Shown piece after piece: positions 1 to 64,000 of a stretch of 64,000 nucleotides of DNA. The translations under genes and the position numbers were made by a program. Numbering within the stretch: position 1 is the first letter of the stretch; every line of letters begins with the position of its first letter. The notes under the pieces are model-generated. The model worked only from the letters and a program-made list of their open reading frames with translations. It was not told the DNA's origin and made no database searches. The stretch covers positions 4,640,001-4,704,000 of the forward strand of contig OY759599.1 in the NCBI GenBank assembly GCA_963662465.1, in the 5' to 3' direction. Source of the DNA: Desulfatiglandales bacterium (GTDB lineage: Bacteria > Desulfobacterota > DSM-4660 > Desulfatiglandales > Desulfatiglandaceae).

Positions 1-505
1 AGTCGCCGGCTCCCTGAACCTCGTAGTTTTCAGGCGTCTCCACCTTGATCTCCCCTGAAGATCCTCGATTCCAGTAGACGATAAACCTACCCGTTGCGTC
101 ATAGGGAAATCGGCTTTTATATTGTTCATCTTTGCCATCAAAGGCACCGGGTTCCCACAGGGTGTAGGTTCCGACAAAATCAGGATTCTTTTCCGTCACC
201 CTTTTGAGCATCCCGTTGACCTGTTCCCGGGTAAGGCTTTTTCCGCCCTCTTTTTCCTTAACTCCCACTGAACCAAGCGCCTGTGCCAGGGTGCGCGCCG
301 CATCCAGCGGCACCTCAAATTGGGTTTTAATAAAATTGGCCATCCCCTTCCCACCGGCCAAGACCTCCTTTTCCGCTGTCTCAAGGGCGGTCTTTCGCTG
401 GGTAACAGCGGCGTAGGCCACAATCAGACCACAGGTAAGTAACATACAGATTCCCACCCACAGAACGATTTTCACTTTAATGGATCGACCTCTAAACTGC
501 GCCAT
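1..505 (-). CDS. Probable methyl-accepting chemotaxis protein, N-terminal part (TM + Cache-like), runs off window edge
   Basis: Manual translation MAQFRGRSIKVKIVLWVGICMLLTCGLIVAYAA...PLDAARTLAQAL; AGGAG RBS at 514-518; follows cheW; signalling domain not visible. Confidence 0.65.
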   Translation of the reverse strand, partial: MAQFRGRSIKVKIVLWVGICMLLTCGLIVAYAAVTQRKTALETAEKEVLAGGKGMANFIKTQFEVPLDAARTLAQALGSVGVKEKEGGKSLTREQVNGMLKRVTEKNPDFVGTYTLWEPGAFDGKDEQYKSRFPYDATGRFIVYWNRGSSGEIKVETPENYEVQGAGD

Positions 506-520
506 ATGGCTATCTCCTGT

Positions 521-1084
521 TTAAACGGTTTCTTCCCTTACAATAATTCCCGGATGGGAGATGAGCTTTTCCATATCCAGAATCATGAGCATGTCCGAAG
601 TCACCCCTTTAATAAACTCCTGGCCCCTGGCCGAAAGGGTTCCCGATGCCGCTTGCACCATTGCCGGTAAAATCTGCTCCAGTTTGGGCCGGTCTTCCGC
701 CAGGATACAGAATTCCATGAGCATTCTCTCCGGTACGGTTTCGCCGCGGATCAACAGCACGTGGGCCTTTTCCATATTCATCTCAACGCTGATTCCCAGA
801 TAGGCGGCAATATCCATAATGGAATAGATCCGGCCCCGGAGGTTGACCGCCCCCACAATGAAATCCGGCGTACACGGAACCGGTGACCACATCTCCCGCT
901 TCAAGGGTTGAATCTCCTGAATATAGTGAAGGTCCACCCCGAAACGTTCTTCACCAATGGAAAAGGAAAGGAGCCGCAACACATCTTTTAAATCGGATTG
1001 TGTGTCCCCGCTCCGCGCCAGAATCCGGGCCCGGTCTTCCAGAATTTTTTGAATACTCACATCCAGGGGTATTTCGCTCGTCAT
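521..1084 (-). CDS. cheW: CheW adaptor (WspD-like position)
   Basis: LLSFSIGEERFGVDL...VPCTPDFIVGAVNLRGRIYSIMD. Confidence 0.92.
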   Translation of the reverse strand: MTSEIPLDVSIQKILEDRARILARSGDTQSDLKDVLRLLSFSIGEERFGVDLHYIQEIQPLKREMWSPVPCTPDFIVGAVNLRGRIYSIMDIAAYLGISVEMNMEKAHVLLIRGETVPERMLMEFCILAEDRPKLEQILPAMVQAASGTLSARGQEFIKGVTSDMLMILDMEKLISHPGIIVREETV

Positions 1085-1099
1085 GAGTGACCCTTTCAT

Positions 1100-2647
1100 C
1101 TATTTTAGCGTTTTCGCCATGGTCAGCAGTGTCCTTGCGGTCAGATCATCCGCACCCGGCAGAATCGTTTCCGGCGCCATTGCGGAGGCCAGGGCAATGG
1201 CCTGCCGGCGATGTCGTTCCGATTTCTCTTTCTGATTCAGCTGTCGATAGAGCATTGCCATACTCACGTGTGCCAGTGCAAAGCCGGGCTCCAGAAAAAG
1301 CGCCCGCTTGAGACGTTCCATGGCCCTTTTATTGTCGCCTGATTCCTGATGGACCAACCCCAGGGTATAATAAACCTCCGCTCTGAGGGGATTAATTTCG
1401 ATAGCCTGTTCGCAGAAAGAGCGGGCTTCTTCCATCTGTCCCACGTTGGCGTGGACCCGGCCCAACTGGTAGAGGCTGTCCGCATCCCGAGGGTTTTCGG
1501 CGAGGCAGCGAAAAAACAGATCTTTGGCCTCTTCATACCTCTTCCGTCGAATCAGATTCCTGCCCAGCTCCGCCAAATCAGGCTTGTCAGGTGGCGTGGG
1601 CAGGTCGGCACGCTCTGCCACCGGTACCGGCATGGTCGTCATCACAAAAGGCGTTTTCTTTAAACCGGCTGAAAAAACATCCTGCTCTATTATGGCAGAT
1701 ACCGGTTTAGATGCGTTTGAGGTTGTTTTTTCAAAGGCCCCCTCCTGAAAACGCCGCACGAACGGGGCAGGCTCATTCAATTTCCGGTATACGGTTCCGC
1801 CTGAAAATACATGGTACCCGTACTGGTCAAACACCGGTATACTGGTCTCGGAGGCTCCCATCATCAACCAACCGCCCGGGACCAGGCACTGGTAAAACCG
1901 TGAGACCACATGGCGTACCACATCTTCAGAGTAGTAGATGGCCACATTCCGGCACAGAATCAGGTCCATGGCGTTGGTGTTGGTAAAAAGAGAAGGATAA
2001 ACCGGTTCGTTCAAATTGAGGTATTCAAAGTGCACATTTTTGCGAATTCGGGGAATCGCTTCGTATTCATCACCTTCCCGGTTGAAATACCGGGCCTGAA
2101 ACAGGGGGTCGGTCTGTCGAAAGGACCAGGGCCGATAGCGAGCCATCTTCCCCTTATGAAGCACTTTTTTGTTGATATCCGTTCCCAGAATGCAGATGTT
2201 CCACTGATCTATGTCGGGAACCAGCTCCGCCAGAAGCATGGAAAGGGTATAGGCTTCTTCACCGGACGCACACCCGGCACTCCAGATGCGGATGCGCCGG
2301 TCATGCCCGTGGGCGGCAATGATCTGGGGCAGGAGATGCCGCCTCAGCGCTTTAATCTGGTTTTCGTCCCTGAAAAAATAGGTCTCCCCCACCGTCAGTT
2401 CTTCGATCAGCGCGTCCCACGGGGGACTGTCCGTTTCAGTTGCCTGAAGCATTTGAAAATACCGGTCCAGGTCGTCCTGGGCCGCTTTTTCGCACAGCAT
2501 GGTGATGCCCCGAGCCAGGGCGTTCCGCCGTTTGATTCCGAACAGCATGCCGGTCCTCTGCAGGACCAGTTTCTGAAACCGGTCATACTGATCATTGCTC
2601 AGAAAATGCTGAAATTTAGGCGTCGTATTCATGAATTCAGTCATCAA
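1100..2647 (-). CDS. cheR: CheR methyltransferase with C-terminal TPR repeats (WspC/ACF type)
   Basis: LTVGETYFFRD, RIWSAGCASGEEAY, DLILCRNVAIY, followed by TPR helices. Confidence 0.95.
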   Translation of the reverse strand: MMTEFMNTTPKFQHFLSNDQYDRFQKLVLQRTGMLFGIKRRNALARGITMLCEKAAQDDLDRYFQMLQATETDSPPWDALIEELTVGETYFFRDENQIKALRRHLLPQIIAAHGHDRRIRIWSAGCASGEEAYTLSMLLAELVPDIDQWNICILGTDINKKVLHKGKMARYRPWSFRQTDPLFQARYFNREGDEYEAIPRIRKNVHFEYLNLNEPVYPSLFTNTNAMDLILCRNVAIYYSEDVVRHVVSRFYQCLVPGGWLMMGASETSIPVFDQYGYHVFSGGTVYRKLNEPAPFVRRFQEGAFEKTTSNASKPVSAIIEQDVFSAGLKKTPFVMTTMPVPVAERADLPTPPDKPDLAELGRNLIRRKRYEEAKDLFFRCLAENPRDADSLYQLGRVHANVGQMEEARSFCEQAIEINPLRAEVYYTLGLVHQESGDNKRAMERLKRALFLEPGFALAHVSMAMLYRQLNQKEKSERHRRQAIALASAMAPETILPGADDLTARTLLTMAKTLK

Positions 2648-3165
2648 CCCGCCTCGGGTTCTTCAAATTCGATGACGGCTCCGGTGTCAACCTCATCGGC
2701 TTCCAGCGCCAGATAGACCTCATCATTTTTTCGAATCACCGCATTCAACAGCGGGGACTTCCTAAGGGTGCCTTCAGGTTTGGCCACATGATCCTCGGAA
2801 ACAGCGATCACCTCCTCCACCGTTTCGGCAATGACACCCAGTTTTCGATTCTGTGTTTGCATCACCAGTATCCGATGATCCGGATGTACCCCTACCCGCG
2901 ACAATCCCAGCCTTTTTCTCAAGTTGATGACCGGTATCACCGTTCCCCCCAGATTGATGAGTCCGGAAATCCACTCCGGCGCTTCCGGTACCGGGACCAG
3001 TGCCGCCATGCGGATCACACGCGCCACTTTTTCCAGTGGAAAAGCCAGTTGCCGATTACCAATGCGAAATGTCAGAAAATGGCCCGCCATTCCCTCCAAA
3101 TACGGGTCTCGGATTTCCCGCGGCGCCGGCTTTTTATCCGTGGGTGCTTTTGGTGTCTTTGTCAT
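2644..3165 (-). CDS. cheW: CheW adaptor (WspB-like position)
   Basis: FLTFRIGNRQLAFPL...VPEAPEWISGLINLGGTVIPVINL; GGAG before ATG 3165. Confidence 0.92.
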   Translation of the reverse strand: MTKTPKAPTDKKPAPREIRDPYLEGMAGHFLTFRIGNRQLAFPLEKVARVIRMAALVPVPEAPEWISGLINLGGTVIPVINLRKRLGLSRVGVHPDHRILVMQTQNRKLGVIAETVEEVIAVSEDHVAKPEGTLRKSPLLNAVIRKNDEVYLALEADEVDTGAVIEFEEPEAG

Positions 3166-3185
3166 CTCTTTTTTTTCTCCAGTTT

Positions 3186-5255
3186 TCAAGAACGTGTGTA
3201 CTGTTCAACGATCCGCCTGAGCTGTTCGGCCTGGGCATTCAAGTCTTGAACCGCCCCTTCCACCTGCTGAATCCCCGCTTCACTCTGGGTCGTTGCCTGG
3301 TCAATGTTCTCCATGGCAGCGCTGATCTGGTCCATCCCCGCCAGTTGTTCCTGGGCGCTGACCGCAATCTGTTGTATCGTTCGGGTCACGCCTTCTATAT
3401 TTCGATTGATGCTTTGAATGGCCTTACCTGCCTTCTCGGCCTGCAACACCCCTTTGTCAGCACGTTTTGCCCCCTCTTCCGTCACCATCACCGCCGTGTT
3501 ACTCGCCTTCTGGATCTGTCCAAGGATCTCCTGAACCCTAGCGGTGGCATCTCTTGACTGCACCGCCAGACTCCGCACCTCACCGGCCACCACGGCAAAT
3601 CCTTTGCCCGCCTCGCCGGCCCGGGCCGCCTCGATGGCCGCGTTCAGTGCCAGCAGATTTGACTGATCCGCGATGTCGTTCACCGTCTCGATGATCTCAC
3701 CGATCTGCTGCGTCTGTTCGCTGAGGGAAAGGATGGTCGCCGCAATGCTTTCCACCTGCTCCTTGATGCGGTTGACACCCTCCAGAGTGCTTTCCACCGC
3801 CCTGAACCCCTCATCGGCCTCTTTGGAAGATTCCTCTGCGACTCTAGCCACCTGCTGAGCGCGTTCCGCTGACTGTTTAGCGGTCTGCCGGGCCTGCTCC
3901 ACGGTGCCGGCAGTCTGGTTCACGGCGGCCGCCTGCTCGCCGGCGCCGGCGGCCTGTTCACTGGTGGTGGCCAGGATCTCACTGGTGGCCGTCGTAATAT
4001 TCCTCACTGCGACACCGATCTGCCCTTGGAGAAAATCGTTGGCGCTCTGAAGTGCCCGTTCAATTTCTTTGAGGTCGCTCACATCCGTGATATATTCCAC
4101 ACCGCCCACCACATTTCCTGACACATCCAAGAGCGGCACACCCATGTAATGAATGGGCATATTTCCGGTTCCCACTAATACGGTCTGTCCCGAGGTGGCC
4201 TTTTTTTGTTCCATGGCCTGCCTTACGCGGCACTCATCCGTATTACAGTGTTCGTTCCTGAACAGGTCATAGCAGTTTTTCCCGATGCCCTTTTCAACGG
4301 TGGTTTGCGCAAACGCGGCGGCTTTTTGGTTCATGAATTGAATGTTAAATTGCCGATCAATCGCCGTAACCGGGACAGGCGCATTATTCAGATAATTCTC
4401 CATTTGATTCATCGTCCGCTGAAGACTCTCGACCATCTGATTGAAGGCATCCGCCAATACCTTCGTCTCATCTCCGGAATCGATCCTGAGCCGCTCCGTC
4501 AAATCTCCCCCGGCCACCCGCCCGGCAAACCCAACCACCGCATTGAGGGGTTTAATGATGGACCTGATCGTTTTCATTGAAAAGGAGATGCAGATAACAA
4601 GGAGTAACGCGAGTGCAATCCACAGGGCTTTTTTTGTCATGGAAACAGCCCATGCCGACAATTTTCCCACCCCGGCGGAAAACATTGCGGTCGTACGATC
4701 CATTTCTTCATTGGTTTTATCAATATCCGCTAATAGCGCTTTCTTTTCAACTGAATCTTCGGTTTTGGTGTATTTTTCCGCTAATGCCCGGTACCGAACT
4801 GCCAATGCGTTTGCATGTTGTGAGATCTCAACGAGTGACACCACCAGCGGCTGAGAAGAGAGAAAACCGACAATGGTTATGATATCAAGGGCTTCATCGT
4901 CATTCACGGAAGGAAACCAGTGGGCCATATTCTTCGCGATTTCCGCCTTTGGTTTAATCTTCAGATCCTTGATGATCGATCCAAAAATGCCACTCAACTT
5001 CATGGTGATTTCCATGTGCGAATTAAATTTGTTATAAAATGCCGCATCTCCGGTTCTGACATACTCCCCAAAGGAATACGCGGCCTCATAAAAGTTGACC
5101 GTATGATCGCGTTCGGACCGGGTGATTAGAAGTGCCCGGTCTACGACCTTTAAAGATACCAGTCCGATAGCCGTGATAATGAGACAGGCGATGACCGGAA
5201 TACTGACCAGGGCAAAAATTTTCTTTGCGATTGAGTCTGAAATAGAAAACCTCAT
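3186..5255 (-). CDS. Methyl-accepting chemotaxis protein (2 TM, HAMP, PAS, signalling domain)
   Basis: [37 protein letters not shown] hairpin tip; HAMP and PAS segments. Confidence 0.96.
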
Positions 5256-5317
5256 GTATCCTCCTTTTTAACTTCAGGTCTTTTCATCATAACTTCCATG
5301 GATCAGCCTCTTGCTTC

Positions 5318-5559
5318 GTAACCGTTCACGGTTGCCGGTTTACAGTTGCCGGTTCACGGTTTTTCAATGAATTATGGGTTTCCTTCATACAGATTTACAC
5401 TTTCTTGATGAATCGTTTTTTCAATTTTAATGAAGGATGCGGAATTATGTTGGGATTGATAACCGCAATTTTTTAAATCTTCACAAGAGAACCCCATAAT
5501 CTTCCGTTATCCTCTGTTTTTCAACCGTAAACCGGCAACCGTAAACCGTGAACGGTTAC
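5318..5559. mobile_element. MITE-like element with heptamer-built TIRs and imperfect 8-bp TSD
   Basis: TIR GTAACCGTTCACGGTT...AACCGTGAACGGTTAC; flanks CTTGCTTC (5310-5317) and CTTGCGTC (5560-5567); AT-rich interior. Confidence 0.75.
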
Positions 5560-7502
5560 CTTGCGTCATCCAAAACGTTTCTGACCGTGCCAGCCATTTC
5601 CAATTTCATAACCGGCTTAATTAATAACGCGTTGATACCGATTGCCCCTGCTATTTCTTCCGATATCCTTCTACTGTATCCGGTACAGAGAATCACCGGA
5701 AGATGGGGGCGAATCTTTTTCATCTCGATGGCCAGTAAATCCCCGGTCATGTGCGGCATGGTCATATCCGTAATCACCAGATCAAAGCGGTCCGGGTCGG
5801 ACTTGAACAATTCCAATGCCGCCACGGGGTTGGTTCGTGCGGTAACCCGGTATCCCAGAGCCGTCAGAATTTGCTCAATAAGGCCGGCAATGGCAGCCTC
5901 ATCGTCGATGACCAATACCGATTCGTCGCCGGTGGGCACTGCTTTTTTTTCAGATTTTGGGGCCGATTTTACCGGGTTGGTTTCCATGACCGGGAAATAT
6001 ACATCAAAAATGCTCCCCTTGCCGGGTTCGCTCTTGACCGTGATCACCCCTTTGCATCCATCCACAATCCCTTTGATGACGGACAATCCCAAACCGGTTC
6101 CTTCCCCTTTACCCTTGGTGGTGAAGTACGGATCAAATATTTTCGCAAGGATATCCGGGCTGATCCCGCAACCGGTGTCTTCAACGCGTAATTGCAGATA
6201 GTTGCCGGGTAATAGGGTTGGATGGCGTTTTGCAAAACGATCATCCCATGGAACCTCCTTCAACCGAACCGTAATAACACCCACATCATATGCCATGGCG
6301 TGGGTGGCATTGGTACAGAGGTTCATGATCACCTGATGAACCTGGGTCGGATCCGCCAGAATGGCCGCATCGCTTTCGAAGGCGCCTCTGATCTCTATGG
6401 AGCTGGGGGTGGATGCCTTCAACATCTTGAGGACTTCTTTCAAAATGTATTTGACCCGGATGGGCCTGACGACCGCATCCGATTGCCTGGCAAAGGTCAG
6501 GATCTGCTTGACCAGCTCTTTTGCGCGAGTCCCCGCCTTATAGATCTGATTCAGATCAGCGTACAGATCGCTTCCTTCAGCGACGCTCATCTTTCCCAGT
6601 TCCGCATAGCCGATGACAGCTGAAAGGATGTTATTGAAATCATGGGCAATGCCGCCTGCCAGGGTGCCGATGGCCTCCATCTTCTGGGCCTGCTGAAGTC
6701 GGGCCTCCGCATTGCGATGTTCGGTAATGTCTTTTAACAGACCGACCATTCCGGTGACCTCTCCGGAGGGATTGAGGTTGGGGGCGCCACTGAGGTTGAA
6801 AAGACGCGACGTGCCGTCTTTGTTCAGCATGGAAATAATTTGATCTCTGATGATATTTTTGCCATTCCTGACCCTTTTAAATAAATAGATACATGCCCCG
6901 GCATCTTTTTCTTTCACGAAGTCCACAAAGTATTTTCCCAGGGTCTCGTCATTCCCGTACCCCATTATTTCTCTCCATGCGGGATTCACATAGGTAAATG
7001 ACCCATCCACCCCCAGGGTGTAAATAATATCCGGTGCATTTTCGCTGAGAGATCTGAACTTCTCTTCGCTCTTGCGAAGTGTTTCCTCCGAGCGCGCCCT
7101 CCCCAGGGCGTAGCGGATGGAACGCTGCAGCAAATCGGCGGTGAGTGTGGTCTTATTGAGGTAGTCGGAAGCCCCCATTTCCATGGCCGCCATATCCACC
7201 CGGGTGTCCCCCTGGCTGGTGAGCAGAATCATGGGGGCACGGATCTCCAGGTCAACGGCACGCCGCAGCAGTTCCAAACCGTTTCGTTCGCCTAAACGGT
7301 AATCGAGCAAATAGACGTCATGCCGATGCTTCTCCATTGCCGCCAGTCCCGCCTCGTAAGTCGCAGCCCATTCGAATTCAAATGGAGACTCCCCCGGCCC
7401 AGCAAGAAGATCACGGGTCAGAATATAGTCATCTTCATCGTCATCCACCAGGAGGATGCGAATCTTTGCGGGATTGTTGATTGTTGATGGTTGATTTTCG
7501 AT
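5556..7502 (-). CDS. Hybrid histidine kinase REC-PAS-HisKA-HATPase-REC (start uncertain)
   Basis: GTLAGGIAHDFNNIL H-box, NLCTNA, GTGLGLS, two receivers; frame open upstream of GTG 7448 to an RBS-preceded ATC at 7502. Confidence 0.92.
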   Translation of the reverse strand: MENQPSTINNPAKIRILLVDDDEDDYILTRDLLAGPGESPFEFEWAATYEAGLAAMEKHRHDVYLLDYRLGERNGLELLRRAVDLEIRAPMILLTSQGDTRVDMAAMEMGASDYLNKTTLTADLLQRSIRYALGRARSEETLRKSEEKFRSLSENAPDIIYTLGVDGSFTYVNPAWREIMGYGNDETLGKYFVDFVKEKDAGACIYLFKRVRNGKNIIRDQIISMLNKDGTSRLFNLSGAPNLNPSGEVTGMVGLLKDITEHRNAEARLQQAQKMEAIGTLAGGIAHDFNNILSAVIGYAELGKMSVAEGSDLYADLNQIYKAGTRAKELVKQILTFARQSDAVVRPIRVKYILKEVLKMLKASTPSSIEIRGAFESDAAILADPTQVHQVIMNLCTNATHAMAYDVGVITVRLKEVPWDDRFAKRHPTLLPGNYLQLRVEDTGCGISPDILAKIFDPYFTTKGKGEGTGLGLSVIKGIVDGCKGVITVKSEPGKGSIFDVYFPVMETNPVKSAPKSEKKAVPTGDESVLVIDDEAAIAGLIEQILTALGYRVTARTNPVAALELFKSDPDRFDLVITDMTMPHMTGDLLAIEMKKIRPHLPVILCTGYSRRISEEIAGAIGINALLIKPVMKLEMAGTVRNVLDDAR

Positions 7503-7519
7503 TGAAACCCCCTTGCTCG

Positions 7520-8692
7520 TTACTGGTTACCGGATACTGGTTGTCGCTCAGCGGGAAGAAGAAGGGTCACCGTGGTTCCCTCCCCCTCCCTGGATGTCAC
7601 TCCCAGGCTTCCTTTATGGTTTTTAACGATGCCATAGGCGGTGGTGAGCCCCAGACCCATCCCTTTCTGAGAACCCCTCCGCTTGCTCGAAAAATAGGGA
7701 TCCATAACTCTGGGCAGATTCTCCTTGGAAATGCCGGACCCTTTGTCCTCGATGGTCACCGCCACATAAGGCCCCGGCGCCAGATGAAACACCTCATTTT
7801 CCGTTTCCAATGTCACATTCCGGGCCTTTATCTCCAGAACGCCCCCTTCCGGCATGGCTTCGTATCCGTTGGTGCAGACATTGGTGAAAACATGCACCAT
7901 CTGACCATGATCAAAGACCGCGGGCCAGAGATCATCGGGCATCCGCAAGGCAACACGGCCTTGGAACTTCTCCGCACAACGGTTGACGCACTCCTCGATA
8001 ACCGGCCCAAGGGAGCTGGTTCTGAAGTAGGGCATGCTCCCTTTGGAGATCTCCAGAAACCGCCGGGTCAGGTCCTTCATCTGCAAGGCCGCATTGTATG
8101 CCATGGTCAGGTTTTCATGTGCCCTGTTTTCATGGCCCGGTGTCCCCGGTTCCATATCCATCAGGACGAGATCCATATAACCCATGATCCCGGCAAGAAG
8201 GTTATTGTAATCGTGGGCGATCCCTCCGGCAAGGATACTGAGGGTTTCGAACTTTTCGGTTCTGAGCACCTCCTGTTGCATGGCCTTCAGGGCCTCTTCC
8301 GCCTGTTTTCGATCCAGGGCATACCGGATGGAGCGTTCCAGAAGCGTTCCCCGAAGCTCGGTTTTATCCAGAAAGTCCGCTGCTCCGGCCGCCATGGCGG
8401 CCATGTCCACGTCCCGGTCTCCCTGCCCCGTCAGCAGAATAAGCGGGGACTTGCAGCCCAATGCCCCGGCCTCCCGCAGCAGTTCCAGCCCGTTTCCGGC
8501 CCCCAGACGGTAATCCAGCAAATAGACATGATGCCGACATGCTTCGATCTCCTGGAGACCTTCCTCATAGGTGGACACCCAGTCCACCTCAAAAACCCCA
8601 TGAGCGGTTTCCAGAATCAGATCGCGCACCAATACGAAATCGTCTTCATCATCGTCCACCACAAGAATCTTTATGATATCTTCACCCATCAT
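7520..8692 (-). CDS. REC-HisKA-HATPase hybrid kinase
   Basis: ILVVDDDEDD receiver; AGGIAHDYNN; GMGLGL; the 22 upstream in-frame codons to 8758 are repeat-derived. Confidence 0.92.
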   Translation of the reverse strand: MMGEDIIKILVVDDDEDDFVLVRDLILETAHGVFEVDWVSTYEEGLQEIEACRHHVYLLDYRLGAGNGLELLREAGALGCKSPLILLTGQGDRDVDMAAMAAGAADFLDKTELRGTLLERSIRYALDRKQAEEALKAMQQEVLRTEKFETLSILAGGIAHDYNNLLAGIMGYMDLVLMDMEPGTPGHENRAHENLTMAYNAALQMKDLTRRFLEISKGSMPYFRTSSLGPVIEECVNRCAEKFQGRVALRMPDDLWPAVFDHGQMVHVFTNVCTNGYEAMPEGGVLEIKARNVTLETENEVFHLAPGPYVAVTIEDKGSGISKENLPRVMDPYFSSKRRGSQKGMGLGLTTAYGIVKNHKGSLGVTSREGEGTTVTLLLPAERQPVSGNQ

Positions 8693-8754
8693 TTTCTCCA
8701 AACCGTCGTTCAATTTCCACTGTTCGTTGTTCATCAATCGCCAATCAACAATCA

Positions 8755-9210
8755 TCAATCATCAACGGTAGGCAGCTGAACAATCTGGACCCAGTATTTG
8801 TCCAGAGCCCCCAGGGTCTCCACCAGGCCTTCAAAGGTTACCGGTTTGGTGATGAAAGAGCTGGCGCCCAGATCGTAGGACATCAAGATATCCCGCTCGG
8901 CCTGGGAGGTGGTGAGTACAATCACCGGAATCCCGCGAAGCTTGGGATCCGCCTTGATAATTTTCAACGCCTCGCGACCGTCCATGCGCGGCATATTCAG
9001 ATCCAGGAGAATGATGTCCGGCCGGGGGTATTTTTTCAAATCGTCGTATTTCCCCCGCCGGTTCAGGTAATCCAGCAGCTCCTCGCCATCCTCCACGAAT
9101 GCCAGACTATTGGCGACGCGCTTTTCCTCGAAAGCCTCGGCCACCAGCATGCGATCATCGGCATCGTCTTCCGCCATCAGGATATGAATAACCTTGCACT
9201 GCTCGTTCAT
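8755..9210 (-). CDS. Single-domain response regulator (Rcp1-like)
   Basis: ILMAEDDADD, LLDLNMPRMDGREAL, IPVIVLTTS, FITKP. Confidence 0.95.
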   Translation of the reverse strand: MNEQCKVIHILMAEDDADDRMLVAEAFEEKRVANSLAFVEDGEELLDYLNRRGKYDDLKKYPRPDIILLDLNMPRMDGREALKIIKADPKLRGIPVIVLTTSQAERDILMSYDLGASSFITKPVTFEGLVETLGALDKYWVQIVQLPTVDD

Positions 9211-9223
9211 TTGTCAGCTCCTA

Positions 9224-9357
9224 TGGTTGATTGTCGATTGTTGATTGTTGATTGTTGATTGGTGATTGGTGATTGGTGATTGTTGATTGAAGCGACTGCC
9301 GGCGCCTGATCGCCCATTTTCTACTGTTCGTCAATCGACAATCATCAATCGACAATC
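9224..9357. repeat. Inverted pair of heptamer tracts (TTGATTG/GTGATTG)n ... (CAATCGA/CAATCAT)n
   Basis: Read directly; right arm contains the stop codon of the 9345 kinase. Confidence 0.9.
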
Positions 9358-11543
9358 CTGTGGGGAAGGTCCACCTCAAAGGCTGACCCCACCCCCGGTT
9401 TCGATGTCACCGTAATGCGACCCCCGTGGACCTCCACAATCCTTCGGCAAATGGCAAGGCCCATGCCGACGCCCCCGTACCTGCCCATGGGGTGGAGCCG
9501 CTGAAAAGGCTCAAAGATTCGGTCTTTGTACTTCTCATCAAATCCGATGCCATTGTCCTCAACCGTTATCCGGCAATGGCCGCCGATTTCAAGGGCAAAT
9601 ACCTTGACCATCGGTGAAACCCCATCCCGCGCGAACTTGAACGCGTTGTCCATGAGGTGATGAAAGAGGTTCGTGATCCGTAATGCGTCTCCCTCAAGAA
9701 AGGGCAAATCCCCGATCTCCACGCACCCTCCCAGCCCCTTGTATCGGTTTTCAGCCAGCTCCAATGACACCTCCCTTACCAAACGGTCCATATCAACCGT
9801 CACCCATGAAAGGGAACCGGATCGAATACGGGAAAAGAGCAAAAGGCTATTGAGCATTTTCCGCATGCGGTCCGTGGACCGCTGCATGCGATCGATGTAG
9901 TCCTTTCCTTTTAGGCCCAGTTCGTTTGAATATCCCTTTTTCAGGCGATCCCCAAAGGTCCGCACCTTGCGAAGAGGCTCCTGCAAGTGGTGAGAGGCGG
10001 CAAAGGTAAGGTGCTCCAGTTCCTGATTGGTCCGGGTCAGTTCAAACATGGCCCTTTCCAGTTTTTTCTGGGTCTCTTTCTGCTGGGAAATATCCACTCC
10101 CACACCCACCAGACCCATTTTTTCGCCCACATCAAAACGTCTTCCCGTCAAATGGAAGGGGCTTTTCTTCCCGTCCTTTGAGAGAAAGGAGGCCTCCGTA
10201 GAGGCTTCCCCTTCACGAAACACCTCTTCAATGGAATTTGCCACCCGTTTTCCCTCTTCAGGGTCGAACAATTGGACGGGGTTTGCCTTTGACATCTCAT
10301 CTGCGGTAAGGCCGCAGACTTTTTCCAAATTTCTGTTCCAGCGGAGCAATTTCCCCTGACGATCAAAATGATAAAATACGCCGGGCATGCTCTCGATGAG
10401 GGAATCCCTGAACCGTTTTTCTTGAAACAGGGCCGTTTCCTTCTCCATCCGTTCAATATTCTCCATTTCCAAAGAGGCAATGGTTTTTTGAAGCGATTGG
10501 GTCATCGCATTAAAAGACTGGGCCAATTCACCGAATTCATCCGTCCGGTCCAGTTCAAGGGGGTCCCCCAGATCTCCCGCCTCGATTTTCCGGGCCTTTC
10601 GGGCCAGCACTTCGAGAGGCTTCACGATAAGCCGGTGGGTCATCAACCCCATCAGGACCACCGCTGCCAGGGCCAGGGCAAAAACGATCCCCAGCTTCCA
10701 TAAGAGCACGTAGGTGGGCTTGAGGATCTCCCTTTGTGACTTTTCCGTAATCACATGAAAGACCCGGTTGCCGAAGGGGACCGCCTCACTGGCCATTACC
10801 ACCTCATCCCCATGGAGTCCCAGAACGATCTTTTCGCTCGAAGGCGGAAGAGTGAACCCCGTGCCCCTGAGCACCACTGATGGGTCGGCGTGGGCAACGA
10901 TGCGGTTTCCGTCCGTCATATAAATCACCCCCCCGGGACCGGCATGAATCTGATCGATCACATGCCACATCTCCTTAAGGCGGATCTCCGCCAGAAGCAC
11001 GGCCCAGAGCTTTCCGGTCCGCACCTGCATGACGGGAAGGGCCACCCTCATTCGGGGTTCACCGGTCTCAGGATCAAACAGCACGGGGCCATGGCAGGCC
11101 CGGCCCAATGACAGCTGGGGAAGGTTCTCTTTGAGAAACGCCGTATCCGCGAAGGTTTGTCCCCTGGTAACGCAATCCCCATAAAAAGAGGCACAGCCCA
11201 GAACCTGGCCACCGGGGGTCACCAGCAGGATTTCGGCAAAGAGCGATGCATGGTTTTTGTGCTTGTGAGAAAGCAGCATGGACAGGGCCTCATCCCGCTG
11301 GGAACGATCCATGACCTCTAAATCCGCTACATCCAGGAAGATATACAGATGCTCATTTATGGACTTGAAGAACCCCGCGACTCTGGTGGATGCCATCCCG
11401 GTTGTGTTCGCCAGCTCAAGTGCGGCCTGTTCAAACCCGGACACATAGCTGTTTCGGATCACCAGCAAGCCCAGGAGAATCAACGGACCCAAAGCCAGTG
11501 CGGCGAAAATCAGTCGGAATTTTGTTCTCACGCTTCCTTTCAT
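9345..11543 (-). CDS. Membrane sensor kinase (Cache-HAMP-PAS-HisKA-HATPase)
   Basis: 2 TM, HAMP, PAS; ASHHLQEPLRKV; DNGIGF; GVGMGLAICRRIVEVHGG. Confidence 0.93.
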   Translation of the reverse strand: MKGSVRTKFRLIFAALALGPLILLGLLVIRNSYVSGFEQAALELANTTGMASTRVAGFFKSINEHLYIFLDVADLEVMDRSQRDEALSMLLSHKHKNHASLFAEILLVTPGGQVLGCASFYGDCVTRGQTFADTAFLKENLPQLSLGRACHGPVLFDPETGEPRMRVALPVMQVRTGKLWAVLLAEIRLKEMWHVIDQIHAGPGGVIYMTDGNRIVAHADPSVVLRGTGFTLPPSSEKIVLGLHGDEVVMASEAVPFGNRVFHVITEKSQREILKPTYVLLWKLGIVFALALAAVVLMGLMTHRLIVKPLEVLARKARKIEAGDLGDPLELDRTDEFGELAQSFNAMTQSLQKTIASLEMENIERMEKETALFQEKRFRDSLIESMPGVFYHFDRQGKLLRWNRNLEKVCGLTADEMSKANPVQLFDPEEGKRVANSIEEVFREGEASTEASFLSKDGKKSPFHLTGRRFDVGEKMGLVGVGVDISQQKETQKKLERAMFELTRTNQELEHLTFAASHHLQEPLRKVRTFGDRLKKGYSNELGLKGKDYIDRMQRSTDRMRKMLNSLLLFSRIRSGSLSWVTVDMDRLVREVSLELAENRYKGLGGCVEIGDLPFLEGDALRITNLFHHLMDNAFKFARDGVSPMVKVFALEIGGHCRITVEDNGIGFDEKYKDRIFEPFQRLHPMGRYGGVGMGLAICRRIVEVHGGRITVTSKPGVGSAFEVDLPHRIVD

Positions 11544-11556
11544 TCTTCAGCTCCCA

Positions 11557-12540
11557 TCACCGGATGATTTCATCGGCCTGCTTCAGAACGGCATCGGGGA
11601 TCTGTAAACCGATCAATCCGGCCGTCTTCAGGTTGACGGCCAGAAAAAACCGGGCGCGTTCCACGGGGAGTACGGCGGGGGATGTCCCCTTCAGAATCTT
11701 GTAGGCCAGGTGACTCAACTGCTCTCCCATGGCCTCTGCATTCAGACCGTACGACATCAATGCTCCGGCCCTGGCCCAGTCGGCCGAGTGGGTCTTGAGC
11801 GGCTTTTTGTCGTTAAGACAGGCCGCCACAAAAGGCTCAAGATAGGCCCCCCAGAAAGGGGAAGGCAACTGCCACACGGCCTGGACGTCCACCGGAATGT
11901 GCTTCAAAACGGTCAAAACATCCGCGTTGGAATGACACTCCCCGATCACCATTTCGATTTTCCGGTCGTCCGCCGCTTTTTTCAGGTCCTTCATCGTGAG
12001 AACCATGGCCTTGTCGTCGGGGTTGAAGGGGACATAGATCCGGTGCAAACCGGGAACCATTTTGGCCAGCCAGGCCAGGGCTTTGATCCCGGCGCCACCC
12101 ACATAAATGCCGGTGAAACGCCCTTCGGGCGCTTTCAGACTTCTCACCAGCCCGGCGCCCACCGGATCAGCCGCCGGCGCAAACAGGATCGGAACATCCA
12201 TCCCCTGGGTTGCCTTTTTGACCGTCAGGGTGACCGGGGTGGTCAAGGAGACGATCAGGTCGGGTTTCTCGGCAAGGATTCGTTTGACGGCCCCATCCAC
12301 CTTATCCATGCTGCCTAAAGGACCTTCGTAGAGGTAGCGGATGTTGTCGTTTTCCTGATAGCCCAATTGGGCCAGACCTGCTTTCAGACCCGCCACCGTA
12401 TCTTTCAGCACCGGGGTCACATTCACGATCCCCACAACGGCCTTGCGGGGTTTTTCCGTCCGGTCTTCGCAGGCCGCCGGTAAGACCATGAGCAGGCTGA
12501 CGGCGATGAGAAGCCTTCCTCGTGATAAGTTCATATTCAT
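11557..12540 (-). CDS. ABC-type substrate-binding lipoprotein (ABC_sub_bind-like), no permease nearby
   Basis: Lipobox LPAAC; DPVGAGLV.SL..P.G..TG; ILKG..PA.LPVE; VNLKTA..IGL.IP. Confidence 0.88.
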   Translation of the reverse strand: MNMNLSRGRLLIAVSLLMVLPAACEDRTEKPRKAVVGIVNVTPVLKDTVAGLKAGLAQLGYQENDNIRYLYEGPLGSMDKVDGAVKRILAEKPDLIVSLTTPVTLTVKKATQGMDVPILFAPAADPVGAGLVRSLKAPEGRFTGIYVGGAGIKALAWLAKMVPGLHRIYVPFNPDDKAMVLTMKDLKKAADDRKIEMVIGECHSNADVLTVLKHIPVDVQAVWQLPSPFWGAYLEPFVAACLNDKKPLKTHSADWARAGALMSYGLNAEAMGEQLSHLAYKILKGTSPAVLPVERARFFLAVNLKTAGLIGLQIPDAVLKQADEIIR

Positions 12541-12986
12541 TCTCCCGGAAGTTCCACGATCTGGATCCAGTATTTTCCAAGGGTCTTCACTACCTCAACC
12601 AGTCCATCGAAGGTCACCGGTTTGACGATGAACGAGTTCACCCCCAGATCATAGCTTTTCAGGATATCCTCCTCAGCCTTGGAGGTGGTCAACACCACAA
12701 CGGGAATGCGCCGAAGATTCGGATCAGCCTTGATCTCTCCCAGGGCTTCCCGACCGTCCTTTCGGGGCATGTTCAGGTCCAGGAGGATCAATCCCGGCCG
12801 GGGGGAATCGTTCGGATTCACATATTTTCCCCTGCGAAGAAGGTAGTCCATCAACTCCTCTCCATCCTCCACGAACCGCAGGTCATTGGTCAGCCGGCAC
12901 TCGTCAAAGGCATCCTGGGTCAACAGACGATCGTCCGGATCATCATCGGCCATGAGGATCATAATCGGATTTGTGGATTTATCCAT
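12537..12986 (-). CDS. Single-domain response regulator (Rcp1-like), paralog of 8755-9210
   Basis: ILMADDDPDD, LLDLNMPRKDGREAL, FIVKP. Confidence 0.95.
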   Translation of the reverse strand: MDKSTNPIMILMADDDPDDRLLTQDAFDECRLTNDLRFVEDGEELMDYLLRRGKYVNPNDSPRPGLILLDLNMPRKDGREALGEIKADPNLRRIPVVVLTTSKAEEDILKSYDLGVNSFIVKPVTFDGLVEVVKTLGKYWIQIVELPGE

Positions 12987-13073
12987 GTTTCGACGTCTCC
13001 TTTTGTTGTTGGGCGGCCGTCATTTGGTTGTCACTGCCCCCTGACGACTATCTTCCAACCTTGGCCTTCTTTT

Positions 13074-13120
13074 CAATCAACAATCATCAATCAACAATCA
13101 TCAATCAACAATCATCAATC
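13074..13120. repeat. Heptamer tract (CAATCAA/CAATCAT)n
   Basis: Read directly; encodes the kinase C-terminus IDDC and its stop. Confidence 0.9.
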
Positions 13121-15423
13121 CCAACGGGCAGGGTCACAATGAAGGTGGATCCCCGGCCCGGTTCACTTTTGACGGCAATGCTTCCGCCGTGCCGTTCCAC
13201 GATCTTGCGGCAGACCGTCAGCCCGATGCCCGTTCCCGGGTACTCGGATCGGCCGTGCAGCCGCTGAAACGGCTGAAAGATGCGCTCCGCATACTTTTCT
13301 TCAAACCCGATACCGTTGTCTTCCACATGGATGCGGCACAGGGCGCCCTTTTCGGACGCGTCCATAACGGCATAAATTTTCACCAGAGGCGTTACCTCCG
13401 GTCTCCGATATTTAAAGGCATTGCTCAGAAGGTTCTGCATCAATTGGCGAATCTGCGACGGATCAGCTTCAATGACCGGCAGATCCCCGATTTCAAAGAG
13501 CCCCCCGCATTCATCGATGGCCACCTCCAGATCGGAGAGTACCTTCTGTATCTCCCGTGAGAGATCCACCGGGACAAAAGTCTCTCCCTGTGTGGTGACC
13601 CGGGAAAGGGAAAGCAGGTCCTGGATCATGGTGGCCATCCTTCGACCCGCCCCCTGCATGCGGGCCAGATAATCGCGTCCTTTTTCATCTACCTGGTCTC
13701 CATATCGGGCCACGAACCGGTCTCCGAAGGCCTGGACCTTTCGCAGGGGCTCTTGAAGATCGTGAGACGCCACATAAGCGAACTGCTCCAGTTCCTGGTT
13801 AGATCGCATCAATTTTGCGGTACGATCTTCCACCATCTGTTCCAGATGCACTCGATGCTGCCGCAGTTCAGTAATGTTTTCAATGCCGGCGATCAGGTTG
13901 ACCGGCCGGCCTTCCTTATCTCGAACCAGGGAAACGGACACCTTGACCCAGACCTCGTGACCCTGTTTGTGAATCAATCGCTCCTCTCGATGGTAGTGGG
14001 GGATCTCCCCCTTCAGGAGCCGGGCCAACTGGAGCAATTCTTCCTCCAGGTCCAGGGGATGAACCAGGGATTGAAAGGGTTTTCCGATCAAAGTCTTCTC
14101 ATCATACCCCACAATCTCACAGAAGGCGCCATTGACCTGAACGAAGCAGCCATCCGTATCACCCATGACCATGCCGATGGCGGCCGTATTGAAAAAGCCG
14201 CGAAATCGTTCCTCGCTTTCCCTGAGAGCCGTCTCTTCCCGTTTTCGTTGGGCGGCCATTTCATTAAAAGCGGCGGCCAACTGCGCCATCTCATCCCTGC
14301 CCGCTACCGGTATCCGGTAATCCAGCCGGCCTTGTCCGATCTCGCCTGCGCCCCGGATCAGCTCGGCAATGGGTTTCGTGATGGAGCGGGACATGAAAAG
14401 GACGATCAGAATGGCCACCGCGATCAAAAAAAGGGAGACCACCAGTATCCGGTTTCTCAGGGAAAAAGCCGGTGCCAGCACCTCTTGAACGTCATGACCC
14501 ACCACAAGGATCCATCCCAGCCCCTGAAACCCCCGATATCCTTGGGAGCGGGCATAGGAATAGAGAATTTTTTTCCCTTCCGAATCCCCCAGAAAGGTAC
14601 CATTCTCACGCCTTATCTTCTTGAAAAACCCGGTCCCTGACAGATCTTCCAGGAATTGAAAGGCCTTGGTGCTGTAAATCAGCCTCCCGTCTTCCGTGAT
14701 CACCTGGACGCGGGTGGTTTCATATTTTTTTGTGGCCATCTCGGCCTCCCGCACAATCCCCTTGGTATCCACCACCGCCTTCATGACCCCGGCAAAGTCC
14801 CCCGTTGCATCCACAATCCTGATGCCAAGGGAGATGGCGTAGGTGCGAGAGCTTTCGTCATACGCCACATTGCCCACGGAAAACCCACTCTCCCTGGCCA
14901 CCTGCCACCAGGATTCATCATCCTGGCGGTAATCCAAAGTCTTATGGGTTTCCGCGATAACGGCGCCAAACCGATTGGTGACAAAGATCTCCCCGAAGAC
15001 CGGGTATCCATAGCGTCTCTCATAGTATTGCGCAATTTCCTTTCTGATGCTGTCGGAAAGGGGATTTTCAATCAGGCCTTTCATGAAAGGGGTGATCTCT
15101 CCCCCTGGGACCGAAACCCATGCCTTTTCTTTTCCATCAATCCATGCTGAAACATTGCCGAATTCCTCAAACTGCCGGTTGGATTCCATCAGAATCTTCT
15201 GAAACAGAAAATGAGACGTATGGACGCGAAGGGCCTCGCCCTTCAGATAGATGTCGCGGTTAATGGTTTTCAACATCTCCTCGGCCAGGAATATGGAGGT
15301 TTTGCCCACGGAATTTTCCAACGACTTCTCACCGGTATGCACCGAATAGAGGCCCATAACCGTCATAAGCAGAACAACCGGAACAAACCCGGCCAGCAGT
15401 TTAACACCTATTTTCATGTTCAT
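13105..15423 (-). CDS. Membrane sensor kinase (dCache-HAMP-PAS-HisKA-HATPase)
   Basis: FAYVASHDLQEPLRKV; NLLSNAFKY; GTGIGL. Confidence 0.95.
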   Translation of the reverse strand: MNMKIGVKLLAGFVPVVLLMTVMGLYSVHTGEKSLENSVGKTSIFLAEEMLKTINRDIYLKGEALRVHTSHFLFQKILMESNRQFEEFGNVSAWIDGKEKAWVSVPGGEITPFMKGLIENPLSDSIRKEIAQYYERRYGYPVFGEIFVTNRFGAVIAETHKTLDYRQDDESWWQVARESGFSVGNVAYDESSRTYAISLGIRIVDATGDFAGVMKAVVDTKGIVREAEMATKKYETTRVQVITEDGRLIYSTKAFQFLEDLSGTGFFKKIRRENGTFLGDSEGKKILYSYARSQGYRGFQGLGWILVVGHDVQEVLAPAFSLRNRILVVSLFLIAVAILIVLFMSRSITKPIAELIRGAGEIGQGRLDYRIPVAGRDEMAQLAAAFNEMAAQRKREETALRESEERFRGFFNTAAIGMVMGDTDGCFVQVNGAFCEIVGYDEKTLIGKPFQSLVHPLDLEEELLQLARLLKGEIPHYHREERLIHKQGHEVWVKVSVSLVRDKEGRPVNLIAGIENITELRQHRVHLEQMVEDRTAKLMRSNQELEQFAYVASHDLQEPLRKVQAFGDRFVARYGDQVDEKGRDYLARMQGAGRRMATMIQDLLSLSRVTTQGETFVPVDLSREIQKVLSDLEVAIDECGGLFEIGDLPVIEADPSQIRQLMQNLLSNAFKYRRPEVTPLVKIYAVMDASEKGALCRIHVEDNGIGFEEKYAERIFQPFQRLHGRSEYPGTGIGLTVCRKIVERHGGSIAVKSEPGRGSTFIVTLPVGIDDC

Positions 15424-15457
15424 TGGCTGGTTTCCTTATTAAATCCCAAAATCGTAT

Positions 15458-16561
15458 CTACCGGAGAAACGCGATCTTCCCATCAACAATGCGGGCCGGA
15501 TGAAGGGGAATGATGATATCCCGTGTTCCGGGCTTCATTTCAATTTCCCCGAAGATCCCAGGATAGATGAACCCCGCCGCCAGCAATTTTCGAAGGCTTT
15601 CCCGGGTAATCTCCCTGCCCTCCAGGAGACCCGCCAGCAGCTTGACCATATCGTACCCGCTGGCTGCCTGATGCGTCAGCACCTTTCCATAGCGGGCATC
15701 ATATTTCTCTTTGACTTCCCGGGCAAAGAGGAAATTGTCGTTATAGATCAGGGGAGCGGGCACATAGACGCCATTCACTTCAGGGTTCCCCGCCAAAGCG
15801 GTTACGCCGGATGCGCCCAGAATATGTCCGGGGTATTCAGTCGCTTTGAGTGCCCGAATGCCCTCCTCCTCGTTCTTGACAAAGCCCACCACAAAGACGG
15901 CTTCCGTGTTTCGGATTTTGGCGATGGCCGACGTCCAATCGGGGTTTCTGATTGAAAAGGGAGCCGCGACTACGGTGCCGCCCGAAGCCTCAAACCCCTT
16001 TTTGAGAGCAGAAAAAGCAGAGATCCCGTACTCCTCATCCTGGTAAAAAATGCCCAGTTTGTGAACCTTCAAGCGTTCCAGAATAAAAAGGATCGCACGG
16101 GCTTCATCCTCCGGCATGGTATAATACTTGTAGCACCATGGGTTAACCCGGGTAAATTCCGACGTGGCCACCACCAGACCCGCAAGCACCACCTGATTTT
16201 CCCTGGCCAGGGGGGCCAGCTTCATGGCAATCGCACTGTTGGTGGCCACATAGAACAATGGATGGTTTTCCTTTTCAATGTTTTCGAAGGCCCGAGCCCC
16301 TTCCTCCGGGTCTGATTTACTGTCCCGGACGATCAATTCCATTTCCCTTCCGTTGATGCCGCCCCAGGCATTGACCTCGGATATCGCCATTTGCATCCCG
16401 TCTCTCACATCCACCAGATGAGAAGCGGGACCCGACATGGATATAATAGCCCCGATCTGAATTTTCTCTTTTTCCCACAGGCGCAGGACCAACAGCACCG
16501 GCAAAAGCACCAACAGGACCAAAACCGCGACAAGACTCCAAATCCATTTTTGTTTTCCCAT
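15458..16561 (-). CDS. Periplasmic binding protein (LivK/Peripla_BP_6-like), no permease nearby
   Basis: IQIGAIISMSGP...EVNAWGGINGREMELIVRDSKSDP. Confidence 0.88.
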   Translation of the reverse strand: MGKQKWIWSLVAVLVLLVLLPVLLVLRLWEKEKIQIGAIISMSGPASHLVDVRDGMQMAISEVNAWGGINGREMELIVRDSKSDPEEGARAFENIEKENHPLFYVATNSAIAMKLAPLARENQVVLAGLVVATSEFTRVNPWCYKYYTMPEDEARAILFILERLKVHKLGIFYQDEEYGISAFSALKKGFEASGGTVVAAPFSIRNPDWTSAIAKIRNTEAVFVVGFVKNEEEGIRALKATEYPGHILGASGVTALAGNPEVNGVYVPAPLIYNDNFLFAREVKEKYDARYGKVLTHQAASGYDMVKLLAGLLEGREITRESLRKLLAAGFIYPGIFGEIEMKPGTRDIIIPLHPARIVDGKIAFLR

Positions 16562-16590
16562 ATTTTATCCCCATCCGGCCGGACCGGCCA

Positions 16591-16974
16591 TCAGTTTGAT
16601 ACACTCTCGATGGCTCTCATCCTGTTTGCCATATGATCCAGGCTCATTTTCAGGATACTCCGATCCACCGGTTTGGCCAGATATTGATCGATCCCCTGTT
16701 TCCGGACCGCCAGTTCCAGATCCCGCGTATTAAAACCGGTCATGGCAATAATGTGGATACGGGGATTCAACATTCTGAACCCGGGAATCAGCGTATGGCC
16801 CTGGCAATCGGGCAGAAAGATATCCAGCAACACCCCATCGAAGGACCCTTCTCCCAGTTTTTTGACGGCCTCTTTGCCCGTATAGGCGTTTTCAGCCCTG
16901 TAACCCCATTTTAGAATGCGCTGTTTCAGCATTTTCCCCAGCATTGGATCATCTTCTACAATAAGGATTTTCAT
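16591..16974 (-). CDS. Single-domain response regulator
   Basis: KILIVEDD, LLDIFLPD, AMTG, YLAKP. Confidence 0.93.
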   Translation of the reverse strand: MKILIVEDDPMLGKMLKQRILKWGYRAENAYTGKEAVKKLGEGSFDGVLLDIFLPDCQGHTLIPGFRMLNPRIHIIAMTGFNTRDLELAVRKQGIDQYLAKPVDRSILKMSLDHMANRMRAIESVSN

Positions 16975-17030
16975 GAAGCGTCCTCGAAAAAAAGCGGTTT
17001 ACGGCTCAAAGCTTCCCTACACCCTATTTA

Positions 17031-17046
17031 TGCAAAAAATGGGCCG
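17031..17046 (-). promoter_or_regulatory. Candidate sigma54 -24/-12 promoter
   Basis: Minus strand CGGCCCATTTTTTGCA (GG-N10-GC), ~55 bp upstream of ATG 16974, with AT-rich region upstream. Confidence 0.65.
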
Positions 17047-17134
17047 TTTGTTGGCGACATAATATAACATACTGTTTACAAACGTGAATTTATAAATGAA
17101 AAGACGTGGAATTAAAAAAATGAACCATGACGAT

Positions 17135-17222
17135 TATGCCATATTTGACACAGCAGAGGAATAAAAACGGGCTAACGTATTGGAATATTGAAAGATTAAA
17201 AGACTACGCCATAAACGGCATA
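17135..17222. promoter_or_regulatory. Two candidate enhancer (EBP-binding) dyads
   Basis: TATGCCATATTTGACAC (17135-17151) and TACGCCATAAACGGCATA (17205-17222), 90-175 bp upstream of the sigma54 site. Confidence 0.4.
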
Positions 17223-17230
17223 ACATCGGC

Positions 17231-19132
17231 CTATATCAGCTGATATCGTTTCAGCTTTCGATAAAATGTTCGTTCGGGGATCTCTAGAACGGCCGCGGTT
17301 TTCCCCTTGTGCCAGCGATTCCGGTCCAGAACCTGCGAGATATATCGCTTTTCAAAGTCCTCGAGAGCCTGCCGCAAACCCACCCCATCGGCAACCGGAA
17401 CCTCCCCGTTCTGAACGACTTCAGGTCCGGCCGGGACCGACGGTCCCTCCAAAAAATCAATCTGTTTAACGGTAAAATATCGATGCAGAACATTTTGAAG
17501 TTCCCGGACATTTCCCGGCCAATCATGGCTGCAAAGGGTCCCCATCAAATGCCCCGGCACGGTCCGCGGCTTTTCCGAGCCATAATGAACCCGGGTGAAG
17601 TGATCGATCAGGAGGGGAATGTCATCTCTTCGGTCTCTCAAAGGCGGCAATCGAATGCCAACCACATGGATCCTGTAGAAAAAATCCTCCCTCATGGCGC
17701 CCGCCGCCACAAGAGCGGCCAGATCCCTGTTGGTGGCGGCGATAATCCGAACATCCCTTTTTAACATGATGCTGCTCCCCACCGGCGAGTAACCGCCCCC
17801 CTCGATGGCCCGCAACAGTTTCACCTGCATGCCGGGGGTCAACTCCCCGACCTCGTCCAAGAAAAGGGTGCCCCCCTGTGAGAGGCCGAAGAAACCGTGG
17901 GTCTCCACGCCGGCCCCGGTAAAGGCGCCGCGCTTGTGACCGAAAAATTCACTTTCAAACAGCGCCTCGGGAATGGCGCCGCAGTTGACCGGCACAAAGG
18001 GCGCCTCGACGCGATCACTGAGATCGTGAATGGCACGGGCCACCAGTTCCTTCCCCGTACCCGATTCTCCTTCAATCACCACATTCGCATCCGTCTTCGA
18101 GACGTTCAGGATATGATCATACACTGCCTGCATAGCCGGACTCTTCCCCACCAGATTCCCGAATCGGTAACGTTCTTTGATGGCGGCCTTCAGCTTGATA
18201 TATTCCGTCCTGAGATGTTCCGCTTCGTTTTCCACGGCAGCTTCACGGGCCTTTGTCTCGGTGATATCCCGCACCGTGGCCAGGCAGGCGGGTCCCGCAT
18301 CCCAATCGACGGGGCTCAAGTGCCACTGGGTCCAGATTTCACATCCATCAACCCCGGCATAGGGCGCCTCGAAATCGTCCACGGATTTCCCTTCCCCAAC
18401 CTGCTTCAAAATGTTCAGAAATATTTCTCTATGGGGAGAGGGAAAGTTATGGGCCAGGTCTCCACCCAGAAGCGTCTCCCTGGAAATTTCCAACAGGGCG
18501 GCCAGGGCGGGGTTCACAAACTGAACACGTCCCTGTTGCAGAATAATGATGCCATCCGATGATTTTTCGGCAAGTATCCGGTAGTGCTCTTCGCTGGCTC
18601 GCAACTGCGCCTCGCGTGCCATCAACGCCTGTTCCTTCAGCTTGCGGCCTTCGATTTCGGCGTGAAGCCGCCTGTTGGCCTCGGACAGTTCAGCCGTTCG
18701 CACCGCCACCTGGGACTCCAACCGTTCGCCGGCCTTACAAAGCAGCGCCTCATGCCGCTTTTGCTCCAGGGAATATCGAATGGATCGTTCAAGAAGTTCC
18801 GAGTTCAGGCTATTTTTGACCAGATAATCGGCGGCGCCGGTTTCCACCGCGGCCATATCGATATTGTGATCGCCCATCCCGGTCAAAATGATCAAAGGCG
18901 CTTTACACCCCATGTCAATGGCGGTTCGAACCAGGTCAAGGCCGTCCTTCTCCCCGAGGCGATAGTCCACGAGATAGATATCGTGTCTTGATTTCTCGAT
19001 TTCTTCCAGGGCTTCCCGGTAGGTTGAAACCCACTCAAGGATGAAATCGCCTCGGGCCTCGTGGAGGAGATCCCGGGTCAGGAGATAATCCTCCTCATCA
19101 TCTTCCACCAACAGTACCTTCACCATTGTCAT
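17231..19132 (-). CDS. Sigma54-dependent activator REC-PAS-AAA+-HTH (NtrC family)
   Basis: GESGTGKEL, GAFTGA, LFLDEVGE, WPGNVRELQN, Fis-type HTH; start probably 19132 or 19126. Confidence 0.96.
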   Translation of the reverse strand: MTMVKVLLVEDDEEDYLLTRDLLHEARGDFILEWVSTYREALEEIEKSRHDIYLVDYRLGEKDGLDLVRTAIDMGCKAPLIILTGMGDHNIDMAAVETGAADYLVKNSLNSELLERSIRYSLEQKRHEALLCKAGERLESQVAVRTAELSEANRRLHAEIEGRKLKEQALMAREAQLRASEEHYRILAEKSSDGIIILQQGRVQFVNPALAALLEISRETLLGGDLAHNFPSPHREIFLNILKQVGEGKSVDDFEAPYAGVDGCEIWTQWHLSPVDWDAGPACLATVRDITETKAREAAVENEAEHLRTEYIKLKAAIKERYRFGNLVGKSPAMQAVYDHILNVSKTDANVVIEGESGTGKELVARAIHDLSDRVEAPFVPVNCGAIPEALFESEFFGHKRGAFTGAGVETHGFFGLSQGGTLFLDEVGELTPGMQVKLLRAIEGGGYSPVGSSIMLKRDVRIIAATNRDLAALVAAGAMREDFFYRIHVVGIRLPPLRDRRDDIPLLIDHFTRVHYGSEKPRTVPGHLMGTLCSHDWPGNVRELQNVLHRYFTVKQIDFLEGPSVPAGPEVVQNGEVPVADGVGLRQALEDFEKRYISQVLDRNRWHKGKTAAVLEIPERTFYRKLKRYQLI

Positions 19133-19778
19133 CCTCGTAGAGAGACATCTCGGGATATAATTCCTTGGCGCATTTGGGGCAGATACCGTGGCTGAATTGA
19201 ATCCCCGCATGTTCATCAAAATAGGCTTCAAGCCGTTTCCAGTATCCGTCATCGTCTCGAATATTTTTGCAGTGCGAGCAGATGGGCAGGATGCCCCTGA
19301 GGGTTTTGATCTCCTCCAGCGCTTCTGAAAGTTCCCTGTTCGTTTTTTCCAGATGGGCGTTTTTCGCCTCGAGTTCCAAACTGAGACGCCTCAGGGTCAG
19401 GTGTGTTTCAATCCGGGCCAGCACTTCCTCCGTTTGAAAGGGTTTGCTGATATAATCCACCCCTCCCGCGCTGAACCCTTTCACTTTGTCCGCCACTTCG
19501 CCCAAGGCACTGAGAAAAATCACCGGCACGTCTTTGAGCCCCATGTGCGTTTTTAGCGCCTTGCACACCTCGTAGCCGTCCATTTCGGGCATAAGGATAT
19601 CCAGTAAAATAAGATCGGGCGCTTCCATATTCGCCGCTTCCAGGGCAGCCTTTCCGCTCAGGGCGGGGCGGACCCTGTATCCCTCATTTCCCAAGGCGTC
19701 CACCAGAAGTCTTACATTCTCACGGGTGTCGTCCACAACCAAAATATCCGCTTTGTAATGGTTCATTTCCATGCTCAT
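19098..19778 (-). CDS. Response regulator with C-terminal Cys/His-rich domain
   Basis: Receiver + LRGILPICSHCKNIRDDDGYW...FSHGICPKC. Confidence 0.9.
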   Translation of the reverse strand: MSMEMNHYKADILVVDDTRENVRLLVDALGNEGYRVRPALSGKAALEAANMEAPDLILLDILMPEMDGYEVCKALKTHMGLKDVPVIFLSALGEVADKVKGFSAGGVDYISKPFQTEEVLARIETHLTLRRLSLELEAKNAHLEKTNRELSEALEEIKTLRGILPICSHCKNIRDDDGYWKRLEAYFDEHAGIQFSHGICPKCAKELYPEMSLYEDDNGEGTVGGR

Positions 19779-22369
19779 TCCTCAGATTTTCCTTTCATCA
19801 AGGACAGGATTGTCTCGTATTCAAAATTGTGGGCCCACGCTTGAAGCTTTACGGCAAAACGGGGATCCTCTTCTCCGATCCGTGCGATCAGTGAATCGAT
19901 GGCCTCCATATGGGCCCGCACTAAGGCGTCCGTGAGTTCTTCCCTCAAGCTTGGGGGGAGCGCCGCACATCGTGCCGGCCAGTTGTGAATTTCTTCGGCA
20001 GACCTCCCCTCTTCAGGACGTACGCTCGCCTCATACACCCAACTGACCCCCAAGTGTTTTTCCATGGCATGATAGATGTCCGCTTCCCTGAACGGCTTGG
20101 CGATATAGTCATCGCACCCTGCCGCCAATATGGCCTCCTGTTCGCTCTTCAAACTACCGGCGCTGACGGCAATGACTTTGACCGGCGGGTCACTACTGCC
20201 GGAAGACTTGATGACCCGTGTGGCCTCATAGCCGTCCATCACCGGCATCCGCATATCCATGAAGATAAGATGGGGATGCCATTCTTTCCACGCCTCAACA
20301 GCCTTTTTTCCATCTTCGGCCTCCTGAAGGTCAAACCCGAAAATCTCAAGGAGCCGCATGAGGAGCAACCGGTTCATGGGGTTGTCATCCACCACCAGAA
20401 TGCGATAACGGGGTTGCCCCGCCTGCAGGGCGATAACGTTTCGGGAGGGCGCAATGGTTTTCTCCGTCGCCATTTGAGGCGCCTTTACATGGATATCAAA
20501 CCGGAACAGCGCCCCTCTTCCCACCTCGCTTTCCGCGCTCATTTGACCGCCCATAAGTTCAACAAAGCTTCGGCTGATGGTCAACCCCAACCCGGTCCCC
20601 TCTTTGGCCAGGCGACCGGTTTCGGTCTGTTCAAAGGCATCGAAAATTTTCGTCAATTCTCCGGGGCGGATCCCCATACCCGTGTCTTCCACTTCAAAGT
20701 GGAGCCGCGGGGGCAAGTCTTCCCCGTGAAAGGGCTCGCCATTGATATTCCCCGCGGCCACGCGCACTGTAATGCCGCCCTTCTCCGTAAACTTCAAGGC
20801 GTTGTTAAGGAGATTGATGAGTATTTGTCGCAGCCTGACCGGGTCGGTCCGGATAAAATGCGGAACATTTTCTTCCCGTTCAAAAACGCATGTCAGTTGT
20901 TTGCCGACGGCAATGATGCTGAACATGTCTTCGATCTCATCCAGCATGGCATGGAGGTCAAAGTCGGATTCATTCAGGCGGACCCGCCCCGCTTCAATGG
21001 TGGAAAGATCCAGGACCTGATTGATGAGCGCCAAGAGATGCTCGCCGCCCTGACGGATGGTGTCAAGATATGCCATGTCTTGAGGGGAGAGAGTCTTGCT
21101 CCGGGTCAACAACTGGGCAAACCCCAGGATACCATTGAGCGGGGTGCGGAGTTCGTGGCTCATGTTAGCCAGGAAGACACTCTTGGCCCGGTTGGCATTT
21201 TCCGCCACCCGCCTGGCCTCATGCAGGGTGGTTTCATCCTCATTGCGTTTTTCCACAAAATAGGAAACCGATTGCGCCATACTCGCGATTTCATCCTTTC
21301 CTTCAACGGGAATGGGAAGGGGATTCCCCTGCACGTGGGCTGTCATGCTCTGCTCAAGGGCCAGAATACGACCGATGACCGAACGACGGATAAACAGGAA
21401 AATAAGGATGGCACTAATAAGAATGACAAGGGGAATCAACAGGAAGAGACTTCCGATCAGCGCTATTTCTTCCGTCACTTTTTGACTTTGCCGCTGGATT
21501 GCCGTGGAAATCTTTGAAAATACCCGTTCGGTCTGTTTCACCAGTTCATCGGACAAAAATGCATTTTGAACCAGCCTGTCTTGAATCAATATTTTTTGTC
21601 GCAAATGGGTTTCCGCCAGGGCCAGCAGCCCTTTCTTGCCCACGCCGTAGTGCTCCAATGTATTTAAATAACGATTAAACGATGACATATCAAGCGAGGC
21701 GACCCGCAACGCGTCACCAATCCTTTTTTTTAATTCAAGGATCTGGCCCTGATATTCTTCCAGTCGCTGACGGTCCGGTATGTTCGGCACATCCCGCAAC
21801 AGGCTGAAAGCCCGAATGAACAATTCTTGAATATGTCGGGAGGATGCCGCCCGCACCGGATAGCTTTCCATGGTCAGCGATTCCCAAATCCGTCTCATAT
21901 GAATGGAAAGTTGAAGAACACGCTGCCTGACTTCCATATCCTCCTTTATCAGGTATACAAGGGCTTGGAGGTTCTCAAAAATTTGTTGCGATCTTCTTGA
22001 CAGATCCGGCGCCTCAGCCACATTTGCCGCTTTCAGCTCGGAGAGGAGGCCCCGAATTTTTGTTAAATCCGCCGTTATTCGGTATGAAACCGATTCAAGG
22101 AGAAGCGGATTTTCACAAAGAACAAGCTCGGATCCGTCGGAGATCAATCCTTCCACTTCCTTTGCCAATTTGGAGACGGCAATCAGCAGGGGGAGGTCTT
22201 CCTTGGAAATTGTTTGGAACAACATGGCCGATTTGTCAAAATAGTGTTTGGCCACGCTGCTGGAAACAAACGCCACCAGGACGATCAACGCCAGCCCCAG
22301 GAAAACCTTGAGCGAGATGCCGGGGGCGATATTTTTTCCGAACCATTTCATTTTTTTCCTTGTTTCCAA
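19775..22369 (-). CDS. Hybrid sensor kinase (helical periplasmic domain, HAMP, HisKA, HATPase, REC)
   Basis: [43 protein letters not shown]. Confidence 0.95.
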   Translation of the reverse strand: METRKKMKWFGKNIAPGISLKVFLGLALIVLVAFVSSSVAKHYFDKSAMLFQTISKEDLPLLIAVSKLAKEVEGLISDGSELVLCENPLLLESVSYRITADLTKIRGLLSELKAANVAEAPDLSRRSQQIFENLQALVYLIKEDMEVRQRVLQLSIHMRRIWESLTMESYPVRAASSRHIQELFIRAFSLLRDVPNIPDRQRLEEYQGQILELKKRIGDALRVASLDMSSFNRYLNTLEHYGVGKKGLLALAETHLRQKILIQDRLVQNAFLSDELVKQTERVFSKISTAIQRQSQKVTEEIALIGSLFLLIPLVILISAILIFLFIRRSVIGRILALEQSMTAHVQGNPLPIPVEGKDEIASMAQSVSYFVEKRNEDETTLHEARRVAENANRAKSVFLANMSHELRTPLNGILGFAQLLTRSKTLSPQDMAYLDTIRQGGEHLLALINQVLDLSTIEAGRVRLNESDFDLHAMLDEIEDMFSIIAVGKQLTCVFEREENVPHFIRTDPVRLRQILINLLNNALKFTEKGGITVRVAAGNINGEPFHGEDLPPRLHFEVEDTGMGIRPGELTKIFDAFEQTETGRLAKEGTGLGLTISRSFVELMGGQMSAESEVGRGALFRFDIHVKAPQMATEKTIAPSRNVIALQAGQPRYRILVVDDNPMNRLLLMRLLEIFGFDLQEAEDGKKAVEAWKEWHPHLIFMDMRMPVMDGYEATRVIKSSGSSDPPVKVIAVSAGSLKSEQEAILAAGCDDYIAKPFREADIYHAMEKHLGVSWVYEASVRPEEGRSAEEIHNWPARCAALPPSLREELTDALVRAHMEAIDSLIARIGEEDPRFAVKLQAWAHNFEYETILSLMKGKSEE

Positions 22370-23973
22370 TAGACCGTATCCAGGGGCGACATCAACCCCC
22401 AGATGCTTTGATGGGTCCAGCCAAGGTTCTTGTCATAGGCAATGGCAAAAAACGGCTGGAGAATCGGGTAGACCGGAAGTTCGTCGGTAATAATTTTCTG
22501 GAATTTTTCATACAGCGCATACCGCTTTTCAAAATCAAGTTCCGAACCCGCCTGCTCCATGAGCGCATCCACCTCCGGGTTGCGGTACCCTTGTGTGTTG
22601 GACCAGATAACGCCCTTGCGGATATTGGAACTCAAATAGGTTCGGTGGACCCCGATCACAGGATCCCCCCAGTTAAAGACGTCGTCGATGGTCATCTGAA
22701 AATCCCAGTTGGACACTTTCCGCATCCAGTCATTGAAATCTTCCGGATGCTCGATGACGGCTTCCACCCCCAGGTTTCTCAGAAAGAGCTGCCCCAGGTA
22801 TTCAGAAATTTTCCGGTTGATCCCGGCCCTTTCAGGCATGTATGTCATGCGAAAAGAAAACCTTTTTCCTGTTTCATCACGGGGATATCCGGCCTCATCC
22901 AACAGCCGGTTCGCTTTTTCAAAATCCTGCTCATACAAATTCACATGGGATGAGTAAAAAGGACTGTTGGATGAAATCGGTCCGGTCTCCATGGCCGTTT
23001 CCCCTTTAAACATGGTGTCCACAATAAATTTACGATCGATGGCGTAGGCCATGGCCTTCCGTACCCGCACGTCATTGAAGGGCTTCCGCTGAAGGTTAAA
23101 TGCCAGCCAGTACATGGGCCCGATGCCTTTAAAGCCGTTTTTGACCACCACCAGATGATCCAGACTCCGCAGGTGATTCAGCTCATTCAAATCCTGGAAA
23201 CTCGCCATCATGTGAATGTCACCGGTTTCCATTCCCAGACCTTCTTCCAGGGTGTTGCGGATGATCTTAATGGTCAGACGATCCATATACGGGCGGTCTT
23301 TGATGAAAAAGTCTTTATTCTTTACAAGCCGAATCTCTTTTCCAGGCACAAAGGCCTCCAGTTTGAAAGGACCGGATCCAATGGGCTTCATGTTGGACGG
23401 GTGGTTCTTTACATTTTCCACGCTCCCATAAACATGCTTTGGGAGGATGGGAAGCAGGGCCGAAGACATGGCCGACAGAATAGCCGGATGCGGCTTTTTC
23501 AAGCGAATAACGACAGTATGGGCATCCGGCATGTCCACACCCGTAACCGGCGCCAGCATGGATTGAAAGGGGTGAAAGGCCTTTACGGTCATGATAGAAA
23601 AGGCCACATCCTCGCTTGTGATGGGCTTGCCGTCGTGAAAAACCGCGTTTTTCACCAGATGGAGCGTCACCGACAGGCCGTCCTTCGAGATCTCCCACTT
23701 TTCAGCCAGATAGGGATACGGATGCCATTCAGTATCGAATCGAAGGAGTCCCGCAAAGATCTGGGCGCCTGGAAAAGCAGTAACCAGACCGGACTGGATG
23801 GCCGGATTCAAATGGGGCGGCGAATCATAAAGACTGACCACGAGTTCTCCACCCGACGGGGGCGGCGAAGGGACCGGGTTTTCCGCATGGACCCCCGAAG
23901 ACCCCAACAAAATGGCGGCCGCGGCCAGGACATAACAAATGATCCGCAATTGTTTTAAGCGCCGAATAAGCAT
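22348..23973 (-). CDS. Family 5 (peptide/nickel) substrate-binding protein, no permease nearby
   Basis: Signal peptide; LAEKWEISKDG...FHDGKPITSEDV; PIGSGPFKL. Confidence 0.93.
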   Translation of the reverse strand: MLIRRLKQLRIICYVLAAAAILLGSSGVHAENPVPSPPPSGGELVVSLYDSPPHLNPAIQSGLVTAFPGAQIFAGLLRFDTEWHPYPYLAEKWEISKDGLSVTLHLVKNAVFHDGKPITSEDVAFSIMTVKAFHPFQSMLAPVTGVDMPDAHTVVIRLKKPHPAILSAMSSALLPILPKHVYGSVENVKNHPSNMKPIGSGPFKLEAFVPGKEIRLVKNKDFFIKDRPYMDRLTIKIIRNTLEEGLGMETGDIHMMASFQDLNELNHLRSLDHLVVVKNGFKGIGPMYWLAFNLQRKPFNDVRVRKAMAYAIDRKFIVDTMFKGETAMETGPISSNSPFYSSHVNLYEQDFEKANRLLDEAGYPRDETGKRFSFRMTYMPERAGINRKISEYLGQLFLRNLGVEAVIEHPEDFNDWMRKVSNWDFQMTIDDVFNWGDPVIGVHRTYLSSNIRKGVIWSNTQGYRNPEVDALMEQAGSELDFEKRYALYEKFQKIITDELPVYPILQPFFAIAYDKNLGWTHQSIWGLMSPLDTVYWKQGKK

Positions 23974-24225
23974 GTTTTCCCCCTTACCTTATAATGGAAG
24001 GTTTTCAAGCTGATTTTAAACGCCCAATATAACCTTTTTTCCGCTAAATGCGAAACAAAACACGTTGCGCTTTCCATGCCGCCTCATCTTCCCTGCTTTC
24101 CCCCTGCGATAGAATGGGTATTGAAAAAACAATCATAAATGGTATAGAGTGACGTGGTATTTCACGGCATTCTCTGCGCATAGCGTCATAATGCCTCTTT
24201 TAAGGCTTAGGTTTGGTAACTGCTC

Positions 24226-24522
24226 ATGTCTGAAATTCTCGTAATTGTCGCCATTGCCCTGGGGATCATCATGCTGCCCAGATTGACGGGCAGACGGGCT
24301 GAAAAACAAGGCCGCCAAACCAGCGGCATTTCAAAGATGACCGGCTGGATGCGCCTGGCAGTCATGGCTTCGATTTTATGGCCGGCCATTATGGTCTTTT
24401 TTCTAAAGCCCTGGAACGACCATTGGCCCATGTTTTTCTGTATCGCCATCGGGCCCGTGGCGTTATCCTGGGGAATTTTCTGGGTGCTTTCGGGTTTTCG
24501 GAAGAACAGAACGAACCGTTAG
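24226..24522 (+). CDS. Small hypothetical membrane protein (~3 TM)
   Basis: 98-aa ORF with three hydrophobic stretches, co-oriented with downstream kinase. Confidence 0.6.
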   Translation: MSEILVIVAIALGIIMLPRLTGRRAEKQGRQTSGISKMTGWMRLAVMASILWPAIMVFFLKPWNDHWPMFFCIAIGPVALSWGIFWVLSGFRKNRTNR

Positions 24523-24542
24523 TTCCGTTGAAAGGTGAATCC

Positions 24543-26348
24543 ATGAGACTGACCATCGCCAAAAAATTATGGTTAAGCTTTGGCATCCTGATACTTGTCC
24601 TCGGCATCAGCGGTTCGATTTCCTACCTGCAAATCCAAAAGCTGAACGACGCCCTGAGACTGTTTATGGTGGTGCAGGAACCCCTTGAAGAGGCACTGCT
24701 GGAAATGGAAGTCAATATCGGTGAATCCGCCATTTCAGTTTTTGGGTTTGTCAGAGACGGCAACCCGGCGCACATCGAAAGCCTGCATCACTTCCAGGAA
24801 ATTATTGAGGAAGTTCTCACCGGGTTTAATTCCCTGGCGGCAACGAAGGCTGAAAAAGAGTTCGGCCGAAAAACCAATGCCTTTTTCCTGAAGCATAAGG
24901 CATTATCCCAAGATATCATCACCCTTGCCGGGGCCATGCGACAAGAACAGGCGCATTTCACAAAACTGGCGGATCAAGTCAATGCCTTAATCGACCTGAA
25001 CCTGTCAGGATCTTCCGACAAATCGGATTTGAGAGCGACGCTACAGAGAGAAGCCACTCTACTCATGAAAATCTCCTTTCATCGCGTCTTTGCAGCCATC
25101 GAGGGTTATATCATTCAACGGGCGCCGCTGATGAAAAAGGAAATCTCGGCAGCGGAAGATGCTTTTCTTAAATGGAACCGCATATACGCCGGTTCCGGAT
25201 TATCGCGGGCGTCGAAAACCTCCCTGAATGAATTGGACGAGCTATACCGCCGGACAAAGGCCTCCGGAAACGAACTGGTCCGCCTGGCGGACCAGCTGCA
25301 GACCAGGACAGAACAGTTTGAGAAGGATCTTCTGACAATCAAACAGATACTGAACGATGATATCCAACCCCTGCTCCGCCGGGAAACCGAAAGAACCGCT
25401 GAAAACGCCCTCCAATCCGGCGCCGTTGCTCTGTCCGTTACACTGGCCATGACCCTTTTTGCGCTAATGGCCACAGGCGGCGCCACATGGATCATCACCA
25501 GGGGGATTATCCGCTCCGCTCAGCAGTTGAAGGAAGGCTCAAAAGCATTCGGTCAAGGGAATCTGGACCACAACATCGCGGTAAAAAGCGACGACGAGTT
25601 AAAGGAAGTGGCCATCGCCTTCAACCGCATGGCGGGAAAACGAAAAAAAGCGGAAAAACAGCTCCAGGAAAGCGCGGACAAGATCAAGCTGTTCTCATAC
25701 TCCGTCTCCCACGATCTCAAGAGCCCGGCAATCGGTATCCATGGCCTGGCCATTCTTCTACTGAAACAATCGGAACATCTGTTGGATGATAAAGGAAAGC
25801 GAACCTGCGAGCAAATCGTAAAGACATCCGCGCTGATTGAGGAACTGGTCAATAACATCAACGCCTTCATTTCATCCAAGGAAGCCCCCCTGAACCTTGA
25901 AAAAGTACGGATCGGAGAAATCCTTAACACCGTAAAAGAAGAGTTTTCACCCCGGCTTGATGCACGCGGCATAAAATGGTCTCAGCCTGAACACCTGCCT
26001 GAAATAAAGGCCGACCGGTTATCCATGATCCGAGTGATTCGGAACCTGGTGGACAATGCGCTGAAATATGGGGGAACGGAATTGAGCAGCATCATTATTG
26101 AACATGAAGAAACCACCGAATTTCAGATCCTCTCCCTGACGGACGATGGCGTCGGCCTGGAAGGTGACGACCTGGAAGGTATCTTCGAAGTGTTCAAGCG
26201 GGAAAAAACCTCCCAGGGCACCCAGGGCGCCGGCCTGGGGCTTGCCATCGTAAAGGAGATCATGGCGCGTCATGGTGGGAAAATCCGGGCCAAGCAAGGC
26301 GAGGGAAGAGGGATCACATTTTCCTGTTCCATATCCAAAATCCTGTAG
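24543..26348 (+). CDS. Membrane sensor histidine kinase (helical sensor, HAMP, HisKA, HATPase)
   Basis: MRLTIAKKLWLSF after AAGGTG; SHDLKSP; NLVDNALKY; GAGLGLAIVKEI. Confidence 0.93.
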   Translation: MRLTIAKKLWLSFGILILVLGISGSISYLQIQKLNDALRLFMVVQEPLEEALLEMEVNIGESAISVFGFVRDGNPAHIESLHHFQEIIEEVLTGFNSLAATKAEKEFGRKTNAFFLKHKALSQDIITLAGAMRQEQAHFTKLADQVNALIDLNLSGSSDKSDLRATLQREATLLMKISFHRVFAAIEGYIIQRAPLMKKEISAAEDAFLKWNRIYAGSGLSRASKTSLNELDELYRRTKASGNELVRLADQLQTRTEQFEKDLLTIKQILNDDIQPLLRRETERTAENALQSGAVALSVTLAMTLFALMATGGATWIITRGIIRSAQQLKEGSKAFGQGNLDHNIAVKSDDELKEVAIAFNRMAGKRKKAEKQLQESADKIKLFSYSVSHDLKSPAIGIHGLAILLLKQSEHLLDDKGKRTCEQIVKTSALIEELVNNINAFISSKEAPLNLEKVRIGEILNTVKEEFSPRLDARGIKWSQPEHLPEIKADRLSMIRVIRNLVDNALKYGGTELSSIIIEHEETTEFQILSLTDDGVGLEGDDLEGIFEVFKREKTSQGTQGAGLGLAIVKEIMARHGGKIRAKQGEGRGITFSCSISKIL

Positions 26349-26513
26349 ATTCATCTTACAGATCTGCGATCTAAGAAATCCTATTCATCGTGTTCAAGAC
26401 AATGAGGATGCCCACAGTGACTGATAACCCTTTGCCCATTTTTGAAAACTATATCATATTATCATATCATTTACGGTCACAAGCCGGGATAATTGCCTTT
26501 ATCTGAGGAGGAA

Positions 26514-26612
26514 TGACACTGAAAGCGTACAAAACCTTTGCGACCGTGCAAGAGACCAAAAAACTCGTCCTGGACGATGTGCCTTTCGATAGGAGACAGC
26601 GAGGTGAATGAG
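26514..26612 (+). pseudogene. Short ORF remnant with strong RBS, possibly an antitoxin-like fragment
   Basis: GAGGAGG + MTLKAYKTFATVQETKKLVLDDVPFDRRQRGE*. Confidence 0.3.
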
Positions 26613-26731
26613 CTTTTATGCCAATACCAAAAAAACGGCGCCCCTTTGGGTCTGGTTGAACGTTTTGTCGATTTGCCGTAATTTTTATTAGGTTGCAGCC
26701 TTAATTTGTTCTTGTTTTGAAGAGTTCCAGG

Positions 26732-27034
26732 TTAAACCGAGAATCCAAAATGGCTCCCATCTGACATTTCAATATCCAGTTGCAATTTACATCCTGCTGC
26801 TTCAATATATTTTTTGAGAGTTGACAACTTAATGTCTTGACCATTTTTCTCCATGCCTGCAATCGTTGGTTGCTTTACCCCCATAGCATTGGCAACATCA
26901 CTTTGGGTTAATTGAACTTTTTCTCGAAGTTCCGCCAGGTGAATATTCAGCAACATTTCAGATGCCATATCTTTTGCTTTTTTAACAACTTCCGGCTTTT
27001 CCCGTGCCATTAGTTCTTTTAGCGTCTTAGCCAT
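26732..27034 (-). CDS. XRE-family HTH protein, HigA-like antitoxin without adjacent toxin
   Basis: LAELREKVQLTQSDVANAMGVKQPTIAGME...LSTLKKYIEAAG; AGGAGG RBS. Confidence 0.88.
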   Translation of the reverse strand: MAKTLKELMAREKPEVVKKAKDMASEMLLNIHLAELREKVQLTQSDVANAMGVKQPTIAGMEKNGQDIKLSTLKKYIEAAGCKLQLDIEMSDGSHFGFSV

Positions 27035-27052
27035 TAGTCCACCTCCTTTGCA

Positions 27053-27082
27053 ATTAATTATAGGTTGCACCCTATAATTAAT
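27053..27082. promoter_or_regulatory. Palindromic operator candidate
   Basis: ATTAATTATAGG-N6-CCTATAATTAAT immediately upstream of the XRE gene RBS. Confidence 0.6.
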
Positions 27083-27349
27083 CAAGAAGGTTTGCAAAAT
27101 TTATTTTATATCTCTGTAAAAACATAACGGCGCAACCAAATCTTGATTCAACCGAATTTCTTGACGGTATATCAGCAACGATTAAAGATATCTCCACCAA
27201 AATTTACCCTGTAATCCTAGTCAAGATATTATTCATTATCCTACGCTATTTTCTTTTAACCTATTTACATAGTATCATTTTTTGATATAAAAAGGCTCAT
27301 TTTTATTATTCACGAAACAAGTCATTTTTGCATTGCGAGGTCTTTTCTT

Positions 27350-28663
27350 ATGCCGCTGTCAATTAGGGAGTGTTTAAAACGGGGTCCATCGACATCAAGG
27401 GAAATCCAGACCGAAACTAAATTGTCTCAGGCGGCTGTATCCCGTCAACTCCAAGGCATGAGGGACAGCATCATAAAGTTGAGGCGTGGACGGTCAATAA
27501 GTTATGCCATGACGCGAAACGCTTTCGGGGGGAGCGACAAATTACCTTTGAGCATTGTAGATCCTAATGGGAATTCTATTTTAGCGGCATTGATACGCCC
27601 GCTGATCCACGGTGGTTTTTTTATGGAACCCGCCACACAAATACCTTCACTTTTGTTGGGAGAAAGATGCGATGGCTTGTATGAAGATTTGCCGTATTTT
27701 CTGCTTGATTTGAGTCCGCAGGGCTTTCTCGGTCGGCGGATTGCCAAAGAAATGGCTGCCCAATCACCTGATTTTCCAGCTGATCCGAGACGGTGGAATA
27801 CAAACCATATTGGACGTTATTTGATATCAAATGGCGACGATCTCCCTGGAAACTTCAAATTTGGCGAGCAGGCACGATTGCGACTCAGACTAAACCCTAT
27901 TCCCGTTTCGGATGACGAATATCCGTATCTCGCCGATAGCGTTATGAGTGGTATACCGCCTGGTTCTTCCGCCGGCGGGGAACAGCCAAAATTTACTGCT
28001 TTCAGCAAGAGCAACCTTTGTCATGTCATTGTAAAGTTTTCACCGAAAGGAGAGAATGAAACAGCAAGGCGATGGCGCGATATTTTGATTACCGAATATC
28101 ACGCAACAGCAGTACTCCATAATGAGGGGTTGCCGGCCGCTGAGACGAGACTCATTGAAAATGGCGATAGGCTTTTTTTGGAAAGTAAACGATTTGACCG
28201 GGCAGGAGAATACGGGAGGATCTCAATGGTATCTCTTCAGGCCATCGATGCTGAATTTGTCGGTCTTGGAAGTCAGTGGCCTCAAGTGATTGATGCCTTA
28301 TTTGAAAAAGACTTGGTTGCCCGGCAAGATGTCGCTAATGTGAAAGCCTTATGGTGTTTTGGAAACTTGATTAATAACAATGACATGCATTTGGGGAATC
28401 TAAGCTTCGCAATAGAAGGAAATGTGTTTAGGTTATTGCCGGCCTATGACATGTGTTCCATGGGTTTTGCACCCGGAAGCGGCGGCGATATTTCCCCCTT
28501 TAATTTTGTCCCGAAAAAACCCGAAGGTCTTAAACTTAATGGAATCTTTAGCTCGACAAAAAGTATAGCCCGTGATTTCTGGGAACGCGTTGCAAGAGAT
28601 GAAAGGATATCTGAAGCGTTTAAAAAATTCTTAGACAAAGGGTACCCCGTTGATTTGATGTGA
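27350..28663 (+). CDS. yjjJ: HipA-family kinase toxin, YjjJ/HipH type with N-terminal HTH
   Basis: N-terminal HTH (LSQAAVSRQL); GSSAGGEQPKF; NNDMHLGN; LLPAYDM. Confidence 0.88.
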   Translation: MPLSIRECLKRGPSTSREIQTETKLSQAAVSRQLQGMRDSIIKLRRGRSISYAMTRNAFGGSDKLPLSIVDPNGNSILAALIRPLIHGGFFMEPATQIPSLLLGERCDGLYEDLPYFLLDLSPQGFLGRRIAKEMAAQSPDFPADPRRWNTNHIGRYLISNGDDLPGNFKFGEQARLRLRLNPIPVSDDEYPYLADSVMSGIPPGSSAGGEQPKFTAFSKSNLCHVIVKFSPKGENETARRWRDILITEYHATAVLHNEGLPAAETRLIENGDRLFLESKRFDRAGEYGRISMVSLQAIDAEFVGLGSQWPQVIDALFEKDLVARQDVANVKALWCFGNLINNNDMHLGNLSFAIEGNVFRLLPAYDMCSMGFAPGSGGDISPFNFVPKKPEGLKLNGIFSSTKSIARDFWERVARDERISEAFKKFLDKGYPVDLM

Positions 28664-28674
28664 AAACCGGCCTC

Positions 28675-28808
28675 GATCATCGTTTCGGCCACCCGGCAAT
28701 AAATTGCCGGGCTATTGTCTGTCGCCCCGATGGGGCTTATACAGTCCCGTAGGGACGGCAGATAATAGCCTGGGGTTTTAACCCCGGGAAATGGCCGGAA
28801 CGATGATC
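28675..28808. repeat. Composite REP-like palindromic element
   Basis: Outer IR GATCATCGTTTCGGCCA/TGGCCGGAACGATGATC enclosing hairpins CCCGGCAATAAATTGCCGGG, GCCCCGATGGGGC, GTCCCGTAGGGAC. Confidence 0.75.
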
Positions 28809-28871
28809 AAAGCCCCGATTTCAAAAAATTTTATCGGCTACGGACACAAGCCGGGACAATTTAAAAATGCG

Positions 28872-29026
28872 GGCTCATCGTGGATTCGCGTGAGATTTGG
28901 CTTCTGAGCCGATTGTAGGTGCGACTTCAGTCGCACATTAAGCCGACCCTGTGCGACTGAAGTCGCACCTACAGCCCGAACCGAAACAATCTCAAAGCGC
29001 GATTTCACGTTAATCCGCGATGAACC
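28872..29026. mobile_element. Inner MITE with 25-bp imperfect TIRs and perfect 8-bp TSD
   Basis: GGCTCATCGTGGATTCGCGTGAGAT / ATTTCACGTTAATCCGCGATGAACC; TSD AAAATGCG at 28864-28871 and 29027-29034. Confidence 0.82.
28914..28973. repeat. GTAG-type REP inverted doublet (REPIN-like)
   Basis: Perfect 24-bp IR TGTAGGTGCGACTTCAGTCGCACA ... TGTGCGACTGAAGTCGCACCTACA. Confidence 0.85.
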
Positions 29027-29230
29027 AAAATGCGCTTGTTCCCAAGCGCTGAGTAGGAAGGAATCAAAATAGAGCTTTGGCTACGCTGTCCCGCTTTGTG
29101 TCCGTAGCCGTCATTGGGAGTCTTCACTTTCCCGGTCATTGGTTGTTCCGTCCGTCCTTTTTACCCCGTGAAATCTTTCTTCCTTTTTATTTCACCGGGG
29201 CGTCAATCGCCCTTCGAACTTCCGTTGCCC

Positions 29231-29259
29231 TTGACAAAAACCCGTTATACACATAATAT
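29231..29259 (+). promoter_or_regulatory. Sigma70-like promoter of TA cassette
   Basis: TTGACA-N17-TAATAT, then AGGAG RBS. Confidence 0.65.
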
Positions 29260-29279
29260 GCGCACAAAAGGAGAATATC

Positions 29280-29540
29280 ATGAGAAAGACCAGAGTGAAC
29301 ATCACGTTGGATAACGATCTTGCCAGATTTCTCAAAGGGTTTTCCCTCTCCCAAAGATTATCCATGTCGGAATTAATCAACCAGTGGGCTTTGAGTCTAA
29401 AACGGTCTCAGGAAAACCAGGGGATGGAGACCCTTTTATCCTCCCCTGAATTTTACCAGTCCCTTACGGAAACCCTTGAGAAATGCCGCTCCGGAAAGAT
29501 GAAGTGGTACAGCCGCGAAAAGGCCCTTGGCAATGAATGA
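29280..29540 (+). CDS. Ribbon-helix-helix antitoxin candidate
   Basis: MRKTRVNITLD...LSMSELINQW RHH pattern; overlaps downstream toxin. Confidence 0.75.
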   Translation: MRKTRVNITLDNDLARFLKGFSLSQRLSMSELINQWALSLKRSQENQGMETLLSSPEFYQSLTETLEKCRSGKMKWYSREKALGNE

Positions 29541-29865
29541 GACCTATTCGGAACCATTCGTCAAATCCCTCAGAAAATTTGCCTCCATCAGAAAAAGAAT
29601 TGTGAATAAGATCGACAACATCATCCAGGACCCTCTCATAGGTGAACCATTGAAATACGATCTCTGCGGCTTATACAGCGTCCCGGTGGCAAAGCGGTTT
29701 CTCATTATCTACAGCTATTGCAGAATATGCCGAAAAAAGGGCGCCGATAAGATCCTCTTATGCCACGATTGCTCAGATATGCCTGCCGAAACCGTTCGCT
29801 TTTTTGATCTTGGTCCACATGACAAAGCTTATTCAGGTTTCTGGAAAGCACCCGTAACCGGCTGA
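29533..29865 (+). CDS. RelE/ParE-superfamily toxin with CxxC...CxxC insertion
   Basis: YSEPFVKSLRK...DPLIGEPLKYDLCGLYS...RFLIIY...LGPHDKAY. Confidence 0.8.
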   Translation: MNETYSEPFVKSLRKFASIRKRIVNKIDNIIQDPLIGEPLKYDLCGLYSVPVAKRFLIIYSYCRICRKKGADKILLCHDCSDMPAETVRFFDLGPHDKAYSGFWKAPVTG

Positions 29866-30168
29866 ACATCTGCAGGGTGCAGATGTTCCCCATCCTGCCC
29901 CCTGACAACTGACAACTGAACGGGTGATCACGTTAATCCACCAAGACCCGAACTTATATGGACGCCGTCTTCTAATCTTGTTCATCGTGTTAAATCCTGT
30001 GAATCGTGTTCAAAACGGGGAGGAGGCCAACAATGACGGATACCCCTTTCCCTTATAAATAAAATCCCCGACATCAGGTACGGCCACCGGAGGATCGTCT
30101 TGAGATGTATCCGGCGGCGCAAACCGGCCTGGCCCGGCTTGAGCGAAGTCGTCTTCCCGTCCATTTAA

Positions 30169-30194
30169 AGAGACAAGGCATGCCTTGTCTCTAC
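30169..30194 (-). repeat. Single GTAG-type REP palindrome
   Basis: Minus strand GTAGAGACAAGGCATGCCTTGTCTCT directly after the stop at 30196. Confidence 0.7.
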
Positions 30195-30195
30195 C

Positions 30196-33136
30196 CTACC
30201 CTTCCCGGGTGATCTCAGTTTCCTTCTCCTCCATGGCCAGCAGGATCCGCTTCCCTTCACCACAACTGTCGTCAATGTGCCTTGCATTCAAGATCAGGGT
30301 TTTCTTTCCCACGCCGGGAAGCGCCGCCGTCATTCCAAAGTTTTCAAAGCCCTTCTCCCTGGGAAGGACCTCCTCCAGGAGCCGGCGCAGGTCCGGGTTG
30401 TCCCACCCGCCGGAACAGAGGGTGTAGAAATGCCGACCGATCGTATCCTCGGGACCTGTTTCAAAGCAGGCGTAAAATGAGCGGTTGGCGGAAATCACCC
30501 GAAGGTCCGCATCCAGCACCAACAGGAGCTCCCGAAGGGTATCCACGATCTCTTCCGCATACCTTCAGGCCTCTTCCATGGCCGATTCCACCGCCTTTCT
30601 GGAAGAAACATCCACCAGGGTAATAACCACCCCGTCGATCACATTGTCCACGGTGCGATAGGGAAGGATGCGAAGTTCGTATGCCGCCCCCTCCGAGGAT
30701 GCCGCCTGGCCCTCATGAATCTTGAGGGTGTCAAGGACCTTTCGGGCCTCCCGAATGAGGGGATAATCCTCGAGCCGTGAGGCAATATCCGCCAGGGGCC
30801 TCCCCACGTCCGTGCTGATGAGCCGGAAAATCCTGGCGGCCTGGGGGGTGAAGCGTTTGATTAAGAGTTCGGGGTCCAGAAAGATGGTGGCGATATCCGT
30901 GGAGGCCAGGAGGTTGCTCAAATCGTCATTGGTTTTGGTGAGCTCTTCCAGTTTTTTTTGCAGCTCCATGTTCACCGTCATCAACTCCTTATTGGTGGAT
31001 TGAAGCTCTTCCTTGGAGGTCTCCAGCTCTTCGTTGGTACTCTGAAGCTCTTCGTTCACCGACTGAAGCTCCTCGTTGGTGCTTTTCAGTTCCTCGTTGG
31101 AGGTTTCCTGTTCCTCCATGAGGGTCTGAAGATATTCCCGGGTGGAGGCCAGCTCCTGCTGAAGACCCGCCACCGTCTGGTCGGTCCGGTCCGCGGCGCC
31201 GAGCCTCTTCACCAGTTCTTTTTCCGACGGTTTGGGAAGGTTTTCTTCTTCAAAGATCACCAGCATCATGGGTTCGGAGACCCCTTTTTCATGAAAGGGC
31301 CGGGCGATGATATTTACCTTCCGAATCTCCCGATCCACTTCCAGTTGAAGCCCCGAGACCCGCACCGCCTCCTTCCGCCGGAAGGCGTTGTGAAGGGCCG
31401 ATGCCAGGTGGCTGCGAAGGGGTTCCCGAATCATTTTCAGAATATGAAAGGTGGCCTTCCCAATGGGGGGGGGTGAGATACCGTTCGGTCCGTCCCATGA
31501 AATGAGCGATTTCGTAGTTCCGGTTGATGAGCACCCCCGGGGGCGCGTAGGCATCCAGAATGATGCGCTCCGCCGCCTGTTGCAGGTCCGGGACGCCGGG
31601 AGTCTCCTTCCGAGGGGCGTCGGCGCCCGGAATGAGAAAGGGAAGGCCGCTTTCAAGGGGATATTCCATAGCCCGCTCAAAGGGCTTTTCATTCTTTTGA
31701 AAGATTTTTCCCTTGCTGTCAATGGTGCTGAAAAGATCCCGGAATTCCCCGATGCTCTCGGAGGTTCCCAAGAAGAGGATGCCGTTCTTGTTCATGGCGT
31801 AGTGGAACAGGGGCAGCAGTTTTTTCTGAAGAATCCCTTCCATATAGATGAGCAGGTTGCGGCAGCTCAACAGGTCGATTTTGGAAAAGGGGGGATCCTT
31901 GATCACGTTGTGCGATGAAAAGACGATCATGTCGCGAATGGTCTTGCTGATCCGATAACTCTCGTCCTCCTTTGTGAAAAACCGTTTGAGCCGCTCCTTT
32001 GAGACGTCCGCCGAAATGGCCGCGGGGTACACCCCGGTGCGGGCCGCGTCGATGGCCCGGACGTCGATGTCGCTGGCGAAAATCTGAATGTCAAAGGCAC
32101 ACCGAAACATTTCCATGCTCTCCTGAAGGAGCATGGCCATGGAATAGGCCTCTTCACCGGTGGAACACCCCGCTACCCACACCCTGACCGGCCGGCCTGC
32201 GTCCCGGTTCTTGAACAGACCGGGAAGCGCTTTCTCCTGAAGGGCCGCAAAGGGTTCCGCATCCCTGAAAAAGCTGGTGACGCCGATGAGCAGATCCCTG
32301 AACAACGCCGTCCGTTCGGGGGGGGCCTCCTGGAGATAGCGCAGGTAGTCCGCCATTTTCTCGATCTGGTTGACGGCCATGCGGCGCTCGATGCGGCGCA
32401 AAATGGTGGTCTGTTTGTAGTTGGAAAAATCGTGGCCCGTGTGGCTTCGAATGATGGCGAATGCCTTTTGAACATGGTTCACCGACTGCTTTTCGGAAGC
32501 CATGACGGGGGGGCGCCCGGCCTCCACATAGGGGTGCTTCACATACCCCAGAAGCTGCTTCGGCATCTCTTCGGGCGACAGGATATAGTCCACCAGCCCC
32601 GTATCCATGGCGCTTTGGGGCATGCCGTTATACCGGGCGGATGCCAGGGACTGAACCATGGCCATGCCCCCCCGCCCCTTGATCTCCTTGAGGCCCAGGG
32701 TGCCGTCGGACGCCGTGCCCGATAAAATAATGCAGATGGCCTTTTCATTCATTTCCTCGGAGAGGGACCGAAAAAAGAAGTCGATGGGAAGACTCATCCC
32801 CCGGGTCTCCACGGGATCCAGGAGTTGAAAGCTTCCGTTGATGAGCGTCACGTTTTTGCCGGGCGGCGCCAGGTAGACGTGATCGGGGGTCACTTCCAGC
32901 CCGTCTTTGATTTCCGAAATGGCAAGGGATGTCTGCTTGGCCAGAAGAGAGCCCATGATGCTCTTGTGGGTAGGGCTCAGGTGTTGAACAGCGCCTCGAG
33001 GGCCTCCCGCCGACGCGCCGATCCCCACGATGGGAAAGGAGCGGATTTTTCCCTCCTCCTTAGAAACATCGGCGACGGCGTTACGGGGCCCCGACGGGGC
33101 ATCGGTTTTGTCGGCGGCTTTCTTTTTGGGGGACAT
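30196..33136 (-). pseudogene. CheB-CheR-coiled coil-PAS fusion, disrupted
   Basis: VGIGASAGG..VQHL with internal deletion ~32990; CheR motifs; ELQSTNEELETSKEELQS; frameshift at G-run ~31465; in-frame TGA 30565-30567 before last PAS. Confidence 0.85.
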
Positions 33137-33251
33137 TGTTCCATCCTTTCGGTAAGGGGTTGATGGGGGGGGGGGAAACCAGCATCGCATCACTATAATC
33201 CAAAGCGGGGTTCGTCCGCAAGCCAAAAAAAATAAGAGAGGGAGTGGGGGG

Positions 33252-33608
33252 TTAAATCTCAAATTCGTGAGCAATCTCTTTTAGTGCTGATACAATCATA
33301 TCTTTCACGGCTTTCTCATTCCCAAATGACTTTTTAGCATAAATTGCCAGGGGGACAACCTTGCCTTTATCCTCGATGAAAAGATGAAACAACCGTAACC
33401 CGTTGCTTTTCCCAATCTTATGTTCAGGCAAATCGATTCGCATTTTCCTGACAAACAGGGCCCCAAAACCTGGATAGCGGTCTCCTTGCGCGGGGTTATC
33501 CTTCAAACTGTTGATTGTTTTTCTTATGTGATTTTTTGATTTAGGGTATTTTTTAGCGAGTTTCTTAAGGTTTTTGGTAAAAGAATTGGGTTCCCGAAGC
33601 TCGTACAT
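33252..33608 (-). CDS. RelE/HigB-like toxin
   Basis: FTKNLKKLAKKYP...L..NP..GD...VRKMRI...GKSNGLRL...LAIYAK. Confidence 0.82.
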   Translation of the reverse strand: MYELREPNSFTKNLKKLAKKYPKSKNHIRKTINSLKDNPAQGDRYPGFGALFVRKMRIDLPEHKIGKSNGLRLFHLFIEDKGKVVPLAIYAKKSFGNEKAVKDMIVSALKEIAHEFEI

Positions 33609-34033
33609 CAGGCGGCGTCAGCAATCCTGTTGATAAGGTTTTTTATTTCAATGTCTGATCCAATAAGACAATCTTCGGCAATCTCGCCCCAGGATTCAAG
33701 GGTGCGGCGGTACAAACGAAGGATAGGCCATTTCCATAAGTACGGCGATGCTTCCAACATTGAAACGCTTTTTATGCATAAATCCATTACGTCTTTGGTA
33801 TGCCGATAGAAGGTTTTCAGGCAGTTTCCGGTATCACAGGCTTCTTCGCATAAAGCCATTGAATCACGGATTTTCCGGGTAATGCGTTTAGAAGACAGGT
33901 ATATTTTAAAAGCAACGGCAGTCGCAACAAGGTTAAGTCTGAGAACGCCGACAATGCCCTTTGCGTCAGATTCTAAAATTAAATAAACGTTCCGTAAATC
34001 ATTTTGCAAACCATTGTATTTGGCTATTTCCAT
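33608..34033 (-). CDS. Hypothetical helical protein in antitoxin position
   Basis: Stop/start overlap with the toxin; GGAGG RBS; TTGACG-N17-GATACT promoter at 34085-34057. Confidence 0.7.
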   Translation of the reverse strand: MEIAKYNGLQNDLRNVYLILESDAKGIVGVLRLNLVATAVAFKIYLSSKRITRKIRDSMALCEEACDTGNCLKTFYRHTKDVMDLCIKSVSMLEASPYLWKWPILRLYRRTLESWGEIAEDCLIGSDIEIKNLINRIADAA

Positions 34034-34252
34034 GCTGCATACCTCCATACTTAAAAAGTATCACACATGCGGTTTTCAGCGTCAAGGCAAATATAGAGCG
34101 CTCGCTTTTCACTTCTCCCGAAACAGGGCCGGGCCAAAAAAGGCGAACACAAACCATTTGACGGTCAGGGAAAGGTGGGGTAGAATTTTGGGACTGACCG
34201 CCGGAAAACATGAAAACAGATGCCGATAATACTGACATGAAGGATTTTACCC

Positions 34253-36101
34253 ATGAAAGATACCGGGCAAAACAAGGAAAAATCGGAGATCCTGCGCAGG
34301 CGGGCCGAGGCGTTTCTGCAGGAAACATCCACCACCATCAGGGAGATGCCCACGGGCGACATCAAGAAGTTGATCGAGGAGCTTCAGATCCACCAGGTGG
34401 AGCTGGAAATACAGGGGGAGGAATTGCGCCGGGCCCAGATAGAACAGCAGGAGGCCCGGGACCGGTACGTGGATCTCTACGATTTTGCGCCGGTGGGGTA
34501 TGTGACCATCAGTGAAAAAGGGTTCATATTCGAGGCCAATCTGGCCGCAAGCGCCCTGCTGGGGGTGGAGCGGTCAACGCTTGTGGGGATGCCCTTCTCC
34601 GGATTTGTCGCCACCGAGGACCAGGATCTTTTCTACCACCACAAAAAAATGCTCCTGGAAACCGGGCATCGGGAGAGCTGTGTATTGCGGCTGCTGAAAC
34701 AAGACGGCCGGTGATCTGGCCGGCCTGCCGAAAGCGGCGCTTCCGGGCCGATATTGCCATGAGATCTGGCAGCACCGTGATACCCCCTGCGAAGGATGTC
34801 CCGCGCAGCGGGCCATTGAAACGGGTCAACCCCAGGAGGGCGAAGCGATGACGCCCGACGGCGTTTTCTGGTTCCTGAACGCCTATCCCGCCTTTGACGA
34901 CAAGGGAACGCTTTTGGGCGTCACGGAGGTGGGACGTAATATTACCGTACGGAAAAGACTCGAGGGCCAGCTCCAGCAGGCCTTGAAGATGGAGGCCGTG
35001 GGGACCCTGGCGGGAGGGATCGCCCATGATTTCAACAACATTCTGGCCATTATCCTTGGAAACGCGGAACTGGCCCTGGATGACGTCCCCGAGGGAACTC
35101 CCACCCATGGGTCTCTAACGGAAATCACTCGGGCCTCCCTTCGGGCAAAGGAGATGGTCCGGCAACTGCTGGCCTTCAGCCGCAAGAGCGACGAAGAACA
35201 GCATCCCCTGGAATTGACGTCCGTTATCAAGGAATCCATGAAAATGCTTCGAAACGTCATTCCCACCAGCGTTGCGTTCCAAACGCATATCCCGACGGCT
35301 TCATGGACGATTATGGGGGATGTGGCCCAGATCAATCAGATCATGATGAACCTGATCGCCAACGGGGCCCAGGCCATGCCCGACGAAAAGGGCCTCCTGG
35401 AAGTGACCCTGGAAAACATGACCCTCGGGGAAGAAACCGCGTGCTTCAGCTCAACCATTGCCCCGGGCGATTATGTCAAACTGAGCGTGAGCGACACGGG
35501 GGAAGGGATCGCAACCGAAGATCTGGACCGGGTTTTCGAGCCCTATTACACCACCAAGGAGGTGGGCAAGGGGACGGGAATGGGTCTTTCGGTGGTTCAC
35601 GGCATCGTCAAACGGCATGGCGGCGGAATCCGGGTGAAGAGCGACCCCGGAAAGGGAACGCGCTTCGAGATCTATTTCCCCGCTTTCAAAAAAACCGTTG
35701 AAGCGGAAAAAGAGACCCCGGAGGAAATCAGAGGGGGCACGGAAAGCATCCTCATGGTGGATGACGACGCCGCCATCGTGAATTTGAACCACCAGCGGCT
35801 TACGCGGCTGGGCTACCGGGTCAAAAGCACGGTTGAACCCCTGAAGGCACTGGAGTGGTTCAAGGCCGATCCGGACGGGTTCGACGCGGTCATCAGCGAC
35901 ATGACCATGCCGCAAATGACCCGGGAGATCCTTTCCATTCGCCCCCAAATGCCGGTGATCCTCTGCACCGGCTTTAGCGCGCGGGTAACCGAAAAGGACG
36001 CCCATGCCCTGGGTGCGGCCAAATACCTGGAAAAGCCGCTGGAAGTCAGGCATCTGGCGACCGCCCTTCGGGAGGTGCTGGAGGAAAAAGGGGCGCGTTG
36101 A
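34253..36101 (+). pseudogene. PAS hybrid histidine kinase, disrupted between ~34710 and 34850
   Basis: ELQIHQVELEIQGEELR..YVDLYDFAPVGY; then AHDFNNIL, GTGMGLS, REC with short deletion (MPQMT-REIL). Confidence 0.82.
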
Positions 36102-36130
36102 TCCCGGAACTTCGCCCAACGCCAACTTCG

Positions 36131-36487
36131 TTATTTTCGTATGACCGTCTCCAATTCCGATTCCCACCCTTTGCAGACCAAAGCGATATACCGAGGTACA
36201 GGACGTTTGCACGTACCGTATGCGCTTATGGTTCGGGGTGTAATCCCCAAAGCGACAGCGGCGTCTCTCAGGGAAAGGCCGTGTTTGGCGCGCCACTTGG
36301 TGAAAATACGGGTGTTTTCATCAGCCGCATTCTGGGCCTGAGCGTCAAGCCACAACGTATCCGCGCCGATTTGGATATCTAAATCCGGCCATTCCACTGT
36401 CCATCCTTCACCCGGAACGAGCGTGGCCCTGGAGAAAACCGCCGGATCTTTGAGCGGCGCAAGGCCGGGGGATTCAATGATTTTCAA
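36131..36487 (-). pseudogene. DUF2442-like + HTH antitoxin-type protein, probably 5'-truncated
   Basis: LKDPAVF...GWTVEWPDLDIQIGADTL; WRAKHGLSLRDAAVALGITPRTISAY. Confidence 0.65.
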
Positions 36488-36604
36488 TTAATTTATTGCA
36501 TCTCCTATCAATCGGTGATAATTTTGACATTATGGTTTGCATATGTGACAGATGCCCTCTCAGAATCGACGTGTAAGGATCTGTTCATCCCTGGTTAGGT
36601 TCTA

Positions 36605-36796
36605 ATGAGTAAAAGGCAGAGAAAGAACACCGCCAAGTACCTTTATGATATCAGCAAAGGGATTGCACTCCTTGCTGTTGTGGGAAACATGGTCCAAGAT
36701 CACTGAAACCTGTCAAATCTCCTTATTGGACTCTTTGCCGCTTTTGGCTTTTTCGTATGGGGTTATGCAGTTGACGGAGGTTTCCAAAATGAGTAA
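36605..36796 (+). pseudogene. 63-codon two-TM small protein (DUF6722-like) with internal TGA
   Basis: MSKRQRKNTAKYLYDISKGIALLAVVGNMVQDH*NLSNLLIGLFAAFGFFVWGYAVDGGFQNE; TGA at 36704. Confidence 0.6.
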
Positions 36797-36884
36797 CCTG
36801 ACCATTCTATTTATTATCCTTGCCATTATAGGCTTCACGGGCGCCCTCTTTACAGTCCTCAAACAGCGCAAATCTCGCCGATGA
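36789..36884 (+). CDS. 31-aa single-TM peptide with basic tail
   Basis: GGAGG RBS; MSNLTILFIILAIIGFTGALFTVLKQRKSRR; overlaps upstream ORF. Confidence 0.6.
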   Translation: MSNLTILFIILAIIGFTGALFTVLKQRKSRR

Positions 36885-37115
36885 CATCACCGTATCCTCA
36901 GAGATAGAAATCGTTCTGATCATCTCCGTGGATGAACCTGCTGAAGGGTCGCCTCAAAAGGGACGCCCGGTCCACCCGCACCTTAACGTGGTCCGGACCC
37001 AGACCCAAAAAAACCCTTAACTTCCATGGGGACCTGAAAGATATTGCCCACTAAAATAACGAAGGCATCAATGTCCCCCATTATGAATTTTGAATTAATT
37101 TCAACAACTAAAAGA

Positions 37116-37240
37116 TATATTCCACAAAAACCTTGGTGGATATCGCCAACGCAAAGAGGGAGAAAATTATGAAAAAAACAGATATCGCTAAAGAACCATG
37201 CTCTGAATGTGGCGGTAGACTGGAGCGAAAATATATCTCA
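37116..37240 (+). pseudogene. Remnant of a DUF4258-like toxin 3' end and YgiT/MqsA-type zinc-finger 5' end
   Basis: YIPQKPWWISPTQRGRKL* with ATGA overlap into MKKTDIAKEPCSECGGRLERKYIS. Confidence 0.5.
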
Positions 37241-37311
37241 CGCAAAGGTGCAAAGTTTTTCCGTTGCCAATATTTTTCCAGCAATTTTGCATTCGAAATG
37301 CATAATTGCAC

Positions 37312-38022
37312 ATCGGCGGTTACCCGGAACTCGTTGCCAACCCGGTACGTGATATCTACCTCTGGCACAGCAGCTACGTTCAAACCTATCTTGAACGGGA
37401 CGTCCGCACCCTCCGCCAGGTGGGCGACCTTTCCCAATTCCAGAGCTTTCTCAGGGCGCTGGCTGCACGGACCGCTCAACTTCTGAGCCTCAGCGATCTC
37501 GCCCGGGACCTGGGCATTGCCGTGAATACGGTCAAGGCGTGGCTCTCCGTACTAGAAGCGACCTACCAGGTCACCGTACTCCGACCCTACTTCGCCAATG
37601 TGGGAAAACGCCTCGTCAAAACACCCAAAATCTATTTCACGGACGTAGGAACGCTCTGTTATCTGACCGGGCTCAAAGACCCCGAGCATGCGGCGCATGG
37701 CTCCATGGCCGGTCCGATCATGGAAGCCGCCGTGCTCTCTGAAATCGTCAGGACCCTCACCCATCGGGGCCACGAACCACAGGTCTATTTCTGGCGGACC
37801 TCAACCGGAGCGGAAGTAGACATCGTTGTGGAGACCGCCGGCAAGCTCATTCCCGTCGAAGTCAAGCTCTCCGCCACTCCGCGACCTGCGTTTGCGGCCG
37901 CCATTCGTACTTTCCAGAAAGACCTTGGCAACAGAGCTGCGTCCGGGTACGTGGTTCATCCAGGAGATGTTTGCTTGCCCCTGGGACCGAACGTAACAGC
38001 ACTGCCCTTCGCCGAACTCTAG
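37312..38022 (+). pseudogene. C-terminal half of AAA+ ATPase / DUF4143 protein
   Basis: GGYPEL, YLERDVR, KRLVKTPKIYFTDVG, YFWRTSTGAEVD, PVEVK; Walker A part absent. Confidence 0.8.
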
Positions 38023-38037
38023 CCGCTTCCATTCCCA

Positions 38038-39709
38038 CTATATCGTCTTCCTCTTTTCCCTCTCTCTTTCAACCGGCAGCCTCACTCTCATGGTGGTCCC
38101 GTCCGGTCCCGTCTCGGCCACCGCAATCTCACCCCCGTGGTCCTTGATGATGCCGTAACTGATGGAGAGCCCCAGACCCGTCCCCTTACCCACCTCCTTG
38201 GTGGTGAAAAAGGGATCGAAGATTCTGTCCAGCTTGTCCGCCGGAATGCCGCACCCGTTGTCCCGGACAAGGAGTTCGATAAACCCTTTGGATTGTTGAT
38301 TGTTGATTTTGGATTGTTGATTGTTGATTTTGGATTGTTGATTGGGTAAGGAATATCGGGTGGTGATCTCAATTTTTCCCCCTTCGATCTCCAATTTCGA
38401 ATTTTCAGTTTCATTCCGCAATCCGCAATTCAACGGCGTCTCTCGCATTGCCAATCAAATTCAACACCACCTGCTCCAGTTCATTGGGATCCCCCTTGAC
38501 TTGGGGAATATCCGGGGAAAGGGTCTTTTCGACCGTGATATTCCGAAGCCTGAGTTGTTCTCCGACCATGAGAAAGCACTCTTCAATGACCCGGTTCATG
38601 TCCACGGGGACGGAAACCTTCTCCGACTGTCGGCTGAATTGCCTCAGATGGTTGATGATGTTCATCATGCGCCTGGTGTTTTTATCGACCACATCCCCCA
38701 GCTCCGGAAGATCGCCGGCATCGGAAGTCCCTTTCTGAGACTTTCGCAGGGCCAGCTGGGCACTCATGCGCATCACCGTCAGGGGCTGGTTGAGTTCATG
38801 GGCCACGCCCGCGGCAAGCTCCCCGATGGCGGCGAGCTTGGCCGCCTGGACGAGCTGGGCCTGGGTGTCGCGGAGTCTTTCATCGGCGAGCTTTCGCAGG
38901 GAAATGTCCCGGGCAATGCCCAGCACTCCTTTCTTTCCATCTAAGGTCACCGGGTAGGTTCGGACTTCAACAAAGAATTTTTCTCCGTCTTTACGGATCA
39001 GGGTGAATTCCTCCGGCCCCCCGGGTTCGCCCGTTGCACTCCTCGCCAAATGCTGAAACACCCTCGGTATCTCCTCCGGCGAAACGAGGTTTAATTCCAG
39101 AAAATCCCTTCCAATGACCTCTTCCTTACCATATCCGATCAGATCTTCCGAGGTTCGGTTCATGTCCTGAAATACCCCTTTGAAATCGAGCAAAAAAATC
39201 CCGTCCGGGGCGGCATCAAAGAGAATTCTCAACCGCTCTTCGCTCTCTTTGAGTTCGTCCAAAACCTTTTTTTCCTCTGATATATCCCGGCCGACCGCAA
39301 CCATGGCGTGGGGATGGTTTTGCGCATCATGGAGTAAAGAAAACCGCATACTCACGGGGATTTCTTCACCCGATGGATTCACGGACCGGCACTGAACGGT
39401 TTTAAACGGAATTTTCCTTGAAATGATTTCACGGATGCAACCTATCACCTTTTCTCGGTCCTCTTCATGGATGAAATCCCCCGCCGGTTTTCCCAGCAGG
39501 ACTTCCCGCGCAAGCCCCATCCGTTCCACCATAATTTTATTTACATAGGTAACTTTCCCAAAAAGATCGGTGATGGTGATCCCGTCCGCCATGGCATCCA
39601 GGATAGAAGCGATTTTCTCGATCCCGGCCAGGGCACGGAGCCCGGCAAGTTCCGCCTTCAGGTCCTTTACCTGCTGTTGCGGCGATTTGTATGACGGTTT
39701 CTTCTCCAT
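38038..39709 (-). pseudogene. PAS-PAS histidine kinase frameshifted at a heptamer repeat inside the HATPase
   Basis: AGVAHELNQPL and NLIGNARDA in one frame; [18 protein letters not shown] in another; shift at (TTGCGGA)x2 ~38414-38428. Confidence 0.88.
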
Positions 39710-39823
39710 AAACCTTACCCTTGCTTACGCTTGCCAACCTCCCACGGTTTCGTGTCTTTAAGGAGTTAAGAGCAAACAAATTCTCTGTTGTTTTACCAAC
39801 CCACCTATGTTAACGTTTACACC

Positions 39824-39961
39824 ATGAAGCCCATCCGATATACCAGACATGCAAAAAACAGAATAAGGATTGCAAATAAATATCTAAGGGTTACATATCT
39901 TGTATCAAAGGAAGAGATCCTTGTATTAACCGCGGTAAAAAAGAAAAAAGGATGGAGGTGA
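39824..39961 (+). pseudogene. DUF4258-like toxin, internally deleted
   Basis: MKPIRYTRHAKNRIR joined to ..KYLRVTY..EEILVLTAV; 45 aa. Confidence 0.65.
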
Positions 39962-39967
39962 TCGGTT

Positions 39968-40195
39968 TTGAGAATTGAATACGATAAAGAGGCGGATGCC
40001 CTGTATATCCAATTACGGGAAGTATACGTGGACGATAATATCGACCTTGAAGAAGGGATCACAATCGATCTGGATGCAAAGAGACATGTGGTGGGGATCG
40101 AAATCCTGGATGCCGGCAAGAAATTATCATTGAATGATATGGCTAACATAACCATTGAAAACCTCCCTTTAGAGATCGCCGCGGCAGCCGCTTGA
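39968..40195 (+). CDS. DUF2283-like antitoxin
   Basis: MRIEYDKEADALYIQL...GITIDLD....VGIEILDA; GGAGG RBS. Confidence 0.85.
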   Translation: MRIEYDKEADALYIQLREVYVDDNIDLEEGITIDLDAKRHVVGIEILDAGKKLSLNDMANITIENLPLEIAAAAA

Positions 40196-40212
40196 TGAAG
40201 CGTCAAGAATGA

Positions 40213-40542
40213 TCTTTTCATTCTTCTCCCTCTCTTTCAACGGGCAGCCGGATACTCATGGTGGTCCCGTCCGGCCCCGTCTCAGCCACCGCAATCTCAC
40301 CCCCGTGGTCCTTGATGATGCCGTAACTGATGGAGAGCCCCAGACGGGATCCCGGGCCCGTTGTCTTTTACGAGGATTTCGACAAATCCGCCGGATGGTT
40401 GATGGTTGATTGTTGATTGGGTAAGGAATGTCGAGTGGTGATTTCGATTATCCCCCCTCTGATTTCCAATTTCGAATTTCCAGTTTCATTCCGCAATCCG
40501 CAATCCGCAATTCAACCGCATCTCTCGCGTTCCCAATCAGGT
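40213..40542 (-). pseudogene. Deleted paralogous copy of the 38050-38460 HATPase-coding segment
   Basis: Near-identical blocks 40235-40345 vs 38067-38177 and 40412-40540 vs 38337-38457. Confidence 0.8.
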
Positions 40543-40544
40543 TC

Positions 40545-40644
40545 GGAATCATTCAATGTCGCTTTGTTTGTTGGGGGCTTCATTGTCACCATACTATTTT
40601 TTGCTTTAGGTTTCTTAATTGACGGCAAGGAGTTGAGAAAATGA
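40545..40644 (+). pseudogene. 3' part of a two-TM small protein homologous to 36605-36796
   Basis: ..FNVALFVGGFIVTILFFALGFLIDGKELRK*; matches FFVWGYAVDG. Confidence 0.5.
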
Positions 40645-40745
40645 CATACTTTGGAATCGCACTGATCATTCTTGGTGTTTTTGCTTTAGCAGGTATTATT
40701 TATATCCAGCTTGACAAAAAGCACTTTAGACCAAGACAAGACTGA
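40641..40745 (+). CDS. 34-aa single-TM peptide with charged tail
   Basis: AGGAG RBS, ATGA overlap; MTYFGIALIILGVFALAGIIYIQLDKKHFRPRQD. Confidence 0.6.
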   Translation: MTYFGIALIILGVFALAGIIYIQLDKKHFRPRQD

Positions 40746-40747
40746 TT

Positions 40748-42588
40748 TCAATTCCCAACCGGCAGCCTCACCTTCATCGTCGTCCCCTCCCCCTCGCTCT
40801 CCACCCGAATCCGGCCGCCGTGCATCTCCACCAGCTGTCTGACCAGGCCAGACCCAGTCCCGTTCCCGGGCTCTTGTCCGTATACCCCCCCTTGACCTGA
40901 TAGAATTCCTCGAAGATTCTTTCCAGATCTTCCGGATGGATTCCGATGCCGGAATCGGCTACGGAGATTTGAATTTTGGATTGTTGATTGTTGATTGTTG
41001 GATTGTTGATTGTTGATGGGTATATTCCGCTTTTAAATCGCCAATCGACAATCCGTGCGGTTACGCGGATGCTTCCCCCGTCGGGCGTGAATTTCGCGGC
41101 ATTTGAAAGCAGATTGTACATAACCTGTTTGAGCTTCCGCTCATCAGCGGTGATTGTAAGCTTCGATGCTTCTTCGGATACCTGAAGTGCAAGGCTTATG
41201 CCATGGTTGTGGGCCTTTTCCTTGATCATAACCAGGCTGTTCTCCAGGAGATCGTTCAGATTCAGCCGGGAAAGCTCGAGGGCCGTCTTTCCCGCTTCCA
41301 CCTTGGAGAGATCCAGGATGTCGTTGATCAGGGAGAGGAGGTGCTTTCCACTGTCATGGATATCCTTCACATAGCCGGTCTGTTTTTCATTGAGGGTCCC
41401 GAAATATTCGGTCCCCATGACCTCTGAAAAACCGATGATGGCATTTAAGGGCGTGCGCAGTTCATGGCTCATGGAAGCGAGAAAACCGCTCTTGGCCTGG
41501 TTGGCCTTGTGCGCCTCATCCATGGCCGCCACAAGCCGCTTTTCCACCAGTTTCCTTTCGGTGATATCCCTGATGACGCCCACGGTTCCCAGAAACACTT
41601 TATGATTTGTCCTGGGGTTGTTGGCCCACAACCCGGAGCTGTTCACTTCGGCCACCACCCCGCCCCTATCCAGAACCTCAACAACACCCGGAACGGCTTC
41701 CCGGTTGCCTTTTGTTTTCAATATCACCTCGAGGCCCATGGTCTTTCGTTTTCCCGTTCGTTTCTCATCAAAAAGCCTGGGGGCGTCCTTATCCCCCAAC
41801 ACTTTTCCCCGATATCGCGGCAACACCTTTGAACGGCTGACATTTACCAGATCGGCGGGAATGATGATCTCGCTGAAATGCTTTCCCATCAGCTCCCCGG
41901 GGTCATACCCCAGGCTTTTTACGGGCTCGTTGATGAAGGTAAACCGTCCTTCCAGGTCAATGCGATATATGATGTCGGGGACCGTGCTCACCAGGGCCTC
42001 GAATCTCGCCTCCGCACGCTCCAGCTCATATACTTTGGCCTCCAGTAAATCCATGGCCTGCCTGAGCCGCTGCCGCGTCACCACGCCGTAAAAGGAGGAG
42101 GAAAAATTGAGACGAAAGTACTGGGCCAGAAAATCGGCATCCCCGCTTTTCAGATCCCAGAGCAGAACAACGGAGGGGATTTCGCCCCCCGACATCATCT
42201 TCCAGCAATAAAAATCGCCGGAAAAAGATTCCGCCTTCAGAATACAGTTCTTTTCGCCGCAAAGGCCGTTGGGACAACCCCCTGGGATTTCAAATGAAAT
42301 GGTCGTCCCCTTCTTCATGTTTTTTGGAACCGCTCCTTTCGTGCCCGCAACCCAATAGCTCGAATCTATCTTATAAAGAAAGGCGGCGCCCTTACAGGCG
42401 CCCAGGGGGGGGTCAATCCCTTCCAGAATAATGTCGACCGCCTCTTCGGGAGTTTGGGCCTTTTCCACCTTTTCCAGAATATGGAAGGCGTGGGCCATCT
42501 TTTCATTATTCTCGACAAATACGGAAAGAAACCCTTCCGTTTCCCTCAACTTTCGCGCCAGTTCTTCATAGCTCGGCTTATCATTCAT
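40748..42588 (-). CDS. PAS histidine kinase with in-frame repeat insertion and 1-nt frameshift near 40848
   Basis: [24 protein letters not shown]; after GTGLGLA the [22 protein letters not shown] tail lies in another frame. Confidence 0.85.
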
Positions 42589-42608
42589 TGGAAACCCCCA
42601 TTCCGCGA

Positions 42609-44129
42609 TCACATCACCTGATTTCGTCCCGCTTTCTTGGCCCGATACATGGCCTCATCGGCCTTATTGAATAAATCTTCCCTGGATTGAATCCCCGCTC
42701 CGGGGTAACCGGCTACACCGATACTGATACTGATCTTAATATGCTTTCCATCGGCCGGAATGGCGTGATCCCAGACCCTTCTTCTCAGCTTTTCCGCCGC
42801 GATCAACGCCACCTCCGGAGGGGTTTCCGGAAGGAGTACGGCAAACTCCTCCCCGCCGTATCGGGCGGTGATATCCGAAACCCGAAGATTGTCCCTGAGA
42901 AGATTCGAGACCGCCTTCAGGACCTGATCGCCGACGGCGTGTCCAAACCGGTCGTTAACGGCCTTGAAATGGTCCAGATCGATCATCATGAAGGTTAAAG
43001 GCGCCCTATGACGATGGGCACGGGAAAACTCCGCCTTGAACCGCTCCTGAAAGTAACGGTGGTTATGAAGACCCGTCAGGTGATCGATGGTTGAAAACCT
43101 CTCAAACTCCCCATTGGAAACGGAAAGCGTCTCCAATGCCATAAGCTTGTCCAGCACCAGACCCGCGTAATTGGCCATGATGGAAATGGGGTCGGTGATG
43201 TCCATTTCCCCGGTCTCCGCCACCAGAATGCCCCGGGTAATTTTCCCCGCCTTCAAGGGAACGATGATCCAGTTCTTCAACCGGTTTACGCCTAACATGA
43301 GTTCCGGCGCACAATCCTTGTGGCTGACCACCCTTCCGGATTCCACGGCCAGCCGAATGGCATCCGTCTCCTCGGGATTCAACCTCAGATTTTCAATATC
43401 ACGGAGCCCTCCGCTCTCCCACGCCCCGGCCAATTGGTCGGAATCCTTTTCCATCATAAACGCCGCGGCGGTCAGGGCCCCGAACTCCCCGACCACCGTT
43501 TCGGTCATGAGACAACAGAGGTGGACGGGATCCATGCACTTGGATATCTCCAGGCTCATGTGATGAAGCGAGGCCATCTGGGCGTTCTGAGCGAAAAGGA
43601 TATCGGTTATCTCGCCAAGCTCTTTTCGCTGCTCCACCACCTCCTGGTGAAGACAGGAAATATTCAGGATCAACCCGGTAAACTGCCCCAGAAACTGGAC
43701 CAATTCCCGCTTATCTTCAGGGAGTTGATCGATTGAAAAAAAGCCGAAGGCCATGGATTTCCCCTTGATGGGAATAAGCATGGGGGCTTCGAACTCGGGA
43801 AAGAGTTCCTTCACCTCCCTGAACCGATCGGGCCAGACCACTATCTGGTCTTGCAGAACGCGCTTGAGGAGATCGGATGCTTCAATATCCAGGCGCCGGC
43901 GTTTGTCGGGGGCCACAAGCTTTCCGTTTCGAACGGTCTCATGGACCCTGCCCGGTTCCAGTGACAGCCACACGGCATTTTTCGACAGTTTCACCCGATC
44001 CCTGATATGATTGGACAATAAAACGGCCAGCGGTTCCAGTTCAGAAAGCTGGGTGGAAGAAAAAATAATATGCTTCAGATCCGTCAACTGCTCGTAAACC
44101 CCCTGGTACAGGTTTAACAGGTCATCCAT
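42609..44129 (-). CDS. GAF-GGDEF diguanylate cyclase
   Basis: DHLTGLHN, DLDHFKAVND.FGH, RYGGEEF, RxxD I-site (RVSD). Confidence 0.95.
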   Translation of the reverse strand: MDDLLNLYQGVYEQLTDLKHIIFSSTQLSELEPLAVLLSNHIRDRVKLSKNAVWLSLEPGRVHETVRNGKLVAPDKRRRLDIEASDLLKRVLQDQIVVWPDRFREVKELFPEFEAPMLIPIKGKSMAFGFFSIDQLPEDKRELVQFLGQFTGLILNISCLHQEVVEQRKELGEITDILFAQNAQMASLHHMSLEISKCMDPVHLCCLMTETVVGEFGALTAAAFMMEKDSDQLAGAWESGGLRDIENLRLNPEETDAIRLAVESGRVVSHKDCAPELMLGVNRLKNWIIVPLKAGKITRGILVAETGEMDITDPISIMANYAGLVLDKLMALETLSVSNGEFERFSTIDHLTGLHNHRYFQERFKAEFSRAHRHRAPLTFMMIDLDHFKAVNDRFGHAVGDQVLKAVSNLLRDNLRVSDITARYGGEEFAVLLPETPPEVALIAAEKLRRRVWDHAIPADGKHIKISISIGVAGYPGAGIQSREDLFNKADEAMYRAKKAGRNQVM

Positions 44130-44185
44130 TTTGAACCCTCCCAATCAACAATCCATCAATCCCCAATCAACAATCCCTAAATCTC

Positions 44186-45382
44186 TCACATTGTTTTCAA
44201 AATCTCCCCGGCGATACGGTCAAGGGGGGCGATCACCTCGATGCCGCCGCCTTTGATCGCCTCTCCGGGCATCCCGAAAATCACCGATGTGGCCTCGTCC
44301 TGGGCGATGGTGGCCCCCCCCCTGTCCCGAATCTCCCGTATGCCGCGGGCGCCGTCATTGCCCATTCCGGTCATGACCACCGCGCAGGCGGCGGGGCCGC
44401 ATACCCTGGCCATGGAAGAAAAAAGAACATCGGCGGAGGGGCGGTACAGGGAGGTGGAGGGTTCCCGGCTCAAGGCGGCATAGAGCTTCCCCGACACCTT
44501 CTTTATGGTCAGGTGCATTCCGGCCGGCGACAAAAGCCCCAGGCCCGGAACGATTGCCTCGAAATCCCGGCAGACCTTGATATGGAGGGGAGAAATCTGG
44601 TCAAGCCTCTCGGCCAGCGCTCCGGTAAACCCCTCGGCGATGTGCTGAACGATCACGAGTCCGGCCGGCAGGTCCCGGGGCAGATTTTCAAGAACCACGG
44701 GAAGGGCCGCCGGGCCGCCGGTGGAGGCGACGATGGCGATGAGTTCTTTTCGAATCCTGACTTTCCGAAGAGGCGTTATCGGAACAGGTCTCTTTTCCCC
44801 GGCCGGAGGCCGCGGCAAAACAACTTTCCGCTTTCCGGGGACCATGGGGATTCGAGCGATGGCGGCCAACTTCACCTTTGTTACCAACTCGTTACGGATA
44901 TCGGCGATATTGAAGGATACGGGACCCGAAGGCTTGCCGATGAAATCCACCGCCCCCAGGGAGAGGGCCTCCATAGTCAGGCGGGCCCCCTCAAAGGTCA
45001 CGGAACTGACCATGACCACCGGGGTCGGATTCTTCCTCATGATGTGCTTAAGGGCGGCGATGCCGTCCATTTCCGGCATGATGACATCGAGCAGGGAGGC
45101 CGTCACCTGGAGCGTCCCCTTTCGAATGGCGCCGAAGACATCCTCCATCCGGTGCCCCACCTCCCGTATCTTGTCCAGCCCCACGAAAGAGGCCGTCCCC
45201 TTCAATGTATGGGCGGCACGGAATATGTCGTTGATCAGTTCCCCGTCATCGGGGGTTTCCTCCAACCGGGCCAGATCCAGGTTCAAGCGGTCCAGGTACT
45301 CCTGGGACTCCTCCAGGAAATCCTCCAGCATCTGGGCCAGAAGCTGCGCGTCCAAATCCGCGTTTTGATGATCGTCGGGCAT
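44186..45382 (-). pseudogene. cheB: In-frame chimera of CheA Hpt domain and truncated CheB
   Basis: IFRAAHTLKG Hpt joined at LLDVIMP to CheB (ASTGGP, VQHI, RPSAD, MTGMGNDG). Confidence 0.85.
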
Positions 45383-45466
45383 TTTGATCTCCCCCCCCTG
45401 GGATTGTTGATTGTTGATTGTTGATTGAAAGGACGTCGCTTCGCTCCGGTTATCAATCGCCAATCA

Positions 45467-45838
45467 TCAATCGAGAATTTTTTCCGTCAACGCAATGAGT
45501 TCCGAAGGTTTGAAAGGCTTCACAAGATAATCCCGGGCCCCCAGGGACATGGCCGTTTTTTTATCCTCCTCCTGCCCCTCGGTGGTGAGCATCATGACGG
45601 GAATGGCGGCGTAGGCATGATCCGCCTTGATCTTTTTCAAAAACCCGAAGCCGTCCAGGCGCGGCATGTTGATGTCAAGAATGATGGCGTCAAATGCTTC
45701 TTTGGCCAGCATTTCCAAGGCCTCCTGACCATCTCCGGCGGAAGTCACCTGAAAGCCCTTGCTCTTGAGCGAGAACTCCACCATTTTCCGAATGCTGGAC
45801 GAATCGTCCACGGCCAAAATCTTCTTCTGAGTGTTCAT
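45467..45838 (-). CDS. cheY: CheY-like response regulator
   Basis: ILAVDDSSSIRKMV, DINMPRLDG, MLTTE, YLVKPF. Confidence 0.9.
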   Translation of the reverse strand: MNTQKKILAVDDSSSIRKMVEFSLKSKGFQVTSAGDGQEALEMLAKEAFDAIILDINMPRLDGFGFLKKIKADHAYAAIPVMMLTTEGQEEDKKTAMSLGARDYLVKPFKPSELIALTEKILD

Positions 45839-45886
45839 CTTGCTCCTCCCTCAACTATTTAATATTCTTGGCGTCTTTGCGAGAGA

Positions 45887-46717
45887 TCATTCCGGTTTTC
45901 TGTACACCACCGATCCCCTGAGCCGCACCACCTCGAAGGGGCTGTCCACATGGGCCAGACTTTCGGCATGGCCCAGCAGCAGATATCCCCCTTTGTTGAG
46001 CGTTCGATATAAATGCTCAATACATCCGGCCTTGGCCCCGTCATCAAAATAGATCAGGATGTTTCGACAGAAAACACAATCCATGGCATGGATCCGACCG
46101 GTGGCAAACGGATCCACCAGGTTGATGCCGGCAAATTTCACCATTCTTTTCACCCTGGGCTTGACCCCATGTTTCCCATCGGTTTCATCAAAGTACTTTA
46201 ACCGATACAGGGGGGGGACATGCCTTATGCTGTAATCATCGTACAGGCCTTCACGGGCGGTTCGAAGAACCCTGGAACTGATATCCGACCCCAGAATCTC
46301 CAACCCGGCCCGTCCGGATTCCAACCCGTTTTCCAACAGGAGCATGGCCAGGGTGTATGGCTCCTCCCCGGTAGAACAAGCGGCGCTCCAGATTCTGAGG
46401 GGCCCCATCCCGCCGTTTCATTCCAGGAGCCGCGGAACGATCTCATGGCTGAAGTCTTCCAACTGATCCGCTTCGCGGAAGAAATAGGTCTCGTTGACGG
46501 TGACGGCATCGATCAACGCCTCCAGCTCCTGTTCACCACCGGGGTCATATTTGAGGAAATAACGGTAATCCCTGACCGTTTCCATGCCGGTGGCCTTGAA
46601 ACGAGTGTTCAGCCTGACCTTTAAAAAGCTCGCCTTGGACTCGGAAAGCCAGATCCCGCTCCGCGCTCTAATGAGATCCCTCAAAACCGTGAAGTCTTCG
46701 TTTGTTAAGTCCATCAA
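45887..46717 (-). pseudogene. cheR: CheR methyltransferase with in-frame TGA
   Basis: TVNETYFFRE...LLE*NGGMGPLRIWSAACSTGEEPY; both halves share a frame, stop at 46418-46420. Confidence 0.88.
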
Positions 46718-48612
46718 TCCCCAATCCCCAATCCCCCAATCACCTTCCTAATCTCTTCATCCGGATCATCCCGCAGCGGCGCCGCCAAAGCGGCCAGTTC
46801 CGGATCCTTCATCCCCTCAAGCGCCTCTATGGCGGCGATGCGCACCGGTCCCACGTCTTCCATGAGGCGACGGCGCAGCGGCGCCATGGCCCTTTCGTCT
46901 CCAATTCTTCCGAGAGCGATCACCGCGGCGTAGCGAACCCAGATGTTTTCATCGGTCAGGGCGCCCAAAAGCGATTCCACGCTTCGAGAATCCCGAAGAT
47001 TCCCCAGGGCCGATGCCGCAAACTTCCGCACCTGCCAGTCCTCGTCCAGCAGGGCCGGCATCAACGGCCCCAGGGCCGAAAGGATCTTGCGCTTCCCCAG
47101 AATGCCGGCCGCAAAACGGCGCACCCCCCGCTCCGAGTTGTTGAGGCCGTCCATCAGATAGGCGTTGACCCTTCGGTCCATGATCAGCCCCAGGCACTGA
47201 ATGGCCGCCTGCCGGATTTCCATCTTTTCATGCCTCAGAAGCGGCGCCACATGGGTAATCACCTCGGGGGTTCCGATCTTTCCCAGGGCTTCGGAGGCCG
47301 ACTCCCGCACATCTCCATGGGAATCCTCCAGCAGGGGGAGCAAATACCGGATGGCTTTGACGGCCTTCATGACCCCCAGGGCGGCGGCACAGGCGCTCCG
47401 CACATGCGCGTTACGGTCGCTTAAATGTTCCATGAGCGGATCCACCACCGACCGATCCTTAAAAAGGGGCAGGGTTTCCGCGGCCATTTCCCGGATGACC
47501 TCATTGCCTTCCTTTAGAGCGGAGACCAGAAGGGGAATGGCTTTTTTGTCCCCGATTTGCCCCAGAATCCCCATGATCTCCTCTTGTATCCTTTCTTCCC
47601 TGCTCCCATAGGCATTCAGCAGGACCAACAGGTTCCGCGCGCCCAGGCGGACGAGGGCGTCACGGGAAAATTCCCGGATCCCTTCATCAAAATCCGCCAG
47701 CTGGTCCAGCAGCAACCCCATGTGACGCTCACTTCCCATGTTTCCCAGAGCCCAGATGGCCGATTTTCTGATCTCGGGATCATGGGTCTTGAGGGCGGAA
47801 GCGATCATCGCCTCCACGTCAATGCCCTTATCTTTTACCCGGTCAAAGACCCCGGTGGGTTCCACCTGCTCGATCCTGGAAAGGGCGGCCAGAGCCGCGA
47901 CCGGAATCATTTCATTTTCCGCGTTCATCTCGCCCATCAGAAAATCCACCCGGCTCGAATCGCCGATCCGGCCCAGGGCCTCGATCACGGCAAGGCGCAC
48001 CCACTCGTCTTCCTTATAAAGCGTCAAGAGATGGGGGACGGCCTCCCGTGCCTTCAGCAATCCCAGGGCCTCCACCGCCGGGTATCGAGCCCATTCGTCT
48101 TTGAGGATATTCAACAGATGGGGGACGGCCTTACTTTCGCTGATCTTTCCCAGGGCCTCGACGGCCGCATAACGGACGTTTTCCTCCGGATCTCGAAGGG
48201 CCTCCCGCAGCGCCGGAAAGGCCTCCTTCAGGCGACTGTTGCCAAGGATCCCCGCCGCGAATATCCGAACGTCGGGATCTTCATCCCCGAGGCAGGCTTC
48301 AACCGGGTGGAGGGCCGGCGGCCCCAGGTTGGCCAGAATCATCATCACCCGCGAGCGCAGGCCGGGATCATCACGGCGAAGGCATTCCAGCAACCTTTCC
48401 ACCAGCTTTTCGTGAGCCACCTCCGTCAATACCTCGGCCACCGCCAGTCGAACCCTTTGGGCCGGGTCGGTGAGACCCTCCATGAGCATGCGGTCCCCCT
48501 CGGGAATCCCCAAACAGCCTATCTCCCGATAGGCCTCCACCCGGACCTCTTCATCTTCCGCTTTCAGTCTCTCCCCGTATTGCGCCAACGCTTCATGTTC
48601 CAAAATCATCAT
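46714..48612 (-). CDS. HEAT/PBS-lyase repeat protein
   Basis: Many D.D..VR.AA..ALG.I repeats. Confidence 0.93.
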   Translation of the reverse strand: MMILEHEALAQYGERLKAEDEEVRVEAYREIGCLGIPEGDRMLMEGLTDPAQRVRLAVAEVLTEVAHEKLVERLLECLRRDDPGLRSRVMMILANLGPPALHPVEACLGDEDPDVRIFAAGILGNSRLKEAFPALREALRDPEENVRYAAVEALGKISESKAVPHLLNILKDEWARYPAVEALGLLKAREAVPHLLTLYKEDEWVRLAVIEALGRIGDSSRVDFLMGEMNAENEMIPVAALAALSRIEQVEPTGVFDRVKDKGIDVEAMIASALKTHDPEIRKSAIWALGNMGSERHMGLLLDQLADFDEGIREFSRDALVRLGARNLLVLLNAYGSREERIQEEIMGILGQIGDKKAIPLLVSALKEGNEVIREMAAETLPLFKDRSVVDPLMEHLSDRNAHVRSACAAALGVMKAVKAIRYLLPLLEDSHGDVRESASEALGKIGTPEVITHVAPLLRHEKMEIRQAAIQCLGLIMDRRVNAYLMDGLNNSERGVRRFAAGILGKRKILSALGPLMPALLDEDWQVRKFAASALGNLRDSRSVESLLGALTDENIWVRYAAVIALGRIGDERAMAPLRRRLMEDVGPVRIAAIEALEGMKDPELAALAAPLRDDPDEEIRKVIGGLGIGD

Positions 48613-48647
48613 CCTTATCCAAAGGCTTTTAAATCCACAATCCGCAA

Positions 48648-49013
48648 TCACAAAAAAAATTTCCCCACCTCTTTCTCTAACGCCATGATATCATAAGGTT
48701 TTGACAAGTATCCATCACACCCGGCATCTCCGGTCCTTCTTTCATCTCCTTTCATGGCATAACCGGTTAAGGCGATAATGGGGATGGTTTTCGTTTCGGG
48801 ATCGGCCTTCAGGAGTTTGCTGGCCTCAAGGCCGTTCATCACCGGCATCTGAATATCCATCAAGATAAGATCCGGCTTTCTCTCCATGGCCAGTTCAACC
48901 CCCTCCCGACCATTGGTCGCCTCCAGGGAACGGTATCCAAACATCTCAAGGACATCCCTTAAAAGCTTAAGGTTCTTGGGATCATCCTCTACAATCAAAA
49001 CCGTCTTTTCCAT
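48648..49013 (-). CDS. Single-domain response regulator (DivK-like)
   Basis: VLIVEDD, LMDIQMP, IIALTGYAM.GD, YLSKP. Confidence 0.93.
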   Translation of the reverse strand: MEKTVLIVEDDPKNLKLLRDVLEMFGYRSLEATNGREGVELAMERKPDLILMDIQMPVMNGLEASKLLKADPETKTIPIIALTGYAMKGDERRTGDAGCDGYLSKPYDIMALEKEVGKFFL

Positions 49014-49046
49014 TTCTATATCCCCCCCTCGAAAATAGTCCTTCCA

Positions 49047-49092
49047 AACTATTAACTTTTAACTATTAACTTTTAACTTTTAACTATTAACT
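49047..49092. repeat. Heptamer tract (TTAACTA/TTAACTT)n
   Basis: Read directly; supplies the stop of 49087. Confidence 0.88.
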
Positions 49093-49602
49093 TGTAACGC
49101 CTTCGGCCGGAAAATAGACGGTAAAAACCGCCCCTTCCCCCGGTTCGCTCTCGGCACGGATATACCCCTTGTTCTGCTTCACGATGCCATAGACCGTGGA
49201 AAGCCCCATGCCGGTCCCCTTTCCCGCCTTCTTGGTGGTAAAAAAAGGGTCAAAGATCCGCTTCAGGATCCTCCGCTCCATGCCCATCCCCTTGTCGGCC
49301 ACCCGAAGCATGACGAATTGTCCGGGCTGAAAATCCGTTTCCGCAATATCTTCCGTGGTCAGGTCCGCCAGTATGCGCCGGTCGTCCCGCCGGTATTTTT
49401 CCGCCAGTTCCCAGGAAAAGAAATCGTCATCGGTCTTCCCGGCGACCTCCTCCTCGCGCATCCCCAGATCCTCGGCCAGAAGGCCGTTGCAGTAGACGTA
49501 CACGGAATTCAAGTCCTTAAAAAAGATCTTCTGGGGCAGATGCTCCAGAAGGGTCTTCAGGAAGTTCGATTTCTTCTCCACCATAGGGTTTTTTACGTTC
49601 AT
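49087..49602 (-). pseudogene. PAS joined to partial HATPase (HisKA deleted)
   Basis: PAS..EDIAE joined to TDFQPGQFVMLRVADKGMGM..GTGMGLSTVYG; no H-box or N-box. Confidence 0.8.
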
Positions 49603-49751
49603 GTGGTTTTCCTCTGTCGCTCGTTTCTGGTTGCTGGTCTTTCCGAAATCCGAAATCATTCCAGTATGCTTGACCGCTACAACGCTTTAAGGTATCTTCA
49701 TCTTTAAAACACAAACCTGAATCCGGCACTTTCTATCTTGGAGGCATAAAA

Positions 49752-50051
49752 ATGCATTCTTTACTCGCTAATGTATCTGAAACGCTTAATATTCCTCCGG
49801 ATCTCATCATCCACATGGGCATCAAGGCGTTCCTGGAAAGGGAGATTCGTCTGGCCGAACTGGACATAGCCGATATCCGGGAAAAATATCTTGTCGCTTC
49901 CAGGGAGGACCTGGAAGAGAAGATACGGAATAGGACCATCCACAGTCACCCTGCATGGGAGGACCTCATCGACTGGGAGAATTCTGAAAAGCATATCCTC
50001 CAGCTGAAGGCGATCATCAAACAGGAATGGACCCATGCTGAAACAGTATGA
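49752..50051 (+). CDS. Probable antitoxin partner of DUF6516/TumE-type toxin
   Basis: GGAGG RBS; ..REKY...HPAWEDLIDWE; overlaps toxin. Confidence 0.7.
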   Translation: MHSLLANVSETLNIPPDLIIHMGIKAFLEREIRLAELDIADIREKYLVASREDLEEKIRNRTIHSHPAWEDLIDWENSEKHILQLKAIIKQEWTHAETV

Positions 50052-50409
50052 ACAGATTGAGCAAATTGCCCATTCCGAATTCCCGGACATCGTGACGTCA
50101 TCCCGGATCATCCACAAGCGCTCACCGGGATCGCCCAAACTGCGTCTCCATTTCAAAGATCAAACATTCATGGATATCTGGCTCAGTGAAACTGGAAAAT
50201 ATTCCTTTCACTGGGAACAAAGGGCCAAGAGGGGGTTGATCCATCGCCATGACAATGCGCCCGATCACCCTGAAATAGACACCTTTCCAAAACACTTTCA
50301 TAATGGCGATGAGCAGAATGTTGTACCGAGTCATTTAACGGATACCCCTATATCGGCAGTGAGAGAGTTCCTTGAATACATCAGGGAATTCCTCGACTCC
50401 CATGGTTAA
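50035..50409 (+). CDS. DUF6516/TumE-like toxin
   Basis: YSFHW...HRHDNAPDHPEIDTFPKHFH. Confidence 0.8.
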   Translation: MLKQYEQIEQIAHSEFPDIVTSSRIIHKRSPGSPKLRLHFKDQTFMDIWLSETGKYSFHWEQRAKRGLIHRHDNAPDHPEIDTFPKHFHNGDEQNVVPSHLTDTPISAVREFLEYIREFLDSHG

Positions 50410-50456
50410 CCGCGCTTTCATTCGGTTCTCGTTGCTGGTCATTCCGCAATCCGAAA

Positions 50457-52349
50457 TCATTCCAACACCTCCCCCACCGCCGCCAGCAATTTCTCCGGCG
50501 AAAAAGGCTTCTCCAGAAAGTTGACCCCCGCATTCAGAATCCCGTGGTCTGCAATCACGTTGTCCGTGTAGCCCGACATGAACAGGACCCGAATTTCCGG
50601 GCGCAGGGCCGTCACCCGGTCCGCCAGCTCCCGGCCGGTCATTTTCGGCATGATCACATCGGTCAACAGCAGGTGGATCGCCCCCTCATGGGCCTCACAG
50701 ATGCCGAGGGCCGCCTCGCCGTCTTCGGCTTCCAGGACCCAGCGCCCGGATTGCTCAAGCGCCAGTTTCACCACCTTTCGAACGGCATTTTCATCTTCCG
50801 CCAGCAGAATGGTCTTTCCCGCGGATGATGCCCCCCCGGCAAAAGGCTTTTCCTCTCGGACCGGGGTCGCCTTTCCGTCCACCCGGGGCAGGTAGATCTT
50901 GAAGGTCGTCCCCGCATCCGGTTCGCTGTAGACCCAGATAACGCCCCCGCTCTGTTTGATGATGCCATAGACCGTGCTTAACCCCAAACCCGTCCCCTTC
51001 CCCTTTTCCTTGGTGGTGAAAAAAGGCTCGAAGATGTGGGAACGGGTCTCTTCGTCCATGCCCATGCCCGTATCGCTCACGGCGAGCATCACGTAGGGAC
51101 CGGGCGGAATGTTTTTCCCGCGCTCCTGAACGTAGGTCCCATCCAGGTCTACGTCGGCCGTCTCAAAGGTCAGCGCTCCGCCTTTGGGCATGGCGTCCCT
51201 GGCGTTTATGGCCAGGTTCATGAGAACCTGTTCCATCCGGACCGGGTCCACCCGCACCCTGCCCAGGTCGGGCGCAAGCGCCTGTCTCAGCCTCACATCT
51301 TCCCCGATCATTCCTCCCAGCATCTTTACCAGTCGGGCGACTACCCCGTTGAGAACCAGGACTTTGGGTTGCAGGGCCTGTTTTCTGCTGAAGACCAGCA
51401 GGCTTCCCGTGAGGGCCGAGGCCGATTCGGCCGCCTGTTTGATCTCGGAAAGATATTCCCGCAAGGGGTCTTTTTCGGGAAGTTTCATGAGCGCCATCTG
51501 GGCATACCCCAAAATGGGGGTCAGGAAGTTATTGAAGTCATGGGCCACACCGCCGGCCAGTCGCCCCACGGCTTCCATCTTCTGAGACTGAAAGGCCTGT
51601 TCCCGCATGGCCTTCAACTCGGCCGTCCGCTCTTCCAGATTCCGAATCATTCCGTCAAATCCCCGGGAGAGTTCCCCGATTTCATCACGGGCTTCGGTGG
51701 CCACATGGTAATCCAGATTCCCCGATCCAACGATTTCGGCCCCTTTGCGCAGCCGCTCGATGGGTTTTGAGATGGACCGGGAAAGAAAGAACACCAAAAG
51801 AAAGACGCCGATGATGAGGATGAGGGATGCCTGCACAATCCTGTCTCTCAACCGGAATACGGGTTTTAACACCTCGTTTTCGTCATGCCCCACCATGAGA
51901 ATCCAGGCGATATCCTTCCCCGGTCCGTAATGGTTCGTGCGAACATAGGAAAACAGCTTTTTCCGGTTTCCTTCCGTTGCCACAAAAACGCCGGCAAACC
52001 GTCCGTGCCCGCGGTGGCGTTCCCAGAACTCAAAAAACTCCTTTTTTATCTGACGGCTCAACACCGGGTAAGTTTCCCTTTGCACATCAGGGGTCTTTTC
52101 TCCGTTCGACTGGAAAAGACATTCCTTGAAAAACATTCCCTCCGCGAACAATTGAAGCTGCTCAGCGGCGTTTTTCGTATTGGCCTCGATTCTTCGGAGC
52201 ATTTCCCTTGCCAGAAAGATGGAAGTGCGACCCACCGATTTCCGCAGGGAGGTTTCGCTGACACTGACGGCATAAGCGGCCAGGGCCGCCATTACCACGA
52301 CCACCAGGAGACAGCCTGCCGTCAGTTTTCGGCCGATGGTGATTTTCAT
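50457..52349 (-). CDS. Hybrid kinase (internally shortened Cache, HAMP, HisKA, HATPase, REC)
   Basis: GRLAGGVAHDFNN; NLAINARDAMP; sensor much shorter than paralog 13105-15423, junction ~51970. Confidence 0.88.
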   Translation of the reverse strand: MKITIGRKLTAGCLLVVVVMAALAAYAVSVSETSLRKSVGRTSIFLAREMLRRIEANTKNAAEQLQLFAEGMFFKECLFQSNGEKTPDVQRETYPVLSRQIKKEFFEFWERHRGHGRFAGVFVATEGNRKKLFSYVRTNHYGPGKDIAWILMVGHDENEVLKPVFRLRDRIVQASLILIIGVFLLVFFLSRSISKPIERLRKGAEIVGSGNLDYHVATEARDEIGELSRGFDGMIRNLEERTAELKAMREQAFQSQKMEAVGRLAGGVAHDFNNFLTPILGYAQMALMKLPEKDPLREYLSEIKQAAESASALTGSLLVFSRKQALQPKVLVLNGVVARLVKMLGGMIGEDVRLRQALAPDLGRVRVDPVRMEQVLMNLAINARDAMPKGGALTFETADVDLDGTYVQERGKNIPPGPYVMLAVSDTGMGMDEETRSHIFEPFFTTKEKGKGTGLGLSTVYGIIKQSGGVIWVYSEPDAGTTFKIYLPRVDGKATPVREEKPFAGGASSAGKTILLAEDENAVRKVVKLALEQSGRWVLEAEDGEAALGICEAHEGAIHLLLTDVIMPKMTGRELADRVTALRPEIRVLFMSGYTDNVIADHGILNAGVNFLEKPFSPEKLLAAVGEVLE

Positions 52350-52423
52350 TCCATAACCCCCTGACCCGATCACATAAAACTTAAACCCTAAAACTTAAGA
52401 CTTAAAACCGCGGCCATGCCGCC

Positions 52424-53524
52424 CTAGTATCGATACCGCACCTTCCCATCCACCAGTTGCGCGGGATAGAGGGGAAAGTAAATATCGTGTTCCCCCGGCT
52501 TGAGAACGATTTCTCCAAAAATACCCGGATAGACAAACCCTTTCTCCAGAAGGCTTTTCACATTCCCCCGAGAGATTTCCCGTCCCTCCAGCAGACTGGT
52601 CAGAAGTTTCACGAAATCGTAACCACTGGCCACCTGATGGCAGAACGGTTTGCCGTAGGCCCCCTCGTATTTTTCCTTGGCCCGTTTGGCAAAAAGGTTG
52701 TTGGGGTTGTAGATGACGGCTGCCGCCGAATAGACGCCCTCCGCCGCCGGGGTCGACATGAGATTGACCGTCCCCGAAGATCCCAGCACGACCCCCTCGT
52801 GTTTTTTCTCTTTCAATGTCTCAAAAATCTTTTTGAGATGGCTGGGATAGCCCACGGCATAGATGGCTTCCACATCCTCGAGGTTTTCAATTTGTTCATT
52901 CACGGAACCGATTTTCCGTTCAAAAGAGGCGCTTTTGACCGTACCGCCGGTCTTCTGAAACCCCTCTCTCAGCCGCTCAAAAACCGGAACGCCGTATGGA
53001 TCATTCAAATACAGGATTCCCAGGTTCCTGACGCCTTGTTCCTTCAGGTGAAAGAGGATGGGCGCCACCTCGTATTCCGGTGAAGTAAAATACCGAAAGA
53101 CCCATTCCTTCCCTTTTGTGAGATCCGGGCTTGCCGCAACCAGGCCTACAAAGGGCACTCCCCTTTTCTCCGCCAAAGGGGCCAGGGCCATGCAAATGGC
53201 GCTTTGGGTGGAAAAACAGAGGATCGGCTGATGTGCCGATTCCAGCTTGTTGAAGACTTTTACCGCCTCTTCGGGATCGGTCTTACTGTCCTTTACAATC
53301 AATTCAACGTCCCGGCCATTGATGCCCCCTCGTTCGTTGATCTCATCCACGGCCAGGATCAGCGCGTCTCTCACATCCACCATGTGGGAGCCGGGGCCGG
53401 TCAGGGAGATGATGGCGCCGATCTTGATGGATTCCGCCTTTTCAGGCCACAGGAGCAGGGTCAAGGCGCATGCGGCTATAAACACCGCCGCAAGCAGGGT
53501 CCGGATGCGTTTTCGCTTCTTCAT
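52424..53524 (-). CDS. Periplasmic binding protein, paralog of 15458-16561
   Basis: IKIGAIISLTGP...EINERGGINGRDVELIVKDSKTDP; GF.YPGIFGEI. Confidence 0.88.
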   Translation of the reverse strand: MKKRKRIRTLLAAVFIAACALTLLLWPEKAESIKIGAIISLTGPGSHMVDVRDALILAVDEINERGGINGRDVELIVKDSKTDPEEAVKVFNKLESAHQPILCFSTQSAICMALAPLAEKRGVPFVGLVAASPDLTKGKEWVFRYFTSPEYEVAPILFHLKEQGVRNLGILYLNDPYGVPVFERLREGFQKTGGTVKSASFERKIGSVNEQIENLEDVEAIYAVGYPSHLKKIFETLKEKKHEGVVLGSSGTVNLMSTPAAEGVYSAAAVIYNPNNLFAKRAKEKYEGAYGKPFCHQVASGYDFVKLLTSLLEGREISRGNVKSLLEKGFVYPGIFGEIVLKPGEHDIYFPLYPAQLVDGKVRYRY

Positions 53525-53599
53525 GGGTGGTTGCTCCTTGCTCGTTACTTGTTGTTCGTTCTTGCTTGCCGGTCACTATTAACTCTTAACTCTTAACTA

Positions 53600-55882
53600 T
53601 TAACTATTAACTATTAACTTCTCCTCCTCCACGGCCGGAAGGTAGATATTGAAGGTGGTCCCCTTTCCCTCTTCACTGACGGGCCGGATAAACCCGTTGT
53701 TCTGCTTGACAACCCCGTAGACCGTGGACAATCCCAGTCCCGTTCCCTTCCCAATCCCCTTGGTGGTAAAGAAGGGTTCAAAAATGTGGGAGAGGGTTTC
53801 TTCGTCCATTCCCATTCCCGTATCGCTTACAACCAGGATCACATACCGTTTGGGCCGTTGTTCCGCTTCCCGGTCTATGAAAAACGTCGCCAGATCCTTA
53901 TTGGCCGTTTCAAGGGTCAGGGTTCCGCCGGTGGGCATGGCATCCCCGGCATTGACCACCAGGTTCATGACCATCTGGTCCACCTGTCCCGGATCGATTT
54001 TGACCTTCCACAGGTCCGGGTCCAAACGGGTGACCATCCTCACATCATCCCCGATGAGACGTTCCAGCATCTTCAGGGCATCGGTGATCCTGAAATTGAG
54101 GTCCACCACCCTCGGTTGCACGGTCTCCTTGCGGCTGAAGGCCAGAAGCTGCCGGGTCAGGGCAGCCGCCTTGTCCCTGGCCTTCCGAATCTCCTCCATG
54201 TATTCACATAATGGGTTGTCCCTTCCCATTTTCATCTTCACCACATCCGAGAAACCGATGATACTGGTCAGGAGGCTGTTGAAGTCATGGGCCACGCCGC
54301 CCGCCAGTCTCCCCACGGCCTCCATCTTCTGGGACTGCCGGAGCCGCGCTTCCAGCAGCTTCTGCTCGGTAACGTCGCGCATGACGGCAACAATCTGGGT
54401 CACCCCTCCATCATCGCGTATGGGAAAATAGTTGACCTCCAGGTCCCTGACGCCCATTTCCGGATATTCCCGTTGCATCTCAAAGCTCACATCCTCGCCC
54501 TTGAAACACGCATCCAGATGGGACCTGACCGTATGTTCAAAGACCTCCCGGCCCAGCACCTCTTCCACCGAACGTCCAATAATCAACTCTCTTTTGCTTT
54601 TCCATTGCGCCAGAAAGGCATGATTCACCAACTGGTATCGATATTTTCGGTCCACCACGGCGATGAGTTCCCGTGAACTCTCCACGGCCTTCCGGTAACG
54701 GCGCAGGCGGCTCTCGGCCCGATGGCGCATCAGGGTCTCCACAAAACTTATGGAGAGGTCTTCAACGGCCTTTCGATCGGAGGTTGTGTAATGGGTTTTC
54801 TTGTTGGCCAGGGCGATCATGCCGAAGGTCCTGCCGCCCTCTTTTAGCGGCGCCCCCAAGAAGCCTGTTATAGGAGGATGACCCTCGGGAACCCCTGCCG
54901 AATCCGTATGGGAGGATGGATCATGAACCATCATTGACTCCCCTCGTTTCAGGACCCCCGCCCAGATTCCTCGCAACGCCATATTTATAATCGATTTTGC
55001 GGCCTTCGACCCCGGCATTTTGCAGGCATCCCATCCGGGGTTGCTGATGGCCATGGTATCAAAAAGACCCCTCTCGTTGATTTCCCCCACGAAACCGAAT
55101 GCGCTCCCAGTCAATTACTCCGCCTCGCCTAAAAAGGTCCGGCCGATTTCTTCTTCATTTTCCGCCTTCAGGCCGCTCTTAAAAATGGTGGTCATGCCCT
55201 TGAAAACCAGCGTCTGCCGGTTGGCCTTATGGACATCCCGGGTCCGTTCCCAAACGCGCTTTTGAAGCGCGGTGTTGCTCCTTTCCAGTTGCTCCAGAAG
55301 ATCTTGGTTCTCCAGGCGCAGCCGCCGCCGCTCCAATGCCTGGGAAACACTCACCAGGAGTTCATCCATATCCTCCAGGGGTTTGATCAGGTAATCGAAA
55401 GCCCCGTCGTTTCTGAGGGTCTCGACGGCATTGCGGATAGCGGCAAAACCGGTGAGGATGATGACCTCCGCATCCGGGTCCAGTTCCTTGACCCGCTTCA
55501 ACACCGCCACCCCGTCCACATCCGGCATGCGGATATCCGTGATCACCAGGTCAAAGGGTTCGCCTCTGAACCGGTCCACCGCCTCCCCGCCCCCCCCACG
55601 GTGAATTTGTTCTAACGCTAATCCATTGATTTGTTTGAATTGATGTGTCCTTCATAAGGTTTTGATATCAAAGGTTTACAAATAGAACAAATTTGCCCTG
55701 CCGCCCCCCCCGACGCACACGACATTGTAGCCTTCCCCGGTCAGGACCTTTTCGAGGGTCATGAGGATATCCGGTTCGTCATCCACTATGAGAATACGGA
55801 CGAAGTTTGAAGTTCGAAGGGCGATTGTCGAACCGGGTTCAGGGGACGACGGATGTCTTGGTGAACCATTACTGTTTTTCAC
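53600..55882 (-). pseudogene. REC-GAF-PAS-HisKA-HATPase kinase disrupted by a MITE and an in-frame TAA
   Basis: Removing 55597-55710 restores VCVGGGGEAVDRF; TAA at 55115-55117 is in frame with both halves. Confidence 0.88.
55597..55700. mobile_element. 104-bp MITE, 18-bp imperfect TIRs, 10-bp TSD
   Basis: CACGGTGAATTTGTTCTA / TAGAACAAATTTGCCCTG; TSD CCGCCCCCCC at 55587-55596 and 55701-55710. Confidence 0.88.
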
Positions 55883-55934
55883 TTTTCATTTTCTCCTTTG
55901 CGGTTCATCCTTCGTCAATCGCCCTTCGAACTTC
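55809..55934. repeat. 24-bp inverted repeat spanning a gene junction
   Basis: GAAGTTCGAAGGGCGATTGTCGAA vs TTCGTCAATCGCCCTTCGAACTTC (23/24). Confidence 0.85.
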
Positions 55935-57980
55935 CCAACACTTCCCGCACCCGATCCAGCAGCATCTCCGGCGAAAAGGGTTTCTCCAGGAAATTGACGT
56001 CCGCATCCAGAATTCCGTGGTGCGCGATCACATTATCCGTGTAGCCGGACATGAACAGAACCTTGATTTCCGGCCGCAGGGCCCTCACCCGGTCCGCCAC
56101 CTCCCGGCCGTTCATTCCCGGCATGATCACGTCGGTGATCAGCAGGTGAATCTCTTCCGCATGGGCCTCGCAGATCCGCAGGGCCGCTTCTCCTTCCCCG
56201 GCCTCAAGGACCCTCTGCCCGGATTGTTCAAGGACCAGCCCGGCAACCTTCTCCATGCGGACCGGGTCCATCTTTACCCTGCCCGGTTCGGGCGAGAGAA
56301 CCTTCACCAGCATCACATCCTCTCGAAGGGTCCTTTCCAGTATTTTTGACAATCGTTCCACCACCCCGTTGAGCTCCAGAATCTCGGGTTTGAGGGCCTG
56401 TTTTCGACTGAAGGCCAGAAGCCCCTCCGTAAGGGCCGAGGCCGACTCCCCGGCATGTTTGATCTCAAGGAGATATTCCCGCAGGGGATCATTCCCGGGG
56501 AGTTTCATCAGGGACATCTGGGCATACCCTAAAATGGGGGTGAGCAGGTTGCGGAAATCATGGGCCATGCCGCCGGCCAGGTTGCCCACGGCCTCCATTT
56601 TCTGGGCCTGATGAAGCTGGGCCTCCAGTTTCTTTTCCCGGGTCAGGTCTTCATAGAGCATTAGTTGATCCCCGTTTTGAAGGGTCATGGGGATAAACTG
56701 GATCACCTTTTTTGCGCCATCCCCGCAAACCACCGGAAATGTCCTGGGCCGAGCATCCCCCGGTTGTGCGGTTTCCCGATCCCGCACCCAGGCGACCATG
56801 GCCTCCTTTCGCCGGCCCGCGTCGGGATAGGCCTTTTGAAACCAGGCCCGGCCGGTGGGAATATCCCCCAGGGTATATCCCAACATGCGCACAAAGGTCG
56901 GATTGACGTAGATATACCGACCGTCTTTTCCGATGAGTGAAATTCCCAGGGAGGATTCCTCCACCAGGGCCTGAAATTTCTCTTTTTCCCTCGCCAGGGC
57001 CTCCCTGTCCTCCAGATGGACCATCTCACTGACGATCTGGGAGGCCATGGCCTCCATAATGACCCGGGAGAATTCGGGAATATGATCGAGGGCATGGGAG
57101 GCCATATTCAGGGACCCAATCACCCGTTCTCCGCGAATCAGGGGGAGGACGGCCATGGCCTTGAGCCCTTCCCGCTTTTCAACCGCCCCCAGGGGGAGTC
57201 CCAGCCGGTGGTACACTCCAAAAAAAGGCTTGCCGGACATGACCATGCGGGCCGCGGGCACATCCATGGGGTAATGGGAAACGCTCTCCACGAAGGGCGC
57301 GGAAATCCCCTTGTGAAAAATGAGGTTCAGAGTGCCTGATTTACGGTCAAGACGGTAGATGCCGCCCGCGTCCATGCCCGATGCCGTGATGGCCGCTTCA
57401 AGGCACAGATCCAGGCCCTGGGAAAGGGTCTCGGCATCGTTCAGGGCCAGACCCAGGTCCCGCTGGACCCGCATGACCGACTCGGCGCGCCGTCGCTCTT
57501 CCATCTCCCGCCGCAACTGTTCGTTGGCCACCCGGAGAGAATCGGTTCTTTCCAGCACCATGGTTTCAAGGCGCAGGCGGTAATCCTCCAGTTCCCGGAC
57601 CGCCTGTCGCTTCTCCATCACATTCCGGATGCTTCCGGCCAGGAGCTCGGCCGAGAGTTCATCCTTTGCCAGATAGTCGGAAGCCCCCCGCCGCATGGCA
57701 TTGACCGCCAGATCCTGGTCCCGCATGCCCGTGAGAAATATAACCGGCATGGGAACCCGCCCCTCATCCCTGGACAAGATTTCCAGAAATTCCATGCCGT
57801 TGATATCCGGCAGCCGGTAGTCCAGCAGCAGGCAATCCACACCTCCGGATCGGCACAGGGCCAGCCCCTCTTTCCCGGTAAAGGCCCGAAGGACGGCGTC
57901 CGGGTTGAACCCGGCTTCCGCCAGGAGGTCCCCAACAATCTCCTGGTCGTCCGGGTCGTCATCCACCACCAGGAGGGTGG
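55915..57980 (-). pseudogene. REC-GAF-PAS-HisKA-(deleted HATPase)-partial REC kinase
   Basis: MAHDFRN H-box; DPVRME joined to KVAGLVLEQ at ~56251; 5' end merges into heptamer tract with no ATG/RBS. Confidence 0.85.
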
Positions 57981-59155
57981 GATTGGTGATTGTTGATTGT
58001 TGATTGTCGATTGTTGATTGGTGATTGGTGATTGGTGATTGGTGATTGGTGATTGGTGATTGGTGATTGGTGATTGTTGATTGGTGATTGGTGATTGGTG
58101 ATTGGTGATTGAAGAGCCTCTATTTCTCTTTGCGTCTTTGCGTCTTTGCGAGAGATATTTTCATCGCCTATCAACAATCGCCAATCAACAATCCCAGCGG
58201 TGACGCGGATTTCCCCGTGGTCCGGAGTGAATTTCACCGCATTGGACAGGAGATGGTACACCATCTGCCGAATGCTGCGTTTGTTCACCCATACTTCGGT
58301 TCCTTCCAGATTTTCGGAAATATTGAGTGTAAGGCTTATGGCGCGTTTAAAGGCGTTCTCCTTTACCATGTTGAGGCTCTCCTCCAGGAGGTCCCGCACA
58401 TGAACCGCACCCTGTTCCAGCGCCGTCTCCCCGTTTTCCTCCAGGCTGACGAGATCCAGGATGTGGTCAATCATGGTCAGCAGATGCTTTCCGCTTTCCA
58501 GGATGTCCCCCACGTACGCCATCTGCCTGGGGTTGAGTTTACCGAAATACTGTGCCATCAACACTTCTGAAAAGCCGATGACGGCGTTTAAGGGCGTCCG
58601 CAGTTCATGGCTCATGGCGCCGAGGAACTCGCTCTTGGCAAGGCTTGCCGCTTCGGCCTCTTCCTTGGCCCCTACCAGTTCACGGGTACGTTCCAGCACC
58701 TGATGCTCCAGCTCCGTCTTGCCCCGAGCCAATGCTTGACAGAGTTCTTGGTTTTCCCGGCGCAGTTTCCGTTTTTGAAGCGCCTGGGCCACGGTATTTT
58801 CGAGGCGGCTGATATCCTCCAGGGGTTTGGTCAGGTAATCGAAGGCCCGGTCGTCCCGCAAGGCTTCTATGGCGCCTTTCATGTTGCCGAAACCGGTCAG
58901 GATAATCACCTGGATATCTTGATCCATTTCCTTGATCCGCCGCATGAACGAAAGGCCGTCCATGCCCGGCATGCGAACGTCGGTGATGACCAGATCAAAG
59001 GGACGGGACCGCAGCAGCGCCAGCCCTTCCCGTCCGGTGGAAGCGCACTCCATATGGTAATTCGATTCCGCCAGAACCCGCCGAAGGGTCTCCAGGATCT
59101 CCGGCTCGTCATCCACCATCAGAATTCGCTCGTTCATTTCTCTACCTTTCCCCAT
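57959..59155 (-). pseudogene. REC-HisKA kinase truncated inside HATPase at repeat tract
   Basis: [20 protein letters not shown], then repeat-encoded IVDWRL..(QSPITNH)n; G1/G2 boxes absent. Confidence 0.85.
57980..58195. repeat. Longest heptamer element: ~18 x (GTGATTG/TTGATTG), (CTTTGCGT)x3, inverted CAATC arm
   Basis: Read directly. Confidence 0.92.
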
Positions 59156-60368
59156 CCTGATATTTTGCCCGGATGGTCAGGATTTCATCCCTGGCGGCAA
59201 AAAAGGCGTCCACCACCTTCGGGTCGAAATGGCTTCCCCTCCCTTCCCGGATGATCTCAAAGGCTTTTTCCAGGGAAAACGGTTCTTTGTACAGCCGCGT
59301 GGAGGTGAGGGCGTCAAACACGTCCGCAATGGCCGTGATCCGTCCGGCCAGGGGAATTTGTTTCCCCTTGAGCCCTTTGGGATAGCCGGTTCCGTCCCAT
59401 TTTTCATGATGGGTGGCGGCAATAACCTCGGCCAGTTTGATAAACCCTGAATCAGCGCCTTTGAGTATCTGCTGTCCCATCACCGAATGCTGTCTCATCA
59501 ATTTCCATTCAGCCGAATCCAGTTTTCCGGGTTTCATGAGGATTCGATCGGGAATGCCGATCTTTCCCACATCGTGCATGCCGGCCGCATAGAGGATGTT
59601 CTCCACAATCTTTTCATTCAATCCCATTTTCCGGGCAACCGCCTCCGCATAGTTGCTCATGCGCAGAATGTGAGCGGCGGTATTTTCATCCTTATATTCA
59701 GCGGCCCGGGAGAGGCGGTAAATGGTGCCGAGAGAGACTTTCTTGAGCTTTTCAAACGTTTTCCGGAGTTGCTCCGTCCTTTCGGCCACCTCTGCTTCCA
59801 GTTCCTTCTGATAATTCAGCATATGGTCATGATACGCCTTCACCTTCACCGAGGATCGGACCCTGGCCTGCAACTCCGCCATATCCACCGGTTTGCTCAA
59901 GAAATCATCCGCGCCCGCCCGCAAGGCCCTGATCCTCGCCTTTGTCTCCTTGAGGGCGGTCACCATAACCACCGAGATCATTTGGGTGGCGGCATCCTGT
60001 TTCAGTCGCTCAGCCACCTCGAAACCGTCCATTCCGGGCATCATGACATCCAGCAGAATCACATCCGGCGGGTCTTCCCTGGCCGAATCGAGGGCCTTCA
60101 AACCGTTCTCCGCCAGGGTTACCTCATAACCGAGGGGCAGCAACATGGCCTCCATGAGGCGAAGGTTTCGCTCTTCATCATCCACCACCAAAACCCTTGG
60201 ATTGTTGATCCTTGGATTGTCGATTGTTGATTGTTGATTGTTGATTGAAGGCGCCGCTTGGCTTCTTGGGTTCATGGACACACCTCCGGGACCATTATTG
60301 GATTGGTGATTGTTGGATTGGTGATTGGCGATTGAAGGCGCCGCTTGGCTTTTTGGGTTCATGGACAC
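59142..60368 (-). CDS. REC + HD-GYP cyclic di-GMP phosphodiesterase (RpfG-like)
   Basis: HDVGKIG, HHEKWDGTGYP, ADVFDAL; duplicated start region. Confidence 0.94.
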   Translation of the reverse strand: MSMNPKSQAAPSIANHQSNNHQSNNGPGGVSMNPRSQAAPSINNQQSTIDNPRINNPRVLVVDDEERNLRLMEAMLLPLGYEVTLAENGLKALDSAREDPPDVILLDVMMPGMDGFEVAERLKQDAATQMISVVMVTALKETKARIRALRAGADDFLSKPVDMAELQARVRSSVKVKAYHDHMLNYQKELEAEVAERTEQLRKTFEKLKKVSLGTIYRLSRAAEYKDENTAAHILRMSNYAEAVARKMGLNEKIVENILYAAGMHDVGKIGIPDRILMKPGKLDSAEWKLMRQHSVMGQQILKGADSGFIKLAEVIAATHHEKWDGTGYPKGLKGKQIPLAGRITAIADVFDALTSTRLYKEPFSLEKAFEIIREGRGSHFDPKVVDAFFAARDEILTIRAKYQDGER

Positions 60369-60462
60369 ACCTCCATAACAATTGGTATTTCAGCGTTAAG
60401 GGTTGGCTCAATCGACAATCAACAATCAACAATCAACAATCAACAATCGACAATCAACAATC
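60200..60462. repeat. Heptamer tracts with 45-bp direct repeat (87-bp period) and inverted CAATCAA arm
   Basis: 60243-60287 vs 60330-60374 (1 mismatch); (CAATCAA)n at 60409-60462. Confidence 0.9.
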
Positions 60463-62307
60463 CCCCACCGCCCTTCTCAGCTCCCGCATTCGGGGGGGTT
60501 TGCTCAGGATCACATCCACATGGGGGATCTTCTTCCCTTCGGATTGCAGCATTTTTCCCCAGCCGGTGAGGAGAATGACCGGCGTGTCTGAGGATTCGGC
60601 CTTGATGTGTTTCGCCACCTCCCGACCGTCCATATAGGGCATGCCCAGATCGGTCACCACCAGCTCAAAGGGTTTCCCCCGTTTTCGGGCGTCATAAAAG
60701 GCTTTGAGACCCTCGGCGCCGCTGTAGGCGATCTTTACCCGGTGGCCGTCCGTTTCAAACATCCCTTGGAGGAGACTGAGCAGGGCCGGTTCATCATCGA
60801 TGGCCAGTATCCGCATGGGGGATGCGGGCATGGGCATCTCATGGGATATTTCGCTTACGGGTTCATCCCCTTCACGGGAAATGGGAAAGAGCAGCCGCAC
60901 GGATGTTCCCTCGCCGGGCTCGCTTTCAATCTGAATCTCCCCGTCGTGCCGTTCCATGATCCCGTGTACCGTGGCCAGCCCCAGGCCCGTTCCTCCGGCC
61001 CCTTTCGTTGAAAAAAAGGGTTCCAGACATCGATCTTTTTCCTGTTTCCCCATCCCCGTTCCGGAATCCTTCACCTGAAGGAATATGTCGTCTTCGGAAA
61101 TCCCGGTGCCGAGGGTTATGACGCCGCCTCCCGGCATGGCGTCGGCGACGTTGAAGATCAGGTTGATCAGGGCCTGGCGAATCTCGCTTTCCAGGCCCTC
61201 CACAAGGGGAAGGGGGTCCGTCGGTTCGGTCTTGACCTCGATCATGATCCCCTTGCGGTGGGCGATATCTTTCCACCGGGGTTTTGCCAGTTCCATGGCC
61301 TGAATGACCATTTGGTTGAGATCCAGGGGACCGAGGCACTGACTTTCCGGCGTGGTGCGGTAAAAGGACCGCATTCTCTCCACGATCCCGATAATGTCCT
61401 CGCCTGCCGTTCGGATGATCGTCAGGTATTGGGATATTTTTTCATCGAGACCCTTTTCATGAATCAGCAGCAGGTCGGTGTAGCCCAGAATGGGCGACAC
61501 CGCGTTGTTGATGTCGTGGGCCATGCCGGAGGCCATCTGCCCCAGGGCCCGCAGCCGCTCCTGCCGCATCACGGTCATCTGGGTCTTTCGAAGGTCGTTA
61601 CAGGCATCGTGCAGGTCCTCATAGAGTTTGGCGTTTTGAGCCCCCAGCGCCACGTGCTCGGCCAATTGCTGGAGAAACTCGAATGATCCGCTGGTGAAAC
61701 TCCCCGGTTTCCGCCGCATGGTCAGCAGGACCCCCAGCACCTCGTCTTCCACGGCCAGGGGCGTCAGCACCATGGAACGGAATCCTTCCGCCGCGAGGCC
61801 TTCCAAGGCGGGGGTGTACAACAGGGATATATCCGGTTCATAAACCGCTTTCCCTTCCGCGCACCGGCGCAAACCGTTTTGATCAATGGGGATAATGGTT
61901 CCGGGATACATTCCCCATTTCTTGACCAGTTTCAGGTCCGTGGTCCCCGTGGCCGCCACCGTGAAAATGTCCTCGTCCTGATCCAGAAGCAGAACACAGC
62001 CGAAATCCACGGACAGGTAATCTTCCAGATATTTGAGGGCAACGGTAAAAAGGGAGTGCTTGTCCTGCCGTTGAATCATGGCGCGGGTCATTTGGTTCAA
62101 CAACCGCATCCGTTTCAATTGGTGCTGAAGACGGTCCTCTTTCTTTTTTAACTGCTCACAGGCACGAACCAGTTGGGCGGTTTTTTCCCGGACACGCACT
62201 TCCAGATCGTCTTGTACCTGTAAAAGCGCCTTCTCGGCCTCCACCCGTTCTCGGGTTTTTCGTTGAAGCGTCTTTTCCGTTTGATTTCCATCGGACCACC
62301 CACCCAA
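60454..62307 (-). CDS. GAF hybrid kinase (GAF-HisKA-HATPase-REC), 5' end degraded
   Basis: GQMASGMAHDINN; NLIFNVADAM; GTGLGLA; RBS+ATG at 62398 is out of frame. Confidence 0.88.
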   Translation of the reverse strand: MGGWSDGNQTEKTLQRKTRERVEAEKALLQVQDDLEVRVREKTAQLVRACEQLKKKEDRLQHQLKRMRLLNQMTRAMIQRQDKHSLFTVALKYLEDYLSVDFGCVLLLDQDEDIFTVAATGTTDLKLVKKWGMYPGTIIPIDQNGLRRCAEGKAVYEPDISLLYTPALEGLAAEGFRSMVLTPLAVEDEVLGVLLTMRRKPGSFTSGSFEFLQQLAEHVALGAQNAKLYEDLHDACNDLRKTQMTVMRQERLRALGQMASGMAHDINNAVSPILGYTDLLLIHEKGLDEKISQYLTIIRTAGEDIIGIVERMRSFYRTTPESQCLGPLDLNQMVIQAMELAKPRWKDIAHRKGIMIEVKTEPTDPLPLVEGLESEIRQALINLIFNVADAMPGGGVITLGTGISEDDIFLQVKDSGTGMGKQEKDRCLEPFFSTKGAGGTGLGLATVHGIMERHDGEIQIESEPGEGTSVRLLFPISREGDEPVSEISHEMPMPASPMRILAIDDEPALLSLLQGMFETDGHRVKIAYSGAEGLKAFYDARKRGKPFELVVTDLGMPYMDGREVAKHIKAESSDTPVILLTGWGKMLQSEGKKIPHVDVILSKPPRMRELRRAVGDC

Positions 62308-62414
62308 TGGATTCTTCCACGGGCCGCCCGCGGCCCCGTTTTTCAGGGCTTCCCCCCCCCCTGCTTGTCACCAAAATCTGCAACGGTTTTTGTTCCATCT
62401 CTTCGCCTCCGGCG

Positions 62415-62506
62415 AGTTAATAGTTAATAGTTAATAGTTGAGGAGAAATCGTCTATTCCTTCACTTTTCACTTTTCACTCTTCACTCTTCACTTTTCACT
62501 CTTCAC
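62415..62506. repeat. Heptamer tracts (AGTTAAT)n and (TTCACTT/TTCACTC)n
   Basis: Read directly; encodes VKSEK and the stop of the last gene. Confidence 0.88.
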
Positions 62507-64000
62507 TGCCTTTCCGGGCAGAATCGACCCCAAAACGGTTTTCAATTCCGCTATCTGATAGGGCTTGGGCATGGCGCCGCAAAACCCGTAGGCCCGAAAA
62601 TCGCTCATGACCGGATCATTGAAGTAGCCGCTGGACACGACGGCTTTCACGTTCGGATCGATGGCCATGAGCTTTTTGAGGGTCTCCACGCCGCCCATGC
62701 CGTCCTTGATGGTCAAATCCAGGATCACCGCATCAAAGGGGGTTCCAGCCGTCTTTTGGGCCTTGTACAATCGAACGGCTTCAGCGCCGTCCCCGACCGT
62801 TTGGGCATCGTACCCCAGACGATTGAGCATCTGTTGGACCAGCTTTCGAAGCATCTCTTCGTCGTCCATAAGTAAAACCCTTTTGATTTCGGATTTGCCT
62901 GTCGATACAAAATGGGGGATGGGAAATGGGGCTTCTTCATATTCCGCATTCCGCATTCCGCACTCCCCATTCTCCAAGGCGGGGAGGAAGATGGAGACCG
63001 TGGTGCCGGCGCCCACCGTTGACTGCACGCTGATCCGCCCCCCATGTTTCGCGGTCACCGCATAGGCGGTGGCAAGGCCCATGCCCATCCCCTTTTGAAC
63101 CCCCATCCTTTTGGTGGAAAAGTAAGGGTCGAAGATCTTGCTGATGTTTTCCCTGGGGATCCCCGCACCCTGGTCGCTGATGGAAATCTTGACGTATTTT
63201 CCATGGCCCAGGGCGGCCACGGAATTCTTGAATGCTTCTCCCATCACCGTGTTTTCCGCCTTGAGCGTCAGTATGCCCCCTTCGGGCATGGCCTCCATGG
63301 CGTTTGAGAGGATGTTCCCGACGGCATAGTTCAACTGGTGGGGATCATGAAGCACGGGCCGGAGGTCTTTTGCAATAGAGAGCGTCAAGCGATAGTTTGG
63401 AGCGGGCGGCAGTTTAGCGGCGCATGCTTCGAGGGTTTCTTTTATCGACCTGGCCTTCTTTTGGGGGGCGCTCCCCTTGGACAGAAGCATGAGCCGGTGG
63501 GTCAAATCCTTGGCCCTCAGGGAAGCTTCCTCCGCGTCGCGCAGAAAAGGGAGGATGCGGCTTTCCAGCTCTGTTTCGTCCAGCGCCAGGGATACATTGC
63601 CCAGGATCATGGAAAGCAGGTTGTTGTAGTCATGGGCGATGCCCCCGGTCATCACCGCAAAGGACTCGAATTTCCGGGCCTTGTGGCGCGCTTCCTCGGC
63701 TTCCACCCGATCGGTCACATCGTCATAAATGGCCACCAGCTCACCGAAGGGGAGTTTGTACAGGCGGTTTTCCCGCCACCCTTCCCGGTCCCGGTCCCGA
63801 TAATAGCGGGGCGGCATTATTTCAGGCTCGCCCGTCCGCCACACCCGTCTCAGGGCATCCACCAGCCCGAATTTGTCCATTTCAGGGAAAAGATCCAGCA
63901 GGTTTTTCCCGATCGCCGCTTCCCGCCTGATCCGGCTGATCCTCTCCGCCGCCGGGTTGATGTCCTTAAAAACAAAATAGGCCCCGTCATCCATGGCCTC
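62489..64000 (-). CDS. PAS hybrid kinase, 5' end outside window
   Basis: GGIAHDYNN; NILSNAMEAM; GMGMGLA; C-terminal receiver. Confidence 0.92.
   Translation of the reverse strand, partial: EAMDDGAYFVFKDINPAAERISRIRREAAIGKNLLDLFPEMDKFGLVDALRRVWRTGEPEIMPPRYYRDRDREGWRENRLYKLPFGELVAIYDDVTDRVEAEEARHKARKFESFAVMTGGIAHDYNNLLSMILGNVSLALDETELESRILPFLRDAEEASLRAKDLTHRLMLLSKGSAPQKKARSIKETLEACAAKLPPAPNYRLTLSIAKDLRPVLHDPHQLNYAVGNILSNAMEAMPEGGILTLKAENTVMGEAFKNSVAALGHGKYVKISISDQGAGIPRENISKIFDPYFSTKRMGVQKGMGMGLATAYAVTAKHGGRISVQSTVGAGTTVSIFLPALENGECGMRNAEYEEAPFPIPHFVSTGKSEIKRVLLMDDEEMLRKLVQQMLNRLGYDAQTVGDGAEAVRLYKAQKTAGTPFDAVILDLTIKDGMGGVETLKKLMAIDPNVKAVVSSGYFNDPVMSDFRAYGFCGAMPKPYQIAELKTVLGSILPGKAVKSEK

Follow-up and report, generated by a model that had tools for sequence, protein, structure and literature searches.

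Polar heptamer tracts in a Desulfatiglandales genome and their probable relation to small four-helix-bundle cassettes

Long tandem repeats with a unit of seven nucleotides are known from several bacteria, and the STRR sequences of cyanobacteria are among them. Other examples are GGGAATC in Xanthomonas and the repeats of Nostoc (PMC4692102), or TAACTGA in Beggiatoaceae (PMC4679880), and the heptamer excess has been put down to polymerase slippage (Mrazek et al. 2007, as summarised in the accessible parts of PMC4679880 and PMC4692102). Heptamers also accompany the intervening sequence (IVS) that carries S23p in the 23S rRNA of Coxiella burnetii, where, in the part of PMC4990558 cited here, they stand in tandem and in variable number upstream of the ORF, and where one strain has a large ORF deletion.

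Heptamer tracts of the window and of the genome

The window, i.e., the whole stretch of 64,000 nucleotides that was analysed, belongs to the genome designated G000 and was compared with the sister genome G010; the gene calls used for counting distances to stops were made in this analysis. A preliminary description had reported tracts of period 7 and many units, sitting at gene junctions and supplying stop codons. Tandem Repeats Finder (TRF) recovers period-7 arrays at nearly all of the positions given there, and the tracts at 7520 and 50441, though under the TRF threshold, are visible in the sequence. The eight C-terminal tails attributed to repeats (SGNQ, TVDD, RIVD, IDDC, GIGD, IVNS, GDC and KSEK, each followed by a stop) are all found in the translations, and the TTGATTG strand has stops in all frames while the CAATCAA strand has none, an asymmetry that arises from the unit sequence itself.

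The period is strongly enriched, with 28 exact period-7 runs in the window against a maximum of 3 across 100 shuffles. The genome has 183 exact period-7 runs of at least 14 matches, and shuffled sequence has none, with 0, 10, 0, 3 and 2 such runs at periods 5, 8, 10, 11 and 13 of the genome. The genome-wide total is about 440 period-7 tracts, with almost none at neighbouring periods, and the tracts are long heptamer SSRs in the sense of tandem 7-nt units beyond chance. The contig carries a terminal duplication of roughly 102 kb, which is included in the set of 480 tracts cited below and excluded from later counts. Tract density is 19 in the window versus a median of 2 per 64 kb.

Support by reads, a check that the preliminary description had proposed, comes from contigs assembled from the short reads of runs X1 and X2, which belong to a single sample that may be the source of the genome (the comparison covers tracts above 37600). 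These cross several window tracts with 0 differences, over 38315-40314, 40316-41333, 44000-49894, 49865-51570, 51543-53780, 60429-62496 and 62478-63999, and an assembly artefact is rejected for the tracts bridged in this way, since the contigs cross them unchanged. The long tract at 57981-58111 is entered by short-read contigs from both sides, and none spans it. There is no rRNA match in the window, and all of its tracts, listed below with strand, lie between or in protein genes.

5310..5317, plus: left-hand copy of the 8-bp target duplication, which the empty G010 site has once
5318..5559, minus: 242-bp MITE in which terminal inverted repeats of IS66/ISBst12 type are joined to inverted CGGTTNN heptamer arms (5318-5361, 5522-5559)
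within 5318..5559, minus: MITE interior, a four-helix-bundle gene with an internal deletion, whose RBS and start codon lie at about 5495-5505
5560..5567, plus: right copy of the 8-bp target duplication, one mismatch
7472..7545, minus: two C-rich tracts, CCAGTAA with the stop of kinase 7520-8755 and CAATCAA ahead of the receiver domain of 5556-7448; also present in G010
8731..8765, minus: G-rich GATTGTT arm containing the stop of response regulator 8755-9210
9226..9357, minus: complete gene-less hairpin (folding z -5.4), with a G-rich arm that includes the stop of kinase 9345-11543 and, past a spacer, a C-rich arm ahead of the next RBS
13012..13122, minus: 111-bp stretch missing from G010, containing arm 13074-13120; the kinase tail is GIDDC-stop here and QQQKERSKHV-stop in G010
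29902..29919, minus: G-rich GTTGTCA arm; GTTGTCA also flanks a four-helix-bundle pseudogene at G000 6454072
38291..38429, minus: GATTGCG arm and CAATCAA-type arm in the ATPase-domain loop of kinase 38038-39709
40394..40511, minus: second copy of that loop insert, with three GATTGCG units, in the orphan C-terminal fragment of a kinase
40968..41050, minus: hairpin lying in frame within the ATPase loop of kinase 40774-42612 (folding z -3.7)
44140..44183, minus: G-rich GATTGGG/GATTGTT arm past the stop of a CheB-like gene
45402..45470, minus: short hairpin that starts at the stop of CheY-like 45467-45838 and extends to the next RBS
46715..46741, minus: G-rich GGGATTG arm containing the stop of a HEAT-repeat gene
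48632..48653, minus: G-rich GATTGCG arm at a stop
49047..49098, minus: G-rich GTTAATA/GTTAAAA arm containing a kinase stop
49642..49657, minus: GATTTCG arm, left edge of a 760-bp segment with a second copy at G000 4149128 (85%)
50441..50460, minus: GATTTCG/GATTGCG arm at the stop of kinase 50457-52349
52375..52408, minus: G-rich GTTTTAA-type arm past a stop
53575..53619, minus: G-rich GTTAATA arm containing a kinase stop
55801..55819, minus: C-rich AACTTCG arm ahead of a receiver domain
57981..58193, minus: hairpin in an ATPase loop, one arm consisting of 18.7 CAATCAC units; the kinase ends abruptly here and receiver-domain sequence continues in a different frame
60200..60462, minus: G-rich arm that includes the stop of kinase 60454-62307, followed by an 87-bp duplication with two C-rich arms, of which the last lies within the N-terminus of the following gene; folding z -4.6
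62415..62507, minus: unmatched pair, G-rich GTGAAGA arm with a stop and C-rich AACTATT arm ahead of an RBS; folding not above shuffles
62941..62972, minus: GCGGAAT arm, in frame, within the linker between ATPase and receiver of kinase 62489-64570; missing from the homologous G010 site

The siting at gene junctions stands in part, in that the tracts are packed at gene ends but several lie inside kinase genes. Likewise, the repeat noted at 5522 is real, but 5318-5559 is one element and not two tracts. Across the genome, 185 of the 480 tracts lie within 30 bp of a stop, against 31 by random placement and 52 by random intergenic placement, in agreement with the concentration at stop codons that had been expected.

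The MITE and the four-helix-bundle cassettes

The element at 5318-5559 is an IS66/ISBst12-type MITE: it is short, multi-copy and free of a transposase, its terminal inverted repeats are IS-like (12 of 12 matching ends in the test), and it is flanked by an 8-bp target duplication, the orthologous G010 site being empty with one target copy. G000 has nine near-full copies, seven of them with an 8-bp duplication, and G010 has 13 at 93% identity or above. The same type of end precedes single-ORF transposases of the DUF6444+DDE_IS66 kind (L255, L272) and matches that of ISDge4, which, in the part of PMC12898284 cited here, has a single ORF, the end GTAACTGCTCAGCA and an 8-bp repeat. A cognate transposase was not found in G000, where there is no DUF6444 gene, where tblastn with L255 or L272 gives no match, and where none of the seven IS66 (PF03050) matches has MITE-type ends nearby. 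The element shares with MITEs of the IS66 family, ISBst12 group, its ends, the 8-bp duplication, many near-identical copies and an empty allele; unlike them, it has an interior that goes back to a four-helix-bundle cassette instead of a transposase gene, and its end is continuous with a heptamer arm. The 5' part of the core matches the start of the intact cassette L025 with a score of 54, against 32 for the best of 500 shuffles; taken alone, the middle and 3' parts do not beat shuffles (43 and 342 of 500), and a protein HMM does not detect the interior. A 25-copy element sharing a similar internal word, which looked like a two-gene element that we take to be of IS21 type, is unrelated.

That such tracts might enclose four-helix-bundle genes elsewhere proved correct, as heptamer arms bracket PF05635 genes in G000 and its relatives. 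The four-helix-bundle genes of G000 adjoin arms, inverted on both sides at 7112917, 91040, 6454072, 7120682 and 7124325. Among 72 full PF05635 genes of relatives, the inverted match between the flanks exceeds the 95th percentile of mismatched pairs in 52, and the best period is 7 upstream in 51 and downstream in 54; 20 have no significant inverted pair, and 13 have direct matches. Units of gene-less families of G000 also flank four-helix-bundle genes elsewhere, namely GTTAGCC (L013, L018), GTGAAGA (L380), GTTAAGA (L372), GAAATTC (L382) and GATTGTT (L446). Relatives preserve in the CGGTTNN family a deletion series from gene to bare hairpin, in which the translation of L508 retains 8 residues from the start and ~25 from the end of an L025-like protein, and L509, L510 and L513 represent shorter steps. 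A four-helix-bundle-like piece lies within 250 bp of only 11 of 356 clusters (controls 0-1), and for 79 of 80 GATTGTT arrays from metagenomes the available flanking DNA contains none. G000 has 11 PF05635 matches, several of them in broken genes, and none of the 11 is a cognate gene for the main units of the window.

Turnover, polarity and competing explanations

Comparison of orthologous junctions, as had been proposed, reveals empty and filled sites: G010 lacks 23 of 60 mappable G000 clusters, and G000 lacks 8 of 42 G010 clusters, with gain versus loss unrooted for most of these differences. One orthologous site holds different units in the two genomes, and the ftsQ-ftsA gap is filled with different units in G000, G001 and G031 and empty in G010 and most others. 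An exact duplication of at least 5 bp accompanies 3 of 31 gains, several gains consist of a lone 31-46-bp arm, and no target duplication beyond 3 bp was found at 13012-13122 or 62941.

The tracts are also polar when scored as G over C (392 tracts): the G-rich strand comes after stop codons, and inverted partners run G-rich then C-rich in 76 cases versus 2 (37 and 39 with the partner on the expected side, 1 and 1 with it on the opposite side). Among tracts without a partner, those 0-15 bp past a stop are G-rich in 55 cases versus 10, and those ahead of starts have no significant polarity (15 versus 26). The preliminary view that random slippage is not the source is upheld by this polarity and pairing, by absence from orthologous sister-genome sites and by one element with transposon hallmarks. 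For the repeat-generating or mobile system that it had also suggested, a single dedicated enzyme was not found; at least two unrelated MITE end types carry heptamer arms, and most gains are without target duplication. Nor is the supply of stop codons supported as a placing factor, since units without a stop on the G-rich strand sit 0-15 bp past a stop as often (21 of 143) as units with one (44 of 249). Only the class overlapping the stop codon needs a stop-bearing unit (38 versus 2 stop-free); stop supply is a filter effect, and we reject it as the purpose of the tracts. An integron attC array, whose core order is RYYYAAC then GTTRRRY, was rejected because the hairpins start G-rich and many units are without GTT/AAC; the nearest integrase matches lie more than 200 kb from the window. 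The Gut-1 RNA motif has no Rfam match in the window at E up to 1.

The explanation that we favour, with some reserve, is that the tracts are polar, fast-turning-over heptamer arrays, likely the paired or single arms of a small hairpin-bounded four-helix-bundle cassette, which decays by internal deletion and whose gene-less remains have likely spread with borrowed transposases. The intact cassette consists of a G-rich arm, an RBS, a PF05635 gene and the complementary C-rich arm, each cassette having its own unit, and in the CGGTTNN family stepwise deletion of the gene ends in a bare hairpin. A remnant whose outer end matches an insertion-sequence end can then transpose as a MITE, presumably through a borrowed enzyme, as 5318-5559 shows with its IS66/ISBst12-type ends and 8-bp duplication; other units are carried by other MITE ends. 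Arms with unique flanks, including most of those in the window, may have arrived likewise and then lost their carrier ends, or may have been copied in by recombination between arms; slippage would alter their unit number and concerted change would renew the unit. Selection, a step that is partly tested here, would retain inserts at gene ends and in permissive loops, and genes would take their tails from repeats because an insertion into the last codons would persist only when a stop comes with its arm. Counting against this explanation, a matched inverted partner lies within 300 bp in only 76 of 392 tracts, and one of four carrier-end motifs is present in only 62 of 440. The flanks of 17 of the 19 scored window tracts occur at two loci at most, and the window tracts other than the MITE have no shared terminal repeats, target duplication or multi-copy body.

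That most gains are without duplication, that the same junction is independently filled with different units, that stop enrichment exceeds random intergenic placement (185 versus 52), and that G000 has 46 reverse transcriptase and 22 Y1-transposase matches would all fit a mobility encoded by the cassette. Its four-helix-bundle protein, which presumably resembles the retroelement protein Avd, would recognise its own arms as a DNA or RNA hairpin and insert them at gene ends without target duplication by means of a host enzyme (reverse transcriptase or HUH nuclease), MITE capture being a side route. We find this doubtful, given that the main units of the window have no cognate gene in G000, that several PF05635 genes are broken, and that the sole element with clear insertion marks has IS66-type ends. 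It is similarly a speculation, and one that we would not expect to hold, that the cassette is a new kind of self-promoting element, whose protein recognises its own arms and drives their insertion or conversion at gene ends without target duplication, which is the common source of bacterial heptamer repeats and ORF-bearing rRNA inserts, and whose arms serve the histidine kinases of this organism as frame switches and as joints for shuffling. De novo slippage of the polymerase, with a preference for units of 7 bases, filtered by selection and yielding cassette arms as just some of its products, would account for copies that differ by exact 7-bp steps, for lone short arms appearing without duplication, and for the majority of arrays, which have neither partner nor gene. 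It is nonetheless quite unlikely, as 353 of the 480 tracts fall into eleven unit classes, the partner order is fixed from G-rich to C-rich, and a deletion series and target duplications exist; the joint appearance of complementary arms at empty sites is left unexplained by it.

The tracts might instead be kept for a function in the signalling cluster, as RNase III processing hairpins between cistrons and, in loops, as on/off phase-variation switches of kinases. Folding is far stronger than in shuffles for the hairpins at 9226, 40968 and 60290, and RNase III cuts the heptamer-bearing Coxiella insert (PMC4990558, in the part cited), but 2 of the 5 hairpins examined here fold weakly and many sites are empty in G010. 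Kinase-like genes, which make up 6% of coding residues, hold 16 of the 38 intragenic tracts, a count that is inflated because paralogues inherit tracts; among the comparisons listed, paralogue tracts are mostly inherited, and their copies differ in steps of exactly 7 bp. The unit number puts kinase 38038-39709 out of frame, the two observed units leading to a stop at 432 aa, and in silico one or four units would switch the frame to give 554 or 561 aa. Contigs of X1-X3, which drop rare variants, show no alternative unit number, and other broken genes of the signalling cluster have no tract at the break. Retention for function is very improbable as the explanation of the tracts.

Relation to known systems

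To our knowledge, the heptamer excess has been noted since 2007 and ascribed to polymerase geometry without a test. The empty and filled alleles, the series from cassette to hairpin and a copy caught transposing make the origin of heptamer repeats testable, and a cassette origin would give this long-unexplained class of bacterial repeats a testable source. The repeats also explain spurious protein tails and repeat-like loops in annotations, and the tracts are a possible source of variation in two-component systems.

The heptamer excess and the Coxiella rRNA insert have already been published separately, and a search of the main text of freely accessible articles found no paper linking the two. 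The long heptamer SSRs described so far, in the accessible parts of PMC4679880 and PMC4692102, resemble the present tracts in their period-7 excess, intergenic siting, orientation bias near starts and stops, some inverted pairs and stop overlap. They differ in that each paper treats one unit and proposes slippage, G-quadruplexes or protein binding; these parts make no link to four-helix-bundle cassettes or MITE ends, the terms "four helix" and "intervening" having 0 matches in that of PMC4679880. With the Coxiella 23S IVS, as described in the part of PMC4990558 cited, the intact cassettes share a four-helix-bundle ORF within terminal inverted repeats, and such a PF05635/TIGR02436 ORF is found in G000 and relatives, the window holding a remnant only. 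The location in a 23S rRNA helix that defines ORF-bearing IVSs is not seen here; instead, cassettes and remains are found both between protein genes and within them, have many units, are mostly gene-less and number hundreds of copies, and in one case transpose with a target duplication.

Heptamer tracts and the genes that they touch

The genome holding the window, G000, is a single contig of 8.16 Mb with 49.5% G+C (the window being G000:C1:4640001-4704000) and contains an adenylyl-sulfate reductase gene, from which a sulfate-reducing lifestyle is presumed. Its first ~102 kb (G000:C1:1-101900) recur at the contig end, probably as an untrimmed circular overlap; with this terminal duplication 480 tracts are counted, and 441 once the second copy is removed. 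The heptamer tracts reported in the preliminary description are real, as are all eight of the protein tails quoted there. Genome-wide, period 7 gives 183 exact runs of at least 14 matches, compared with 0–10 at periods 5, 8, 10, 11, and 13, and no such period-7 run occurs in shuffled genome sequence; the same period accounts for 492 of 1540 TRF rows. Most tracts (353 of 480) fall in 11 of the 72 unit classes, 407 of 480 are mainly non-coding where 104 are expected, and the window holds 19 of them, where the median 64-kb stretch has 2. Short-read contigs, from runs of one study that may be the source sample, span most tracts between 38315 and 63999 with zero differences.

Enrichment at gene ends is likewise borne out, with 185 of 480 tracts lying within 30 bp of a stop, compared with 31 for random and 52 for random intergenic positions. 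Supplying stops is probably not the reason for tract position, because stop-free G-rich units also follow stops at 0–15 bp (21 of 143, versus 44 of 249 stop-bearing units). Tracts overlapping a stop are nearly all stop-bearing (38 versus 2), the only class with this bias; therefore, bringing a stop would be a condition for survival in the last codons rather than the cause of position. When 22 stop-at-tract genes were compared with G010, the sister genome and closest relative, 15 had the same end and seven a changed tail, the kinase at 13105 among them.

Tracts also occur inside genes (38 cases). Fourteen kinase-like genes account for 16 of these cases, although kinase-like genes hold just 6% of coding residues. 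The positions are the loop of the ATPase domain, the linker between ATPase and receiver domains, and loops of the receiver; within one kinase paralogue clade, the members share an inherited linker tract. In silico, two units in the kinase at 38038-39709 lead to a stop at 432 aa, and one or four units to 554 or 561 aa; no alternative unit number was seen there in short-read contigs. The kinase at 57981 breaks off within its tract, and receiver sequence then follows. Phase variation and domain shuffling via intragenic tracts are possible, and decay accounts for the same picture.

Genes for histidine kinases, response regulators, and chemotaxis cluster in the window; their positions come from codon-model gene calls made for this analysis. 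CheR is split into two ORFs (45887-46717) and the kinase at 40774-42612 is frameshifted near its end (40774-40860); neither is an assembly error, since short-read contigs bridge both. The gene at 55915-57969 is without most of its ATPase domain, and a HipA-family toxin gene, YjjJ, lies inside the cluster at 27350-28663. Other repeats of the window include two inverted Acido-Lenti-1 Rfam matches above the gathering threshold (28692-28788), in-frame 21-bp tandem repeats outside the heptamer families (31001-31116, in the region 30565-33274), and a stretch of ~107 bp (55594-55701), possibly an IS end or MITE, whose central 40-mer occurs 14 times in the genome with best matches of 99–100%. The mobilome of G000 is very rich, with 46 RT matches, 22 Y1-transposase matches, five integron integrases above cut-off, and a two-gene element in 25 copies.

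A transposed element and its four-helix-bundle relatives

Element in the window
5318-5559, 242 bp: MITE with 12-bp terminal inverted repeats continuous with CGGTTNN arms

This element has transposed. Its orthologous site in G010, which has 97% FtsA identity and ~91% DNA identity in aligned blocks, is empty and retains one copy of the 8-bp target, and seven of nine near-full copies in G000 have an 8-bp duplication, as do forms of 89, 80, and 25 bp. Of 40 candidates scored in G010, 13 match at 93% or more, the duplication being callable by automated parsing in 5 of 16 loci examined. In other genomes the element's 14-base end precedes single-ORF IS66 transposases, and where pairs of this end have a duplication it is 8 bp in 17 of 19 (out of 91 matches, a few of which enter twice, once per end). 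ISDge4, a member of the ISBst12 group, is described with an end like this one and with an 8-bp repeat (PMC12898284). No cognate transposase was found in G000. Other units are carried by a second MITE end, with a 6–7-bp duplication, and by two further conserved end motifs, and the four motifs together cover 62 of 440 tracts.

The ribosome-binding site and first codons of the element match an intact G010 cassette (L025, TIGR02436), a cassette being a four-helix-bundle gene between inverted heptamer arms; the rest of the interior matches no better than shuffles. Within the element's family a deletion series runs from L508, with the first 8 and last ~25 codons of the cassette gene joined in frame, through the shorter L509 and L510, to the back-to-back arms of L513, L517, and L529. 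G000 has 11 PF05635 matches, one within the duplicated contig end, and, in line with a suggestion of the preliminary description, inverted arms stand on both sides of five of them, several genes being truncated or frameshifted. Among 72 full four-helix-bundle genes of relatives, the two flanks of 52 match in inverted orientation beyond the control 95th percentile, and 7 is the best period upstream of 51 genes and downstream of 54. Units of gene-less families in G000 form arms enclosing such genes in other genomes. Two counts speak against a tight link: a recognisable gene piece lies near only 11 of 356 tract clusters, and of 80 metagenome GATTGTT arrays just one has a gene within the DNA examined.

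Several loci show further arrangements. L343 (G017:C43:1500-13200) has five cassettes within 12 kb, whose arms use three or more distinct units. Where arms precede four-helix-bundle genes, they are amplified into higher-order arrays of ~105-bp units at G000:C1:87400-89000 and 7115600-7124600, the latter containing an RT match at 7117082. At L526 (G094:C271) a lone arm and cassette ribosome-binding site run directly into an unrelated gene's start, as if the cassette supplied its translation signal.

Polarity, turnover, and probable origin of the tracts

Each unit has one G-rich and one C-rich strand. Among 392 tracts (classes with at least three members; partner matched, inverted, and within 300 bp), G-rich arms have their partner downstream in 37 cases versus 1, and C-rich arms upstream in 39 versus 1. 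About four-fifths of tracts are without a matched partner; at stops these obey the same rule (55 versus 10 just after, 28 versus 6 overlapping), and before starts the polarity is not significant (15 versus 26). Three of five window hairpins tested fold far better than shuffles (z −5.4, −4.6, and −3.7), and the remaining two not well beyond them. An 8-bp tandem repeat, TCTTTGCG, is nested in a hairpin spacer at 58127-58150, and comparable CGCAAAGA runs also lie close to other tracts.

The comparison of G000 with G010 covers 2.07 Mb of the latter's 7.3 Mb and makes 60 of 357 and 42 of 59 clusters mappable. Of these, 23 of the 60 G000 clusters and 8 of the 42 G010 clusters have no counterpart in the other genome, gain and loss being unrooted for most. 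An exact duplication of at least 5 bp is present at 3 of these 31 differences. At common sites the unit often differs, and does so in the two arms alike when a site has both; at one site the two genomes carry different hairpins. The ftsQ-ftsA gap contains different units in G000 and in two relatives (G001, G031), and is empty in G010 and most others.

The repeat-generating or mobile system proposed earlier is partly supported: the data establish how the cassettes are built, their deletion series, and the transposition of one derivative, the element at 5318-5559. For the duplication-free majority, most window tracts included, the route is one that we infer. We consider it probable that tracts are decaying arms of four-helix-bundle cassettes: the cassette would decay and leave its arms, borrowed transposases and recombination would spread them, and slippage would reshape what selection then filters. 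That the cassette encodes its own mobility is unlikely; the lack of a duplication at most gains speaks for it, and the IS66-type ends of the one element with clear insertion marks speak against it. Slippage alone, which would account for variable unit number, is still less probable beside the fixed order of partner arms, the deletion series, and the target duplications. A selected regulatory function, to which the well-folding hairpins might point, seems the least probable, with many sites empty in G010.

Heptamer excess and a slippage hypothesis go back to Mrazek et al. 2007, as cited in PMC4679880 and PMC4692102, themselves studies of single heptamer units. The 23S insert of Coxiella is built like the cassettes, and heptamers have been noted in it (PMC4990558). 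Our literature search found no paper connecting heptamer repeats with four-helix-bundle cassettes outside rRNA. The locus combines known kinds, namely an rRNA-insert-like cassette, a MITE, and heptamer repeats, to which it adds an empty allele, a target duplication, IS66-type ends, a deletion series, and measured turnover.
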